Assembly: GCA_030704615.1 (NCBI GenBank)
Contig: CM060733.1
Location: 15,066,001-15,130,000, forward strand
Direction: 5' to 3'
DNA length: 64,000 nucleotides
Source of the DNA: Takakia lepidozioides
Taxonomy: Eukaryota > Plantae > Bryophyta
This document shows, one piece after another, positions 1 through 64,000 of the stretch. The notes under the pieces were generated by a model. The model did not search any database and was not told where the DNA came from. It saw nothing but the letters and a program-made list of their open reading frames with translations. The stretch's first letter is position 1. Each line of letters opens with the position of its first letter. Made by a program: the position numbers and the translations under genes.

Positions 1-336
1 GAAAAAGGAGGCATCCATAGCTGCACTGTCACAAGTTATGATCCACCCCTTCGTTTTTTGGAGCTCACCTACCCCCTGCTTCAGCATTTAAAGGTCATCA
101 AACAGGATACGTGCGGTGTTACCACTGTGTAATGTGAGTGAGATTGTTGGAGAGACAGGTAGCTAATTCTGCATTCATCAGTCAATTCACTGAAATTGAA
201 CCTGTGCCTGTATACTGCAATGTACAGGGAAGCCACTGAGGACGTTCCTCAAGTGTATTGTGGGAGGCTGAGCCGGCAAAGTGATGACTGTGAGATAGCC
301 TTCCTCATCTGTTCACTATCTTTACCGCTAACGCAG

Positions 337-531
337 GATGTGATACCGATCATCTCCACATCCGATTCTGTGAAACCTTCACACGTACTATACTTACAAG
401 AACATTCCTTCTACAAGAACCATAAGTTACCTACTTCCTTCTCTGGAAACTGTGAAAGCACTATCTCTTTGTGGCGGCTCAAAGAGTTGCAGGAGTTGAG
501 CAGATGGACAGTATTTCTCGAAAACATGTAG
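337..531 (+). CDS. Probable terminal coding exon of an unidentified gene entering from the left edge
   Basis: Branch-point-like gctaac followed by a gcag acceptor at 333-336, then an open frame DVIPIISTSDSVKPSHVLYLQEHSFYKNHKLPTSFSGNCESTISLWRLKELQELSRWTVFLENM-stop. Positions 1-126 are also open (EKGGIHSCTVTSYDPPLRFLELTYPLL...). Family not recognised. Confidence 0.4.
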   Translation, partial: DVIPIISTSDSVKPSHVLYLQEHSFYKNHKLPTSFSGNCESTISLWRLKELQELSRWTVFLENM

Positions 532-1032
532 GTATAATCGTGCATTCAAGTTCTAAATGTCGTGGTCACAGGATATAAACTATTCTAGTTCTGCTTTGTG
601 TCACTTATTCGAAGTGTTGGGAAGTAAAGACATCTGCCAATTTACTGAGTGTACTGCTCAAAAGCCAACTGTTGAGGGGGAAGTTGACAGCTCAAGGAAC
701 ATATTGAAGGGTTAAACCAAGAGACACTCTGGGCACCTGACCACTGGGCTGCCTGCCCAAATGCGCTACCAAAACCTGATTTTGTGATACATCAAGAATA
801 TCTTGGCAGTTAGGCTGCCTGATAAGGAGCCCTTGACTGCTCTGGACACATTTTGGCTTCTCAATGCTATGCAGAGGTATCCGGTGACGAGTTTTCACGA
901 AAAGTTGATCTGGATTAGTGCGCTCTTTCCTCATAATAGACCACCAGTACACATAATAGTGGCAGGAGGTGCCCTATGAAAGTGATGGCTTTTATACCTA
1001 TGCAACAGGTCAACTACACAATTTTGCTTGGT

Positions 1033-4000
1033 TCATTTGTCCAGAGCTGGATGAGAGGGAGAAGTGGCAGCAGTACCCTCTTTAAGCTGCTTCTTTGTCC
1101 GAGCTACCATCTGATTGATGTTCATAATGTACCCATCTACATTGAACTTGCGTTTACAGCCTGCATAATTCATGTACCTAATCTTCCCGAAGACTGGGCG
1201 CTCCTTCCAGCCCTGGGCACCAAGAAACCCAACCAAACAAAGACTTCATTAGCAGTATGAAACCTGATTACATCTCTAAAATATACTCAAGAATCATTGA
1301 CTTTATTTACAACTCAAATGCAGTCCCCAATAAATATAAACAAACAACTGACTCATGCCTGATCATGGATGCCGCAAATGGACCACATGCAGCCGACATA
1401 GCCATTGGGATCCCTTCCATCCAATTCATACTGCATAAACAAGCATTAGAACCAGTCAGATAGAGTACAAGAGCGATCAGAATTACAGTTCCCGAAGAGC
1501 CCACTTCCATCACTATCACATGCATTTTGTCCCTGGGTAGGATAATGACACTAATGGAATCTCCAGAAGATTTGGATAGCATGTATGTACGAAACTTGAG
1601 GGAACTTTCAAACACTAAGATACCTTGTCATTGAGATAAATGGCTATGGCAAGTGCCTCCTCAGGACCAGTTGTCCACTCCAATATCTTTTTGGCCCAGT
1701 ACATTCTGCCGCAATCCATCCCCATTCCCCGTCAGTGCTGATTATACAGCTCAACTCCTGCTACCACAGCCAGAGTTTGATGTGAAATGGACAGAGATTT
1801 CTGTCTGGTCCGCACCCACCCTCTCCTGTTCTAACTCCCTTGCTACACTTCTCTTTCCATTGACCACAAGCTAATTCTGTATCCTGACTGTACATCTAGT
1901 AGAAAAATAAGGATCAGAAACGTTGCATTGTAAGACACTACCAATTTGAAAAGACACATATAGCAACCAGTCTTGAGCCAAGTCAACCCCTCAGCTCAAA
2001 AACATGGTAACTACACTGCTTTGTCACATCTACAAAAATACGGTGTCTTCCAACATATACACGTCTGTGTCTGTGTTAAGAATGTACTCATAAGATGTTG
2101 CTAACCGTAACCTTGTCTGTGTTAACAGAGCGAGAGACAGACAGAGAGAGATGTTTCCTCCCTTCCACACAAAAAGAAAGAATGTACTCATAAGACGTTG
2201 TTTGCCGTAACCTTGTGGCCATTGACCCCGCGCCCAGTTTGAGCGGAAAACACAAAAAGAAAGAGAGGTGTAACTGGTATATATTGATAATCTTTGTCCA
2301 ATACTCACCCAGACCCTCTTTCAAATATTAAAACACAAGTGCATGAATGACAGACCGCATGAAGCCGTGCATTTTTCCGTAGTAAACCATTTCCAGCTGC
2401 GCTGCATTCCACAACTGACCAACAAAAACCTAGTTAACAATCAGAATAGAGGGATCCAAAGTAGGTTGATGGATGTTGTGTTAGTCAAAGTAGAAGTCAA
2501 AAAAGATAATCCAAACTGAATTCAGTAATCCAAACTATATGCAAGCATTACTTCATCACTCTGGACAAACATAGCGTCTCTTCACTGGCAATGGACTGCA
2601 GTTGCACTTACTTCATCATGAGTCTTGCCCTTCTCAAGCTCCTCCCTCCTGCAATCACATGACACATCAGTCGATACCTACAAACCTCACCACAGGGTTC
2701 TCACCAAAGTCACATGGGTCTACTCAGCTTTGGCTACAGGGCTCAACACCTTAAGTTACTCATACCCAAAATCCTCTCATTTAACCAGCTCAAGCTATAT
2801 ACCAATCTGTTGTGACTGTGTGCAGGAGTCTCTGCCCCTTCTCCCCTTCTAGGCCAATGAGGGAGTGAAAGCAGTTCAGAGCAAGTCTATGAAAAATCAA
2901 ATCAGCTTGCCAAGACAGAGAACTTGATGACACACACAATAGAAGAAGCCTTGTCCACTCTGGCCGGATGAACAACCTGACCACTTCTCTATAAACCCAT
3001 CCAATTACAGTCACCACGTTCTGACTAGAGTGGTACTAGTACGTTTACTGTGAAAGACACAACAGGCTAGTTAAGTTCCTTTTCCTTGTTAAAACGTACC
3101 TGTATAAAAATTCACGTTTGTCACCTGCATGCAGCATTAGACTTTCCCGAGCCCAGTTCCAAGCACCCCTTATATTGTCATAGTTGGGCTGATGATAACA
3201 AAAATTCTCTGCTAAGCCTCCTCGAACAATCAACTCCTCCAAGAATGTATCGACAGCCTGCGAAGGGTAAAACCAGAGTGCAATTGAGTACCTAAATATC
3301 AACCAGTTTGGGTATAAATCGTAACTACCAAATCTAATCGCTTACTTGGTTTAGAGGACAAGGCAACTGGAGATAAGAAAACCCCCTAGCGATTTCCAAC
3401 AATTGACTAGCACCCTTTCAGTGCATGTTGAGAGAGCAAGGAATTCTGTGGGCCTACATAAGGTTCCTTGGCATTCCAAAGCTGTGATGGGTTTATTTCT
3501 AACTTGATTGAAGGATTAGACCAAATTCCTTGTCCGTTGAAATAAATGGTAAGATAGTCCTTACCTTTGGATGTACTTTCCGAAATTTACGAGCCTCAAG
3601 GGCACAGCGTTGTGCAGAAATGTGGCCATAGTGCAAGTAAGGGGAGAGGCCAGAAAGGCCAGAGGGTTTGGATGGGTCGTTTCGATTCTCGTAGTGTTTG
3701 ATGCGGCTGTAGACACAATCAACAAAACATGAAGTTGAGTGCATCCAGAAGAAATGCCCAAAAACTAGTAGCGTAGTAGCATACATGTGAATGTGAAAAA
3801 GACACGCTTAACCTTCCTTCAATAGTAACATTAGCAAAGAACCAAGAAGGATGAAGTGTTAAGTTCTTCAATTACAAGCACAGGTACAACTCAGATAGCA
3901 GGGAAAAAGATCAACCAACAACGAAACAACAGACCGGGACACAGCACTGACTTAGACAAATGAAAGCATGAAAGGTGGAACAATACTTGTTAACAAAGCC

Positions 4001-5851
4001 ATTAGTCTTGCCCATAAGGGCCTCCCTAGCTGCATTCTCGCCTGCCTCACACCAGCTTACCTCTGGAACCTCTGCACCCACCCTTCATTGTGCCAGCATA
4101 CCCAGACCTCGGTGTCAAGTGTCAACTCTCAGGTAGCAATTGGATATTTTTCTTTGCAAAACAATGGCTCAACCTTCACTATTTATAACATGAATAGAAA
4201 TCTGCAGCCCCGATTCCATCAGGATACAGCAAGAATGATCATAGAGGTGCAGGAGGAAAACACACCTCAGGACATCAGCAATGAGTGAGTCCCACATGAT
4301 AGTGGGAGGTACTTCAGCATCCCAAGGTTTTCCAGGATTTTCCAAGACTGGAAACTCAACAAGATACTCAGAAAGCTGTCTCTGAATTTTCGTCCGGATG
4401 GTCCGGGCGCCATACTCCAACTTGTCCGAGGCGCGCCACACAGGGACTACATTGTGAGCATCCACCTCAGTCACCTTAACTGAGGGATGCACATTCTTAC
4501 AAATGGCATCCCGCCACATCCGTCCAATTCGAAGAGAAGAGAAGTCCATGACTAGATCAGATGCATCACAGCGTTGGAGGAATTCGGGGATAGTTTCTTC
4601 TGCTTTACCCTGTAGAATGAGAGGCACTGTTTATACAAGGACTGACTTAATCTCATATGAATTTCCGTGGAAAAGGAGCCAATACCTCCAGTACTCATAT
4701 GTCTCACAATAGCAAAATGAATTGCAACTTATCACTGAGTAGGAAAGTAGCAACATGAAGAGATACGGACAGAGATGACAAGGCAGAGCCAAAGATGATG
4801 CAACTACAAAGAATGTTGAACTGGGCGGTGGTGAACAGAGTCCAGTCCAGTCCAGTGCACCAGTCAGTCAGCGAACCCTTCCTGGGCCATTTGTGAGATT
4901 TTCAAACAAGAGCGAAAAGAAAGAATATATACAGTATGCAGAGGGGGCCAGTACCCATGGGGGAGGGGGAGAGAGAGAGAGAAAGAGGATATACCCGAAA
5001 TAAGAAGAACGGTACATTAACTGCCTTCAAGTTGCGTTCCACTACTTGCAGGCCCCGCAACATAAACCCAAAATGACGTGCACGTGCCTCCAAGAAACTG
5101 TCCACCAAATTGAATACAACCGCCACCGAAGCTCCTTTCCGGCGAGCCTGCTCCACTGCGTAAAGCAGCGCCCAATTGTCTTGCGATCGCTGGTCTCTTG
5201 AGAGCCAATAAACTACTGGACCCTTTTTCCCCTCCTTGCCAGGCTTCAAAATGTTGATCCTACCTGCAGGGTTAGATGCAGTAGGCTTAGTTCAAAGTAC
5301 AAATCACACATTATGCAACTTTAGACCCTGTAGGTCTTCCATCATCTGCAGTGGAAACATAGGGGATGTAATGCATTCTTTTTCTAGTCTATGGAGACAA
5401 AAACACAGTTCTAGAACCTTAATGATTGCGACAGTAGCAGTAAACCCCTCACAGCTTCTTGACTGTAATTGGGCATACCTGGATGCACCTCTTTACTCGA
5501 CGACGAGACATTTTCCAATTCGTCAGGCTCTACATCATCCGCCCCTTTCAGCTTCTTGGTTTTCGACTCCCTGAAAGGTGGCGCTGCTTGCGCCTTTCTC
5601 TTGGGCGGCATCTTCCCCTCGTCGGTGCCAGCCTCCAAGCAACAATTGACGTAAGAAAACCCTACTACTTTGAAGCCACGGAAGCGGCTGGATGCCTTCA
5701 GATTCCACGAAACTTCACAGCAGTCACGGAAGGAGGGCCTGAATGCCAATAACGATGACCTGAGCAACTTGAAGCACGCTGCCTCAATGACGAAAAGCGA
5801 TGGCTTGCAACTAAACTGCCGTGGGAATGCACACTGCCCCAGCTTCAGCAT
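1033..5851 (-). CDS. PHR1: Class II CPD photolyase (PHR1/UVR2 orthologue), 11 coding exons
   Basis: Exons 5479-5611 (in-frame upstream ATG at 5851), 4995-5263, 4266-4609, 3987-4082, 3565-3706, 3100-3257, 2612-2648, 2356-2414, 1624-1705, 1359-1430 and 1033-1212 splice in phase. Motifs include [67 protein letters not shown] and [44 protein letters not shown]. Confidence 0.96.
2080..2113 (-). mobile_element. Ultra-short 5'-truncated LINE 3' end (copy A2) in a photolyase intron
   Basis: Minus strand reads aggttacggttagcaacatcttatgagtacattc. Flanked by the direct repeat tgtctgtgttaa at 2068-2079 and 2114-2125. Confidence 0.75.
2182..2249 (-). mobile_element. 5'-truncated LINE 3' end (copy A1) in a photolyase intron
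   Basis: Minus strand reads ttccgctcaaactgggcgcggggtcaatggccacaaggttacggcaaacaacgtcttatgagtacat. Perfect 15-bp TSD acacaaaaagaaaga at 2167-2181 and 2250-2264. Confidence 0.85.
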
Positions 5852-6102
5852 AAAAAAAAACTCACACTCCCTTCCCCTGCTTCCAGCTCCAAAGCTACTC
5901 CAATTACCAAGAACCCCAAGAACAAAAACACAATGTCAATGTCAACACCACAAGCACGACCTTCACAGCGTTCCTGCAACAGATCGTGGCCCCAACGTTC
6001 AAACTGCTCTCAGGAATTGCAGCGTTCATGAGAGAGAGACAAAGACTCGGAGACGATGGAAGAGTTCCCGCCATTATCTTGCAGTGACCACTTGGCAGGA
6101 TA

Positions 6103-6111
6103 TGACGTGGC
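6103..6111. promoter_or_regulatory. ACGT-core C/G-box (TGACGTGGC) in the divergent PHR1/TGD3 intergenic region
   Basis: Motif lies about 250 bp upstream of the first photolyase ATG, and a G-box acacgtgt lies near 6399. These are bZIP/HY5-type sites by established consensus. Function untested. Confidence 0.35.
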
Positions 6112-7086
6112 AGCCTGCGGGCCAAGACCTCGGCTCCGATCTAGACTCAGGTGCGGCGTGTGGGCTTGGTAGTTAGGTTTGGGGTTGTAACAGAGTCCCG
6201 TGAGAATCCTTAATAGAGTCTCGTAGATGCTAAAACAGATTCATACGTAGGCTCTCTAATGTATTCCTATGTAGATGCTCGACGGGAACCTTGGCGTCCA
6301 GACGGATGAGTAGGAGTTCATTCATCCGATACCAAACCGAAAGTAATACTGGTGGCAAATGGCCATGGGTGTTCCGGCGCGCAGCTACTGTTTACCTGAC
6401 ACGTGTCAAATGGGTGACAGGACAGAGAGGAGAGAGAGAGAGAGAGAGAGAGAGACGATGGAAGAATTGTTTGTGAGTAGCTGGCTGCAGGCCTTGATCA
6501 GATGCGTTGATTGATCGTTGTTGCTGTACCTAGATGCTGTTTGATTGTGCATTGTGCGGGGCATGAAGAAGGTAGGCTATTTCTGAGAAACAGGAAGACT
6601 GGCAGACAGGTTCAGCAGGGGTGAAGGACTAGTCGAGCAAGAATGTGTGAGTCACAAGGGGTTTGAAGAGTCGAGGACTGCACACACAGGCGAAGCTACG
6701 GTTGTAAAGATTGAAGAAACTGCGTGGGGATTTGAGAGGAATTTTCAGTTGGCGATGGCTCAGATTCAGAACCTGTTTTAGAAGGTTTTGAAGGGACAAG
6801 GACATTCAGCCGAAGACGGCGTAGGAGAAGAAGAAGGGGAACATTAGTCGTGGAGTTTTCGGAGGGTTTATCTGCATCGTGCAGTGTTGACTGCTAGCAG
6901 AATCAAAGCTAGTATTGAGACCTAATTTGAGAGGACGTTTCCCTTGAGGGAGCATGTGTTGAGGGAGGGTTCTCGATGGCGCTAAAAAATCCGTTTGCAG
7001 TGCACATTTTGAGTCTCAATTGATCTTTGAGCATTTATACCCTATTCGGTTGGTAATAATCTTTGGATTGTGTGTGGACGAAAGAG

Positions 7087-10000
7087 ATGACGGTACCGAC
7101 TTACACTTCTCCGTCTCTTGCAGCTGCTTCCTCGTTAGCGCTACGGTCACCAATGTCATTGTCTTCTCCCCTAACCGCCTCACACTCCACTTCCAATATC
7201 AGTGCCAGCCTTCCCCCGGGCCTGCCGCAGATCATTTGGGATAGACATAAATCTGAAGTTAGCAGATTGTTTTCACTACCATCTGTATCGAGATACGCGC
7301 AGGTTCTGGATCGCCAATACAATGTCGGCTTGGTGCATGAACGGGAGATAGCTCCCATGCATGTGATGTCTGCCTCTTCTTCAGCGTCACAAGCATGCGT
7401 TTCATCGTTGCAGGATGACTCCTCGTCCATGCTTGTAAATGTTAGTCTTTTTCCTCTCGTTTTGTGTTTCTCCAGTTGTGTCTGAAATCTTGTCCACATA
7501 ATTCGTACTCGTGTGTAAATAGTCCTCTTTCTTCTCTCTTCTCGTCATACCTTTCTGCTAGGGCTCATAGGTTTCATTGTGGCATGCACAGTCAAATAAA
7601 CACAGGTATGCAGTGCGGCAGAATTGTCCCTTCCCTTCCCTTCCCCTGAGTTGGGGCTGATTCCGAATTTTAGCTACTTCAAGCCTTCAGCTACCCTTGT
7701 GACTGGAAAAAAGAACAGTCTTTATATTTGCATAAAATAGCTCAATCTAATGAGTTCACCAACAACCGCAAGCTCGACATCTTCAAGGTCCTGATGCACA
7801 GTCACAATTTTCTTCAATGTAGAAACAGGCTGGTGGCAAGGGGAGGCTCTGCAATCACTAAAACTATAACTTCACATCCCTGTGTTTTCGGAAGACTCAT
7901 GGTGTATGAAATTATGTGCTATTATGGTAGATTTTTTTTTTTGCTTCAATGCCCCATGTGGTGTCATCTGCCGGTTGTCTCATATTGTGGTTGGTACTTT
8001 AGGGGATTACAATCATGATTATTACGAGGTTACGGAGCAGATGCAAACCTCCTTTCATGTCTGTATGAACCTATACCTTCCTCAGTAGGACTACTCAGAG
8101 GACCGCGCACAATGAATCGAGAGAAAGAGGCCAATTTTATGAAAGCCATTTGTTGACACGCATATCCTGTGAATGGGACTGGGAGGGCAGCATCACTCGT
8201 CTGTGGATGTTGGGGATGTTGCTCCACCCCAAGCAGCGGCTGTGGAGGAGGATGATGCTGATGTACTCATTGAATGTCGTAATGTTTACAAATCATTCGG
8301 GGAGAAACATATTCTCAGGGGTATTAGCTTCAAGGTAAAAACATTCCCTTGCCATTGGTCAAATTTGCAGGACTTGCCTCATTCTCCCTCTCTCTCTCTC
8401 TCTCTCTCTCTGTTGTTCACTTTTATTCACTTTCTGATTCATGGTCCTGGGTACTCTTACCAGAGATGCCCTCTTCAAATCCTTCAAGGGATTTGTTCCT
8501 GTACGTATGTTTACCAACTTTGAAAATGTTGAGGCTGAGCCAAAAGCCCAGGCCCTTTCGGGGCCTAGTTATTGGGCAAATCACACACAGCAGATTGATG
8601 CTTGTGTAAAGGGAGTTCTAGAGGATATTGTCTGTTCCAAGGTAAGTAATGCTACCGGCGTCAGCCCCTGACAAGGATAGTTTCTGTCCCTTTGTGTTCC
8701 GCTCAAACTGGGCACGAGGTCAATGGCCACAGGACTACGGCCAACAACGTCTTATGAGTACATTCTTTCTCTCTGTCTGGTGTCGAAACTGGGCAGGGGG
8801 GTCTATGGCAAACAAAGTCTTATGAGTACATTCTGTGGTGGAGCGGATGGCTCATTGTTAGATGGTTCTGGGGCTGGGTTTGGGAGTGCGATTGAAAAGA
8901 ACAGATAAGACGTGGTGAGGCATTGGGAATCATAGGTCCCTCAGGCACAGGCAAGTCTACGATTCTGCGGATCATGGCCGGCCTGCTTGCTCCAGATAAG
9001 GTAAAAGGATTGTTATAGTTCTTGGTGAGTTGAGGTGACCCACCAGGAGAAATAAAGCCTCACTGTGATTTGTGAGTCTAGGTTATCCGACTCCTGACTG
9101 CGCTTCTACTGGTCTGCCACTTCCACCGCACCCCCCTTGGGCTCCTTTGGCAGTCAAGAATACCCATGCAACAATCTCCCCTACATCATAGCTCATGTAC
9201 ACTGCTGAAACGCTTTATTGGACAAAAACTTGAGTGGTATTGATGTCTGTAAAAAAGCAGCTCCCTTAGAGTGGCCAATGTCGTTGGACCAATTTGTTAT
9301 TCCCCTATGTCTGAATTCAGAGTTTTTCATTTTGTAAGCTTCCCTTGCTTATCTGAAGTGATGATAGGACCTTGGATATATTCAAGATTTCATATTTGAT
9401 CCTAATATATGCCTCTGAATGGGGATGGGCACTTTCAAAGCCATCTTAAAGCCTCTGACCGATGTTTTAATTTGAAACGGTGCAGGGTGAGGTTTATATC
9501 TGTGGGAAAAAGAGGCACGGCCTAATTAGTGATGAGGAGCTTTCCGGTCTTCGAGTTGGTTTGGTGAGTTGGATTGTTCAATCCTGTGCTGCAGACACAC
9601 TCACTCTGACAAAATGGGGTTGATGTGCTGTGGGTGTTGCTGTACTCTCAACTAGACCCTGAAATGACATCATTTGAACTTTCACCTGACTGCTGATAGC
9701 TATGGCCAATTTCTACAGCCACTTTCGAATCTGGCGATGAGGTCTCAAGTTTATGGAACCTGAAGTATTCATGAGGCTACGGCTGGGGCATGACTGGATG
9801 GTGGCAGGTGTTCCAGAGTGCGGCGCTCTTTGACTCACTAACTGTCCGTGAGAATGTCGGTTTCATGCTGTATGCACCTCTCTTTCAGTTTCGATCCTTT
9901 CCCCTTGCATTTCTTCATGCATGATGTCTGGACACATCATCACATAGTAATTGACCTGCAGTTTTGTAGTGTTCACTATGCATCCTCTTAGAAATTATAG

Positions 10001-12757
10001 GCCCCTAAGTGGCACACTAAGATTGTGAAGCTTTGCATACTTTTGAGGTACTCTGGTCCCAGCTTTCGTACAATGTGGCTATGGTAGATTATCAACTCAT
10101 CTGAATTCTGATTGTTTACTGTACACAGTTGTCAGTCGGTTTGCTTTAGGAACCCGAAGTTGATCCCCAGATTTTAGCTGTTTTGCTGTAGCTGCTGCTT
10201 TGTCTCAAGAACATGTAATTGTTTTCATCATGCAACCAATGACACCCACATTCTTCTTTCCGATATCTAGGGATGAGAATTTACCTGAAATGATTGGGTG
10301 CAGATACGAGCATTCCAACCTTTCCCATGAGAGAATAGCAGAGCTTGTCCGGGAGAGCTTAGCGGCTGTGGGCTTGAAGGTTTGAATTGTCTTCCCCTTC
10401 ATTCAGCTTTCCCACTATTGTTTCATAATAGCATGGTCGTCAGTGGGATGACAACATCAACTCCTTTGTTACCTCGATGAGCCTAAAGAGTGCCGGACAA
10501 GCAGGCACCCACTCTGAATGCCTATCTCCATGGGGTCGAACTGCAGTCCGTGCCAGGGTGATACAATGCGATCCTAGTGTTTGAGTCTCTTTAAGGCTCT
10601 ATGTAATATGAGCTACTTATGATTGCTCTAATTGTCAGTAATGTCCATTCATTGCTTTCGCAATACTGTCAGGGCATGTGGTCGTAGGCACCCTTTGATA
10701 TGGTAACCTGAATTCTTTTTTGTAGTGTTTTAACCATAAACATAAATTTTCAGGCCTACAAAGTGATTTGGACCCACATTTAGTTTTGTGCTATCTCCCC
10801 TAAGGTAGTTTTGGTGTCCTTTCCTCAGTATTCCTTTGGGTATTGTTCCACTCTGTTGTTAAGACGGTTTGGTTGTTTCACCTCGTGACAGGGAGTTGAG
10901 GAGCGAATGCCATCAGAGTTGTCAGGTGGCATGAAGAAGAGGGTGGCCTTGGCTCGCGCCATCATTTCCGATGAGAGACGTGGTGAAACAGAACAGGAGG
11001 TCCGTTGCCTCTTTTGTTTGTTCACCTCCGTGGGTATAGGTTTCCTCCATCTCCTTGAAAGGGTGGCTGCTCAAAAGTTTCCAACTGTTTTTAACTGTAT
11101 TGTGCTGCCATGCAGTTGTAGCAGTTTGGGCTCGGGAGATGGCTTTCCATCACCAGATCACTTGAATCCCTTCCCGTGGGATACTGAACCCTTCTGAGCC
11201 AGTTGTGGGTTTAATCTGCCATAGTAGGAGAGAGGTATACACCAAGTTCATTACATGCGTGAACTGAGTCGAGTTATTTGAGTGCAGGTTGTTATGTATG
11301 ATGAGCCTACAGCAGGACTGGACCCGATCGCGTCAACGGTGGTGGAGGATCTGATCCGATCAGTGCATGTCAATGGCCATGATGCTCAGGGCAAGCCTGG
11401 GACTATTGCTTCTTACGTTGTTGTCACCCACCAACACAGCACCATTCGCCGTGCTGTAGATAGGTGAGCACTTCGTGAACTTTTTGGTCTGCCTTTCTGT
11501 TTGCTTTGTCTTTACAAAGTGGGAACAAAATCTTTTGGGCTCCAGTGGAATCTTTATTCTTTGTTCATTAAACCTTATCATCCGACGGTAGTCCATAGAT
11601 TTTTCTAAAAATCATGGAAACTTCTGTCAACAGTCTGAAATCACCGAGTCCTTAGGAGAATGAGTCAAGTACTTGGAAAAAGGCCCAGCTGAAGTGTTAA
11701 TCTCTTAAAAGTCTGGCATGAACTGAAAGGAACTTGCAATGTTCTATCCTAACTTTTAAAGGAAACTCCACATGCGGAAACTACAGAAAATGCTAGACAA
11801 TCAGTGTAGAAATTTTTGGAAAAAGAGAGTGCAAATTTGCCCACCACTTGTACCGACCACTTGTGAGGGTAGGCCAATCCATGCGAAAGAAAGTTTTGGG
11901 GGCCATTGATTGAACTCTTGACCTCGTTTGACAAGTCATTGGAATTGAGCAGGGTATTGTTTCTGTATGAGGGGAAAGTAGTGTGGGAAGGCCCGACACC
12001 CGAGTTTGACACCTCCACAAATGCAATCGTTCGACAGGTGATGTGGAAGCTGCACTTGATTTGCAGTCAATGTGGTTTCACTGTTTAAGATTACGAGGTG
12101 CCTCTCAAGGATGATGGTGCTAAAGTGGGCATAATCCCGTCCACTGCCTTCTCCATTAGTAGTGAAGATGAATAGGGATACACCTCCAGATAGGCATGCC
12201 TTCAAACAGGCTTTTTATGGTGCATGGAGACCCAAAGTAGCTTGGGTCTTACAGGACTGCTGCATACTCACTTTGAAACTTCCAACCCTATGCTTGCTTG
12301 CGGGGTCCCCTTCTCCAGAAATTGCTGGAACGTAGACTTTGGAAGAGTTGGGACCAGGCACAATCCATAATAGTATTCAACTGGCTAAAGCTAAAAAAGC
12401 TTTCATAATGATAAGGCAAGAGTCGTGGAAGAATTTGTGACATAACCTGCTTTTATAATTCTCTTGTGTATCAAGTGCTCAACAGGAGGAAGGAAAACTG
12501 ACAAAATACATCATAGGTTGGTGTTGGCCATGGGAAAGGGTTAACATGGGAGCTTGCTCTTGGCCTTGTAGATCAAAGAACCCACAGCCAGTGAGATGAA
12601 TTGATATGTGGGTGAGGGGAGGTGATGGAATTCACATGCGGGAGGATTGAGAAAAGATTTTTACTTTTGTATGTGGCTGCCTAATCATGATGACTGATGG
12701 ATGTTCTTTCACATGCAGTTCGCCGATGGGAGTTTGAATGGACCAATTCAATATTGA
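7087..12757 (+). CDS. TGD3: Plastid ABC ATPase TRIGALACTOSYLDIACYLGLYCEROL 3 (ABCI13)
   Basis: Ser-rich transit-peptide-like exon from 7087 (donor uncertain: 7302, 7434 or 7440), then exons 8191-8334, 8905-9000 (Walker [10 protein letters not shown]), 9486-9563, 9808-9869 ([17 protein letters not shown]), 10304-10379, 10892-10999 ([15 protein letters not shown]), 11288-11463 ([14 protein letters not shown]...[16 protein letters not shown]), 11953-12037 and 12719-12757 ([12 protein letters not shown]-stop). Confidence 0.93.
8411..8766 (+). mobile_element. 5'-truncated LINE 3' end (copy B1) in a TGD3 intron
   Basis: Starts at the end of a (CT)n tract. Homologous to 55185-55477 and 2182-2249. 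Encodes degenerate [54 protein letters not shown] and ends gtcttatgagtacattct. Confidence 0.8.
8787..8834 (+). mobile_element. Short diverged LINE 3' end (copy B2) directly behind B1
   Basis: aaactgggcagggggg-tctatggcaaacaaagtcttatgagtacattct, with the same terminus as the other copies. Any TSD is degenerate. Confidence 0.65.
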
Positions 12758-14065
12758 GGTATTGCTAAGTAGCAATAGCGTTCCCCTTTGGTTAAGGCCA
12801 AATTCACACTGATGTATCAAGGCTCTTCACTGCATACTTAAGTTGGTGTAGTGCTTATTGAGTACCAATGTGCTCGAGTCACATTCAGAATCATAGAGCT
12901 TATTATAGGAGCTGCCCTCATTAGATGACACTTGGGGTTGGATGTCAGAGGTTGGTGGGGTCAAATATGGGAGAGATTTATTTATTAGAATGTGCATGAT
13001 GCCGGCCAGAGCTGTCATCGAGTGCCCTCTTGACAGGAGGGCCACTTCCTATTGGTAGGAGGCGGGATTTATTCATCTTACTTTAGTAATTGTCCTGGCA
13101 ATCTCACAAGTAATTTCACCCTGTGGTCAGGATCTTTTAAGCATGGCGTCTGTTCCAGTCTCCATTCTCGGCCCTTTACTGTTTGTCTGTCTGCTCTTTA
13201 ATATCTGTACTCTCAATTTCTTTCAAGTGCAGTTATACTCTCACGGCAAGCTCAATAGGATGAATTAAACACGCAAGGTGCATGCTACTGTGCTTAACAG
13301 TGTGGATAAAAGCAGTTTGACAAAGCCTCATCAAGCAATGGTTGCAGTGGCTGCTGCACAGCTTGGGTTTTTTGAAGTTCATTGGATAAGCTGGAAAACT
13401 TTGAAGTTTATGAAGAGATGCATACTGTGTAGATGCATCACTCCAAGCTCCTCTCCGCCCACTGGGTGCCTGTTCTGACTAACCAGCATAGTGTTGACCT
13501 GGTAGCCAAACCACAAGCCTTTCAGCTGCCTTCCTGACATGCATAGCACAGCTTGTAAGTGGAGGATTGATTGATACTTAGAATGCTGCCAACAGCACTG
13601 ACTGCTGCCAGGTTAGAACTTACCATGAGAATGGATACCTAGCATTTTGCAGAAATTGTTAGGTGAATCACCCTTCCGGAACCAAGTTTCAGATTTAGAA
13701 AATGGCATTGTCTCAGCTATAAGTAGTGCACAGACAGAGTCTTCAGCTACTGACAAAGAAATCTGAGTCTACAGTCTCCGCATTCAACAAAACCTTATTT
13801 TCAAATGAACATGGCAGTGCCCCATACAATGGCCCTATTCCAGGTGCTGCAGCCTTCTGTGTAATATAAATATGAGCCGGGGCTTCACTGCAGCGAAAAT
13901 TAAGTGTCAAAGACATTTATATAACTAGAGTCCACAACCTCCACTCTAATTACTTTTCGTCTTGATTCTTCTTTCTCATCTGTGGTGAAACTTGGTCAGA
14001 AGAGGGCAGTGTCTCCTTTGTAAGCCTTCATGGCTCTTTGGCAAGGTTATTTTTTCCTTGTGAGA

Positions 14066-15545
14066 TTTTATTTTATTTTTATTTATTTTTATTTATTTTT
14101 ATTTATTTTTTCCCGATGGAAGGGCCAAAGATAAGTTATTAATAAACAAGGAAAAAATAACCGCGGACAACAATCTATGAGGAAGAGAAAGGGGGCACCG
14201 CCCCATACCAAAAACCTAAGACATCTGCAGAAAACTATGGATGAGTAGGTCCGCAAGGGGGCTAGGGGGGCGTAGAAGGTGTGTTCTAGTGTTTAGAGGA
14301 GTCAAAAGAAAGGTGGGCCTTCAACTTGCCCTTCCTAAGAGCATCCCCACCCTACACTGAACGCAACACGCCAATGGAATATCATGGTGTGGTGGGCGGG
14401 AAAACGTCCACACCCTTGCACTGAACCCTTATCCCATGAAAAACGGGCACTGAATATCGTTATGTGCACTGAACCCGAGCACCGTGTTCAAGGATCCGAA
14501 TACGCCCCTGAATCCAAGTCAACGTGACCATGCCCAGGTCTAGCACGTGCATGTCAGCAGCTTGGCAACAAGCACGGGCCTCCTGCCAATGGGAGCCGAG
14601 CTGCGCAGGGATAGTGTGGGCAATGTAAGGGCAAGGGTGTGCGCGAGGAGGGGATGCCTCGCCACAGAACCCAACAGGCCTTGAATCGATCACGTAATTT
14701 TGGCAATACAGGGAGCCCTTCGGGCTCAAGGGTGGGGATGCTCTAAGGGTACGCTTGTAACGCCAGTTGGCGTCAAATTCTTTTTGTTTTGCCGATTGAC
14801 GGGCACTAAGAAAGTTGGCAATATGCCGGGAAGCAGTTGTCCCAGATAGAGAGACTCTTGTACATAAGCGCCCGCCTTTTCCCCACGCAGTTATCAAAGC
14901 CAGTGAATAGCTGCATTCTCCTTCTTTCTGCACAGCTGCACACAAGACACGCCATGCTTTTTTTGCTTTAGACATAATGTCTGAGTGAACTCTATGTTGC
15001 ACTAATCTGGCACATGGTCGCCACCCCACATAGACAAAAGAGCATCTACTTTTCCAGATATTACAAAGGGTGTGAGCTCTAAGAGCAGCCCATACAGGGC
15101 ATGAGCTCCAAATAACACCCCTGTCCATGTCAAGGAGCAACACAGAGCTTTGAAAAGAGAAATACGAACACCAGGTGGCATAGAACTTGCTTACCGAAAA
15201 CCAAATGAAGGAATCCAAAGAACAGTCAAGCAGGCAATGCTTAATCGTATCAGAACATCCAGAATTACACAAGGAGCAGGATTGGGTGGAGTCAGAAATG
15301 AAAGAGAACACATGAAGAATACGGTTGACTAGCTTCCAAAGAATCCCACTGATTTTAGCCGCTCTATCCTTCCTCCACACGTCCTTCCAGATAGGCTACC
15401 AATTGACAAGAAAGGAAGGCAAGTGTCTCCACTTGGAATTCCACTTAGTAGAGAAAAGCACCGGAGGTCTTAAGAGGGAGTAGCCGAGTTTCACCAAGTA
15501 AGCAAAGAAGGGGTGATGATCATGCTCACAATTTATTGGGCCATC
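14066..15545 (-). mobile_element. L1-type LINE 3' segment with A-rich tail
   Basis: ORF 14460-15380 has a zf-RVT-like motif (LWKLVNRIL...CSLCNSGCSDTIKHCLLDC...IWKSRC). The minus-strand 3' UTR ends ttaataacttatctttggcccttccatcggg followed by an A-rich tail (T-rich on + at 14066-14111). Confidence 0.75.
14339..14743. mobile_element. PIF/Harbinger (Tourist-like) MITE nested in the LINE
   Basis: Perfect 15-bp TIR GAGCATCCCCACCCT / AGGGTGGGGATGCTC. TAA target duplication at 14336-14338 and 14744-14746. Length 405 bp. Confidence 0.8.
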
Positions 15546-15669
15546 TGGTGGGTCACGACTTAACGGATCATTAATGTTGCGATGTTGTTAAAAGTATGAC
15601 GCCTCCCGAAGGGAGCGTAACTTATGGTGTCACTTGACCCCGAAGGGCTACTGCCTTCCAGCATGCGAT

Positions 15670-16620
15670 GATGTTATTCAAAAGCTCAAAAAGAAGCTTA
15701 ACTACTGGCATTTTCGCTCTCTATTGTTGGGAGAGCCCTAGTGGTCAACCAGGTGTTGCTGGCTTCTGTTTGGTTTACTGCCTCTGTGTGGTCTCCGGGT
15801 TCTTCCATTGTTAAACAAATCAAATCCTTGTAAGGAATTTCCTTTGGGGGCCACTTTTGCCTCTCCTTCCCATAGGGCCCTTGTCAGATCACCCAAAAGA
15901 AGAAGTTTGGAGGCTTGGGCATTTATTGACCTTTTTGCGCCTGGATTGTTTCTCTTAATCTCGCCAAATGGGTCCCCGTGATGTTAACCAACTTGTCCTC
16001 CCCTTGGAGTCTGCTGATCCGCAACCACGTCCTTTGTCAGTCCGTTGTCAGGCAACTGGCCTCAATCCCTTCGATGGATTGTCCATGGATCGAGATCTTC
16101 CAGAGCTAAGCCTTTGGGATCTATAGCATGGCAGACAATATGGGCAGCATAGATCCGCGTTCGCCACTTGCTCACTCAATCTTCCCCTTCCACGGTTGAG
16201 AAGACCCTGCGCCAACCTCTTTTCGGTAATTATAACTCTGGTTCCGAGGTTTTTTTGTCTTTCTCCAAGAGGTGGGCTTCTTGGGAGAGTGTTGGGATCT
16301 CTCATTTCTGCCATGCATATTTGGGATTCAGATGCTTTCCTTCCGAAGGCTGTGGCCACTCACTCTCTTCCAACCAGAAAAGCTGCTGCTTGGAAACTAT
16401 TGGTAGACGAGATCCCCTCCCGTCAAACTTCCATATGTTTCTACCTAACTGGTCTTCGGCCTCTCCCAGTCTGGCTAGGGAAAGGTGGATCTGACTCCTG
16501 TCTTAAGGCTTTTTACACTGTCTCTCGTGATTCCCGCGCTATGGTTGGTTGGGAGTTTAAGGTGGCTCGGGATGGGATGCTATTTCACCCACAGTACAGT
16601 ACTCATTTGCTGAGGAACGC
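15670..16620 (+). mobile_element. Degenerate L1 ORF2 segment (post-RT region), inverted relative to the 3' segment
   Basis: Reads KLKKKLNYWHFRSLSIVGRALVVNQVLLASVWFTASVW...RNFLWG...FGGLG..QPLFGN, which are typical L1 ORF2 C-terminal-half motifs, with frameshifts. Confidence 0.7.
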
Positions 16621-16667
16621 CTAACTCCCAGATGTCCACTGTAGACAGCACCGAACTGATGTGTTTT

Positions 16668-17700
16668 TAAGGGCCACTTTCCATGTGAACCCTTTCCCAT
16701 TTGTTGACATCATCCAAGATGGGGTTGACCAAGAGTTCCATCTATTGACTATTTGGATGGTCCTTCCATGTGCAACCCTGATAAATCCAAACCCGTTGTG
16801 CTGTGTTTACAAGGGCTCTTGTTACGTAGCTTTAAACTAGCTACGTGACTGTGTCGCGGCCCTCGCCTTGAGGTCAGGGGGTTGGGACACAAAAGGGGGC
16901 TGCCCCTGTGATGGGGGCAATGACAACAATAAATACGGGGGTTGAAGCACCGTTGAGTGCCCAAGGCACTCAAGGAGGCAGAGGCGCTCACTAGGTGGAA
17001 CCCCGTACACCGGGTTGCGGTGGTGGTAGTTCCACGAGGGGTGGTGGTAGCTTAGTGGGACTTAGTGGGGGTGGCATAGGACTCACCATGGGGCAGAGAC
17101 CTTGTGGTGGGAGTCGTGGGGAGTCTTGGGACTCATCACGGTCCAATGGGGCCGTGATGGGTGGGCCAAGACTCACTGAGACTCATCACCGGGAATCGAG
17201 GGTTTTCGTGGTGGTTCGCCATAAAAGGATGGTGTTGTTTGTGAAACCCCCGCAGACAGTCACAAAAGTATATATAGGGAGTAGTAACCCCGAGAACAGT
17301 GCAAGCCCGTTGGTGACCAAAAACTAGTGAGTAAGCGTGCGAGCCGGAAAGCGACTAAGGTGTGGGGAGCTGCCAATAACGAAAGGGAATTTCCACTAGG
17401 CCCAAATTGAGAGATGGTCTTGTGGAGGAGCAAAGGGGGACCGTTATGTCCCGGTGAGCAGCCGAAGCTCCGAGTTGGCCCGGCGGCCAGTTTGGAAGTT
17501 AGACGCACGCATCAAGGCGAGTAACTATGACTTGAAGGGGAGCTTACCGAAGTGAGGTGCGCGACACTTACTGTGCAGAATGGAAGCAAGTAAGGGCCCT
17601 TTCCATGTGAACCATTTCCTGTTTGCTAGCATCTATCTAAGATGGGGCACCAAGGGTTCCATCCAACGACTATTTGGATGGTCGTTCCATGTGCAACCCC
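16668..17700 (+). repeat. Two ~110-bp direct repeats (16671-16778 and 17594-17700), possibly left ends of Harbinger-type elements
   Basis: Both begin taa|gggcc(a/c)ctttccatgtgaacc and end gactatttggatggtc.ttccatgtgcaaccc. Matching right termini were not found. Confidence 0.5.
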
Positions 17701-19137
17701 ATATCCAGGCATGACTATGCAATGGGTTCTTGTGGCGGATGATGTGAATCGGGAATTTGTCGGATTTAATCCGAATGCTATATCCGTGGCATAAGAGATC
17801 ACGCTTAGCACCGATACTTGCGATTAAGTTCCGAATAGATCAAGACAGGTTTGTAATGAGAATGTTTCATCCATATCTATAAATAAACGAGATCCTTGGA
17901 TGAATAGCATGCATGCGTGAGTACGTCTACTAACCATCGCATGCCGATATTCTCTCCCCAAATAAGACAATGATTTGTACTTCCTGTATCGTATTTGCTC
18001 TCATTGAAGTTTCTGATCCTCATACTAGTGGAAGACCTCTTTGAGGACAGTTGAGTCTCCCATGGATCTCATAGTAAAGAAGGCAGGAAAACGAAGAAGT
18101 GAAAAAAAAAATAACGGCCTCTACAGTGGTTATTTTTTCCACTATTGTGACTATTTATTTTAATTAGTTTGATTAATAGGGCCTTCGTCCCCTTTCCTTA
18201 AAAAAAATGAAAAGGAAAAAAAAAAAACAGAGCAGGAGAGAATGAAGGTAGTTTTTGGGGCAATTTCTGCATTAAGTGATTGGAAAGAACATGAAGGCTC
18301 CATAGCCTCAACTCAACCAGCAGGAGGACTTGCATCACAAGTCACAACAGTTTGTTGGTACTAATCTCTTAAATGAGAGAACTTTATGTTTTTTTTTTTT
18401 TTTTTTTTCCTATAATAAAAGTGTGTCATATCATAACAGCACTGCCGCGCCTGAACAAAAAAAAAAAATGCATGGAATTCATGCAAGCCCTGCCGTAATT
18501 ATGAATAGGTAGTAAAAATCTGGAAGATCACATAATTAGTCTAAACATCAAGGTAACAGGATTTGAGCCCTGAATCACCGAGGTGGCATGCACGGTAATA
18601 TCCAATGGACTTTCATTTATGGCATGCACAAGAAGTTGAACGATGTCGTTCATTAAAAGACAGAAAATTCTCTTGACAACTGTCTTGATCGAATTGGAAG
18701 TCTAACCGGAAGTATGGGTGCTAAAGCAGCTGAAACCCATTGCGTAGTCCTGCCTTAGGAAGGCAGGGCCAATAAACAAACAAAAAAAAAAAAAAAACAG
18801 TGGCAGCCTGAACGTAGTAGGGTTGCAATTTACCGAAAGTTTAGGCCTGCAGAAATTGAAGATTGAGGTTTGAACTATGAACCTGCATGCAGAGGGAAAT
18901 GTAAAGAGAGAGTAATGGTGGTGGTGGTTGTCGCGGGGTGATGGTGCAGTGCGGTCTTACGTGTCGCGCAAGACAAGACAAGGACGAGCCTAAAAGTGCA
19001 GAGCAGAAGGGGATTCTTCGCAACCAAGTTATGGGCTTGCCACAAACCGTTGCTGCCTTCTTGCATCTTCGCGTTCGTTGAGCCCTAGACCTAGGTCTGC
19101 ATACACAGATCCTTTCGTTGCGGAGAGGGCGCTGGCC

Positions 19138-22100
19138 ATGGCAGCAGTCGGCGCGGATTCGGCGCTCAGTCGGCGCATTGTGAGATCTTTTGTTCAGTTC
19201 TTGAGCTCAGGTATGCACTCAATCGATGTTCCTTTTCTTTCTTGCTCCCAGCCGTGCCTTTTGGCAAGATCGTTCGTTTATTCCTACGCTTGCTTTGTAT
19301 TGGCGTCCGCATGCTGATCGCTCAGTAACGGCGCTGCTTTTAACAGTCTGTTTTGGAGCTTGGGTAGAATTCGAAGTAGTTGGAGTCTTGAACCTTCTTG
19401 AACGCGCTCAATCGGGAATGATACTTTACATTTTGAAGTTTGTCGACATTAGAAGATCTAAGCCGCAATTCTCATTTCCCCATCTTGAGCGTCTGTCTAC
19501 ATGTTAAGAATGCAAAAATTTGTGCCGACTCGAGGTCTTGGTGGACTTCTGACTGCTAAGATAATCTGTTCAAAGCACGCAGAATGATTCTTGATTGATT
19601 GTAGTTTTGGACCTTAGGGTGTGGTTATGGAAAAAAAATTCCTTATCGATTGCGGCAGGGGTCTGATCTGATGGAACACTAAAGAACCATAAATGTTTTT
19701 CAAGCAAAGCCACAGTGATTAAATCAAATGGCAGTGTACAGCTATCCAATTTTCTAAGTTTAGCAAAACTAAGAAAACAGCTGCTAGTGGCTTGATAAGC
19801 AACTAGATGGATGTGGACCTAAATGGAGCTGATTTTGACGGCTCCTCCTTCTGGCTGGTCAAAGGGTTCACATAATGTGGGAGCCTGAGCCTTCTGGAAT
19901 TATGTACAGAGGATGTGAACCTATTACACCCTTCAGAAATGCACCTAGTTTTCACTCTTGCACACCTTTTTGTGTTCTATGCAATTTCATGCACTCTGCT
20001 TGCTTTGGAATCTGTTTCTTCCAAAAATAGTTGGCTGTTTTCTGAACGAAGTTACGCCAGGGGAAATAATTGGGAAGCTTGTTGGGTGTTGCTGAAGATC
20101 AGATGCTTCAGTGCTTACCCAGTGCTGTTCATATGATGCCCTACCTGCCTGTCTTTGTAATCTGACTTTGAGAGGCCACCCTTTGTCTTCTCGTGTGTTT
20201 GTTCTGTTTCTGTTTGCCTAAATCCCCTGCCTGTGCTTGATGAATATAAAAGTTGGTGGCAGTGTTTGGTTTGCTTGTCCATGCTGCATCCCCTCTGTCG
20301 ATATTCAGTTGCAGAGAAGATACATGACTGAGTTGACTCACTGATAGTTATGCTTTAATATGTGATGCAGTGGAAGTACCACCAGGTGTTGACACGGAAG
20401 GTCTTGAAGTAGCTGCCCAGTGTCTGTCTGAGGTTTTCAAACTCCATCAACCTCAAGATGGAGATGACAGCAGCTCGCTCCCTTCATTGCTTGACTTGTT
20501 TACAATAAACCAATCAGACCTGTTGAGTTTGCCAGACAGATCAATACGAGCAAGGACAGATGCTGCAACAGAGCCCATGTCAGTGTCTCCTTCAGGGTCG
20601 CCTTTCATGCCATCCACATCTGACGCAAATCAGAGTGCAAGTAAACATGTGGTAAATGGGTAGACTTTATGGACCTGAAGCTATAATTGCAGGGTCAAGG
20701 CACAACTTTGGTTTCCAACTAGTACACAGTTGGAGGCTTGATTGATTTTATTGACTGTCTAGCATGAGGTGAAAGGCATCTCCAGACCATAAAATTTTGG
20801 AACCTATTTGTTAAATTCAACCAAAGCACATTCCTCTCATTGGATGCCACTGCTGTTTGGACACTTACATCATAGATGTAGGACACATGAGAACTAAAAC
20901 TTTGAGAGCATGTTTTCTCAGAGAAGGGCAAGGTGGTGCTGTTGGTTCTACCAATATTTGTCCAACTGAAATGGTGTTACTGTTCTTTTTTTTTATTGGT
21001 GGGGCAGAGTGTGCGGACAGAAGGAGAGTACACCACTGCAGGTATACCCTTAAATGCAACATCCTGGTTTTCCTGACCCGATACTTGTAATCAAGATCAC
21101 AAAGTTAGGTTCTAACTTGTACTTGTGCAGCATTGGTTACCTATTTATATTGTATAGAGTTGTTACTCTGTATCTGCATAGATGGTCTTATTTTGGGACT
21201 CCTGTGGCAAGGGTATCCATTTTGTTTTTCATTATGTATCCAGAGCTTTTTGGAGAGGGAGTTTGAGTTTGAGTAAGACTTGGTAGCAACACTGAGCTCA
21301 GGGGACTTTCAGTGGATTGGTTTATCTGCTGAGACCAAGGATTGTTTATTTGGAACACAATGATGATGGGGCAGGGACGCCAAGCTATTCTGCTGATGAA
21401 CTGTTTGAACAATTCAAGGAAGGCCTAGACTTGTCAGGGTACTTCGATGGGCTTACCAAGGATTCCCCGGAGTATTCAAATCGAGTGAAACAGGCTAAAA
21501 TTGCATTCGAAGACTCTTTGAAGGCATGTATTAAGACTCGTCAACTGTTACACCTTAAGGTTTTACTCAATATTAAACATTTTTCACCACCATACTATCA
21601 ATATCAGTGCAGGAGCAACATGAGGGGTTTTGGCTGCTTTATTTTATGGGAGCTCCAGTTGGTAGTCTCATTGCTTGATGGAGTTGATTTTTGAGCATGA
21701 AGGAAATTGGCCACTACAAGTGTTGCTCAGTGGTCATTATTTAACCTGGTGCTAACCACTGAGCTCTTTGGTCTGAACAGAGGTGGGAAGGCAACACATT
21801 CGGGTCTTCTGATTTGGAGGATGCACAGGTTCTCGCCGAAGCTTTTAAAGTGCAAGGTCTCTTATCTCTCGTTCTTTCCTGTTGTCCTAGTTGATGTGTA
21901 CATGTCTCTCTGTCATTTCTCTCTACCTTCAAGTGCTAGCAGCTTACCTGCGTGAAGCACTCTGTCATGTCGAGTGATTTGTTTGTTTGATTTCCATTGT
22001 TGTTCTACATGTCGCACTGGCCCTTGGCTTCCAATGGATGTATTAAGTTCTTTTCTCTCTCTCCTTTATCTTGATGGTGGGTAAGGTTTTGGTAACACCA

Positions 22101-24735
22101 CTGAAGTATTCCTAATCCTGTTATTCTGTTAGGAATTTTTTGCCTAGAATGGAATGGGATAATGGGAAATGGGTTATGGTTCTCCCTAGGTCCTAACCTA
22201 AAGCAGCTGTCCTACATGGTCAGAAGAGAGGCCACCCTAAAGCCCTGGCTTCCCATATTAATACATCCTTCATGTTGTTTTTCTTTGGCTGAAGGCAACA
22301 CATCCATGAAAGAGCAGCGATTTATTGAAGCCATTCAACTGTATACTCTCGCCATTTCCCTGTGCAGTAACAATGCCATTTTCTATGCAAACAGGTAATG
22401 TTGGGCTAAAACTTTGTTTATTATTTCAAGGTATGCACTATGATGAGTGTCATTGACTCTGCTAAGGCCAGCTTAGCTCCATGATGATACATTGTCGCCA
22501 ATCTCTTGATAATGAATGCTGACAAGGGTAATCTACCCATGCGGTGTGGAACTGTGGCGCCCTTCACTGAAAGGAGGAAATAGCCTGGGGGTTTGCCTTA
22601 AATCTTTTCTCTTGTAGCCTGGTATGCTTTTGGGTGTACTGCCTTCCTGTGGTTTATTTTGTGATTTACTATAGAATGTGTCTTTCTAAGGACTCTACTA
22701 GTGCTTTGCCTCCTGAGTTGTTTTCGTTATGTGCCTCTCCAGGGCGGCAGCACACTCAGAAATTGGCAAGTTTGAGGAGGCAATAGCCGACTGCGAAAAA
22801 GCCATAGAGATCGATCCTGATTACAGCAAAGCATACAGCCGTCTGGGTTGGGTGTACCACGCGCAAGGTCGTTTCAAAGAGGCCATTGACAAGGGGTTTC
22901 AAAAAGGTCAGTTTCGGATGTAGCCGGCATCTTTGGGAAGGCAAGTTTGTATCAGGAAATTGACTTTGAGATTCGGTCATGGATGGCTTCACGGGGTTTT
23001 AGAGACCACTTCTTTTTTAGTGTCCAGTCAGATTTTCCTGCTTCTTCAGTGTGTCACTAATTGCACATCATTTGAACAGTTGACAATTCTACTGCATTTC
23101 AGTTCATTCTCTTGCCTTTTTCGTGCACGATTGCTATGAGAGGGTTCTCTTTGTGGTCTTTTGGAGACTTGATGTTCCTGTTGATATTCAGCAAGAAGGT
23201 CGAACGTCAAATCAAGATATGTACTCCATTGGAAAATCTTACTTCAAGGAAATAGAGAGCTTCCTAAAACTTCCCTTGGCACAAGTGAAAATAGATAATG
23301 CAGGCCACTTCGGGGATGCTTTTGTGGATAGTGTCAAGACTTCTGCATCTTTTGTAACAATAGTCATCAATGGTCATTTGATGTGCGCACTACTATGGTG
23401 TCTTTCAGCACTGGAGCTGGATCCCAATAACATCACAGCCAAGGAGAATGTGCTGGTACGTCCACTCCCCTCTTTACTGTCAGTTAGTTGTTGGCCCTTG
23501 ACCCAAGGTAGAGGCAGCATGTTCAATTATGAAGATAGTATGATCTTCAAATGAAAAATTGTTTTGTCATTACTGGGTGAACTCAAGTGTCAAGCTTTTG
23601 TGGGCAAAGCCCTGGCTTGCTTGTCGTAAGGCACCCACATTAGGGCTTAAGAGGTAGCACACATCAGCATCTGTAAGTACGCTGGAAGAGCAAGACGATA
23701 AAACTTTGCTACCACAGAGGTAGAAGCTTGCGCCTGAGAACCATGGCTTGAGATAATGTGTTCTTTCTCTATCCCAGGCAGCACAACAGAAACTGATGGA
23801 GCAGCAACAACAGCAGCGACAGGATCCCAACCGACCTGGTCAGGTGTGTGAGCTCATATTATATCTCATAACCATTTTGGTCCCTGGGTTTTTCGGGCCC
23901 TATCATGGAAGGTTTACATGACTTACACGCTCTGCTGCTGCTTCTTCCTTTTTCTTTCTCCGGGACAAGGATGGTAGCTTCATAAACATTGATGAGTTGT
24001 TACTTGATTAATTTCAAACTAGTTCGTGGTTATCAACAATTGACTGCATTGTACCGAGGAACATCACCCATGGAGGGGCCAAGTCAGGTGGGGTTAGTTG
24101 AAGCAATCTGGCTGTGATAGCTAAAACTGGCCTTGGTGCTGCTCAAGTGTTAGGTCTAAAACTCTTATATCCAGGGCAGAAGAAGAAAGGAACAGAAGAA
24201 TATTGGCATAGATAGAAGTGCACCTGATGCTTGTGATTGGTTGTAAATCTATCACTTGAGTTGTCATTCGGCTCGAATGTCTTGACTTAACGGATTGAAA
24301 ACTAATTCTGAACCAGCGATCTCAACTAATCAGCAGGGTGCAATACCTGCATTTGGAGGGCAATTGCCCGGACATATGCAGCTGCCGCCGGAGATGGCCA
24401 ACCTAATTCCAGGCATCATGAACTTGGCAGCCCAGCTAGGCCAAAGGCAACAAGCAGAGAATTTTCCGCAGGGTGCAGCTACTGGTGTAAACCAGGATAA
24501 TGGTGTCGACCATGAAAATTTGGATGAAAACATTCAGGTGGATGGAACGATCAACATCACTATCAATGGAGAGGAAGTACCTCCGCAGTTTGCTGGGCTG
24601 ATGCAATCTGTCTTCTCTATGTTCGGGGCGCCACAGCCACAGCCTCAGGCCCAACCACCTTACTCAAATAGGCCAGCGCCTGGCCCTGGCCATAATCCAG
24701 AACAAGGTCCACCTGCAGGACTGGGTGACAACTAA
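19138..24735 (+). CDS. SGT/SGTA-like small glutamine-rich TPR co-chaperone
   Basis: N-terminal dimerisation domain MAAVGADSALSRRIVRSFVQFLSS|VEVPPGVDTEGLEVAAQCLSEVF. TPR exons LAEAFKVQG|NTSMKEQRFIEAIQLYTLAI..NAIFYANR|AAAHSEIGKFEEAIADCEKAIEIDPDYSKAYSRLG..|ALELDPNN. Q/P-rich last exon ends at 24735. Confidence 0.9.
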
Positions 24736-26016
24736 TCGTTGGATGTATCAAGGTATCACTAGGTATAAGTTTTGAGTTTTGTTTGGACGTGGAAAAAAGT
24801 CCCTGTCTAGTTATGTGGGCCATATGCAGTCTGTTCTGATCATGTGGAAGTGAAATCTGATGCTCCTGACCTTATTCATGTTGTATTCTCCCGTACTGGA
24901 TCTGAGGTCACCTGGCAGCAAGAGCCAAGGCTGGATGAGGGAGTTCGGAAAACCTAAGCTATTTTTATAAAGTAGCTCTTGGACCAACCATAGGTTGTGG
25001 CCTTCAAGCCTTACCAAGGAAGGTTTACGTGGAGAGACCTGTGCAAGTATATTATGGGCCACCAACCATTGTTAAATTTTAGCGAGAATCTCAAAATGTG
25101 GTCGCAAATCATGCTCAGTACTGATTGTAATGACAGTAATCACAATGAGCACAGGCTTGTGGCTTTGCCTGAAGGTACTACCTGTGGATAGACATGAACC
25201 CAAGCATTTGGCTTATTGCAAGTGGAGATTGGAGACATATGGCTCTCTTCCATTTGGGATGGGGTTGGGTTGCAAGAGGACTACTGTAAAAGAAACTTTC
25301 AGGGCTTTCATCCTTCTGCCATTACCTTATACTCTCTTGTGGCAAGTTGTGTGCACTCTATGGTAGCATGGTCCTTGGCATATTTCACAGTAGTACAGCA
25401 TTATGAGAAGGGCTCATCCCAACCCCAAAAGGGTGCAGTACCTCCGAGGAGAAGGGCTCTTGTTTATGCTTTTTTTTGGAGGAATCTTCTGATTCTCTCA
25501 GGAGCTCAGTGTATCTTCCGTCTTTTTAATTCTGATACAAAATGTTAAAGTCGTCTTAGGGATTTTATTATCGATCATAGATGATGCAAAGGACTTGTTA
25601 TCCTCGCAGTCAGTCAAACTTATCATCATGAAAACGTTGTTGGTATCTGTGAGAGATTACTAATACTTTTGAGCTTTTCTATCATCCAGGAATGACTTCA
25701 CCCACCAACTTGACAGAAGTGACTGGCTGCTGGCCTAAAGAAGCACCCTTCTGGTCCTGGCTTGGTGTGGACTAACCCACCCACCTTCATTGATATTGGG
25801 CCCTATTGGAAGTGACTTGTTTGATATTGGCCCCTACACTCTGACTGCCAGATTCTTGTTTGACATTTCTTGTGGTGGATGTGGGTGCCCCACCATTAGA
25901 ATTGGTCTCCAGCTACCCAATTCCTTTGGGCAAATAATTTTGGGGAGTACCAGGAACTTACACACCCTGCCTTGTATTGGAACTTACCTCTACTCCCAAC
26001 AATGGGCAATGGGCAA

Positions 26017-26156
26017 TGGACAAGGGAAGAGGCTCTTATTTACATTGGCTTTCGACTCTTTCTTTTTTCTTTCTTCCTAGTGCCCAAGGCCCATTGGACA
26101 AGGGAAGAGGCTCTTATTTACATTGGCTTCTTTTCTCTTTCTTCCTAGTGCCCAAA
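26017..26156 (+). repeat. Tandem duplication of a ~70-78 bp unit
   Basis: tggacaagggaagaggctcttatttacattggctt...tttcttcctagtgcccaa occurs twice. Confidence 0.85.
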
Positions 26157-26902
26157 TAGTGTGAACAAGCCGCCGCAACTGACCATTGAAGTTCACACAC
26201 CATGGGGCTTTGAACCGATATTCAAACATGGTGGCAGGCAAGGCAACAACTAACAGTGGAGCTCTGATACTGTGCAAGATCACGGAATGCCATGTCACAC
26301 CCCTTGACTTGTACCAGGGCTGGACGTCGGAGTCGCCTCTTATGGGTCCCACTGTGGCCGGCCAATGGGAATGGGCCCAAGTGACACGGGGGTGTACGAG
26401 AAACAGACCACATAACCACTGACTCTCGTCTTTCATTCCGACCACTTGTTCTCCTCCATCGTAGCCACCTGGTCTCGCGTTTCGTCGTCCTGCCTGAGAG
26501 ATTCTTGTAAGCTCTGTGTTGCTTGGTGTTGTAATCTTCCTTTGATGTGGCTTGGAGCTTTCAAGTTTCGAAGGCTCGTCTGCGGTCAACACAGGCATCT
26601 AAGAATTGAGCTGCCTGCGGTAGACTCATCTTTCCAAGTTATAAGCAGCTGGAGCGGTAGCCTGGAGGATTTGTATCTGTGTAGTAGAAGAGAAGACTGG
26701 AAGTTCTTGATCTTCCTCCTTGCACGTACTCTTTGACACAGTACCGCACTAGACACACAGTCGTTTTACAAGGCTTTCTGAATTTCTCCGTGGATGCTAT
26801 GCCTCCTGTTTTACCTATCTTTGCCTTGAGATTGACGGTCGCAGAGACACCGGCTTGACTTGTTTCCCTCGAGAATCAGGTAGAGAATCTCATTCTTTTA
26901 CC

Positions 26903-27268
26903 ATGGGAGGCAGGACCGTGGCACCAGCAATGGAGTCCTCTCCCTCTCCAGTTCTTCCTCTCTTCTTTGTGGCGGTGATGCTGTCCATGGCAGCGATGCC
27001 CTGGTACATGCGGTACCAGGTGCTGCTGAAAGCAGCAATCGAACAAACGAACACGATATTTATTTATCTCGTGCCTTTGGTTATCGTCCTTGCTCTGTCT
27101 ATCATACCAGCTGCTCAGGACTGGGCCTACCCTGTCCCCACCGTGAAAACCAGTAACCGGAACCGCAACTCTATGCCTCCGTCTGTGTTTGGGGAAAGTG
27201 ACAGCTCAGGCATTGGCCTCTTCTTCCTTATTATCTTACTGCTCCTCTTAGTTGCTGTATGCCGGTAA
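26903..27268 (+). CDS. Small intronless 3-TM plant membrane protein of unknown function
   Basis: 121-aa ORF in good ATG context (ccATGG). The pattern LFFVAVMLSMAAMPWYMRYQ..IEQ..YLVPLVIVLAL..GIGLFFLIILLLLL resembles a recalled plant small-membrane-protein family (WY..YE..EQ..SPL..GSPWGV). A paralogue lies at 30162-30410. Confidence 0.65.
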   Translation: MGGRTVAPAMESSPSPVLPLFFVAVMLSMAAMPWYMRYQVLLKAAIEQTNTIFIYLVPLVIVLALSIIPAAQDWAYPVPTVKTSNRNRNSMPPSVFGESDSSGIGLFFLIILLLLLVAVCR

Positions 27269-30161
27269 AGCGAATTCAACTCGTTTGAAAGTTTCCCTTC
27301 TGCAGGTATATCCTGTTCACTATCAGGTCTACTGGAAACTTTGCAGTTTGTATTATACAGTGTTCCCTTCCAGACAAATTCAGCTGACCAGACAACGCAG
27401 TAACAAAGCTACAAATTGTGTTTTGTTACTGCGAAGAGGAAACATAATTTCGACTGTCAAGTGCACAGTGATGTCGGCGCTCACAGTATCTGAAACAATA
27501 TGAAATAGAGCTGAGCCAGTTTTCATTGATGTTTCAGTGTTCATAAAAAATGTTCTCAAGTGTATTTTAGAATGCTATAGAAACCACTCTTATGTCATAT
27601 TATATAGTCTTATGAGTCTTATCAGGACATTCTTATACCATATCTATACATAAAATTTCCCTTACGTATATGTACTTGATTTGTAGTTCTTAGCTCATGT
27701 CGTCTCTGAAGGCTGGTTAGTAGTTTGGAAGGTAGCCTGCAGCCTATGCAAACTCAAGTTATAGCCTTCAATGCTTGGAATATACTCACGTTGGAGGTTG
27801 TACCTACTTTTGAGCTCTGGATAGTGTCCAATTCGTCTAGGACTATCTGGCATTGTATGTACTTGATGGTGGTCGAAGTAGTTTTGTTGCAGACCTGGTC
27901 TTTGGAATGAAGAACGAGTACGTTAATAGGTTTCTCCAGGACCGAGAAATGTACATGCAAACGTTTGAATGATTTGAACATTGCTAGTTCTTAATTCATC
28001 TTCTTGGAATGCTTCATACTGTTGAGACCTCAGGCTGCTGAACAAGAATTGGTTGTCTCATGTGATTGTTCGACAGACATATTTCTTCATATTATATAGC
28101 TATATTTGATCGGGAGTGGTTTTGGACGTTGGGCCATCGATGGCTGAGGCGATGCATCATAGAAACCGGAAGAATGCAGCACAAGTTGAAGCCGTCTGCA
28201 GGCTCTGCACAAACCTGGCATCATAGAAAGGCCAGATCGAGCAAGAGAGATCCTGGAACCATTGTGAGCGCGCAGAGATTTAACCGCCATTGATCGTGCC
28301 ATCGGATATGTGAGCTTAGCTAAACTGCCGGGTCTATAGATTCATGGTACCAGGTGGTATATAGCGTCGACACCTTGAAGTTTCCATGTTAACTCTAACT
28401 AGTGCGAGGTCGGGTCTATTTTGTGGCAACATTGTTCAAGGGGTCTTTCTTGGTTGGATTTAAAATATTTGAACTTGAGAAGTATTTCACCCCCTCGCTA
28501 CCGAGCCATCCAATGCGCCCGTGTTTCATGTTTGTCTCCCTGGTTTCCAATACCAGATTGGCAGCGAGTCTACATCATCTAAGTTGTTAGATGTCTCCTT
28601 TGTAGCTCAGGTTCACATTACGTGAGCTAGATTAAAAGTGAGCTGCGTAGTCCTCATCGAGCATGAGCTCCTGCGCACCAGTGAAACGTCTTTGAAAGTC
28701 TTCATTGACAGTTTAAATTTTGATTCTTATATACAGTCTTTCTAGTGGTTGTTGGTGGGAAAGACATTCTCTGGAAGTGTGCTAATTCTTATATTTGTCT
28801 CCATAGACATTCAGTGTCAAGAGTCAATGCGACTCTGCGTAAGCTGTAACCGGAAGGCAGTAACCTCCTCTTGGTACACGCAAGTATCCTCTTCAAGACT
28901 CCATTTCAATGTGTATTCCATTCAAATTCTCCTTGAGTCCCATACATTTGCAAACTAGCAAGATGTCCTGCACGTTAGTGCAATACCCTTGGAGTTGTCA
29001 GTGGATTTCAGATTGAGCCGTTATGTATGTACATATATATGGAAGTCGAGGACGGGCACCAGAATTCGTAGAGATTGTCGGGTTCGTGAAATCTCTTAAC
29101 TTGGAAGGTACTGAATCCTGATACATGTTGATCTGTTCGCGACGGCCAGGAAGAGATCGCTGAAAATGTGGATCAGTACATCTCTTGAACGGTGGGATGT
29201 TACAAGACATAATGGTGGAAGCTTTCGCCATGAGAATGAGAGGGCGTACAAAGGGTGGGGTGTGGGGCCCAGTCCTGTCCACCGTCGTTTGTAGTGTGGA
29301 TCCCGTGCAGCACGCTGCAGGGTACATAGAACAGTAAGCGTCTGAAATTTGTAAACTGTAAAGCTGTAGTATTCCGCCCACCTCAGGAGCCAGCACACTG
29401 AGATTTTACACATGCAGTCACATTGAAATGAACATTGAAAGCACTTCGAACATGGGGTCGCAAGCATTGCACAGTTACTTTGACTTGGACTCAACATTCT
29501 TCTCTGTCTGAAAGCTATCAGAAGTGGGATTCATTTTAACGGACTGCTTTCTTTCTTTGCTTTCCTTGTGGGAGGGCAACACAACCATTGCAGAACCATA
29601 GTTTAGTTCTCAAGAACTTAGCCATCACAGAGTCTGATCTTAGTGCACCACATCAACCATGGTTGACATGCCAGGTTGTAATGTGGTGGGGAAGAGGTGA
29701 CGGCCATGGCCCCAATGCTGAGAATCTCCTAGGATTCTTTCCATCAGGCCCTTGCACGCACAGACACAACAGCCAGGGCTGACAAACAGAGATGAGAGAG
29801 GCCCATGGAGATAACTATCTGTGCAGGGCAAGGCAGCTGCTGCAGGTGTAGCCGGTCAGCTAAGACTCATTGCACCGAAATTTGCCGAGTCCTGACTCCT
29901 CCGTGAGAATTGGAAGATCTCACGCTACCCAAACTGTTTCTATCTCCGCTCCAAACTCCAAAGCTGGAGAGATTCTCTCATGCTCAGAACTCACGATCCA
30001 TCTCATAATAGGGCCATACAACTTGCTAATGCTTTTATCAAATCAATGTTTCTACAGCGACTAGCCAGGGCAAGGCAAGTTCTAAAATTGGCTTTTGCAC
30101 AGAACAAACGTTAGCGGATTAGACGAAATCATGGGAAGATTAGAATGAAGAGGTCTCTGCA

Positions 30162-30410
30162 TCAGCATTGGACTAACAAAATACTTGGGATGTGGGAGCT
30201 GTGACATCCAAAACACCTTCCATAGATACAGCAATGACACAAAGCAAGCACACTAAGATAAATGAACATGTTAATTTGTTCAATCACTGCCTTCAGCAGC
30301 TCCTGATACCACATGTACACGGCCATCACTGCCACAGATAGCACCATCATCACAACGAGACGAGGAAGGTTGAGAGATGGCTCTATTGCTCTTGCCGTGA
30401 TCCGGCTCAC
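30162..30410 (-). pseudogene. Degenerate inverted paralogue of the 26903-27268 gene
   Basis: ITARAIEPS..MVLSVAVMAVYMWYQELLKAVIEQINMFIYL aligns with TVAPAMESS..VMLSMAAMPWYMRYQVLLKAAIEQTNTIFIYL. Start codon is GTG and the C-terminal half diverges or is truncated. Confidence 0.6.
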
Positions 30411-30840
30411 TCTGAATGATATCCTCTACCACACAAACAAAAGGGAAAGAAGGCAGGCAGGTGTTTCTGCGACCGCCAAATCCAAAGATCCCCAAGCATC
30501 AGAGAAGGCTTAGCATCCGCTAGAGAAGTGGTTTGAAATGCTCACCTTGGCAGAACTTCGCCATTGGAGCACCCTGATAGCCTAGCACTTCTATGCCGAA
30601 ACATGAAGACATGAAAAATGAAACAATCTGCTTTCTGACCAATGTTTTTAGGGGCATTCTAGACCTACCTCTGCGGACCCAAACACCCTCTGCGATAGTG
30701 ATGTCACCACTCCATTTTGAACTGAATCCAGTACCTCTCTCTGCCTCTCTCACTCTGGATGCCTGGAGCTCCCCTCCCCTGTCCTCCCCTACCTATCTGC
30801 CAAAACTTCCTGGACTGGGACAAAGCTTTGAGCTGACAAT

Positions 30841-33800
30841 TTACTGCTGGGGAGGAGGTGGTCGGTGCATCATTGGCTGCCCCATATTTGGAGGCGGGGG
30901 CCCAGGCGGCCTCATTCCTTGATTTGGGGGAGGAGGTCCCATAGGAAATCCTCTTGGGGGAGGTCCAGGAGGAAAGTTTCGAGGTGGTCCTTCTCCCATC
31001 GGAGGTGGGGGGCCACGACCCATTTGTGGAGGTGGACCAGGTGGGAAATTCCTGGGTGGACCGCCTCCCATGGGGGGAGGAGGGCCCATTGGATGACCCC
31101 CAGGTCCCATTTGTTGTGGGGGAGGAAACATGTGTCGAGGAGGTCCATTCATAGGAGGCGGCGGAGGGGGTCCATTCATTGGAGGAGGACCACGAGGTGG
31201 CGGGCCTCCCATTGAAGGAGGGGGGCCACCTGGTGGGGGGCCAGACATCGGCCCCTGCGGTGGTGGAGGGGGTCCATTGGGTGGTGGAGGAGGCCCATTG
31301 GATGCTGGCAGAGGGGCTCCTTTGCCAGAGTCCAGAGGCTTTGCTTTGAAGTAGAGTTGAAGCTGCAAAATACAGACAAAAATTAGGACCACTTGGTGAA
31401 TGACACAGCTACTCAAAGGGGGTGAGAGAGAATAGCAGTCAACACATAACTCACCTGTACCCTGCTAAATACTAACGTAAAATAGCTTCACTTCTACGTG
31501 TAAGTGTATCTGTGTACGTGCTTAACATAATGATCCCTGGATATGCTAAACACACAAACGAGCACACCATCATCTGGTCCAAGCAGCCAAGAGGGAGTGT
31601 CCAAGGAGGCCTTACTGTGAACATTTTTGAGTCCGGATCCCAGTGCGTGAAGAATTTGCTTGCTACCTTGTCAATCTCTGTGCTGGGAACCTATGAGTCC
31701 AGGCCCCGAAAACACCACGTGCGTACAACAAATCATTTAATACCACACAGAATGTTGAAGATGTACAATCCAAGCATCCAAGGCATCTGCAATCCAACAG
31801 TAAAAAAGTGAAAAACAATCAATCCTCTAAAGTGATATCACATATCATCTCTTTGTGAATTCTATGAAAGCCACACGACAAAAAGTGGTAGTCAAAGGTG
31901 CTGACCTTGAAAGCAATGATTTCATAGGGCTCAGCAGCAAAGAGAAGGTATTGGTAGCGCTTGTCCCATGCTTGAACCCTCTGCAGCATCACAATTGCCA
32001 AATCAGTATTTTTCTCTCCTCTCTCTCACACACACTCTCACACATAAACACAGACCAAGCAGCACTACGCAATATGGCGTCCACAGAAGAAAGCTGTCCA
32101 GATACATCATGCAATGTACCAAAAAATTTCTCACATTATGCAGTGTCAAGAACAAGAGGTCAAAGTAGAGAGCTAAAAAGCTGTCAGAGCCCACAGAAGT
32201 CTCCATGAAGTGTCCAGATAAAGAAAAAGTTAAGACATGCCCAAACAAAGTACCTGCTCATAAGAAGACATGAAACGGTGCCGGGGCTTGGAACCGTCCT
32301 CAATTTCAGGGTATTCAATCTGCAATATAGCATTTCACAGTTAATACTTTAGGGTTTCTCCAAATAGCCAGGAAGAGGCACTTAGCACAAGCACTTACAA
32401 GTAATGACGTACCTGGAAAAGCAGAGAGCGTTGCCTTGTTTCTTGGTCGTATTGCTTTGTCACTCGGTAACCGGGTCGACCAATTTTGACTGCCAACACC
32501 ATCCATCAGTCTATCAGCCTACAGTACAGAGTAAAAGCTTACGACATCAACGCAGGAAAAACAGACAAGTCTTAAGTACTGGAATAGTAGGCTATTTTCA
32601 AAGAGGAGGAAAAGAGAGGAAGCGAGATTGTGACCTGTTTTCCGGGGGTTCACTTTCCGTTTGTTGGGCTGAGGCTGAGCAGGGGCGTCCTTGGCTTCAC
32701 GGGCTGCACGCTTGGCCAAGTTGGTTTGATGCCGCTTTCCTTGTGTGTGAGCCAAGTAGTTGCCCTCATTGTTGTGTAGAGTTAAGCACAACTTGCACTC
32801 ATAACTGCATTCTTGCCACCACCATTCTTACCCCTTCAGCTCCTGGTATCTTGAGTTTGTAGACTAGTCCCTCTCTCTTTCTCTCTTTATGTGAAAGTTC
32901 CTTTCTGTTCTTCTCTCCCCGAGACCCAAGGTGTTCCACACTATTCACACTACTGAGCAGGACAAAAGAGATGCGCGAGCCTCCTCTTTCAAATGATATG
33001 GGAAACAACACTTCTAAAGCTGTGGCGATGTTTATCCAGAATACTTAGTCGACCAGGACACAACTAAAATTAGTAAGCACAATTGTCCAGTTCTTAGGTG
33101 GATTGTTGCTGTGATGCTCCCCCTCTAATATTGATTATTGAATCAAACGGTAAGCAGGAACATTGGTAGGTTTCCTGGAGATAATAAACCAGGTGCAGAT
33201 TGCGCAGTGAGCTTTGTATCATCAAAGCTCTGAAGCTGCAGTTGCACTACCGCCCATAAATTCCCTAAATCCAGACTGCAGGCCTTAATGTCCTCACAGC
33301 TCTGAAGCTGCAGTTCCACTATCGCCCATGAAATAACCCAAGTCCAGACTGCAGGACCTTTTGTATCCTCACAGTTCTGAAGCTACGGTTCCACTACCGC
33401 TATGAAACACCTAAAGTCCTAGATATACAGAAATTTGAACCTGGCTGAGCCTGGACTTTCCGGAGCGAAGGCACTCGTAAGTCTACAGTGCACATAACGA
33501 CCTCAGATTTCCTACAGCATTATCCCAGAGTACATGAAGTACCCGTGTATGCCAAGATAACTATCCAAGCACTTCCAGAACCTAAACAGAAGAATATGAA
33601 TAAAAATTGATTCCGAGGGAGAGGCAGAGAGAGAGAATCGAGTTTACAAGCCAGCCAAGAACCTGATGCATATGAGAGGTGGCACACAACATGGAGCATT
33701 TCATAACACGGGGAGAAAAGAGAAGACCAACCTGCCAAGATGATTGCGCATGAAATAGGGATCCTTGGCAAGATCAATAGTTTCCAGTGCCAGGCGTCGC

Positions 33801-33883
33801 AGCCGCTCCCTTCTATCGACGGCTTCATTCTGAGCAGATGCCGCCCCACCACTCCCAGGCTTGCTTCCCCACTCTCGATCCAT
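30841..33883 (-). CDS. SF3A2: Splicing factor 3A subunit 2 (SF3a66/PRP11)
   Basis: MDREWGSKPGSGG..DRRERLRRLALETIDLAKDPYFMRNHLG|YECKLCLTLHNNEGNYLAHTQGKRHQTNLAKRAARE (matrin-type Zn finger)|KIGRPGYRVTKQ|IEYPEI..RHRFMSSYEQ|RVQAWDKRYQYLLFAAEPYEIIAFK|VPSTEIDK..HWDPDSKMFT|LQLYFK, followed by a Pro-rich tail. Confidence 0.96.
33227..33430. repeat. Three tandem ~73-75 bp units in SF3A2 intron 1
   Basis: g(c/t)tctgaagct..gtt.cacta.cgc..at.aa..ccagactgcagg..tcctcaca repeated at about 33227, 33299 and 33374. Confidence 0.8.
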
Positions 33884-34182
33884 CTTGTGAGTCCTCCTGC
33901 ACACTACACCCACCAACCTCTACCCCGACAATCTCCCTAAATCCTTCCTCTCTGTTCCCACAAAGCAATCCGGCCCTGCCTCTACACCCTCTCTCTCTCT
34001 CTCGCTGCCTTCAGGGTATGTACCAAGACCCTATGGATGAATAAGTGGGGATGAATCCCCTTACATTCGTTATTCTGTGAAGGGAAGTGTATGAATGGAC
34101 GAATACAACGAAGAAACAGATGAATGTCATCTGTGTCGAAGAAGTCCTCTCTGTGGTAGAGAGTGGCAAGGGCAGCAGGACG

Positions 34183-34534
34183 ATGGCCGCTCCATCGAAG
34201 ACCCCCTCCATGCTTCTCTCGTACATCGTAACGCTTTCCTCCATGCTTGTTGGAGCTTCGGTTGTCCACACCGTTCTTAAGCCTGATCTGGTATTTCAAC
34301 AACCTGGCCCTTGTTTTTTTTGCTTTTGGGGCGGGTGTTCTGCGATCTTTTTTCAGCTCGATGTTGTCAGAGTCTGTATATGAGGCTTGGTTTGTTCCGT
34401 ACTAAGTGAGAGGAGCATGCTGGGGCGGCGTTCAGACAATACCGACCCTTGAGAGTACAGAGGAGGATGAAGCAAGCAGGCCGGTCGGCAGGGATGTATC
34501 AAGTAGTGTTTCAAACGCAAGCTCTCCTGCTTAG
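34183..34534 (+). CDS. BRAWNIN/C12orf73 (DUF4516)-like microprotein, 68 aa, 2 exons
   Basis: Exon 34183-34290 MAAPSKTPSMLLSYIVTLSSMLVGASVVHTVLKPDL splices (GT-AG, phase 0) to 34436-34534 TIPTLESTEE...SSPA-stop. This recreates the family signature GA-x-VVH-x4-PDLTIP. Confidence 0.8.
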
Positions 34535-35691
34535 TATTTCTCTTTGTCATCTATCATGAAATCCTTTCCACAGTTTTGGGAGATCATTTTGGAATGGTGC
34601 AGAATTTTGAGATGATGTACTTAGGTCCCCGTATAAAGTTACAGAAAATGTCTTGAAGATTCTCGAGAGGGTGTGTATACCAACGAAGGGCTACTGTAGA
34701 TTGCTCGATATTGCCCTTACCAATCCCAAAACGGAGTAATGAAACCTTTCCAAGGCCTCGTTTAAGCTTTGGTGTGTGAGGTGGTCCTTTTCCGAGACTA
34801 TTTCCTTTGCTGGAGAAGGTGTCCCTTCTTCGATGCATTGTCATATTCCATACTAGCAAACTGCTTCTTCTATGGATCTGACGTTTCCATAACAGACACA
34901 CAGAGTGATGAATCTTTCAAGATCTCCGAAAGGTTTCCGGGTCCCAAGTGGCCCTCGTCAGTAGCGTTTGAAGAGAGGTCTGGTGCAATTGATCGTGGTT
35001 CTAACTGAATGCACTCTCATCAGGAAATGTAACTTTACAGTCGCAAAAATGTGGAGACCTGCAAACAATTTGCAGTTTAGGGTTCTAAAGGGATTGGTTC
35101 CTTACTCAGCCATGCAATCACCTTCAAGTTAGGTGGATGGCCACAAAATGACTGGTGCAATCAACACTGTGGTTTTCAGTATGATAGCAATGCCACCCCG
35201 CAACTGAACGCTCAATGAACACTGCAATTCACTTATCCTTGGCTGATGTAATGGTAGCCCGAGTTTCCTATCCTGGGGTTGGAACTCCCAAATCTGTTCT
35301 GAGAGGGTAATGCATTGACCTTCAAGAATGTGTCATTGTAGTCTCACCGTGTGTTTTTCTGTCTGTTCCTTTCTTTCCTTGCTCTTTTATGTCTCTTTGG
35401 CCCAAAAGCCATGGTGCTCAGTTTACTGAGCATGCCTGATTCCACGATTTAGGGTTGAGGGTTTTGTGATGAATCTCCTAAACCCGGTAGAGCATGGAGA
35501 CACTCTGTGTGTGCTGATGACGGTGGGATGTGGCTGTGGCCAAGTAGTGCTCTGTTTTGGCTGGATTTAAAAATGCCACTTGCCTCTCACATGCTACATA
35601 AAAAGACCTGCTATGTCGTTTTGCTTTCACATATGGGGTTTCTAAAGAGTTCAATGTCCTTACTTCAATACTGATACTGCCTTCAATACTG

Positions 35692-35884
35692 CCTTGGTGG
35701 TTCGGGGTTCAAACCCGCTGCCCCGTGTGTGGGATTGTTCGTGACGGTATGTCTGGGCGTTGATCGTCCTGTAGGTCTCATGGCCCATAAACGAAAGGGG
35801 TTAATTTTCCCCCCTCCTATGGCAAGGGCCTGAATTGTGGGCCCTCCCAGGTTTCTTTTGAAAAATAATAATAATAATAATAAT
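35692..35884 (+). mobile_element. tRNA-derived SINE-like element, probably 5'-truncated
   Basis: B-box GGTTCAAACCC at 35706-35716, an (AAT)n tail, and candidate TSD aatactg at 35685-35691 and 35885-35891. Confidence 0.55.
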
Positions 35885-37149
35885 AATACTGAATTTTCTA
35901 TAGCAGGATCCTGTCAGCTGTGCATGATGACTGTTGCAATTTTTGACTAAGTTTCATATCCTGTTAGTGTGACTCTCACAATGGAAAACGTGGCAATGCA
36001 ACAATCCCAGGAATGGTCAATATTGTGTCTTTGTCTCTCTGCCTTGTAGCAGTGCTTTTCTCACCTCTAAGTCCCCACTCCTCTTAACCCTTGAACGACG
36101 ACCCGACCTGAATTTTTCGTTCAGGTCGGGTCTTTTTCATCCATCCCATAACTTCTTTGGGTGAAGTCTGATTTCGTTCATCCCTGCATGAAAAATGTAG
36201 CGCGGAAAATTCTCTGTCTGCTCCAATTTAGAGCGGGCAGAAACAATAAATGCTCTGCCCTCTGGAATTTCTTAAGTGCCAAGGGGGGGGCCTAAAACGC
36301 ATGGCCCAAGGAGGTGTCAGCGGCGTTGACCCCGCTGACGTGGCAGACGCCAAGGCCCTGGGTACTGGCCTGGAGTTGCCGGCTTGCAGCGTGTAGGGCG
36401 TGGGATTCCACCCCGCCAAATAATGCGGTTGATTTCGTGAGGGCCCGCCGAGTATTTGGGGTTTTTGTGACGTGGCCCCACAAAACCCCCGCCGGGAAGT
36501 GCTACCTGCTCCGGCCACCTGATCTGCCAAAAACCAGATCTGAGCCTGGCAATTTGGCAGAATCCAAACATTTTTTCACCATTGTCGCTGCATTGCCGCA
36601 GAGCACAACCTCACCGTCGGAATTATGTTTCAGAATATATATATATATATATCCCATTGGCCAAATTGCATGGGCCATTCGACCTTGGTCAAAGGTTTTT
36701 TTTGGGGTAGAAGGTGGCCATGTGAAAAAACAACATTACCATTTTCTTATAATCTGCCAATTGCAACGGTGAAACTCTCTGAAAATTCATGGGCAGATGG
36801 ATGTAGTAGGTGGAACATTTCCATAAGGTCCATTTCTGTGGATGATTCAGGGCAGGAAGTTATGGCCTCATCCATGCCACTATGTATGCTTTTTGGGCTG
36901 GCCCACCAAAACGGTGGTAGTCGGTTAAGGCTCAACTCTTCAATGCTCTAGAGGTTATGTACTTACTTGCTATGCACAACCATCCCATAAGGTATTTGGT
37001 CCTTGTTGTTTATACCTTGTTGTTTAACTGGGCTAGAGCTCCAGTGCTGAAATCAACATGTACTTTGAGTGAGGGGGCTGAGGACTTAGCGAGATTTTCA
37101 AGTCACTCCTGCTCGGCGAAAGTGACCTCCATCTCCTTCTTCCCTTCCT

Positions 37150-39432
37150 ACATGTACTGTGTTTGAAATGCGTGTGTGATCCTGGCAGCCCTGCAAAAGG
37201 GCAAAGAGGTCCATGCTGACATTGTCGAAGCTGGAATCGTACCAGATGTTGTTCTGGACGTGCTCTGATGAACATGTATGCAAAATGTTGGAGCATCGAG
37301 GATGCAAAGGGAGTGTTGGACAATATGGCCGAACGAGATGTGGTGTCTTGGACTGCGATGATCACAGCTTATGCACAGCAGGGGCGCGGGATGGAGACTT
37401 TGGAGACCTATCAGCAAATGATGAGGGAAGAGGTGAAGCCCGACCAGATCACCCCAGATTAAGTTTGCAAGGTGTGTGCGAGCCTGGGAGCGAGGCTCAG
37501 CCCTGAGATGCATACTGAATTCTATAAGTTAGCTCGTTGGCTTCTGAAAGAGGATAAAGAGAGGGAGTCCATAATGCCTCTTCTGGCTCTTCTGGGCATG
37601 TGAAGATACTTTGTAAGGTAGGCAGACAGAAAGAGGCTCTACAAACTTTAAACCAAGGAGCAACAGATTCAGATATGTATGTGGTACGATGCTTTGGATG
37701 AGCGAATCATGCACGAAGGGGTGAAGCCGAACCACATCGCCATTATTTGTGTTTCCAATGCGTGTGCAAGCCTGGGAGCCGTGGAAAAGGGGAAAAAAAG
37801 GTCCATGGTGACATCTTCAAAGCTAGAAGTGTACCAGATGTCCATGGCGACATCAACAGAGCTGGAATTGTACCAAATGTCATTCTAAACACTGCCCTAG
37901 TGGACATGTATGCAAATTGTGGGTACATCAAGGATGCAAAGGGAGTGTTCGACACTATGGCTGAACGAGATGTGGTGTCATGGAGTGCGCGATGCTTGCA
38001 GGGTATGCACAACGACGACGTGGGAAGGAGGCTTTGGAGACCTATGAGATGTGGTGTCGTGGAATGCGATGCTTGCAGGGTATGCACAACAGAGACGTGG
38101 GATGGAGGCTTTGGAGACCTATGAGCAAATGATGGGCATGTTTGTGTGCATTTGCAATGCTTGTGCAAGCCTAGCAGCCCTGGAGAAGGGCAAAGAGGTG
38201 CATGGGGATATCATTAAAGCTGGAATTGTACCAAATGGAGTTCTAATTTCCCTCGTATCTCTGGAAAAGGGGAAAGAGGTCCATGGCGACATCTTCAGAG
38301 CTGGAATTGTACCAGATTTCATTCTGAACAATACCCTGATGGACATGTTTGCAAAATGTGGATGCATCTAGGATGCAAAGGGAGTGTTCAACACTATGGC
38401 TGAACAAGATGTGGCGTCGTGCAAGCCTGGCAGCCCTAGAGAAGGGCAAAGAGCTACATGGGGATATCATTAAAGTTGGAATGGTACCAAATGTTATTCT
38501 AAACACTGCCCTGACAGCTCTGGAAAAGGGGAAAGAGGTGCATGGCGACATCTTCAGAGCTAGAATTGTAGCAGATGTCATTCTGAACAAAACCCTGGTG
38601 GACATGTTTGCAAAATGTGGGTGCATCGAGGATGCAAAGGGAGTGTTCAACACTATGGCTGAACAAGATGTGGCGTCGTGCAAGCCTGGCAGCCCTAGAG
38701 AAGGGCAAAGAGCTGCATGGGGATATCGTCAAAGCTGGAATTGTACCAAATGTCATTCTACACACTGTCCTGGCAGCTCTGGAAAATGGGAAAGAGGTCC
38801 ATGGCGACATCTTCAAAACTGGAATTGTACCAGCTGTCACTCTGAACAATACCCTGGTGGACATATTTGCAAAATGTGGGTGCATCTAGGATGGAAAGGG
38901 AGTGTTCGACACTATGGCTGAACCCGATGTGGTGTCGTGGAGTGCAATGCTTGCAGGGTATGGGACGTGCGACGTGGGATGGAGGCTTTGGAGACCTATG
39001 AGCAAATGATGGGGATGCACATCATGTTTGTGTGAGCCTGGCAAAGAGGGCAAAGAGGCAAGGTGCATGGGGATATCATTAAAGTTGGAATGGTACCAAA
39101 TGTTATTCTAAACACTGCCCTGGCAGCTCTGGAAAAGGGGAAAGAGGTGCATGGCGACATCTTCAGAGCTGGAATTGTAGAAGATGTCATTCTGAACAAA
39201 ACCCTGGTGGACATGTTTGCAAAATGTGGGTGCATCGAGGATGCAAAGGGAGTGTTCAACACTATGGCTGACCAAGATGTGGTGTCGTGCAAGCCTGGCA
39301 GCCCTAGAGAAGGGCAAAGAGGTGCATGGGGATATCGTCAAAGCTGGAATTGTACCGAATGTCAAACTGAACACTGCCCTGGCAACTCTGGAAAAAAAGA
39401 AAGAGGTCCGGCGACATCTTCAGAGCTGGAAT
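37150..39432 (+). pseudogene. Array of degenerate PLS-class PPR motifs
   Basis: Repeated NACASLAALEKGKEVHGDIIKAGIVPNVILNTALVDMYAKCGCIEDAKGVFDTMAERDVVSWNAMLAGYAQQ, broken by many frameshifts, stops and deletions. Confidence 0.92.
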
Positions 39433-39436
39433 TGCA

Positions 39437-39492
39437 TTCCACGACACCACATCTCGTTCAGCCATATTGTCGAACACTCCCTTTGCATCCTC
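39437..39492 (-). pseudogene. Inverted PPR fragment marking an inversion junction
   Basis: Reverse complement of gaggatgcaaagggagtgttc..atggctgaacgagatgtggtgtcgtggaa. Confidence 0.85.
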
Positions 39493-40465
39493 CAGCTCCT
39501 TCAGCTATCCATGCCCTTGCACAAATCATGCATTCATCCTTGCCTTGCTGCTAGTAGCTGACAACCTACATTTGTTCTAGGAAACACCCAACTCAGCTTA
39601 TCACACTAGTTCCTATGCTCAATTGCGTCTACTACTCTCTGAAATGTAGCAGGCATTCACCTTTTTGCCTCAGTTGTCCCATCATTGACTGGGGGCAGAA
39701 AAGTATTCATTCCATAGCTTCTCCTCATGTCCGTTACTTGTTTTTTGATACTTTCCTGTTGTCACATAGCAGTATCATATCAAAGTCACTCCAAACTAGA
39801 TTCACTCAACCAGTTAACTTGCATAATTCAACATGGAAATTTTGGACCGATTCTAATAAGAGGGAAAAACAGGGTGAAATGTGCTGAAGAAGATGCCTTC
39901 ATTAACAATGTCTGATTTTATCAATTGTGCCGTTGCTGCCAGTTGACCATCTACCCATGCAGGTTTCTTGTAGCTTCATAGTTAATCTGGAGCTTGAAGT
40001 CTGGCCCTCTTGGGTGAATCTGCACCCACACTCTATCCTTGCTCCTTCAACTATCCATGCCTCGCACGAATCATGCATACAACCTTGCCTTGTTGCTAGC
40101 AGTTGACAATGACAGCCTAGACTTGTTCTAGGAAGCACCCAACTCAACTTATCACACTAGTTCCTACGCTCAATTGTATCTGCTACTCTCTATAATCCAA
40201 CAAACATTCACCTTCTTGCCTCGATTGTCCCACCATTGATTGGGGTCAGAAAAATATTCATTCCACAACTTCTCCTCGTCTGTGTTACCTGTTTCTGATA
40301 CTTTCCTGTTGTCACATTGGCAGAATCATGTCAAAGTCACTCCAAACTATCAAAGCTTCACTCAACCAGCTAACTTGCAGAATTCAGACATGAATAATTA
40401 GGGGCGATTCTGATAAGAGGGGAAAACAAGGTGAAATTGAAGAAGGTGCCTTCATTAGCAGTCAT
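39493..40465. repeat. Tandem ~550-bp non-PPR unit (about 1.8 copies), left arm of a large inverted repeat
   Basis: gctccttca.ctatccatgcc..cacccaactca.cttatcacactagttcc recurs at about 39495 and 40041. Reverse-complement copies lie at 45040-46170. Confidence 0.85.
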
Positions 40466-40622
40466 TACACTCTATCCTTCGCTCAGCCATATTGTTGAAC
40501 ACTCCCTGTCCACAAGGGTATTGTTCATAATGACATCTGCCACAATTCCAGCTTTGACGATGCAACCATGGACCTCTTTGCCCTTCCCCAGCAGGCTCGC
40601 ACATGCACTACAAACGCAAACA

Positions 40623-43100
40623 ACTGGTTGTGGCAAACTGGGAGCAATATGTGTCAGAAGAAACCACTTATACAAATCCACAACTTACAGGCTGTCTCTA
40701 TCCTCAAAATTGGCAGCACATCACCCGCTGCTATGACATATATTGCCCTAGACACACATTGCCCTAACTGCCATCCCCAAGATGCTACCCCCACCAGACT
40801 TCTCTCACTTGGGTCCTTGCAAGGCTGACTTCCAGCTTTGACTCTGTGCATGGGGCCTATCGGACAACATACACTAGCAAGCCCTCCCCATATCCTGCAT
40901 CAACTCATCTCAGTCTTATCAATTGCACAACGTATGATGGGAGTGAGTGCAACATGGGAAAGAGCCACAAACACATGATGAGCTGTAGGGAAGAAGCAAC
41001 ATCGTGCAAGTAAAGCAAATGATGAAGCAGAAAGACGAGGCAACATGGGAGAAGGGAAAATGGGGTCCAAGGGCTGAGAAGGTCAACTGGTCAACAATGA
41101 GGAACTGGCTCTGGAGCACTATGTTGATGATTAAAGGGAGCAGCAAATACATGTGGGGCATCGCAGCAAAGTGCATGCCAACGAGGGTCAGAATAGTGCA
41201 AGAAAGACTCCACGGATGGTGGGCAGCCAAGGGAGATGCAGTGAGACAAGGCACTCATGGCAAGGGAGCTGCCAAGACAAAACTGTTGATTAGGCTACGG
41301 AGAAAGACTGCTGCAAAGAGGTACAAAGACAGGAGCTGAGAATGAGATGTTGCCTTTCGTTGAAGTTCCCCACACAAGGGCTGTTTGGCAAGCAAAACCC
41401 CAGGCAAGGATGAGAGGTGAATCTGGGATAAAACCAGCAGCTGGGAGTGAGGAAAGACACAAGGAAGGGCAACAATACCTTGTCAAATCTGAGGGTGATG
41501 GCTGGAGAAAATTAAACAAGGACTGGAAGTATGGGAGCAGCAATCGCATGAAGAAAAATCTGCCTGAGAGGCTGAAGAGTGAAAGGGAGGAAGACAGGCA
41601 CCTCGCTTATGAAAAGTGGAAGGGCAGGGTAGAAAACCTGATGCCTGAAATTGATGGGAGCTCGTGGGAGACTCTGCCAAGAAGACTCCAATTAGCTGTT
41701 GCCAACAATCGGACCAGTGAAAGATCGCCCTTGGCTGGCGCAACACCACAAAATAAGTGCAGCCCTGATAGTATGGTGAGTGGGGCACCAACAGAGCCAG
41801 AAAATGAGGGAGAAGGAGGAGACTTCCCTGCCAAGAAAGTCAATGCGGGCCTGCAGTGGCATGCAAGGAAAGGGACACCGTAAGTGTTGCCAACAGATGT
41901 AAATCAGTGCTCATTCATTCGAAAGCACCACGAGAGATGAAGGAAAAGACACCTGCAGGGACGTTGAAGCATAAAAGAGGAGAGCACTTCACTTGGGAAG
42001 AAAGTGAAGCATTGGAGAACGAGGCTGATAACTGGCAGTCTGAAAAAGAAAGGCGGTTGTGGGAAACCCTGCCAAGACCCAAGACAACCATATAGAGAGA
42101 ATCAAGCAGGTGGGAACTGCCCTTCATTGGGGTGGTGCAAACAAGAGCAAGACCAGAAGCTGAACTACATGAGAAGATAGTGTGTCATCACAAATGGAGA
42201 CCCTGAAAAATGCTCTGCCCAGGAGATGAAGAACATTAGGCAACTAGAAACGTGGGGGGCTGAATATGCTCTGCAGTCAACTTGGCTTGTTGAATGCTTG
42301 CATAAGAGATGAGGGGTTGCTGTCAGTACACGACATTGAGTTCATCAAATCCTACAACAGCCCACCATCGCTGCCCACTGCTTACACCACAAAAACAGTT
42401 TCACAGGACTTACAGATGATTGGTGGAAGGCAAGGCCCCTCGCCATGGGCCAGATTAATTGTATGTTGCAGCCCAGAACAACGACGGGAAGTCATCTAGG
42501 GCAGCAAACCCCATCTTGGCAGCGTCTTTTGTGTGAGAGAAGTCAAGCTGAACCTGCTCATCATATCGAGTGGGATGGACCAGATGTAAAGCTGCCAAGC
42601 CAACCACACTCATATTCGCACTCAAGCAACATAAGCTGGAGCCATTTTCAGATTATGAGTACCCGCGTTTTAAGAATACTCCTTCTTCAACTTGCGGTGA
42701 ACGGGCAGAAAACTTCACAATGTGCAGCAGATTAATGGACCAAGATGCGGAGCTGAATTGGGTATCCAATTAGGCAATGCTGGTTTCAAAACCCCGTTCC
42801 ATCCCTGCGTTTCAAAGATCTGGCTTGAATGGGCACACTCCGGCAGTGGAAGGCTCACGGAGTAATGAGTTTGGGCTGATATGCATGCTGACATGCCATG
42901 CCGGTGCAAAGAACAACGTTCTGAGTGGCAATTGTGATCTCAAAATCTGCCCCTGCATTCAAGCTGATTTCTCTCTCGAGCAGAGCCGCCTTGTGGATGT
43001 TCCAGCCAGTGTCCAAAAACAGCTCAAGTGCAAGACAACAACATCAGCAAGGCATGGTTAGCTAAGCAAGGTCATGGTGGAGAGGCATTTGAACTCTCTG
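40623..43100 (+). mobile_element. ~2.5-kb insertion splitting a minus-strand PPR motif, with degenerate copia-like sequence
   Basis: PPR sequence ending ...caaacgcaaaca (40622) resumes as aacgtaatgtggtcgg at 43101. Internal RAEKVNWSTMRNWLWSTMLMIKGSSKYMWGIAA and AYEKWKGR weakly resemble the copia integrase core. No LTR pair found. Confidence 0.45.
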
Positions 43101-44125
43101 AACGTAATGTGGTCGGACTTCACCCCCTCCCACATCAACTGCTCATAGGTCTCCAAAACCTGCAATCCCCGCCCCTGTTGTGCATGTCCTGCGATAATCA
43201 CTTTCCACGACACCACATTTCGCTCAGCCATATTGTTGAACACTCCCTATCTAGAAGGGTATTCATGTTCAGAATGACATCTACCACAATTCCAGCTTTG
43301 ACGATGCAACCATGGACCTCTTTGCCCTTCTCCAACAGGCTTGCACATGCACTACAAACACAAACAAAGGTAATGTGCTCGGGCTTCACCCCCTAGACCC
43401 ACATCATTTGCTCATAGGTCTCCAAAACCCGCAATCCCGCCCATGTTGTGCATGTCCTGCGATCATCACGTTCCACCACACCACATTTCGCTCAGCCATA
43501 TTGTTTAACACTCCTTGTCCACAAGGGAATGCTCCCACGTCTGGTACAATTCCAGCTTTGATGATATCCTCATGCACCTCTTTGCCCTTCTCCAGGGCTA
43601 CCAGGCTTGCACAAGCATTGCAAATGCACACAAACATGATGTGCTTCCCCCATCATTTGCTCATAGGTCTCCAAAGCCTCCATCCCACATCCCTACTATG
43701 CATACCCTGCAAGCATCGCACTCCACGACACCACATCTGGTTCAGCCATAGTATCGAACGTACAATTCTAGCTCTGAAGATGTCGCCATGCACCTCTTTC
43801 TCCTTTTCCAAAATTGCCAGGGTAGTGTTTAGAATGACATTTGGTACAATTCCAACTTTGATGATATCCCCATGCACCTCTTTGCCCTTCTCCAGGGCTG
43901 CCAGGCTTGCACAAGCATTGTAAATGCACACAAACATGATGAGCTTCCCCCATCATTTGCTCATAGGTCTCCAAAGCCTCCATCCCACGTCCCTGCTGTG
44001 CATACCCTGCAAGCATCACACTCCATGACACCACATCTCGTTCAGCCACAGTGTCGAACACTCCCTTTGCACAATAGATGCACCCACATTTTGCAAACAT
44101 GTCTACCAGGGTATTGTTCAGAATT
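43101..44125 (-). pseudogene. Degenerate PLS PPR array, inverted relative to 37150-39432
   Basis: Same motifs on the minus strand (NNTLVDMFAKCG..VAERDVVSWSVMLAGYAQQGRGMEALETYEQM; ACASLAALEKGKEVHGDIIK), with frameshifts. Confidence 0.9.
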
Positions 44126-44127
44126 AC

Positions 44128-44890
44128 ATGATCGTAGGATATGCACAACATGGTTGTCATAGGGAGGTCGTGCAACTATTTGAAGGAATGCAAAAGAATG
44201 GCTTAAAGCCGAGCAACATCACCTTTATGTGTTCTCTCTGCATGCAGCCACGCTGGCCTACTGAATGAAGGAAGACACTACTTTGATTCCCGGAGTCAAG
44301 ATCATGGTGTTACTTCGACAGTAAAGCACTTTGGCTGCATGGTGAATCTTCTTGGACGTGAGGGACAACCGGATGAGGCAGTGGACATGATTAATAAAAT
44401 GCCCATAAATCCAGGTGTTGTGGTGTGGAAGGCCTTGCTTGGTGCGTGCAGAATCCATGGCAATGTGGAGATGGTTGAACGTGCAGCAACATCTATCCTC
44501 ATGTGGGCTGAACAGGATGCCACAACTAATGTGTTGCTCTCAAACATCTATGCTGCAGCTGGCAGGTGGGATGATACTGCAAAGGTGAGAAGAATGATGA
44601 AGGTCAAAGGGGTTAGAAACGAGCCAGGTTGCTGCTGCATTGAGGTTGGCAAAAGGGTGCACACCTTCGTTGTAGATGACAAGTTGCATCCCATAATTAA
44701 GGTAATCCATGCTGAATTGAGAAGATTGGCTGGGAAGATGAAGGAGGTGGGGTATGTGCCTGACAGGCGCTTTGTATTGCATGATGTGGGGGAGGAGGAA
44801 AATGAATTTTCTCTTTGCCACCATAGTAAGAAGCTGGCCATTGGTTTTGGCATATCCACGGGAAATGATAGTGGGGTCTACCCAACATAG
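44128..44890 (+). pseudogene. C-terminal P2-L2-S2-E1-E2 and truncated DYW segment of an RNA-editing PPR gene
   Basis: MIVGYAQHG..(frameshift)ACSHAGLLNEGRHYF..CMVNLLGREG..VVWKALLGACRIHGNVE..LLSNIYAAAGRWDD..EPGCCCIEV..HTFVVDDKLHP..GYVPDRRFVLHDV..HHSKKLAIGFG, then loss of homology before the CxxC and DYW end. Confidence 0.9.
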
Positions 44891-45039
44891 GTGAGAAGTC
44901 AGCCTATAATTGCACTTGACTGAAGGGGTGATATTGGACTGACTTTGGTGACAGTGGATGGAATCAGAGCGTTGTCCTAATTCTGGGTTTGGGTGGTATG
45001 ACTGAACGAGATGTGGTGTCATGTTTGTTGCACGAATTC

Positions 45040-46170
45040 TAGGCCGTCATTGTCAGTTGCTAGCAACAAGACAAGGATGTATGCATGATTTGTGCAGACG
45101 CATAGATAGCTGAAGGAGCAGGGATGGAGTGTGGGTTTTGATTCATCCAAGAGGGCCAGATTTCAAGCTTCAGATCACCTATGACTCCCTGTGGAAGGAT
45201 AGCTACAAGAAACATGCATGGGTAGATGGTCAACTGGAAGCCACATCAGCATCGGCACGATTGATAAAATCAGGCACTGCTCATGAAGACACCTTCTTCA
45301 ACACGTTTCACCCTGTTTTTCCCTCTGATCAACATCGGTCCTAAATGTTGAATTCTGCAAGTTAACTGGTTGAGTGAACCTTAAATAGTTTGCAGTGACT
45401 TCGACATGATACTGCCAATGTGACAACAGGTTTAGTATCCAGAAACAGGTAACAAAGACGAGGAGAAACTGTGGAATGAATACTTCTCTGACCCAGTCAA
45501 CGGTGGGACAATAGAGCAAAAAGGTGAATGCCTGTTGGATTACAAAGAGTAGCAGATGCAATTGAGCATAGGAACTAGAGTGATAAGTTGAGTTGGGTGT
45601 TTCCTAGAACAGATGTAGGCTGTCATTGTCCTAGCAACAAGGCAAAGATGTATGCATAATTTGTGCAGAGGCATGGATAGGTGAAGGAGCAGGGATAGAG
45701 TGTGGGTCCAGATTCATCCAAGAGGGTCGCAATTCAAGCTCCACATTACCTATGATTTCTTGTGGAAGGATAGCTACAAGAAACCTGCATGGGTAGATGG
45801 TCAACTGGAAGCCACAGCAGATGCGGCGCCACAATTGATAAAATCAGACACTGCTAATGAGGGCACCTTCTTCAAAACATTTCACCCTGTTTTTTCCTCT
45901 TATCAGAATCTTTCTTCTTCCTGTTGAATTCTGTAAGTTAGCTGGTTAAGTGAACCTTTGATAGTTTGAGTGACTTTGACATGATACTGCCAAAGTGACA
46001 ACAGTAAAGTATCCAGAAACAGGTAATAGAGATGATGAGAAGCTGTGGAATGAGTACTTTTCTGACCCCAGTCAATGGTGGGACAACCGAGGCAAAAAGG
46101 TAAATGCCTATATAATTACAGACAGTAGCAGACACAATTCAGCATATGAATGAGTGTGATAAGCTGAGTT
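45040..46170. repeat. Tandem ~570-bp unit (about 2 copies), right arm inverted to 39493-40465
   Basis: ctagcaacaag.caa.gatgtatgcat.atttgtgcaga at about 45060 and 45631. Reverse complement of the left arm. Confidence 0.85.
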
Positions 46171-46951
46171 ACGATCATATCATCGATTGTTCATAGAGTT
46201 AGCTCATCAGTCACATCTGCTACGATCGTATCGATCGATCTACTGCATTACAATGGCGTAGTTCATAGGCACATGACATAGTTCACAACTTCGCAGTCCG
46301 ACAGTGCAGTCGTTGAAACGACTTGCTAGTTATTTTTGAACTAGTGGTTAGTGCTCGTGTAGTACGAGATCGTAATTATTCAGCAGCGTGAAGCAACGCG
46401 GCTACGGCGCGTGTCCTGCCTCCAAGAGAACACGTGGAGTTTTCACACCGAGCCACGCAGCTGTATTCCCGGCGTGCATATGGTGGGAAAGTCGAAAAGT
46501 CCACTGTGGTCAAGGTCCAAGATTCAGCCAACGTCGCGCGTGGCGACGCCATGTGGCCACATCTTAAAAATTACCCAGCAGTCGGCGTCACGACTGACTG
46601 GAACGACTCCGACCACGTAATGACCGGAACGACTGGGCCGTCCAATAGGTCTTGTCCTTTCGGACTCGTAGTCGCCCAATAGTTTTTTTGACTGAAACGA
46701 TTGGGTTTCCAGTCATTTTTTGAGTCGTTATTTCAACGACTCTTTGTAAATTATACCCATACCAGACCAACACTGGTGTAGACCTTGTTACCATAGAACC
46801 CACCCCTGAAAGGGGGCAGTACCCTCACGAGGAAGAGGCTCTTATTTACGCTAGCTTCGGCTGGCGTCATATATATATATATATATAGACCTTGTTTTTT
46901 CCCATAATATGGATATTGCACGGATATTGCCTTTGTCAATACCAGCCACTG

Positions 46952-47712
46952 TAGGGTATTGTCCAGTGTTGTACCGGTATATAGGGCTGTGCACAGGTAT
47001 TAGATACCAGACCAGTCTGGTATCATTTGGTAGAATACTTGGTCATATACCATGACCAAGGTCAGTATCAATTTTTTCGTACCAGCCACAATACCAGTAC
47101 GCCCCCAACGTCTTCCTCATTTACTCTGGTATGTGTACTATACTACTTTATGTGTACATATGCCTATATATTTGTACTTATGTATATTTATTTCTTTATT
47201 GTATTGTATTTTTTTCACTTGATACTTGCTATTTGATAATCTTGTTATTCAATGATGGCTTTGGAATGATACTGAATTGATATCTCTTACTAGCTGGTAT
47301 TGTGGTCATGATACTCATACTCATACCAGTATCTGGAAAAAATAGCATCTATTATTATATAGACCAGACTGGTATGAAAGTTTTACAATACGTCTCGTAC
47401 CTCTACGTTAGATTTTTCCTCTCACTGCTCCCGCCCTTGGGCCAGTGCCCTTATATTGAGGAATGCCACCTTCCCCTATACTTTCCCACCTTATTATCAG
47501 CACTCAAAACTTCACGTGGAATTGTGCTTATGTACTAGTCTGGTATGTCCTAAAACTGATACCAATACAACACTGGTATTGACCTAGGTATTGGAATTGT
47601 CAATACCAAGCGGTTCGGTTATTAACCCTAGTATTACAACAGCCAATATAGCCAGGTTGGTTATTTAATACCCTAGTTGATACCCTACTTTATACCCGGC
47701 CAGGCCCTATAT
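46952..47712. mobile_element. Possible non-autonomous foldback/hAT-like DNA element
   Basis: Nested inverted ends tagggtatt/aataccctag and tatatagggctg/caggccctatata. Many internal ATACCAG/CTGGTAT motifs in both orientations and an AT-rich centre. No clean TSD. Confidence 0.4.
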
Positions 47713-49794
47713 ACTAGTCCAATAGTGGTAAAAACCTTCTTGTGCCTAGATTCTACTCTTCAAACTATTTTAGCTTAAATTCTATAATGTTTGCCTTGTA
47801 GGCCCAATATACTGTGGCCAATTGTATTTTTTCCACCCATAGCAATAGGGGAAATTGGTGTACATTCTATTTAAGTCAAAAAAAGCAATCAATTACACAC
47901 CTTAGTACCAATTAGCAATCTCATTGAACCACAATGTTGTACTTTGCCTTCATTGCCTCTTATGTGGGTGTTGATGCCCACCTAATTCAAGGACCTCCCG
48001 CAAGTCCTCCACTGACACCCAATAAATATATACACATAATCATCAATAAAATAAAATAAATTCAATTTTATTTTTCTTAAATGTGAGGATTTATATGGTG
48101 TTAATGCCCACATAATTCGCGGATCTCCCATAAGTCCTCCATTGACACAATAAAAAGTAAAAATTTCAAATTATTTCGAGAAAAAAAAACATAACATAAC
48201 ATAGCTTTGTGAGGTCTAGGAATTATGTGGTCGTCAAAGTCCACATAAGTCCTCACACCTGATTACAAGCACATAATGGATTCACCCATACGATTCCAAT
48301 TTTCCAAATATCGATGCTGGTATTCTCGCGGGAATAGGTTTGCCTTTGTTCTCAGGTATATGCCCTCTTTCTAAAATAGCACCACTCTGTGCTCACGATT
48401 GCTAAGCGCCTCACGCTTAGTGGGTCAATCTGGATCTCAAATTTCCAAAAATATGCTAATCATCGGCCCTGTTGGGTTTCTTAACCCTTAAGTGTCAAAC
48501 TGATCGGTCATTGAACCATCCAACTCCAATTTGAATCAATTTTGACCCATTAGACAGAGAAAAAGTTTTGCCACAATGGTATTGGCCAATCTTCAAAAAA
48601 TAAAATTATACATGGAGTAAGATCCCCCAATATAGGGTTAACTCAGCTTTTCTGGCATTTGCTGAGTCATCTTGCCCGAGTTGCTTGCATGCAATCATGG
48701 TCAGGTTAGGGGAAGGTTTCCACCATAAGGAGGGCTAGCCCCACCCACATCCCAATACCCCATGAAGGTTCCAGCTACCTGCATGTTAGCCACCCGAGGA
48801 TATATCATAGGGCTCCAAGCTAAAATATAGGTTGGGCTGGGAAGTACCAGGCAAGGCCCAATAGCCTAAAATATTGCCCAATTGGATTGAGATTTTTCTA
48901 CGACAACCTGATCTACAGCGATTGTAAATTGGACGGTATATGTAATTTTTGCAGCCCAAATGTTGGCCTGCCGCTTCAAATCGGGTTATTTGACCCCCCA
49001 ATTTGTGAGTACAAAGCAGCCCACACGAAAACAGGTCGGAAAGAGTGTGTTATCATGTGAGGTATACAATTCCCAAGACTCTCATATCATACAACGAACA
49101 CATGGCCCAAATTTGGCAAATTTCTTGGTTTTATGCTCTTCAATTTTAGGAAGGATTCTTTTTGGGCCACATCTGAATATTATAATCTTGTAATCTGGGA
49201 TATGGCTGAAATGTTAGGTAATAGATTCGGTAGGTGGGTGGTAAATTCAACGGTCACTTTTACAGGGACTCAGAAATTTGGGAGATAAAAAAGATACAGT
49301 GGGCCCGGGTCCTTTTTTCACATCATGTCGTGCAAAAGGGCCCAGACACTTGAAGGTTAAATCTCAAATGAGTCTTAGAACCTACCTTCCCAAGTATGTG
49401 AAAAATAAGAACAGGCCCAACGCCTTTACAGGGATATGAGAATTGACTGCTTCAAGTAGGTACTGCTTGAAACCCCCCATACCCACTGGAAGGCAATACC
49501 AAAGTTATGGGGGATCAATAGAGTTGTCAACACCAGAGTTTTTGTTTTCTGCTTGTACAATTCAGTACCACAGATCTTTTGGTGCAGATGCAGCTCTCAC
49601 TTTCTTTCTCTCACTTTCTTTCCAAATCAGTAGGGAATCTGTTGACTATGTTTGAATTTGTTGTGAACTGTCTGGAGCTTCGGTTGAAGCTGCAGGGACT
49701 CACATTGACAATAATGTAGACCAGAGACTAGAGTGATAGCACACCTTCAGCTCACAAGACAACACTTCGTGCTGAAAAAGGGGTCACCCTTGAA

Positions 49795-51315
49795 TCAGAG
49801 TACTCTGAAAAGACTGATCCTCTGCCCCCTGCCGCTGCCCCCTGCTGCTTGAGGTGCCGCCCCAGGAGACTGATTTAATGAAGTTACCTTTGCCCAGCCC
49901 CCCCCAGTGTGAGTATCTAAACCATCGAGATCGTACCCCCTCTCCTGTGCCAGATCACCTGGGGTCCTACCGTCTTTACTCTTTGCATCCTTGCTAGCCC
50001 CACCGTTTAACAGCATCTCGATCAATCCATTGTACCGGAGGGCGGCAGCAATATGAAGTGATGTAGACCCATTGTTATTCTTGGCATTGACATCAGCACC
50101 CTTCCTAATCATCAAGGAAGTGATCTCCTTTTGCCCTCCCTCCACAGCACAATGCAAGGGAGTGTAGCCCTCTTGATCCCTGCGTTCAAGATCACATCCA
50201 GCTGTCTGTAGCAACAGTTTCACAATCTCGTGGTGGCCTTTGAAGGCAGCACGATGGAGAGCAGTCCAGCCGATCTGATCCGCCCCATTGAGAAGGGCGC
50301 CCATCTGCAGGCACCTCTTGACCAGCCTGGCCTCGCCGCGGCGCGCCCTGGATCGCAATGCGTCGCCCAGCGAAAGAGTATCGTAGAGCTCCCTGTGGCC
50401 GGCCACTGAGGCGAGATCCAAGGGGCTCTTTTGTTGACAATCCTTGGCGTCTTTGTTGCCCCCTCTGTCTACCAGCAGCATTACCATGTCCAAATCCCCT
50501 TGGGCTGCAGCTAAGTGTAAGGGGGTCTCCCCAAAAGAACAAGAAGCATTCACATCAGCCCCGTGCTCTAGCAGCAGCTGTACTACCTTGCAGTGCCCTG
50601 CAGCAACCGCACAATGTAGAGCTGTCCAGCCCATGGTCGTTCTGGCAGCAGAGGATGCGCCATTGGCCAAGAGCAGCTCTGTGATCAACGGGTCTCCTGC
50701 AGCAACTGCTTCATGCAGAGCAGTTTTCCTGGCCTGGTTGTAAGCTGTAAGATCAGCCTTGAATTCCAGCAACAATTGAACCAACTCTGGTCGGTTGTAG
50801 CCAATTGCGAGATGCATGGGAGTGCGTCCATGCTCATCTGCGCTGTTGATGTGACCTGGCACGTCTCTTTCCAGCATCTCTCTGATCTCTTCCATGCTTC
50901 TCTGGGATAGCATGTTGCGCAGTATCATTCCCCCCACTAGCACCAAGCGTGGTGCCTTGTCTGAGTACACCTGGTGCATCTTCTTGAACCATTCAAGGTT
51001 CACTACCTCTTTGCTGCTTCCCCCGGGGACCAACACGCTCTGCACTCCAAACCTGTCCAGGACGTAGGGGTAAGAATTTGGAAGTTCAGACTGTGGCAAC
51101 ATCGTAATTTCAACGGTGGCCATGCCCAGAGGTGGGATGATTCCATAAAGTGGCTTTGCAATGTATCTCTTGGATATTCTAGACGGGAATTTTACTTTGA
51201 ATGCAATTGCCATAGTGTGCATCACGCTCCTGATCGTCATAAGCGCTGAAGCACTTCTCTCGAACTCGAAGTCCAGCATCAGCTCCTTTGGTTCTACCAC
51301 CACGAGCCTGTCCAT
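49795..51315 (-). CDS. VAPYRIN-family protein (N-terminal MSP/VAP domain plus ankyrin repeats), intronless
   Basis: MDRLVVVEP..VMHTMAIAFKV..KPLYGIIPPLG..SVLVPGG..WF.K..QVYSD (VAP domain), then GRTPMHLAI..RPELVQLLLEFK, LYDTLSLGDAL..ARRGE, GWTALHRAAFKG and GYTPLHCAVEGG, colinear with recalled VAPYRIN sequences. Confidence 0.88.
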   Translation of the reverse strand: MDRLVVVEPKELMLDFEFERSASALMTIRSVMHTMAIAFKVKFPSRISKRYIAKPLYGIIPPLGMATVEITMLPQSELPNSYPYVLDRFGVQSVLVPGGSSKEVVNLEWFKKMHQVYSDKAPRLVLVGGMILRNMLSQRSMEEIREMLERDVPGHINSADEHGRTPMHLAIGYNRPELVQLLLEFKADLTAYNQARKTALHEAVAAGDPLITELLLANGASSAARTTMGWTALHCAVAAGHCKVVQLLLEHGADVNASCSFGETPLHLAAAQGDLDMVMLLVDRGGNKDAKDCQQKSPLDLASVAGHRELYDTLSLGDALRSRARRGEARLVKRCLQMGALLNGADQIGWTALHRAAFKGHHEIVKLLLQTAGCDLERRDQEGYTPLHCAVEGGQKEITSLMIRKGADVNAKNNNGSTSLHIAAALRYNGLIEMLLNGGASKDAKSKDGRTPGDLAQERGYDLDGLDTHTGGGWAKVTSLNQSPGAAPQAAGGSGRGQRISLFRVL

Positions 51316-52436
51316 ATCTCCCTTCCTGATTCAGTCTTGCTAAACCTGGGGCTTAGGTAAGAGCGCCCACCTTTTCAATCAATTACTCTTCAATACTCCT
51401 TGAATGATAAAATCGCAGCTCTTTTCAAGCCACACTTTGAGAGCAAATGTCTTACGTCAGATGGATTTGGTGTTCTAGTAAGAACTTTGAGAATGTAGAT
51501 TAAGAGCCCACAACGTCTAGACCCAGCTGCCAATGTTACATCTGCACAATGCTGAAGACCACCATGGAGCGACAGAAGGTGATCGCCCACAGAAGAGCTT
51601 TGCCTCATGTTCCGATTCCGACAGGCCGCTGCTCACGACTACTTCATGAATACACCACACCATCTGCCTCAACCCATGCCATCTAGCAAACAGAGACTAG
51701 GACGAGCGTAGATACAACTTTGAAACATTTTGTGTAGGAGGGTACTAGAATCTTTTTCCTGGACGCGCCGTGTTGATTAAGTTATTCGGGATCAGTTTTG
51801 GAGGCGTGCGAGAATCGGTATTCTTGCTCGTCGAGTTAGTCCAAATGACTTACTGTTATTAAACCACCGGCAAGGTCCACAAAGGGCTCTTGGCCTGCCG
51901 TTTGTCCCTAGATCGGGACCAATTTCTCGCAGAGGATCACTAGCAAGAGCAGCAGCACCAGCTCGAGATGGACAAAAAGCATGACACCACAAGACATCTT
52001 TGTTTCCAAATCAGAGTTTCCCTGCAAGATGTTGTGTTGAAGCTGCACGTTGCTGTGAGAATTCCAGAACATGTAGTTGCACCGAAGAGTTTCTAATTTG
52101 GCATTTTCGTCACTCTTACTTTTAAACCAAGAGACAGAAGGAACAGCTGGTCCATCAAGCTATCTTCAGAGTGCACAGACCTCATTTTACATCATCCAAG
52201 TCACAGTAAACGTTGGTGGGGTCTTCAAGGGTTGAGCAGTGTCAAATGGCACTTAATGGCCATCAAGTGGCAGGCAGACTGCCTGTCTCTTCTTTGCCAA
52301 AACTCTTTTTGCATTTTTTATTTAGTCCCTATTTCCAATTGAAGGAGAGAATATATGTACATGGCCTGTAACTTCAGCTCCATTCCGGTCAGAAAATCCT
52401 ATTGCCGTTCAAATTCTGAAACTTGTTGGTGGGAAA

Positions 52437-55400
52437 CTACAATCGCACGACAAAAGCATCAAGAGTGCCATTTTGAGACCTTGGCTTTTTGAAAGAGGGG
52501 TGGGTGCCAGAACCCTCCCTGCTCCTTGTCCGTGAGAAAGTCCTCCCATTAAAAGATCCTGTATTGTTCTCTTGCAAATCCAAGCTTAAAGCCAAATGGT
52601 AGTCTGTGTGCTCCTGTCTTGCTTGGTCAGTTTGTTCAACCAATCGGCCACACTCTCTGCACCTATCTCCATCAAAGCAGGAGTCACTCTCATTGCACGA
52701 TACCTCCAGGGGGGGTGTTGCTAGAGGGGTACCAACTGCAGAGGTCTCACTAGCATCATTCTGCCTATTGTCCATTTGGCAAACCCCTTTGTCACCAGGC
52801 CCGCCACTCTTCCAAGGAAAGCCAAATAGTGAAAGCTGTGTATGGCTTTCAGTGTCAACCTTCGATTTACTATCCCATGATGAGCTCAGCTGGAAAGCCG
52901 ACGCTGGCCGTCTAGACTGAGTGTTGTTCCAACCCATCCAGTTGGCTCCCCCTTCATCTGCACAGCAAAGCACATTTGCCAACCCATGATTTTCACCCAA
53001 ACTTAAAACAGACAGGTCAAAGCAAATTTGTCAATGGGTGTTCCGCAGCCAGCTGACACGGGAAACTAATTAAAATATCGTAAGAACAGGTACAGATAAG
53101 GAATCTGACTTTCAGCCGGCAAATCCGTACCTTCATCCTCACTATTATCAGACAGATCAGAGGTGAATCCGGTTCTCTCATCTGCGGTCACCCCCGAAAA
53201 ATCCTCTAATTGCAGACACTTGGTTTCACCTTCCATCGTGGCAGCTCTGCTGTGCAGCAAGACAGAACCTCTTGGATGGCCCTCTCGATAGATCCGTGCT
53301 TCACGCTTGCTTATAACCGTTAAGCCCATTGTGGATGACCTCTGTTTTACAGCCTGTAACCCTGCACTTACTTCATAACTCAACCTTCTCTCTCCCTTGA
53401 TATTGGCCAGTCCATCGGAGACCACCCCATCTCTACAAAATGCCTCCTGCTGTGAGCCCACTTGCAAGTTTGCAGAGCTATTTCCAAACCCGTCCACCAC
53501 AGGAGTTTGTAAAAATAAGCGAATGTCACCGGCAGATGAGATCCCCTTGGACGCATCACTAAAGCCTGTGGCCCCAATATTGAGAACCACCATACAAAAT
53601 GAGCGGCCACTTAGACTGTGAAAAAGGAGCCTCATTCCTGCTTCAACTGCAACCTCTCTTCGCTTATCTGCTGGCAGGGAGGTGCAAAGGAGTTCTGGAG
53701 GCATAGGCCCTGATACACTCCTGAAATTCCTTCATGCCCAGAGAGAACTCGACCAAATGATATTAGTGACCTGAGGTATTCGGTTATCCAATATCCTCAC
53801 CCTCAAAAAGTGAACAGAAGGTGAGATGACATTGAGTGTTGAGCATCCATGGAGCAAGTAAATGAGGAACACTGTGGGCACATCATCCACCTTAAAAAAT
53901 CACACAACTGGGTCCTCCTTGTGCTTCTCTATCTGTATCTATTTTTCCATCTCCTGGCCGGCATTCTTTAATGTGAGTGCAAGTGGGAACAGTCCCATAG
54001 GGGTGTAATAATACTCTTGGCGGGAGTGTTACTTTTACTACAATGTTGCATTTGTTTCAAAACCAGCTGCTCCAAAGCTCAACAATGCAAAAAGGGACAT
54101 GTTGGGTTTGACACAGGGGAGTGAGACCATCACCCAGACAGGAGAAGTTACATCTTGCAGGGTCTATGACTGCTTACCAGACACCTTTGCTGCGCCACTT
54201 TATGGTCAAAACTTTAGGGGTGCGCCCAGTTTCTGCCTTATCTTCATCAAGACGATGAACCAAGTCGGGTGCAAGCGACCGCATTATTCCCTGCCCACAC
54301 ACCAAATGTATGATAACCCATTGAGAAAAGACTGCGACAACAAAAGTACAGTTTACAGGAATTTAGAGTGCTCGGTGATGAGTGATTAAGTCTGTATTCT
54401 GTTGCTATAGGAATAACTTTTCACCCTTAGAGGGGGAGGGACTCCAGCCGACGCCAGTGTAAATAAGCCACAGCCCCCAGGGTGCTGTTCCTCCCCCACA
54501 GAGAGTAACCATTCCATGCGTGTCATGCTAGCCATAGCTCCAGCCACTCTGACAGGAACAAATAGTATGTAAAAGTAAGTGCTTACGGCTGTCTGCTGAA
54601 ATGTAGAGGAATTGACTGTAATATAAAACCGACATGAATGAATTACTAAAAATGTTCCCTTTGCCACAAAAACACTCGTCCCTGTCCCAAAAGAGCAACA
54701 GTAAAGAATGAACTACCTCAACTTGTGGAAGTGTTGTGCACATTCTGAAGGAATCTTCAACAGAGAGTGATTTGGGGGGACCTTTGTCACACACTGGTGT
54801 GCCATCATACCCTCGGCACGCATGGTACAGAAACACCCCTATTCGCTCTCCTAACCTGTCATTGAACCCCATGACCAATAAGCCCTCTCATCATAACCCC
54901 ATATATTGATAGCGAGAAGACGAAGGTCTCACTTAGCAAGGGGAAATGAGGAAATCAGAATACTGCTAATAAATTTCATCCAAAATCACGAGAGAAAGAG
55001 AGAGAGAAAGCAAGATCCTTGGGGAAGTAGAACAACACAGTGGACTAAAGAGAAATCAATGACCACCTCAAAGCTCAAATGTTGCACAAAGGCAGGGGAC
55101 CTCGTGGAGGTGAGCAGCTAGCATCTGGGGTCCTCATAGCTCAAGGCCTCTGCCAGGGACGGGGAACACAGAGCAAGAGAGAGAATGTACTCATAAGACG
55201 TTGTTTGCCGAGCCTTGTGGCCATTGACCCCGCGCCCAGTTTGAGCGGAAACCAAAGGGACAGAACCTACCTCTGTCAGGGGCAGACGTTGGTAGTAAGA
55301 CTTACCTTGATACATAGAATTGATCCGGGTTTTCCAGATATCCTCTAGAAATCCCTTCACACAAGCATCAATCTGCTGTGTGTGATTTGCCCAAAAACTA

Positions 55401-55482
55401 GGCCTCAGAAGGGCCTGGGCTTTTGGCTCAGCCTCGAGACTTTCAAAGTTGGTACACAGAGGTACAGGCACAATTCCCAGAG

Positions 55483-55523
<41 letters not shown>

Positions 55524-58077
55524 GTACCCACTTCTGGGAAAGGTGGCCAACAGAAAAATTGCGAAGATCAGCCACTGTTTCAATGCCCATCTCTTTTAAT
55601 ACAGCTTCCATGCGATGTCCAACACCAGGGAGCTGTCACCACTTCAACGGAACTAATGTCACAATCTATTACGAATGACTTGCATTTTCCAGATTGCATA
55701 TCACTTCTTGGGAGAACATGACCCCACAACGTCTTCACTCATGTGCACACAATTTTCATCATGAGCAAGCAGCTACAGTTGCAAACCAAAATTGGCCATA
55801 CTTTATGTGGTTGTGGTCCATGTCCACCTATGCCTAGGTTCAGGTTACTATATGCAGTCAACCAGCAGCTAGGGACTTGACTGGGTATGCCGGTCGTATA
55901 CCAACATGATCTTTCCAGGTGGAGAAACCCGCAATAGCAGGGAGTGTGGGGAACTGGAAATCAAAGTACCGGCCCATAAGTACATAGACACTTTTTAGGG
56001 CCCCCCTGTTCTGAAATTTGGACATTGAAAGGGCCATATTGATTAAAGGCTTGGCTCAACAGACAAGAACATGTAGGGCACTACAGGTCGTCACCACATG
56101 CAAAGCAATGAATGTGACTAACCTTCCTTGCAGGCATAGGTTCAAGAAAAGCAGCCACAGCTGACTGAAGAAGGCAGGTCTGCTTGTTAGGCTTGTTCAC
56201 GGAGGATGACATTTTTGCCAGCATTTTCTGCACGATCCACCAACATATGCAATATCGCGTTGGAGAAGGACTATCAATCTCTCTGTTTCTTGAGAGGAGG
56301 AGCTGACAATGCGGGAAAATGGTCAGAAATATGCAATTTAGATCTGCAGAGCTTGGTTGCAGTATGGACTATACATTATGAGCTATGCCGCAAGACATGC
56401 GAAAGCCTGTCTCTCTCTCCACAGCTGCCCGAGCCTCGCTCACAACATGGCTCCCCACCATAAGTAATCTGTCCTGTGTCTTTTTGGCGTCCTCATTTTC
56501 TAAGCAATTGTTCTCTTCTTTAGTTCCATCCAAGCTTCTCCACCCATTGGCTCCAAGTTCCCCACCCTGTGCCTTCGTGGTAGTTGCTGTGCCTAGACCA
56601 ATCACAATGCCTGAAAATGCATTAACATTTATACCAGACGCCACCCGGGCTTGAACTTCCGCAGTGATGTCCACTGCCCCTTCATCGAGGCCCAATCTGG
56701 CAAAACACCCACTGGAGATGTCAAGGGAATGAATTCATTCCTCTTAGAGCTGACACAGGCCAGTGGGACCCTCATTCATTGAGTATGGCTGTTTTTCCCC
56801 CAATGAAAACTCTTCCCACTTCTTGCTCTTTCACAATCTGGGCGAACAGAATAGCTATGCTTCTGAAAGACAACAAGTACCTTTCAAGCGTGCCGAACCG
56901 GCGCAAAACTCCCATAATATGCTTGCTTGCAGCACGGTACGGTGTCAAATCCTCCCCATTAATCAACACCAGGTCAGGGCACCTGCCATGAATCCATCCT
57001 CATTTCATTTCCTGCAGAGAAAGTGAAAAGTGGGAACAGCTCATGCGAGTTGTCTACTCGCGTCTATGTTCTGCTTGGGCAAAGATAGTAAGAATATACT
57101 TGAATCATACAGAATTTCTTCACAACTGTTTTGCTCTAATCATCATGTGCGTATGTCTTAACGAACAATAACCGTTCTTGCAAACAAAAATGTCTGAGCG
57201 AGGGCTGTGCTGGAGTATTGCTCTCTTTACCGCTTATGAGACCTGAGCTAGTAAGTATACTGGCTAACCTTTTCCTGGCCTCGTCAATCGACACCATCTT
57301 TGGCACTCCCAGTCGCCGAGCCGTGTAGTTGCATGTTACCACCAGAAATTTCTGCACAACAACAGCAATTAATACGTTCTGCCACATGAATTTGATACGT
57401 CAGACAAAAATGTATCACACCTTTCCGCCCAATTGTTGAAAGCATACATGTGACCTAATTGTACGAGAAACATGCACAAAACAGGGAGGTGAAAGGAAAT
57501 GCCTGAGTGATGCCAACAGGGCGGTCGCGCAAAGATGGGCGGCGCAATTCTTCCGCCTGGGCATAGAAGCAATCCACATCCTGCCCATCCCTCGAATTAC
57601 ATACCACAATCGTTTATTGTAGCCGTGCTGTAAAATGGAAAGAATACAACAAGCAGCAGTTTACAAACATTTGCATTCCCCAAGAACTCTTCAACCAACA
57701 ACCAACCTACAGCAGGCAGGACTTTCGCAAAGTGCAGCGTTAGCCAAATAAGCACACCAATTGCTCTCTCTCTCTTCTCCAAGTAGGAACTAGGAACCCC
57801 TTGTTCAGCTCAAATTCTGTACAATGGGTAAGTACCTCCCAAGTCTGTCCCTGTTGTTTGACGAGCATACAGAGAACGAGTATGGAGAATCAATGATTTT
57901 GTGGGGGTATACAAATTCGCTATGCAAGACAGTTCGATTGCTAAGCAAGAAAATCTCAAAATCAACCCAAAGAACATACGAAACGTGCATACGAAACGTG
58001 CAACCACAATGTCACGGAAAACGGAAGCATACAAAATGTGCCACTACACGGGCGCAGGCGTCGGCGGCATCCGCCAT
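52437..58077 (-). CDS. POLI: Y-family DNA polymerase, iota-like
   Basis: Spliced exons: 58033-58077 MADAADACARVVAHF|DVDCFYAQAEE..PVGITQ|KFLVVTCNYTARRLGVPKM..|CPDLVLINGEDLTPYR..ER|LGLDE..GFRMSCGIAHN|KMLAKM..NKPNKQT|LPGVG..|PPKSLSVEDSF. The last exon (52437-52957) has CRECG..EHTDYHLALSL, KKPR and QNGTLDAF. Some middle exon limits are uncertain. Confidence 0.85.
55185..55477 (-). mobile_element. 5'-truncated LINE 3' end (copy C) in a polymerase intron
   Basis: 16-bp TSD cagagcaagagagaga at 55169-55184 and 55478-55493, abutting a (GA)n tract. Encodes [69 protein letters not shown] and ends gtcttatgagtacat. Confidence 0.88.
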
Positions 58078-59663
58078 AGCATCAACTCCGACACTACACC
58101 CCAAAACCCACCCCAAAACCCCGACTGTTGTGAACCTCGACCGATCCGGGCTAGCATTAACACGTGTCGGTCGGGCTGCATGGTGGCTGTGACAAGTCCA
58201 CCGCCTCTCTATTTCTAAGTAGAGTAGCTGGAGTGGCTCTAAAAATGGAGTTGCTAAGTTCATATGAGGAGGAGAGGGAGGACCCTCTTCCCCAAATAAC
58301 TTAGTTGTGTGTCAGGCTCTACAGTTGTTCCAACATGGTACTCTAGACCCTGTTAGAGTGCAAGAGGGAATTTCTTTTATCTGTCTCGTGCACAAGGAGC
58401 AATGCAGTTGCCCAACCACGGAGCTCACTGTTTGGGACCGAACAAGACTGCGGTGGTGTACTGTGTGGGATATATAAGCGTTGTGTTGGTTGGGGTGGTT
58501 GCTAGCGTTTTGCTGGCGTATATTTTGTACGTGATCGTGACGAGTGCAATGAGGGGGGAAGGGCTGAACCCCATTTGGTGGGTTGCATATGTGGTGGGAT
58601 TGGTGATGGGGATCGGATCTCTTGTTTTCTATTTCGTTCACATTCGAATTTGCTTGGAGAGCAGGCTGCACGCCAAAGCAGTGCACGCAGTGGATGAGGA
58701 CTCAAACATGATATGAACTTGTCGCGGAGACATACTACAACTTTCAACTTTGACTTTTATCTTTGACGAAGTCGAAGAAAAATTAGGATGTAGCACACAA
58801 GTTGAAGTGTTGGAAGGAACTGAGTTGGCATCAAGAAGCCGAGTTGGAAGCTCTAAAAATGTTTTGTCCCCTCTCCAATTTCTCCATGTCTTTTACTAAC
58901 AAAATGCCTTCATGGAGTAACAATAGTTGGGTAAGTTGATCATTGTATCAACACCATTTTTATGTTACTTTTTCTTGGTATCAAGTATAACACGACAAAT
59001 TAGTAGTTGAGATCGAGCCGCCAATTGCCTCAACGTTACTACTCATATGTAAAACTTATCTCTAGCATAATCTTTTCTTTTGATGGAGTGGGGACCAATG
59101 TTGGGCGATTCTTAACTTTTTACATACTTGGGAAGGTGGGTTCTAGGACTCAGTTGGAATTTAAGATATCTGGTGGGGCTGCTGGTTATTAGCATATATT
59201 TGACCCTCCGGATCTCAACTAAATCAGTTTGCAATCATCTATAAGGTTTTCAGTTTAATCGTGATGACGGGCCAAGAGTGACATAAGGTTAGAAACCAGA
59301 GTTTGGGTCTCTCTGTCTAAGTGCAATTGTTAATCCCCCTCATTTAGGCCTAGCGTCTATAGGTTGAGAGTTCTCCAAAAAATCTCAATTAGATAGATTT
59401 GTCGGAAATTTCCATAATCAAGCATAAATATAGTACAAAAAGTAAGTATAATACAGGTATGAGCTAAATTTGACCTAACACCCATTTTAATTGTCATCCT
59501 TCAAATATTACAAGAAAAATTTAAATAGACCTTTAAACAAAAATGTCCTCACTTTCTAATTGTGATTTTGTGAATGCATGAAATTGTGATTTCAATTTTA
59601 TCTATTATATAGAGCTGAATTTTTTTTTTCGATTTTATTTTTAGAGTTAAATTTTCATGTATT
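57765..59663 (+). repeat. Segmental duplication, copy 1 (copy 2 at about 61055-63686)
   Basis: Colinear from gtaggaactaggaaccccttgt to ttagagttaaattttcatgtatt. Confidence 0.92.
58402..58716 (+). CDS. Orphan two-TM small protein, copy 1
   Basis: 104-aa ORF with two hydrophobic segments. Start, stop and frame are preserved in the duplicate. Confidence 0.5.
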   Translation: MQLPNHGAHCLGPNKTAVVYCVGYISVVLVGVVASVLLAYILYVIVTSAMRGEGLNPIWWVAYVVGLVMGIGSLVFYFVHIRICLESRLHAKAVHAVDEDSNMI

Positions 59664-61054
59664 CCCATTCCACAAACAATTAAGGTTTCTTTGTGGTGTT
59701 GCAAATCTGGTTTACTTGTGCTCATCTTTGCCTGCTTTAGAGTGCATGTTAGACAACAATAACAAGTGTGAAAGTCTGTGATTCACCTGGGGTTCCACAA
59801 TCCTCACTAACCTGTTGGTTTTGTGGGGGCTTTGTGATGGGACCAGGTGAGGACCTTCACTTGACATGAATTTTGAAGCTTGCAAGTGATCTAGTAATTG
59901 CAGGAGATACGGCTACTTCTACATATTTCTTCAACGAGGGATGTTGAACTACTTTCAACCTCTACTCTTTGTTGTTTTTGGGTGTTGCAATCAGCTTCTG
60001 TTTGCATGTAGTAGAAACATATGATGAGCTTTTAGAATACAAACATTCTTTAAGGACTTTTGGGATACAGTGAAAGCATTCTACTATGGTTTTGGGATAA
60101 CCTATTGATGAGTTCTTGGTGATAAGGGAATGGGCTACATTCTCCAGACCTAGAATTGTCCATGCTACAAGTTTAAAGCAGGCACATTGTCTGTGCTGTT
60201 TTAACTTAGAAAATACCATGCAGTGTTTCAGGACCTACCATTGAGAATAAAACAAACTTGTTTATGTTGTTTTCAGAGTTCACACTATTTGTTGTAAGTC
60301 TACCAAACAGTACTTCTGAAACTACACATTTTGTTTAAAACAGGTCCTCTTGTACAATTTTAACATAGGAAGTACCAGACAGTACTTTTAGACATGACCA
60401 TTAGCTTAAGACAAATTTGTTCATCATGTTTTGACTTAAGGATTACCAAGCAAGGTGTTTTGAAGGCTTTTTGCAGACTACATACTATCTATTTTAAGCT
60501 ACCAAGTAACATTTTGGAACCACCCTTTGAATGAAAAATAGACATGTGTATGCTTTAACTTAGAAATTTCCAAGTAATTATCTTGTAGGGCTTTTTAGAT
60601 TACAAACTGTTTTCTAAAGCTCCCCCAAATCTTTGGGGATATGACTTGGCAATATCTATATAGTTCTAATTATGCTTACTGTGGTTTTCTTGCTTTGAGG
60701 GATTTATGGTGCTGGAATACCACTTCCAGACTTGCAAATCTGGTCTGTCTGAATTTATCTTTGCTGACATAGTACTTAGCACAAGGTTGTACGTGTAAAG
60801 GTAACACAGCCTAATATACACATACATGTTTGAGTTTCATTTTTTTCACAAAAAGGATTAGGGTGATGGGTTTCTTACAGAATCCCACCCTATCACCCTT
60901 AGCGTTCATATACATTGAAGTCTGCAAGGTATAATCATATATGAAGGTGCTTATGGAAGGAGGTGATAGATGGTGCCTTGTTTCAAGGCTGATTTGTCTT
61001 TAAATTGACAAGGACCTTACTGTGTCCATGTCTCAACAAGGCATAAGTATATTC

Positions 61055-63686
61055 TCTCTTTCTCTCTTTCTCTTCCATGTAGGAACTAGGAACCCCTTGT
61101 AATTGACTCGTTCAGCTCAAATTCTTTACAATGGGTAAGTAACTTCCCAATTAAGTCCCTCCTTGTTGTTCGACGAGCATATTGAGAACGAGTTTTGAGA
61201 ATCACATGATTTTGTGGAGGTATACAAATTCGCTATGCAAGACAGTCGATTGCTAAGCAAGAAATTCTCAAATGCAGATCAATCGAAAGAACATACGAAA
61301 CGTGCAACCACAATGTCAAGGAACCGGAAACATACAAAATGTGCCATGATTTTTTGGGACCTTGATTAGTTGTAAATACTAAATTATCATACTCCTAAAT
61401 GACAATGCTGATAGTAAAAAGGGACTCAGCTATGAAGGCTCAACTACATATATTTCTCCTATTCCAAGTCTCATAACCAAAAAAGCAAATAGTTAAAAAT
61501 TATGGATTTTTTAACGAGTCCATAAATATTTGTTATAGTCCATATAAAAGGCCGTTATGGACTTGTTTTTAAAGCATGATTCATAGAAAATTAGAAAAAG
61601 AGACTTGACCAAATATGCTTTGAGGGAGAAAGAATGTAGAATGAAAACATCCACTCAAAAATGTTAAATAAAATAAACTTTATGTACTATTTTAAGCCTT
61701 CAAAATAACTATTTTTGTAAAGTCCTTTACATATAGAATTCTCTGAAATATCAACACTACCTCATTAAATACATAGACCAAGGGTAGACCCCCGGGTGGA
61801 TGTCAAATTTGAGAAAAACTATCGTGATCTGAAACTATCGCGATTTGAAAATAAAGTCTTTAATGGTCAATAATAGACGGTTGAGATTGTAAATTGAAGC
61901 AAATCCAATGGTTGAGGATTCGCCACATCCCCCTTTATGTACTTTTAGGGACTCATGATGTGTCTCATTTTGGTCCACCGTAAGTTGCAACTACCCTACA
62001 CCCCAAAACCCAGACTGTTGTGAACCTCGACCGATCTGCCCGAAACTTCCCAAGAATTGCGCGGCCTGGTAAGACCGGGCCGAGTCGGGCTCGCGCGGGG
62101 CCGCGTTGGCACTAGCACGGTGCCCATGTGGAGATCGGCTATTGCAAGTCTACAACCTCTCTATTTTTGAGTAGAATCGTTGGAGTGGCTCTAAAAATGG
62201 AGTTGCCAAATTGATGTGAGGATGAGAAGGAGAACCATCTTCCCCAAATAACTTAGTTGTGTGTGTGAGGGAGCTACAGTGCTTCCAACATCATATTCTA
62301 GACCCTGCTGTCAGAGTGCAAGAGGGAATTTTTTATCTGTCTCGTGGACAAGGAGCAATGCAGTTGCCCAACCGAGCTTACTGCTTGGGATCGAACAAGA
62401 CTGGGGTGACGTACTGTGTGGGATGTATAAGCGTTGTGTTGGTTGGGGTGGCTGCCATTGGTTTGCTAGTAGATATTTTGTATGTGATCGTGACGAGTGC
62501 AATGAGGGGGAAACGGTTGAACCCCATTTGGTGGGTTGCGTACGTGGTGGGATTGGTGATGGGAATCGGATCCCTTGTTTTTTATATCGTTCACATTCGT
62601 ATTTGCTTCGAGAGGAGACTGGAAGCCTCAAAAGCAGTCCACGCAGTGGATGAGGACTCAGACATGATATGAAGCTTGCCGCGGAGATGCACTACAACTT
62701 TGGGATCCTTTGCAAAGACCAAGAAAATTTAGGATGTAAGTTAGCACACAAGTTGAAAGTGTTGGAAGGAATTGAGTTGGCATCAAGGAGCCGAGTTGGA
62801 AGCTCTAAAAATGTTTTGTCCCCTATTTTTGTTTACTCCATGAAGACATTTTGTTAGTACCTAATGACATGGAGAAATTGGAGATATTGGAGAAGAGATG
62901 ATGAGAAAAAGGAAGAGAGAGGGAGAATACGCTCTATACTATGAGCATTTTAAGTATTCTGATTAGTAGGATTCATTATTCAATATCTGGGTAAGTTCAT
63001 CATTATATCATTGTTATCAAGTATCAACACGACAAATTAGTAGTTGAGAATGATCGAGCCGTCAATTACTACTCATATGTAAAACTTGTCTCTAGCATAA
63101 TCTTTTCTTTTGATGGAGTGGGGACCAATGTTGGGCGATTCTTAATTTTTTACATACTTGGGAAGGTGGGTTCTAGGATTCAGTTGGAATTTAAGATATC
63201 TGGTTGGGCTGGTTATTAGTTAGTAGCATATGTTTCAAATTTGAGACCTTCCCGATCTCAACTAAAACAACTTGCAATCATCTATAAGATTTTCAATTCA
63301 TGATGACCCAAGAGTGACATAAGGTTAGAAACCACATATTGGGTCTCTGTATCTAGGTGCAATTGATATTCCCCTTCATTGAGGCTTAGCGTCTATAGGT
63401 GAGAGTTCTCGAAAAATCTCAATTAGATAGATTTGTCAGAAATTTTCATAATCAAGTATAGATATATTAGTACAAAGTCTAAGTATAGTACAAGTACGAG
63501 CTAAGACCTGACACCCATTTATAATTATTATCCTCCAAATATTACAAGCTAGACAGTTTTAAAATAGACCTCAATTTCTATCATGATTTCTTGAATGCAT
63601 GAAGTTGTGACTTCAATTTTATTCTATTATATAGAATTGAAATGTTTTTCTCAATTTTAATTTTAGAGTTAAATTTTCATGTATTA
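61055..63686 (+). repeat. Segmental duplication, copy 2, with a ~640-bp insertion (about 61347-61990) replacing most of polymerase exon 1
   Basis: Homology stops at catacaaaatgtgcca (61346) and resumes at ctacaccccaaaaccc near 61997. Confidence 0.9.
62358..62672 (+). CDS. Orphan two-TM small protein, copy 2
   Basis: MQLPNRAYCLGSNKTGVTYCVGCISVVLVGV..LNPIWWVAYVVGLVMGIGSLVFY..VDEDSDMI. Differs from copy 1 by substitutions and two 3-nt indels. Confidence 0.5.
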   Translation: MQLPNRAYCLGSNKTGVTYCVGCISVVLVGVAAIGLLVDILYVIVTSAMRGKRLNPIWWVAYVVGLVMGIGSLVFYIVHIRICFERRLEASKAVHAVDEDSDMI

Positions 63687-64000
63687 ATATATAATGGGGC
63701 TTCACACTACTAACTTGAAAAAGCATGGGCCGAGGCGTCCTCCTTTAAAAAAAAAATAGGGGTCTAGGGGTTTTCCTTTAGAATGTGAGCATAGAAAAAT
63801 GGAGACTTGAGCACAAAACACAGTAATAGGGTTCGAATGTTTTCACAGAAATGGAAAACAAGACAGAAATAGGGTCCCATTTACTACACGCAAATAGGGT
63901 TCTTACAATTATATCTGCAAATTATATGGTAAATATAACTATATTACTACATATAACAAATTTGATATTATTTGCAGAAATAACAATTATTGGAAGAAAT

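Follow-up and report, generated by a model that had tools for sequence, protein, structure and literature searches.

Five copies in the introns of three genes

The window, that is, the whole stretch of 64,000 nucleotides of Takakia lepidozioides DNA that was analysed, contains a photolyase gene and a Pol iota gene on the minus strand and a TGD3 gene on the plus strand, and introns of these three genes hold five short copies (A to E) of one repeated sequence. A VAPYRIN-like gene is also present; its best matches are 47-48% identical and come from liverworts and a lycophyte. The exons of the host genes were read one by one, each separately. In the photolyase gene, the exon ending in ..GKMHGFMR (~2355) and the exon starting at ~1704 bracket copies C and D; in TGD3, copies A and E lie between the exon ..GISFK, which ends at 8336, and the next exon from ~8906; and in Pol iota, copy B lies between the exon ..GHLSQKW, which ends at ~55525, and the next exon from ~54887. 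The copies are as follows.

8414-8766, plus strand: copy A, ~353 bp, the longest; TGD3 intron
~8785-8834, plus strand: copy E, ~50 bp, with an internal 13-nt deletion; TGD3 intron
55182-55477, minus strand: copy B, 296 bp; Pol iota intron
2179-2249, minus strand: copy C, 71 bp, family stop codon retained; photolyase intron
2079-2113, minus strand: copy D, 35 bp, tail-only; photolyase intron

The shared end was located with the 18-mer GTCTTATGAGTACATTCT, which occurs with at most one mismatch at 2079-2096(-), 2179-2196(-), 8749-8766(+), 8817-8834(+) and 55182-55199(-); these five occurrences compare with 0.07 expected from shuffled sequence when up to three mismatches are allowed. The copies are nested, with a common 3' end and a 5' end that is truncated at different points, leaving between ~35 and 353 bp. 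Identity between copies A and B is 81.6% over 304 bp, and between C and B it is 93.8% over 81 bp. Copy A, which has suffered a 19-nt deletion and frameshifts, extends in the 5' direction as far as the HFL..(C)..R.ALF portion of a CCHC knuckle. Two of the introns hold stacked pairs: in the TGD3 intron, copy E follows copy A at a distance of 18 bp, and copy D lies 65 bp downstream of copy C, in the sense direction, in the same photolyase intron. Hence the number of independent loci is three. Each of the five is in the sense orientation of its host transcript, and the hosts lie on both strands. The first-pass annotation had described a fixed 3' end with variable 5' truncation and five intronic, host-sense copies (two in photolyase, two in TGD3 and one in Pol iota), and both descriptions were borne out.

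A doubtful sixth piece, tail-only, at 27605-27633(+) consists of GTCTTATGAG and TCTTATCAGGACATTCT; it has two mismatches and lies away from CT tracts.

Target sites and the absent tail

Target site duplications (TSDs) could be delimited for four of the copies, and that of copy E is ambiguous. The (CT)n target tract of copy A is listed with them.

55478-55493 (5' copy) and 55169-55184 (3' copy), minus strand: TSD of copy B, 16 bp, exact, TCTCTCTCTTGCTCTG
2250-2264 (5' copy) and 2167-2181 (3' copy), minus strand: TSD of copy C, 15 bp, exact, TCTTTCTTTTTGTGT
2114-2125 (5' copy) and 2068-2079 (3' copy), minus strand: TSD of copy D, 12 bp, exact, TTAACACAGACA
8401-8413 (5' copy) and 8764-8776 (3' copy), plus strand: TSD of copy A, 13 bp, one mismatch
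8382-8413, plus strand: (CT)n target tract of copy A, of which the final 13 nt are the 5' TSD copy

Pure (CT)n adjoins copies A (30 nt) and B (34 nt), and the 5' TSD copy of B runs on into the (CT)n tract at 55484-55517. Copy C adjoins a 15-nt CT tract and copy D an imperfect CT-rich run, and the CT run is always on the sense strand of the element. The window has four long (CT)n tracts, and copies occupy two of them. The TSDs of A, B and C start with TCT, which is the terminal TCT of the element itself. The target of D begins with TTAAC instead of TCT, and CTCTG precedes its 5' TSD copy, so that the ..ACATTC of this copy is derived from the element and not from the target. Because of this one site, the choice of TCT and CT runs looks like a preference and not an absolute requirement.

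In each of the five copies, a single ..ACATTCT stands directly against the TSD, with no repeated unit that belongs to the element, and a poly(A) or simple-repeat tail was found in none of them. The family stop codon TGA, which was read in copy C, stands only 9 nt from the element end. RNA folds of the 3' ends were no better than those of shuffled sequences (z -0.1 to -0.65). These observations agree with the earlier description of the locus as regards the three exact TSDs of 12, 15 and 16 bp, to which the imperfect one of copy A is now added, the adjacency to CT tracts (seen for A to D), and an end that merges into the TCT of the target with no run of A. Moreover, the fixed 3' end, the variable 5' truncation and the TSDs support the target-primed reverse transcription that had been proposed, and priming by microhomology on CT-rich DNA is compatible with the overlap between the element end and the target TCT. 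Priming microhomology and endonuclease specificity, either of which may direct the choice of site, cannot be separated from sequence alone.

Coding sequence and relatives

An open reading frame (ORF) extends across the whole of copy B, in which a 1-nt deletion near the end shifts the frame past the family stop. No informative match came from Pfam searches with the ORFs of copies A and B. When the ORF of copy B was compared by phmmer with 1.84 billion representative proteins, only P0121 (E 8e-6) and P0122 (E 5e-5) were found, and no long protein bearing a reverse transcriptase (RT). Both are short fragments that carry the pattern C-x2-C-x7-8-H-x4-C upstream of the matched portion, and copy A aligns on the HF..C..R.AL portion of this CCHC knuckle. 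Their matches to zf-RVT are weak and below threshold (E 8e-4 and 0.022, respectively). In the ESM Atlas, the neighbours of P0121 include zf-RVT clusters when features are compared, and RVT_1 and RNase_H/zf-RVT clusters when structures are compared. An AlphaFold model of P0121 reached a mean pLDDT of 57, and a Foldseek search against the PDB returned nothing better than E = 2. The first-pass annotation had likened the peptide to the ORF2 C-terminus of RTE/RTEX-clade LINEs; relatives with a CCHC knuckle after the RT region support the reading of the ORF as the putative C-terminus of a LINE ORF2-type protein. The label 'LINE' rests on the insertion anatomy together with the sub-threshold similarity to zf-RVT.

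Neither the window nor the protein and metagenome searches yielded a reverse transcriptase or an endonuclease of the family. Two word searches, one with the profile and one with P0123 (residues 1-150), together extended the list by P0123 and P0124 and nothing else; the relatives, compared with the window by tblastn, revealed no further copies; and a protein-pattern scan of metagenome contigs gave no match. In the contigs of the relatives (L001, L002/L003, L007 and L008), no RT was present upstream. A DNA-pattern scan for the conserved 3' module returned three matches that were rejected as chance; L004 and L005 are unrelated coding DNA, and L006, the third match, which is labelled as a human-gut metagenome contig, was left out of use.

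The distant relative L001 is 75% identical to the family over the last ~55 nt and 48% identical upstream of them. It ends against (TA)n, and an apparent further truncated copy follows it. The enzyme probably recognises its RNA through these conserved last ~55 nt.

Copies A and B both contain, in the sense direction, the string GTAAGT...CTGAC...TAG, which resembles a mini-intron. This reading was rejected; the ORF of copy B reads through the string, whose 39 nt would make too short an intron for a plant.

Origin, orientation and comparison with known elements

We consider it probable that a single tail-less family of non-LTR retrotransposons (LINEs) gave rise to the five copies as old, 5'-truncated retrocopies, and that it inserts by the following mechanism. 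The endonuclease would nick the strand opposite TCT in CT-rich DNA, and the terminal ..UUCU of the RNA, which is probably recognised through the conserved 3' module, would pair with the freed DNA end, where reverse transcription would begin. Because the RNA end would thus pair with the nicked target, a tail would be neither needed nor added. Reverse transcription would mostly abort early and leave tails of 35-350 bp, and since each insertion would recreate the TCT site behind itself, later copies could be stacked head to tail. The orientation of a copy would be set by whichever strand bears the CT run, and because orientation follows this strand, the sense and intronic pattern is probably a by-product of target choice and stacking in a very small sample, and not a sign of intron seeking.

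The first-pass annotation had gone further and proposed an intron-restricted, sense-oriented, safe-harbour targeting system; this could act, for example, through coupling to transcription, R-loops or splicing, and would give a bias that exceeds the prediction from the strand and location of CT runs. The intronic, sense position of every copy, in hosts on either strand, speaks for such a system, but at even odds three independent loci would all be sense with a probability of 0.125, and the three intronic loci are unremarkable in a gene-dense window where the share of introns is large. Thus, because two introns hold stacked pairs and only three loci are independent, intron seeking cannot be inferred. 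Moreover, where a long (CT)n tract can be assigned to a gene, it lies on the sense strand of that gene (3/3), which already predicts sense insertions. When the occupied tracts were masked, sense and antisense targets in the three host genes numbered 290:227 for TCT, 29:32 for TCTCT and 24:16 for pyrimidine runs of at least 10 nt; this strand test covers the three host genes, and Pfam on the rest of the window gave almost nothing. In this window, target-strand asymmetry as the cause of the sense orientation therefore has weak support, and the near equality of masked CT-rich targets on the two strands of the same genes, with no antisense copy, counts in favour of true intron targeting. On balance, the proposal of safe-harbour targeting was not supported, and we regard it as very unlikely.

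Insertion at CT-rich sites everywhere and in both orientations, with the persistence of only short, sense, intronic copies that lack polyadenylation or strong splice signals and the loss of the others by selection or deletion, would also give the present pattern. The distribution of transposable elements inside genes is commonly shaped by selection, and the copies are old, as the divergence of A from B indicates, short and free of a poly(A) tract. Selection does not explain, however, why the CT run lies on the sense strand of the element itself or why TCT is common to the element end and the TSD; intergenic copies would be expected to be tolerated and not purged, and the GTAAGT...TAG string means that splice-like signals are present in the sense orientation of A and B. 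This history is, in our estimate, very improbable. The pieces of 35-71 bp may alternatively constitute a separate, tail-only, non-autonomous retroposon that the LINE enzyme mobilises in trans by way of the common 3' end; in favour of this, three of the five copies are no longer than 71 bp, and conservation between families is highest in the last ~55 nt. However, the short copies each begin at a different point (35, 50 and 71 bp) and have no common head, which is what random abortion of reverse transcription would give, and A and B, which are longer, run on colinearly into the ORF. A separate retroposon of this kind is very improbable. The retrocopies also resemble introner elements, in that they are intronic, host-sense and flanked by TSDs. 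They differ in filling only part of their introns, with external splice sites, and in being 5'-truncated retrocopies of a coding element as opposed to units of fixed length with splice sites. The introner reading was rejected because none of the copies includes the host splice sites, which are at ~8337/8905, 2354/1705 and 55525/54888.

In reviews, the LINEs listed for land plants are L1 and RTE only (PMC9033089). In RTE elements of Lepidoptera the 3' UTR is extremely short and of SSR type, and partial copies of the 3' region are abundant (PMC2887409), and RTE and RTE-X elements (PMC2887409; RTE-X of Chlorella and Ectocarpus, bioRxiv 10.1101/2024.02.27.582245 and PMC12477816) likewise have no poly(A). 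The tail-less LINE family shares with them a very short 3' UTR directly after the ORF stop, many copies of the 3' terminal region alone, an association with simple repeats and non-autonomous relatives with a common 3' end. It differs in its 3' end, a single TCT where the published RTE elements have short tandem repeats, and in that relatives of the Takakia family carry a CCHC knuckle after the RT region. Such a knuckle is not known as a feature of classical RTE.

Kibi belongs to the Tx1/L1 group. These fish APE-type LINEs, reported by Kojima and Fujiwara, are (TC)n-specific (summarised in PMC3812793). The apparent likeness lies in insertion into TC/CT dinucleotide repeats with the orientation fixed by the repeat strand. 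Kibi, however, is an animal element of another lineage, and the family described here is found also at imperfect CT-rich sites and once at TTAAC, which looks like a preference and not a strict specificity (n=5). The novelty that had been claimed for the Takakia family fails, because (TC)n-targeting LINEs (PMC3812793) and RTE elements with a minimal 3' UTR and 3' partial copies (PMC2887409) were already published. For a CT-tract-preferring, tail-less LINE in a land plant we found no published report; the behaviour itself is known from animals.

The five-copy pattern is real but ordinary. For annotation, its value is that short tails account for some of the repeated sequence in introns and beside the CT microsatellites of the plant. 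Were the very unlikely intron- or transcription-coupled bias true, introns would serve this land-plant LINE as safe harbours. As a case of a LINE with an RNA end that matches its target, the family is clear, and together with L001, which has the same 3' module and a (TA)n end, it may serve for studying whether the final few bases of a LINE RNA contribute to the choice of insertion site.

Five truncated copies and their coding capacity

When up to one mismatch is allowed, the window contains five occurrences of the 18-mer GTCTTATGAGTACATTCT, and the expectation from shuffled sequence is 0.07 matches even when up to three mismatches are allowed. Self-BLAST and alignment showed that five nested copies have one 3′ end in common and that their 5′ ends all differ, which with the 18-mer confirms the first-pass annotation of a single 3′ end with variable 5′ truncation.

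Copies of the tail-less LINE family
8414–8766, plus strand, copy A, about 353 bp
About 8785–8834, plus strand, copy E, about 50 bp
55477–55182, minus strand, copy B, 296 bp
2249–2179, minus strand, copy C, 71 bp
2113–2079, minus strand, copy D, 35 bp

A weaker sixth match at 27605–27633 may be a tail-only piece, and no further copies of the family were found in the window. Identity is 81.6% between copies A and B over 304 bp, and 93.8% between copies C and B over 81 bp, thus the insertions are old and their ages differ. Exact target-site duplications (TSDs) flank B (16 bp), C (15 bp) and D (12 bp), the 13-bp TSD of A has one mismatch, and that of E is ambiguous. No A-run or repeat tail was found at the 3′ end of any of the five copies.

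The ORF of copy B is open from end to end, the family stop is seen in copy C as a TGA 9 nt from the end, and copy A carries a 19-nt deletion and frameshifts. Pfam found no domain in the family ORF, and a full HMMER search over 1.84 billion representative proteins matched nothing beyond two short fragments, P0121 and P0122. In each, a C-x2-C-x7-8-H-x4-C knuckle lies directly upstream of the homologous part, with weak zf-RVT matches under the Pfam cut-off (E 8e-4 and 0.022), and the 5′ part of copy A aligns to the HF..C...R.AL segment of that knuckle. In the ESM Atlas, the feature-based neighbours of P0121 include zf-RVT clusters, and its structural neighbours include RVT_1 and RNase_H/zf-RVT clusters. 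Because these knuckle-bearing and zf-RVT relatives come together with 5′ truncation and TSDs, the family ORF is best read as the C-terminus of ORF2 from a non-LTR retrotransposon, and the earlier assignment to LINEs is supported, with RTE/RTE-X as a candidate clade. Word searches for the reverse transcriptase (RT) of the family were almost empty and gave no RT, none lay upstream in the contigs of relatives, two metagenome scans gave no genuine match, and a fold search with a predicted model of mediocre quality gave no match. At 14460–15380 on the minus strand, a 306-aa ORF has a zf-RVT knuckle that falls slightly short of the Pfam cut-off (E 3e-5); it is a piece of another LINE, of the plant L1 type, and lacks the TCT-ending tail.

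CT targets and proposed priming without a tail

On the element sense strand, three of the TSDs (A, B and C) start with TCT, which is also the element's own end. In copy D, CTCTG precedes the 5′ TSD copy, hence ..ACATTC belongs to the element and not to the target, and the RNA end thus has about 3 nt in common with the target. The strand nicked opposite TCT would pair with the terminal ..UUCU of the element RNA, and the paired end would prime reverse transcription directly, so that a tail would be unneeded. An overlap of this size would be the expectation of tail-less microhomology priming, and this part of the earlier interpretation is supported by those three TSDs and the context of D.

Copies A and B each interrupt a pure (CT)n tract, of 30 and 34 nt respectively, in its 3′ part; copy C is inserted in a 15-nt CT tract, and copy D adjoins an imperfect CT-rich run. 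Copy E lies 18 bp behind A, within the rebuilt CT-rich TSD region of A, and the distance from C to D behind it is 65 bp, thus each insertion remakes the target behind itself and copies stack. Two long (CT)n tracts, at 6424–6455 and 4959–4989 with CT on the minus strand, lie within the photolyase gene or upstream of it and represent the preferred target without a LINE insertion.

Kibi elements, which are (TC)n-specific APE-type LINEs, and other microsatellite-specific LINEs are among those described in PMC3812793. In RTE elements the 3′ UTR is extremely short and of SSR type, 3′ partial copies are abundant and there is an association with microsatellites (PMC2887409), and RTE-X families are known from green and brown algae (bioRxiv 10.1101/2024.02.27.582245, PMC12477816). 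L1 and RTE are the only LINEs given in a review of land plants (PMC9033089), and our literature search found no published account of any land-plant LINE that lacks a tail and prefers CT.

Host introns and orientation

Host exons were read singly, piece by piece, and not as joined models.

Introns that hold the copies
Exon ..GKMHGFMR end near 2355 to next exon start near 1704, minus strand, photolyase, holds C and D
Exon ..GISFK end at 8336 to next exon start near 8906, plus strand, TGD3, holds A and E
Exon ..GHLSQKW end near 55525 to next exon start near 54887, minus strand, Pol iota, holds B

All five copies are sense relative to the host gene, and the exon brackets and strands show that the first-pass annotation described their intronic, sense placement accurately. 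An introner reading was rejected, because the host splice sites fall outside the copies. A GTAAGT...CTGAC...TAG string of about 39–45 nt is retained in the two long copies (8641–8680 and 55275–55315), inside the LINE ORF and sense to the host intron; its mini-intron look was dismissed, because the ORF of copy B reads straight through it.

The same annotation proposed an intron-restricted, sense-oriented targeting system, and this is unsupported: the five copies represent only three independent loci, which would all be sense with a chance of 0.125 at even odds. For photolyase, TGD3 and Pol iota, target motifs were counted as sense:antisense to test for strand bias. Masking the copies alone left a sense excess (TCT 341:233, TCTCT 63:32), which came mainly from the occupied tracts; when these tracts were masked as well, the counts were 290:227 for TCT, 29:32 for TCTCT and 24:16 for pyrimidine runs of at least 10, thus general target asymmetry in the window is weak. 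The window has four long (CT)n tracts, two of them occupied, and the three that can be assigned to a gene are all on its sense strand. The data fit a copy orientation dictated by whichever strand carries the CT run, with or without an additional intron bias.

The host is a seed-free land plant, and other genes were also seen in the window. PPR, E-motif and DYW-deaminase ORF pieces spread across several frames at 38349–44890 (plus strand) may represent one PPR editing-factor gene or two, which could be broken. An intronless 506-aa MSP and ankyrin-repeat gene at 49795–51315 (minus strand) is VAPYRIN-like, and its best database matches, from Marchantia paleacea, Diphasiastrum and Calypogeia (liverworts and a lycophyte), are only 47–48% identical. 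An exon-sized ORF at 21317–21694 (plus strand) has a weak SGT1/ecdysoneless-family match (E 1e-4), which suggests a plus-strand gene around 19–24 kb.

A distant relative and a putative 3′ module

L001, a contig from an ENA metagenome, encodes a protein about 42% identical to that of the family, and its last ~55 nt are 75% identical to the family compared with 48% upstream. Its 3′ end (..TATGAGGACATTA; 572–680 region) abuts (TA)n, and behind this end come a short repeat of GGACAT..TATATA, as at the end itself, and then sequence matching the element's own 585–597 region. Another truncated copy thus appears to lie behind it, which suggests head-to-tail stacking in that organism too. RNA folding of the 3′ ends gave nothing significant, and so it is from conservation alone that we infer a module here. 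Because L001 keeps the last ~55 nt yet ends on (TA)n, the comparison points to a conserved 3′ module, acting in cis, which the enzyme would recognise, and to a terminal trinucleotide that would be matched to the local target repeat.
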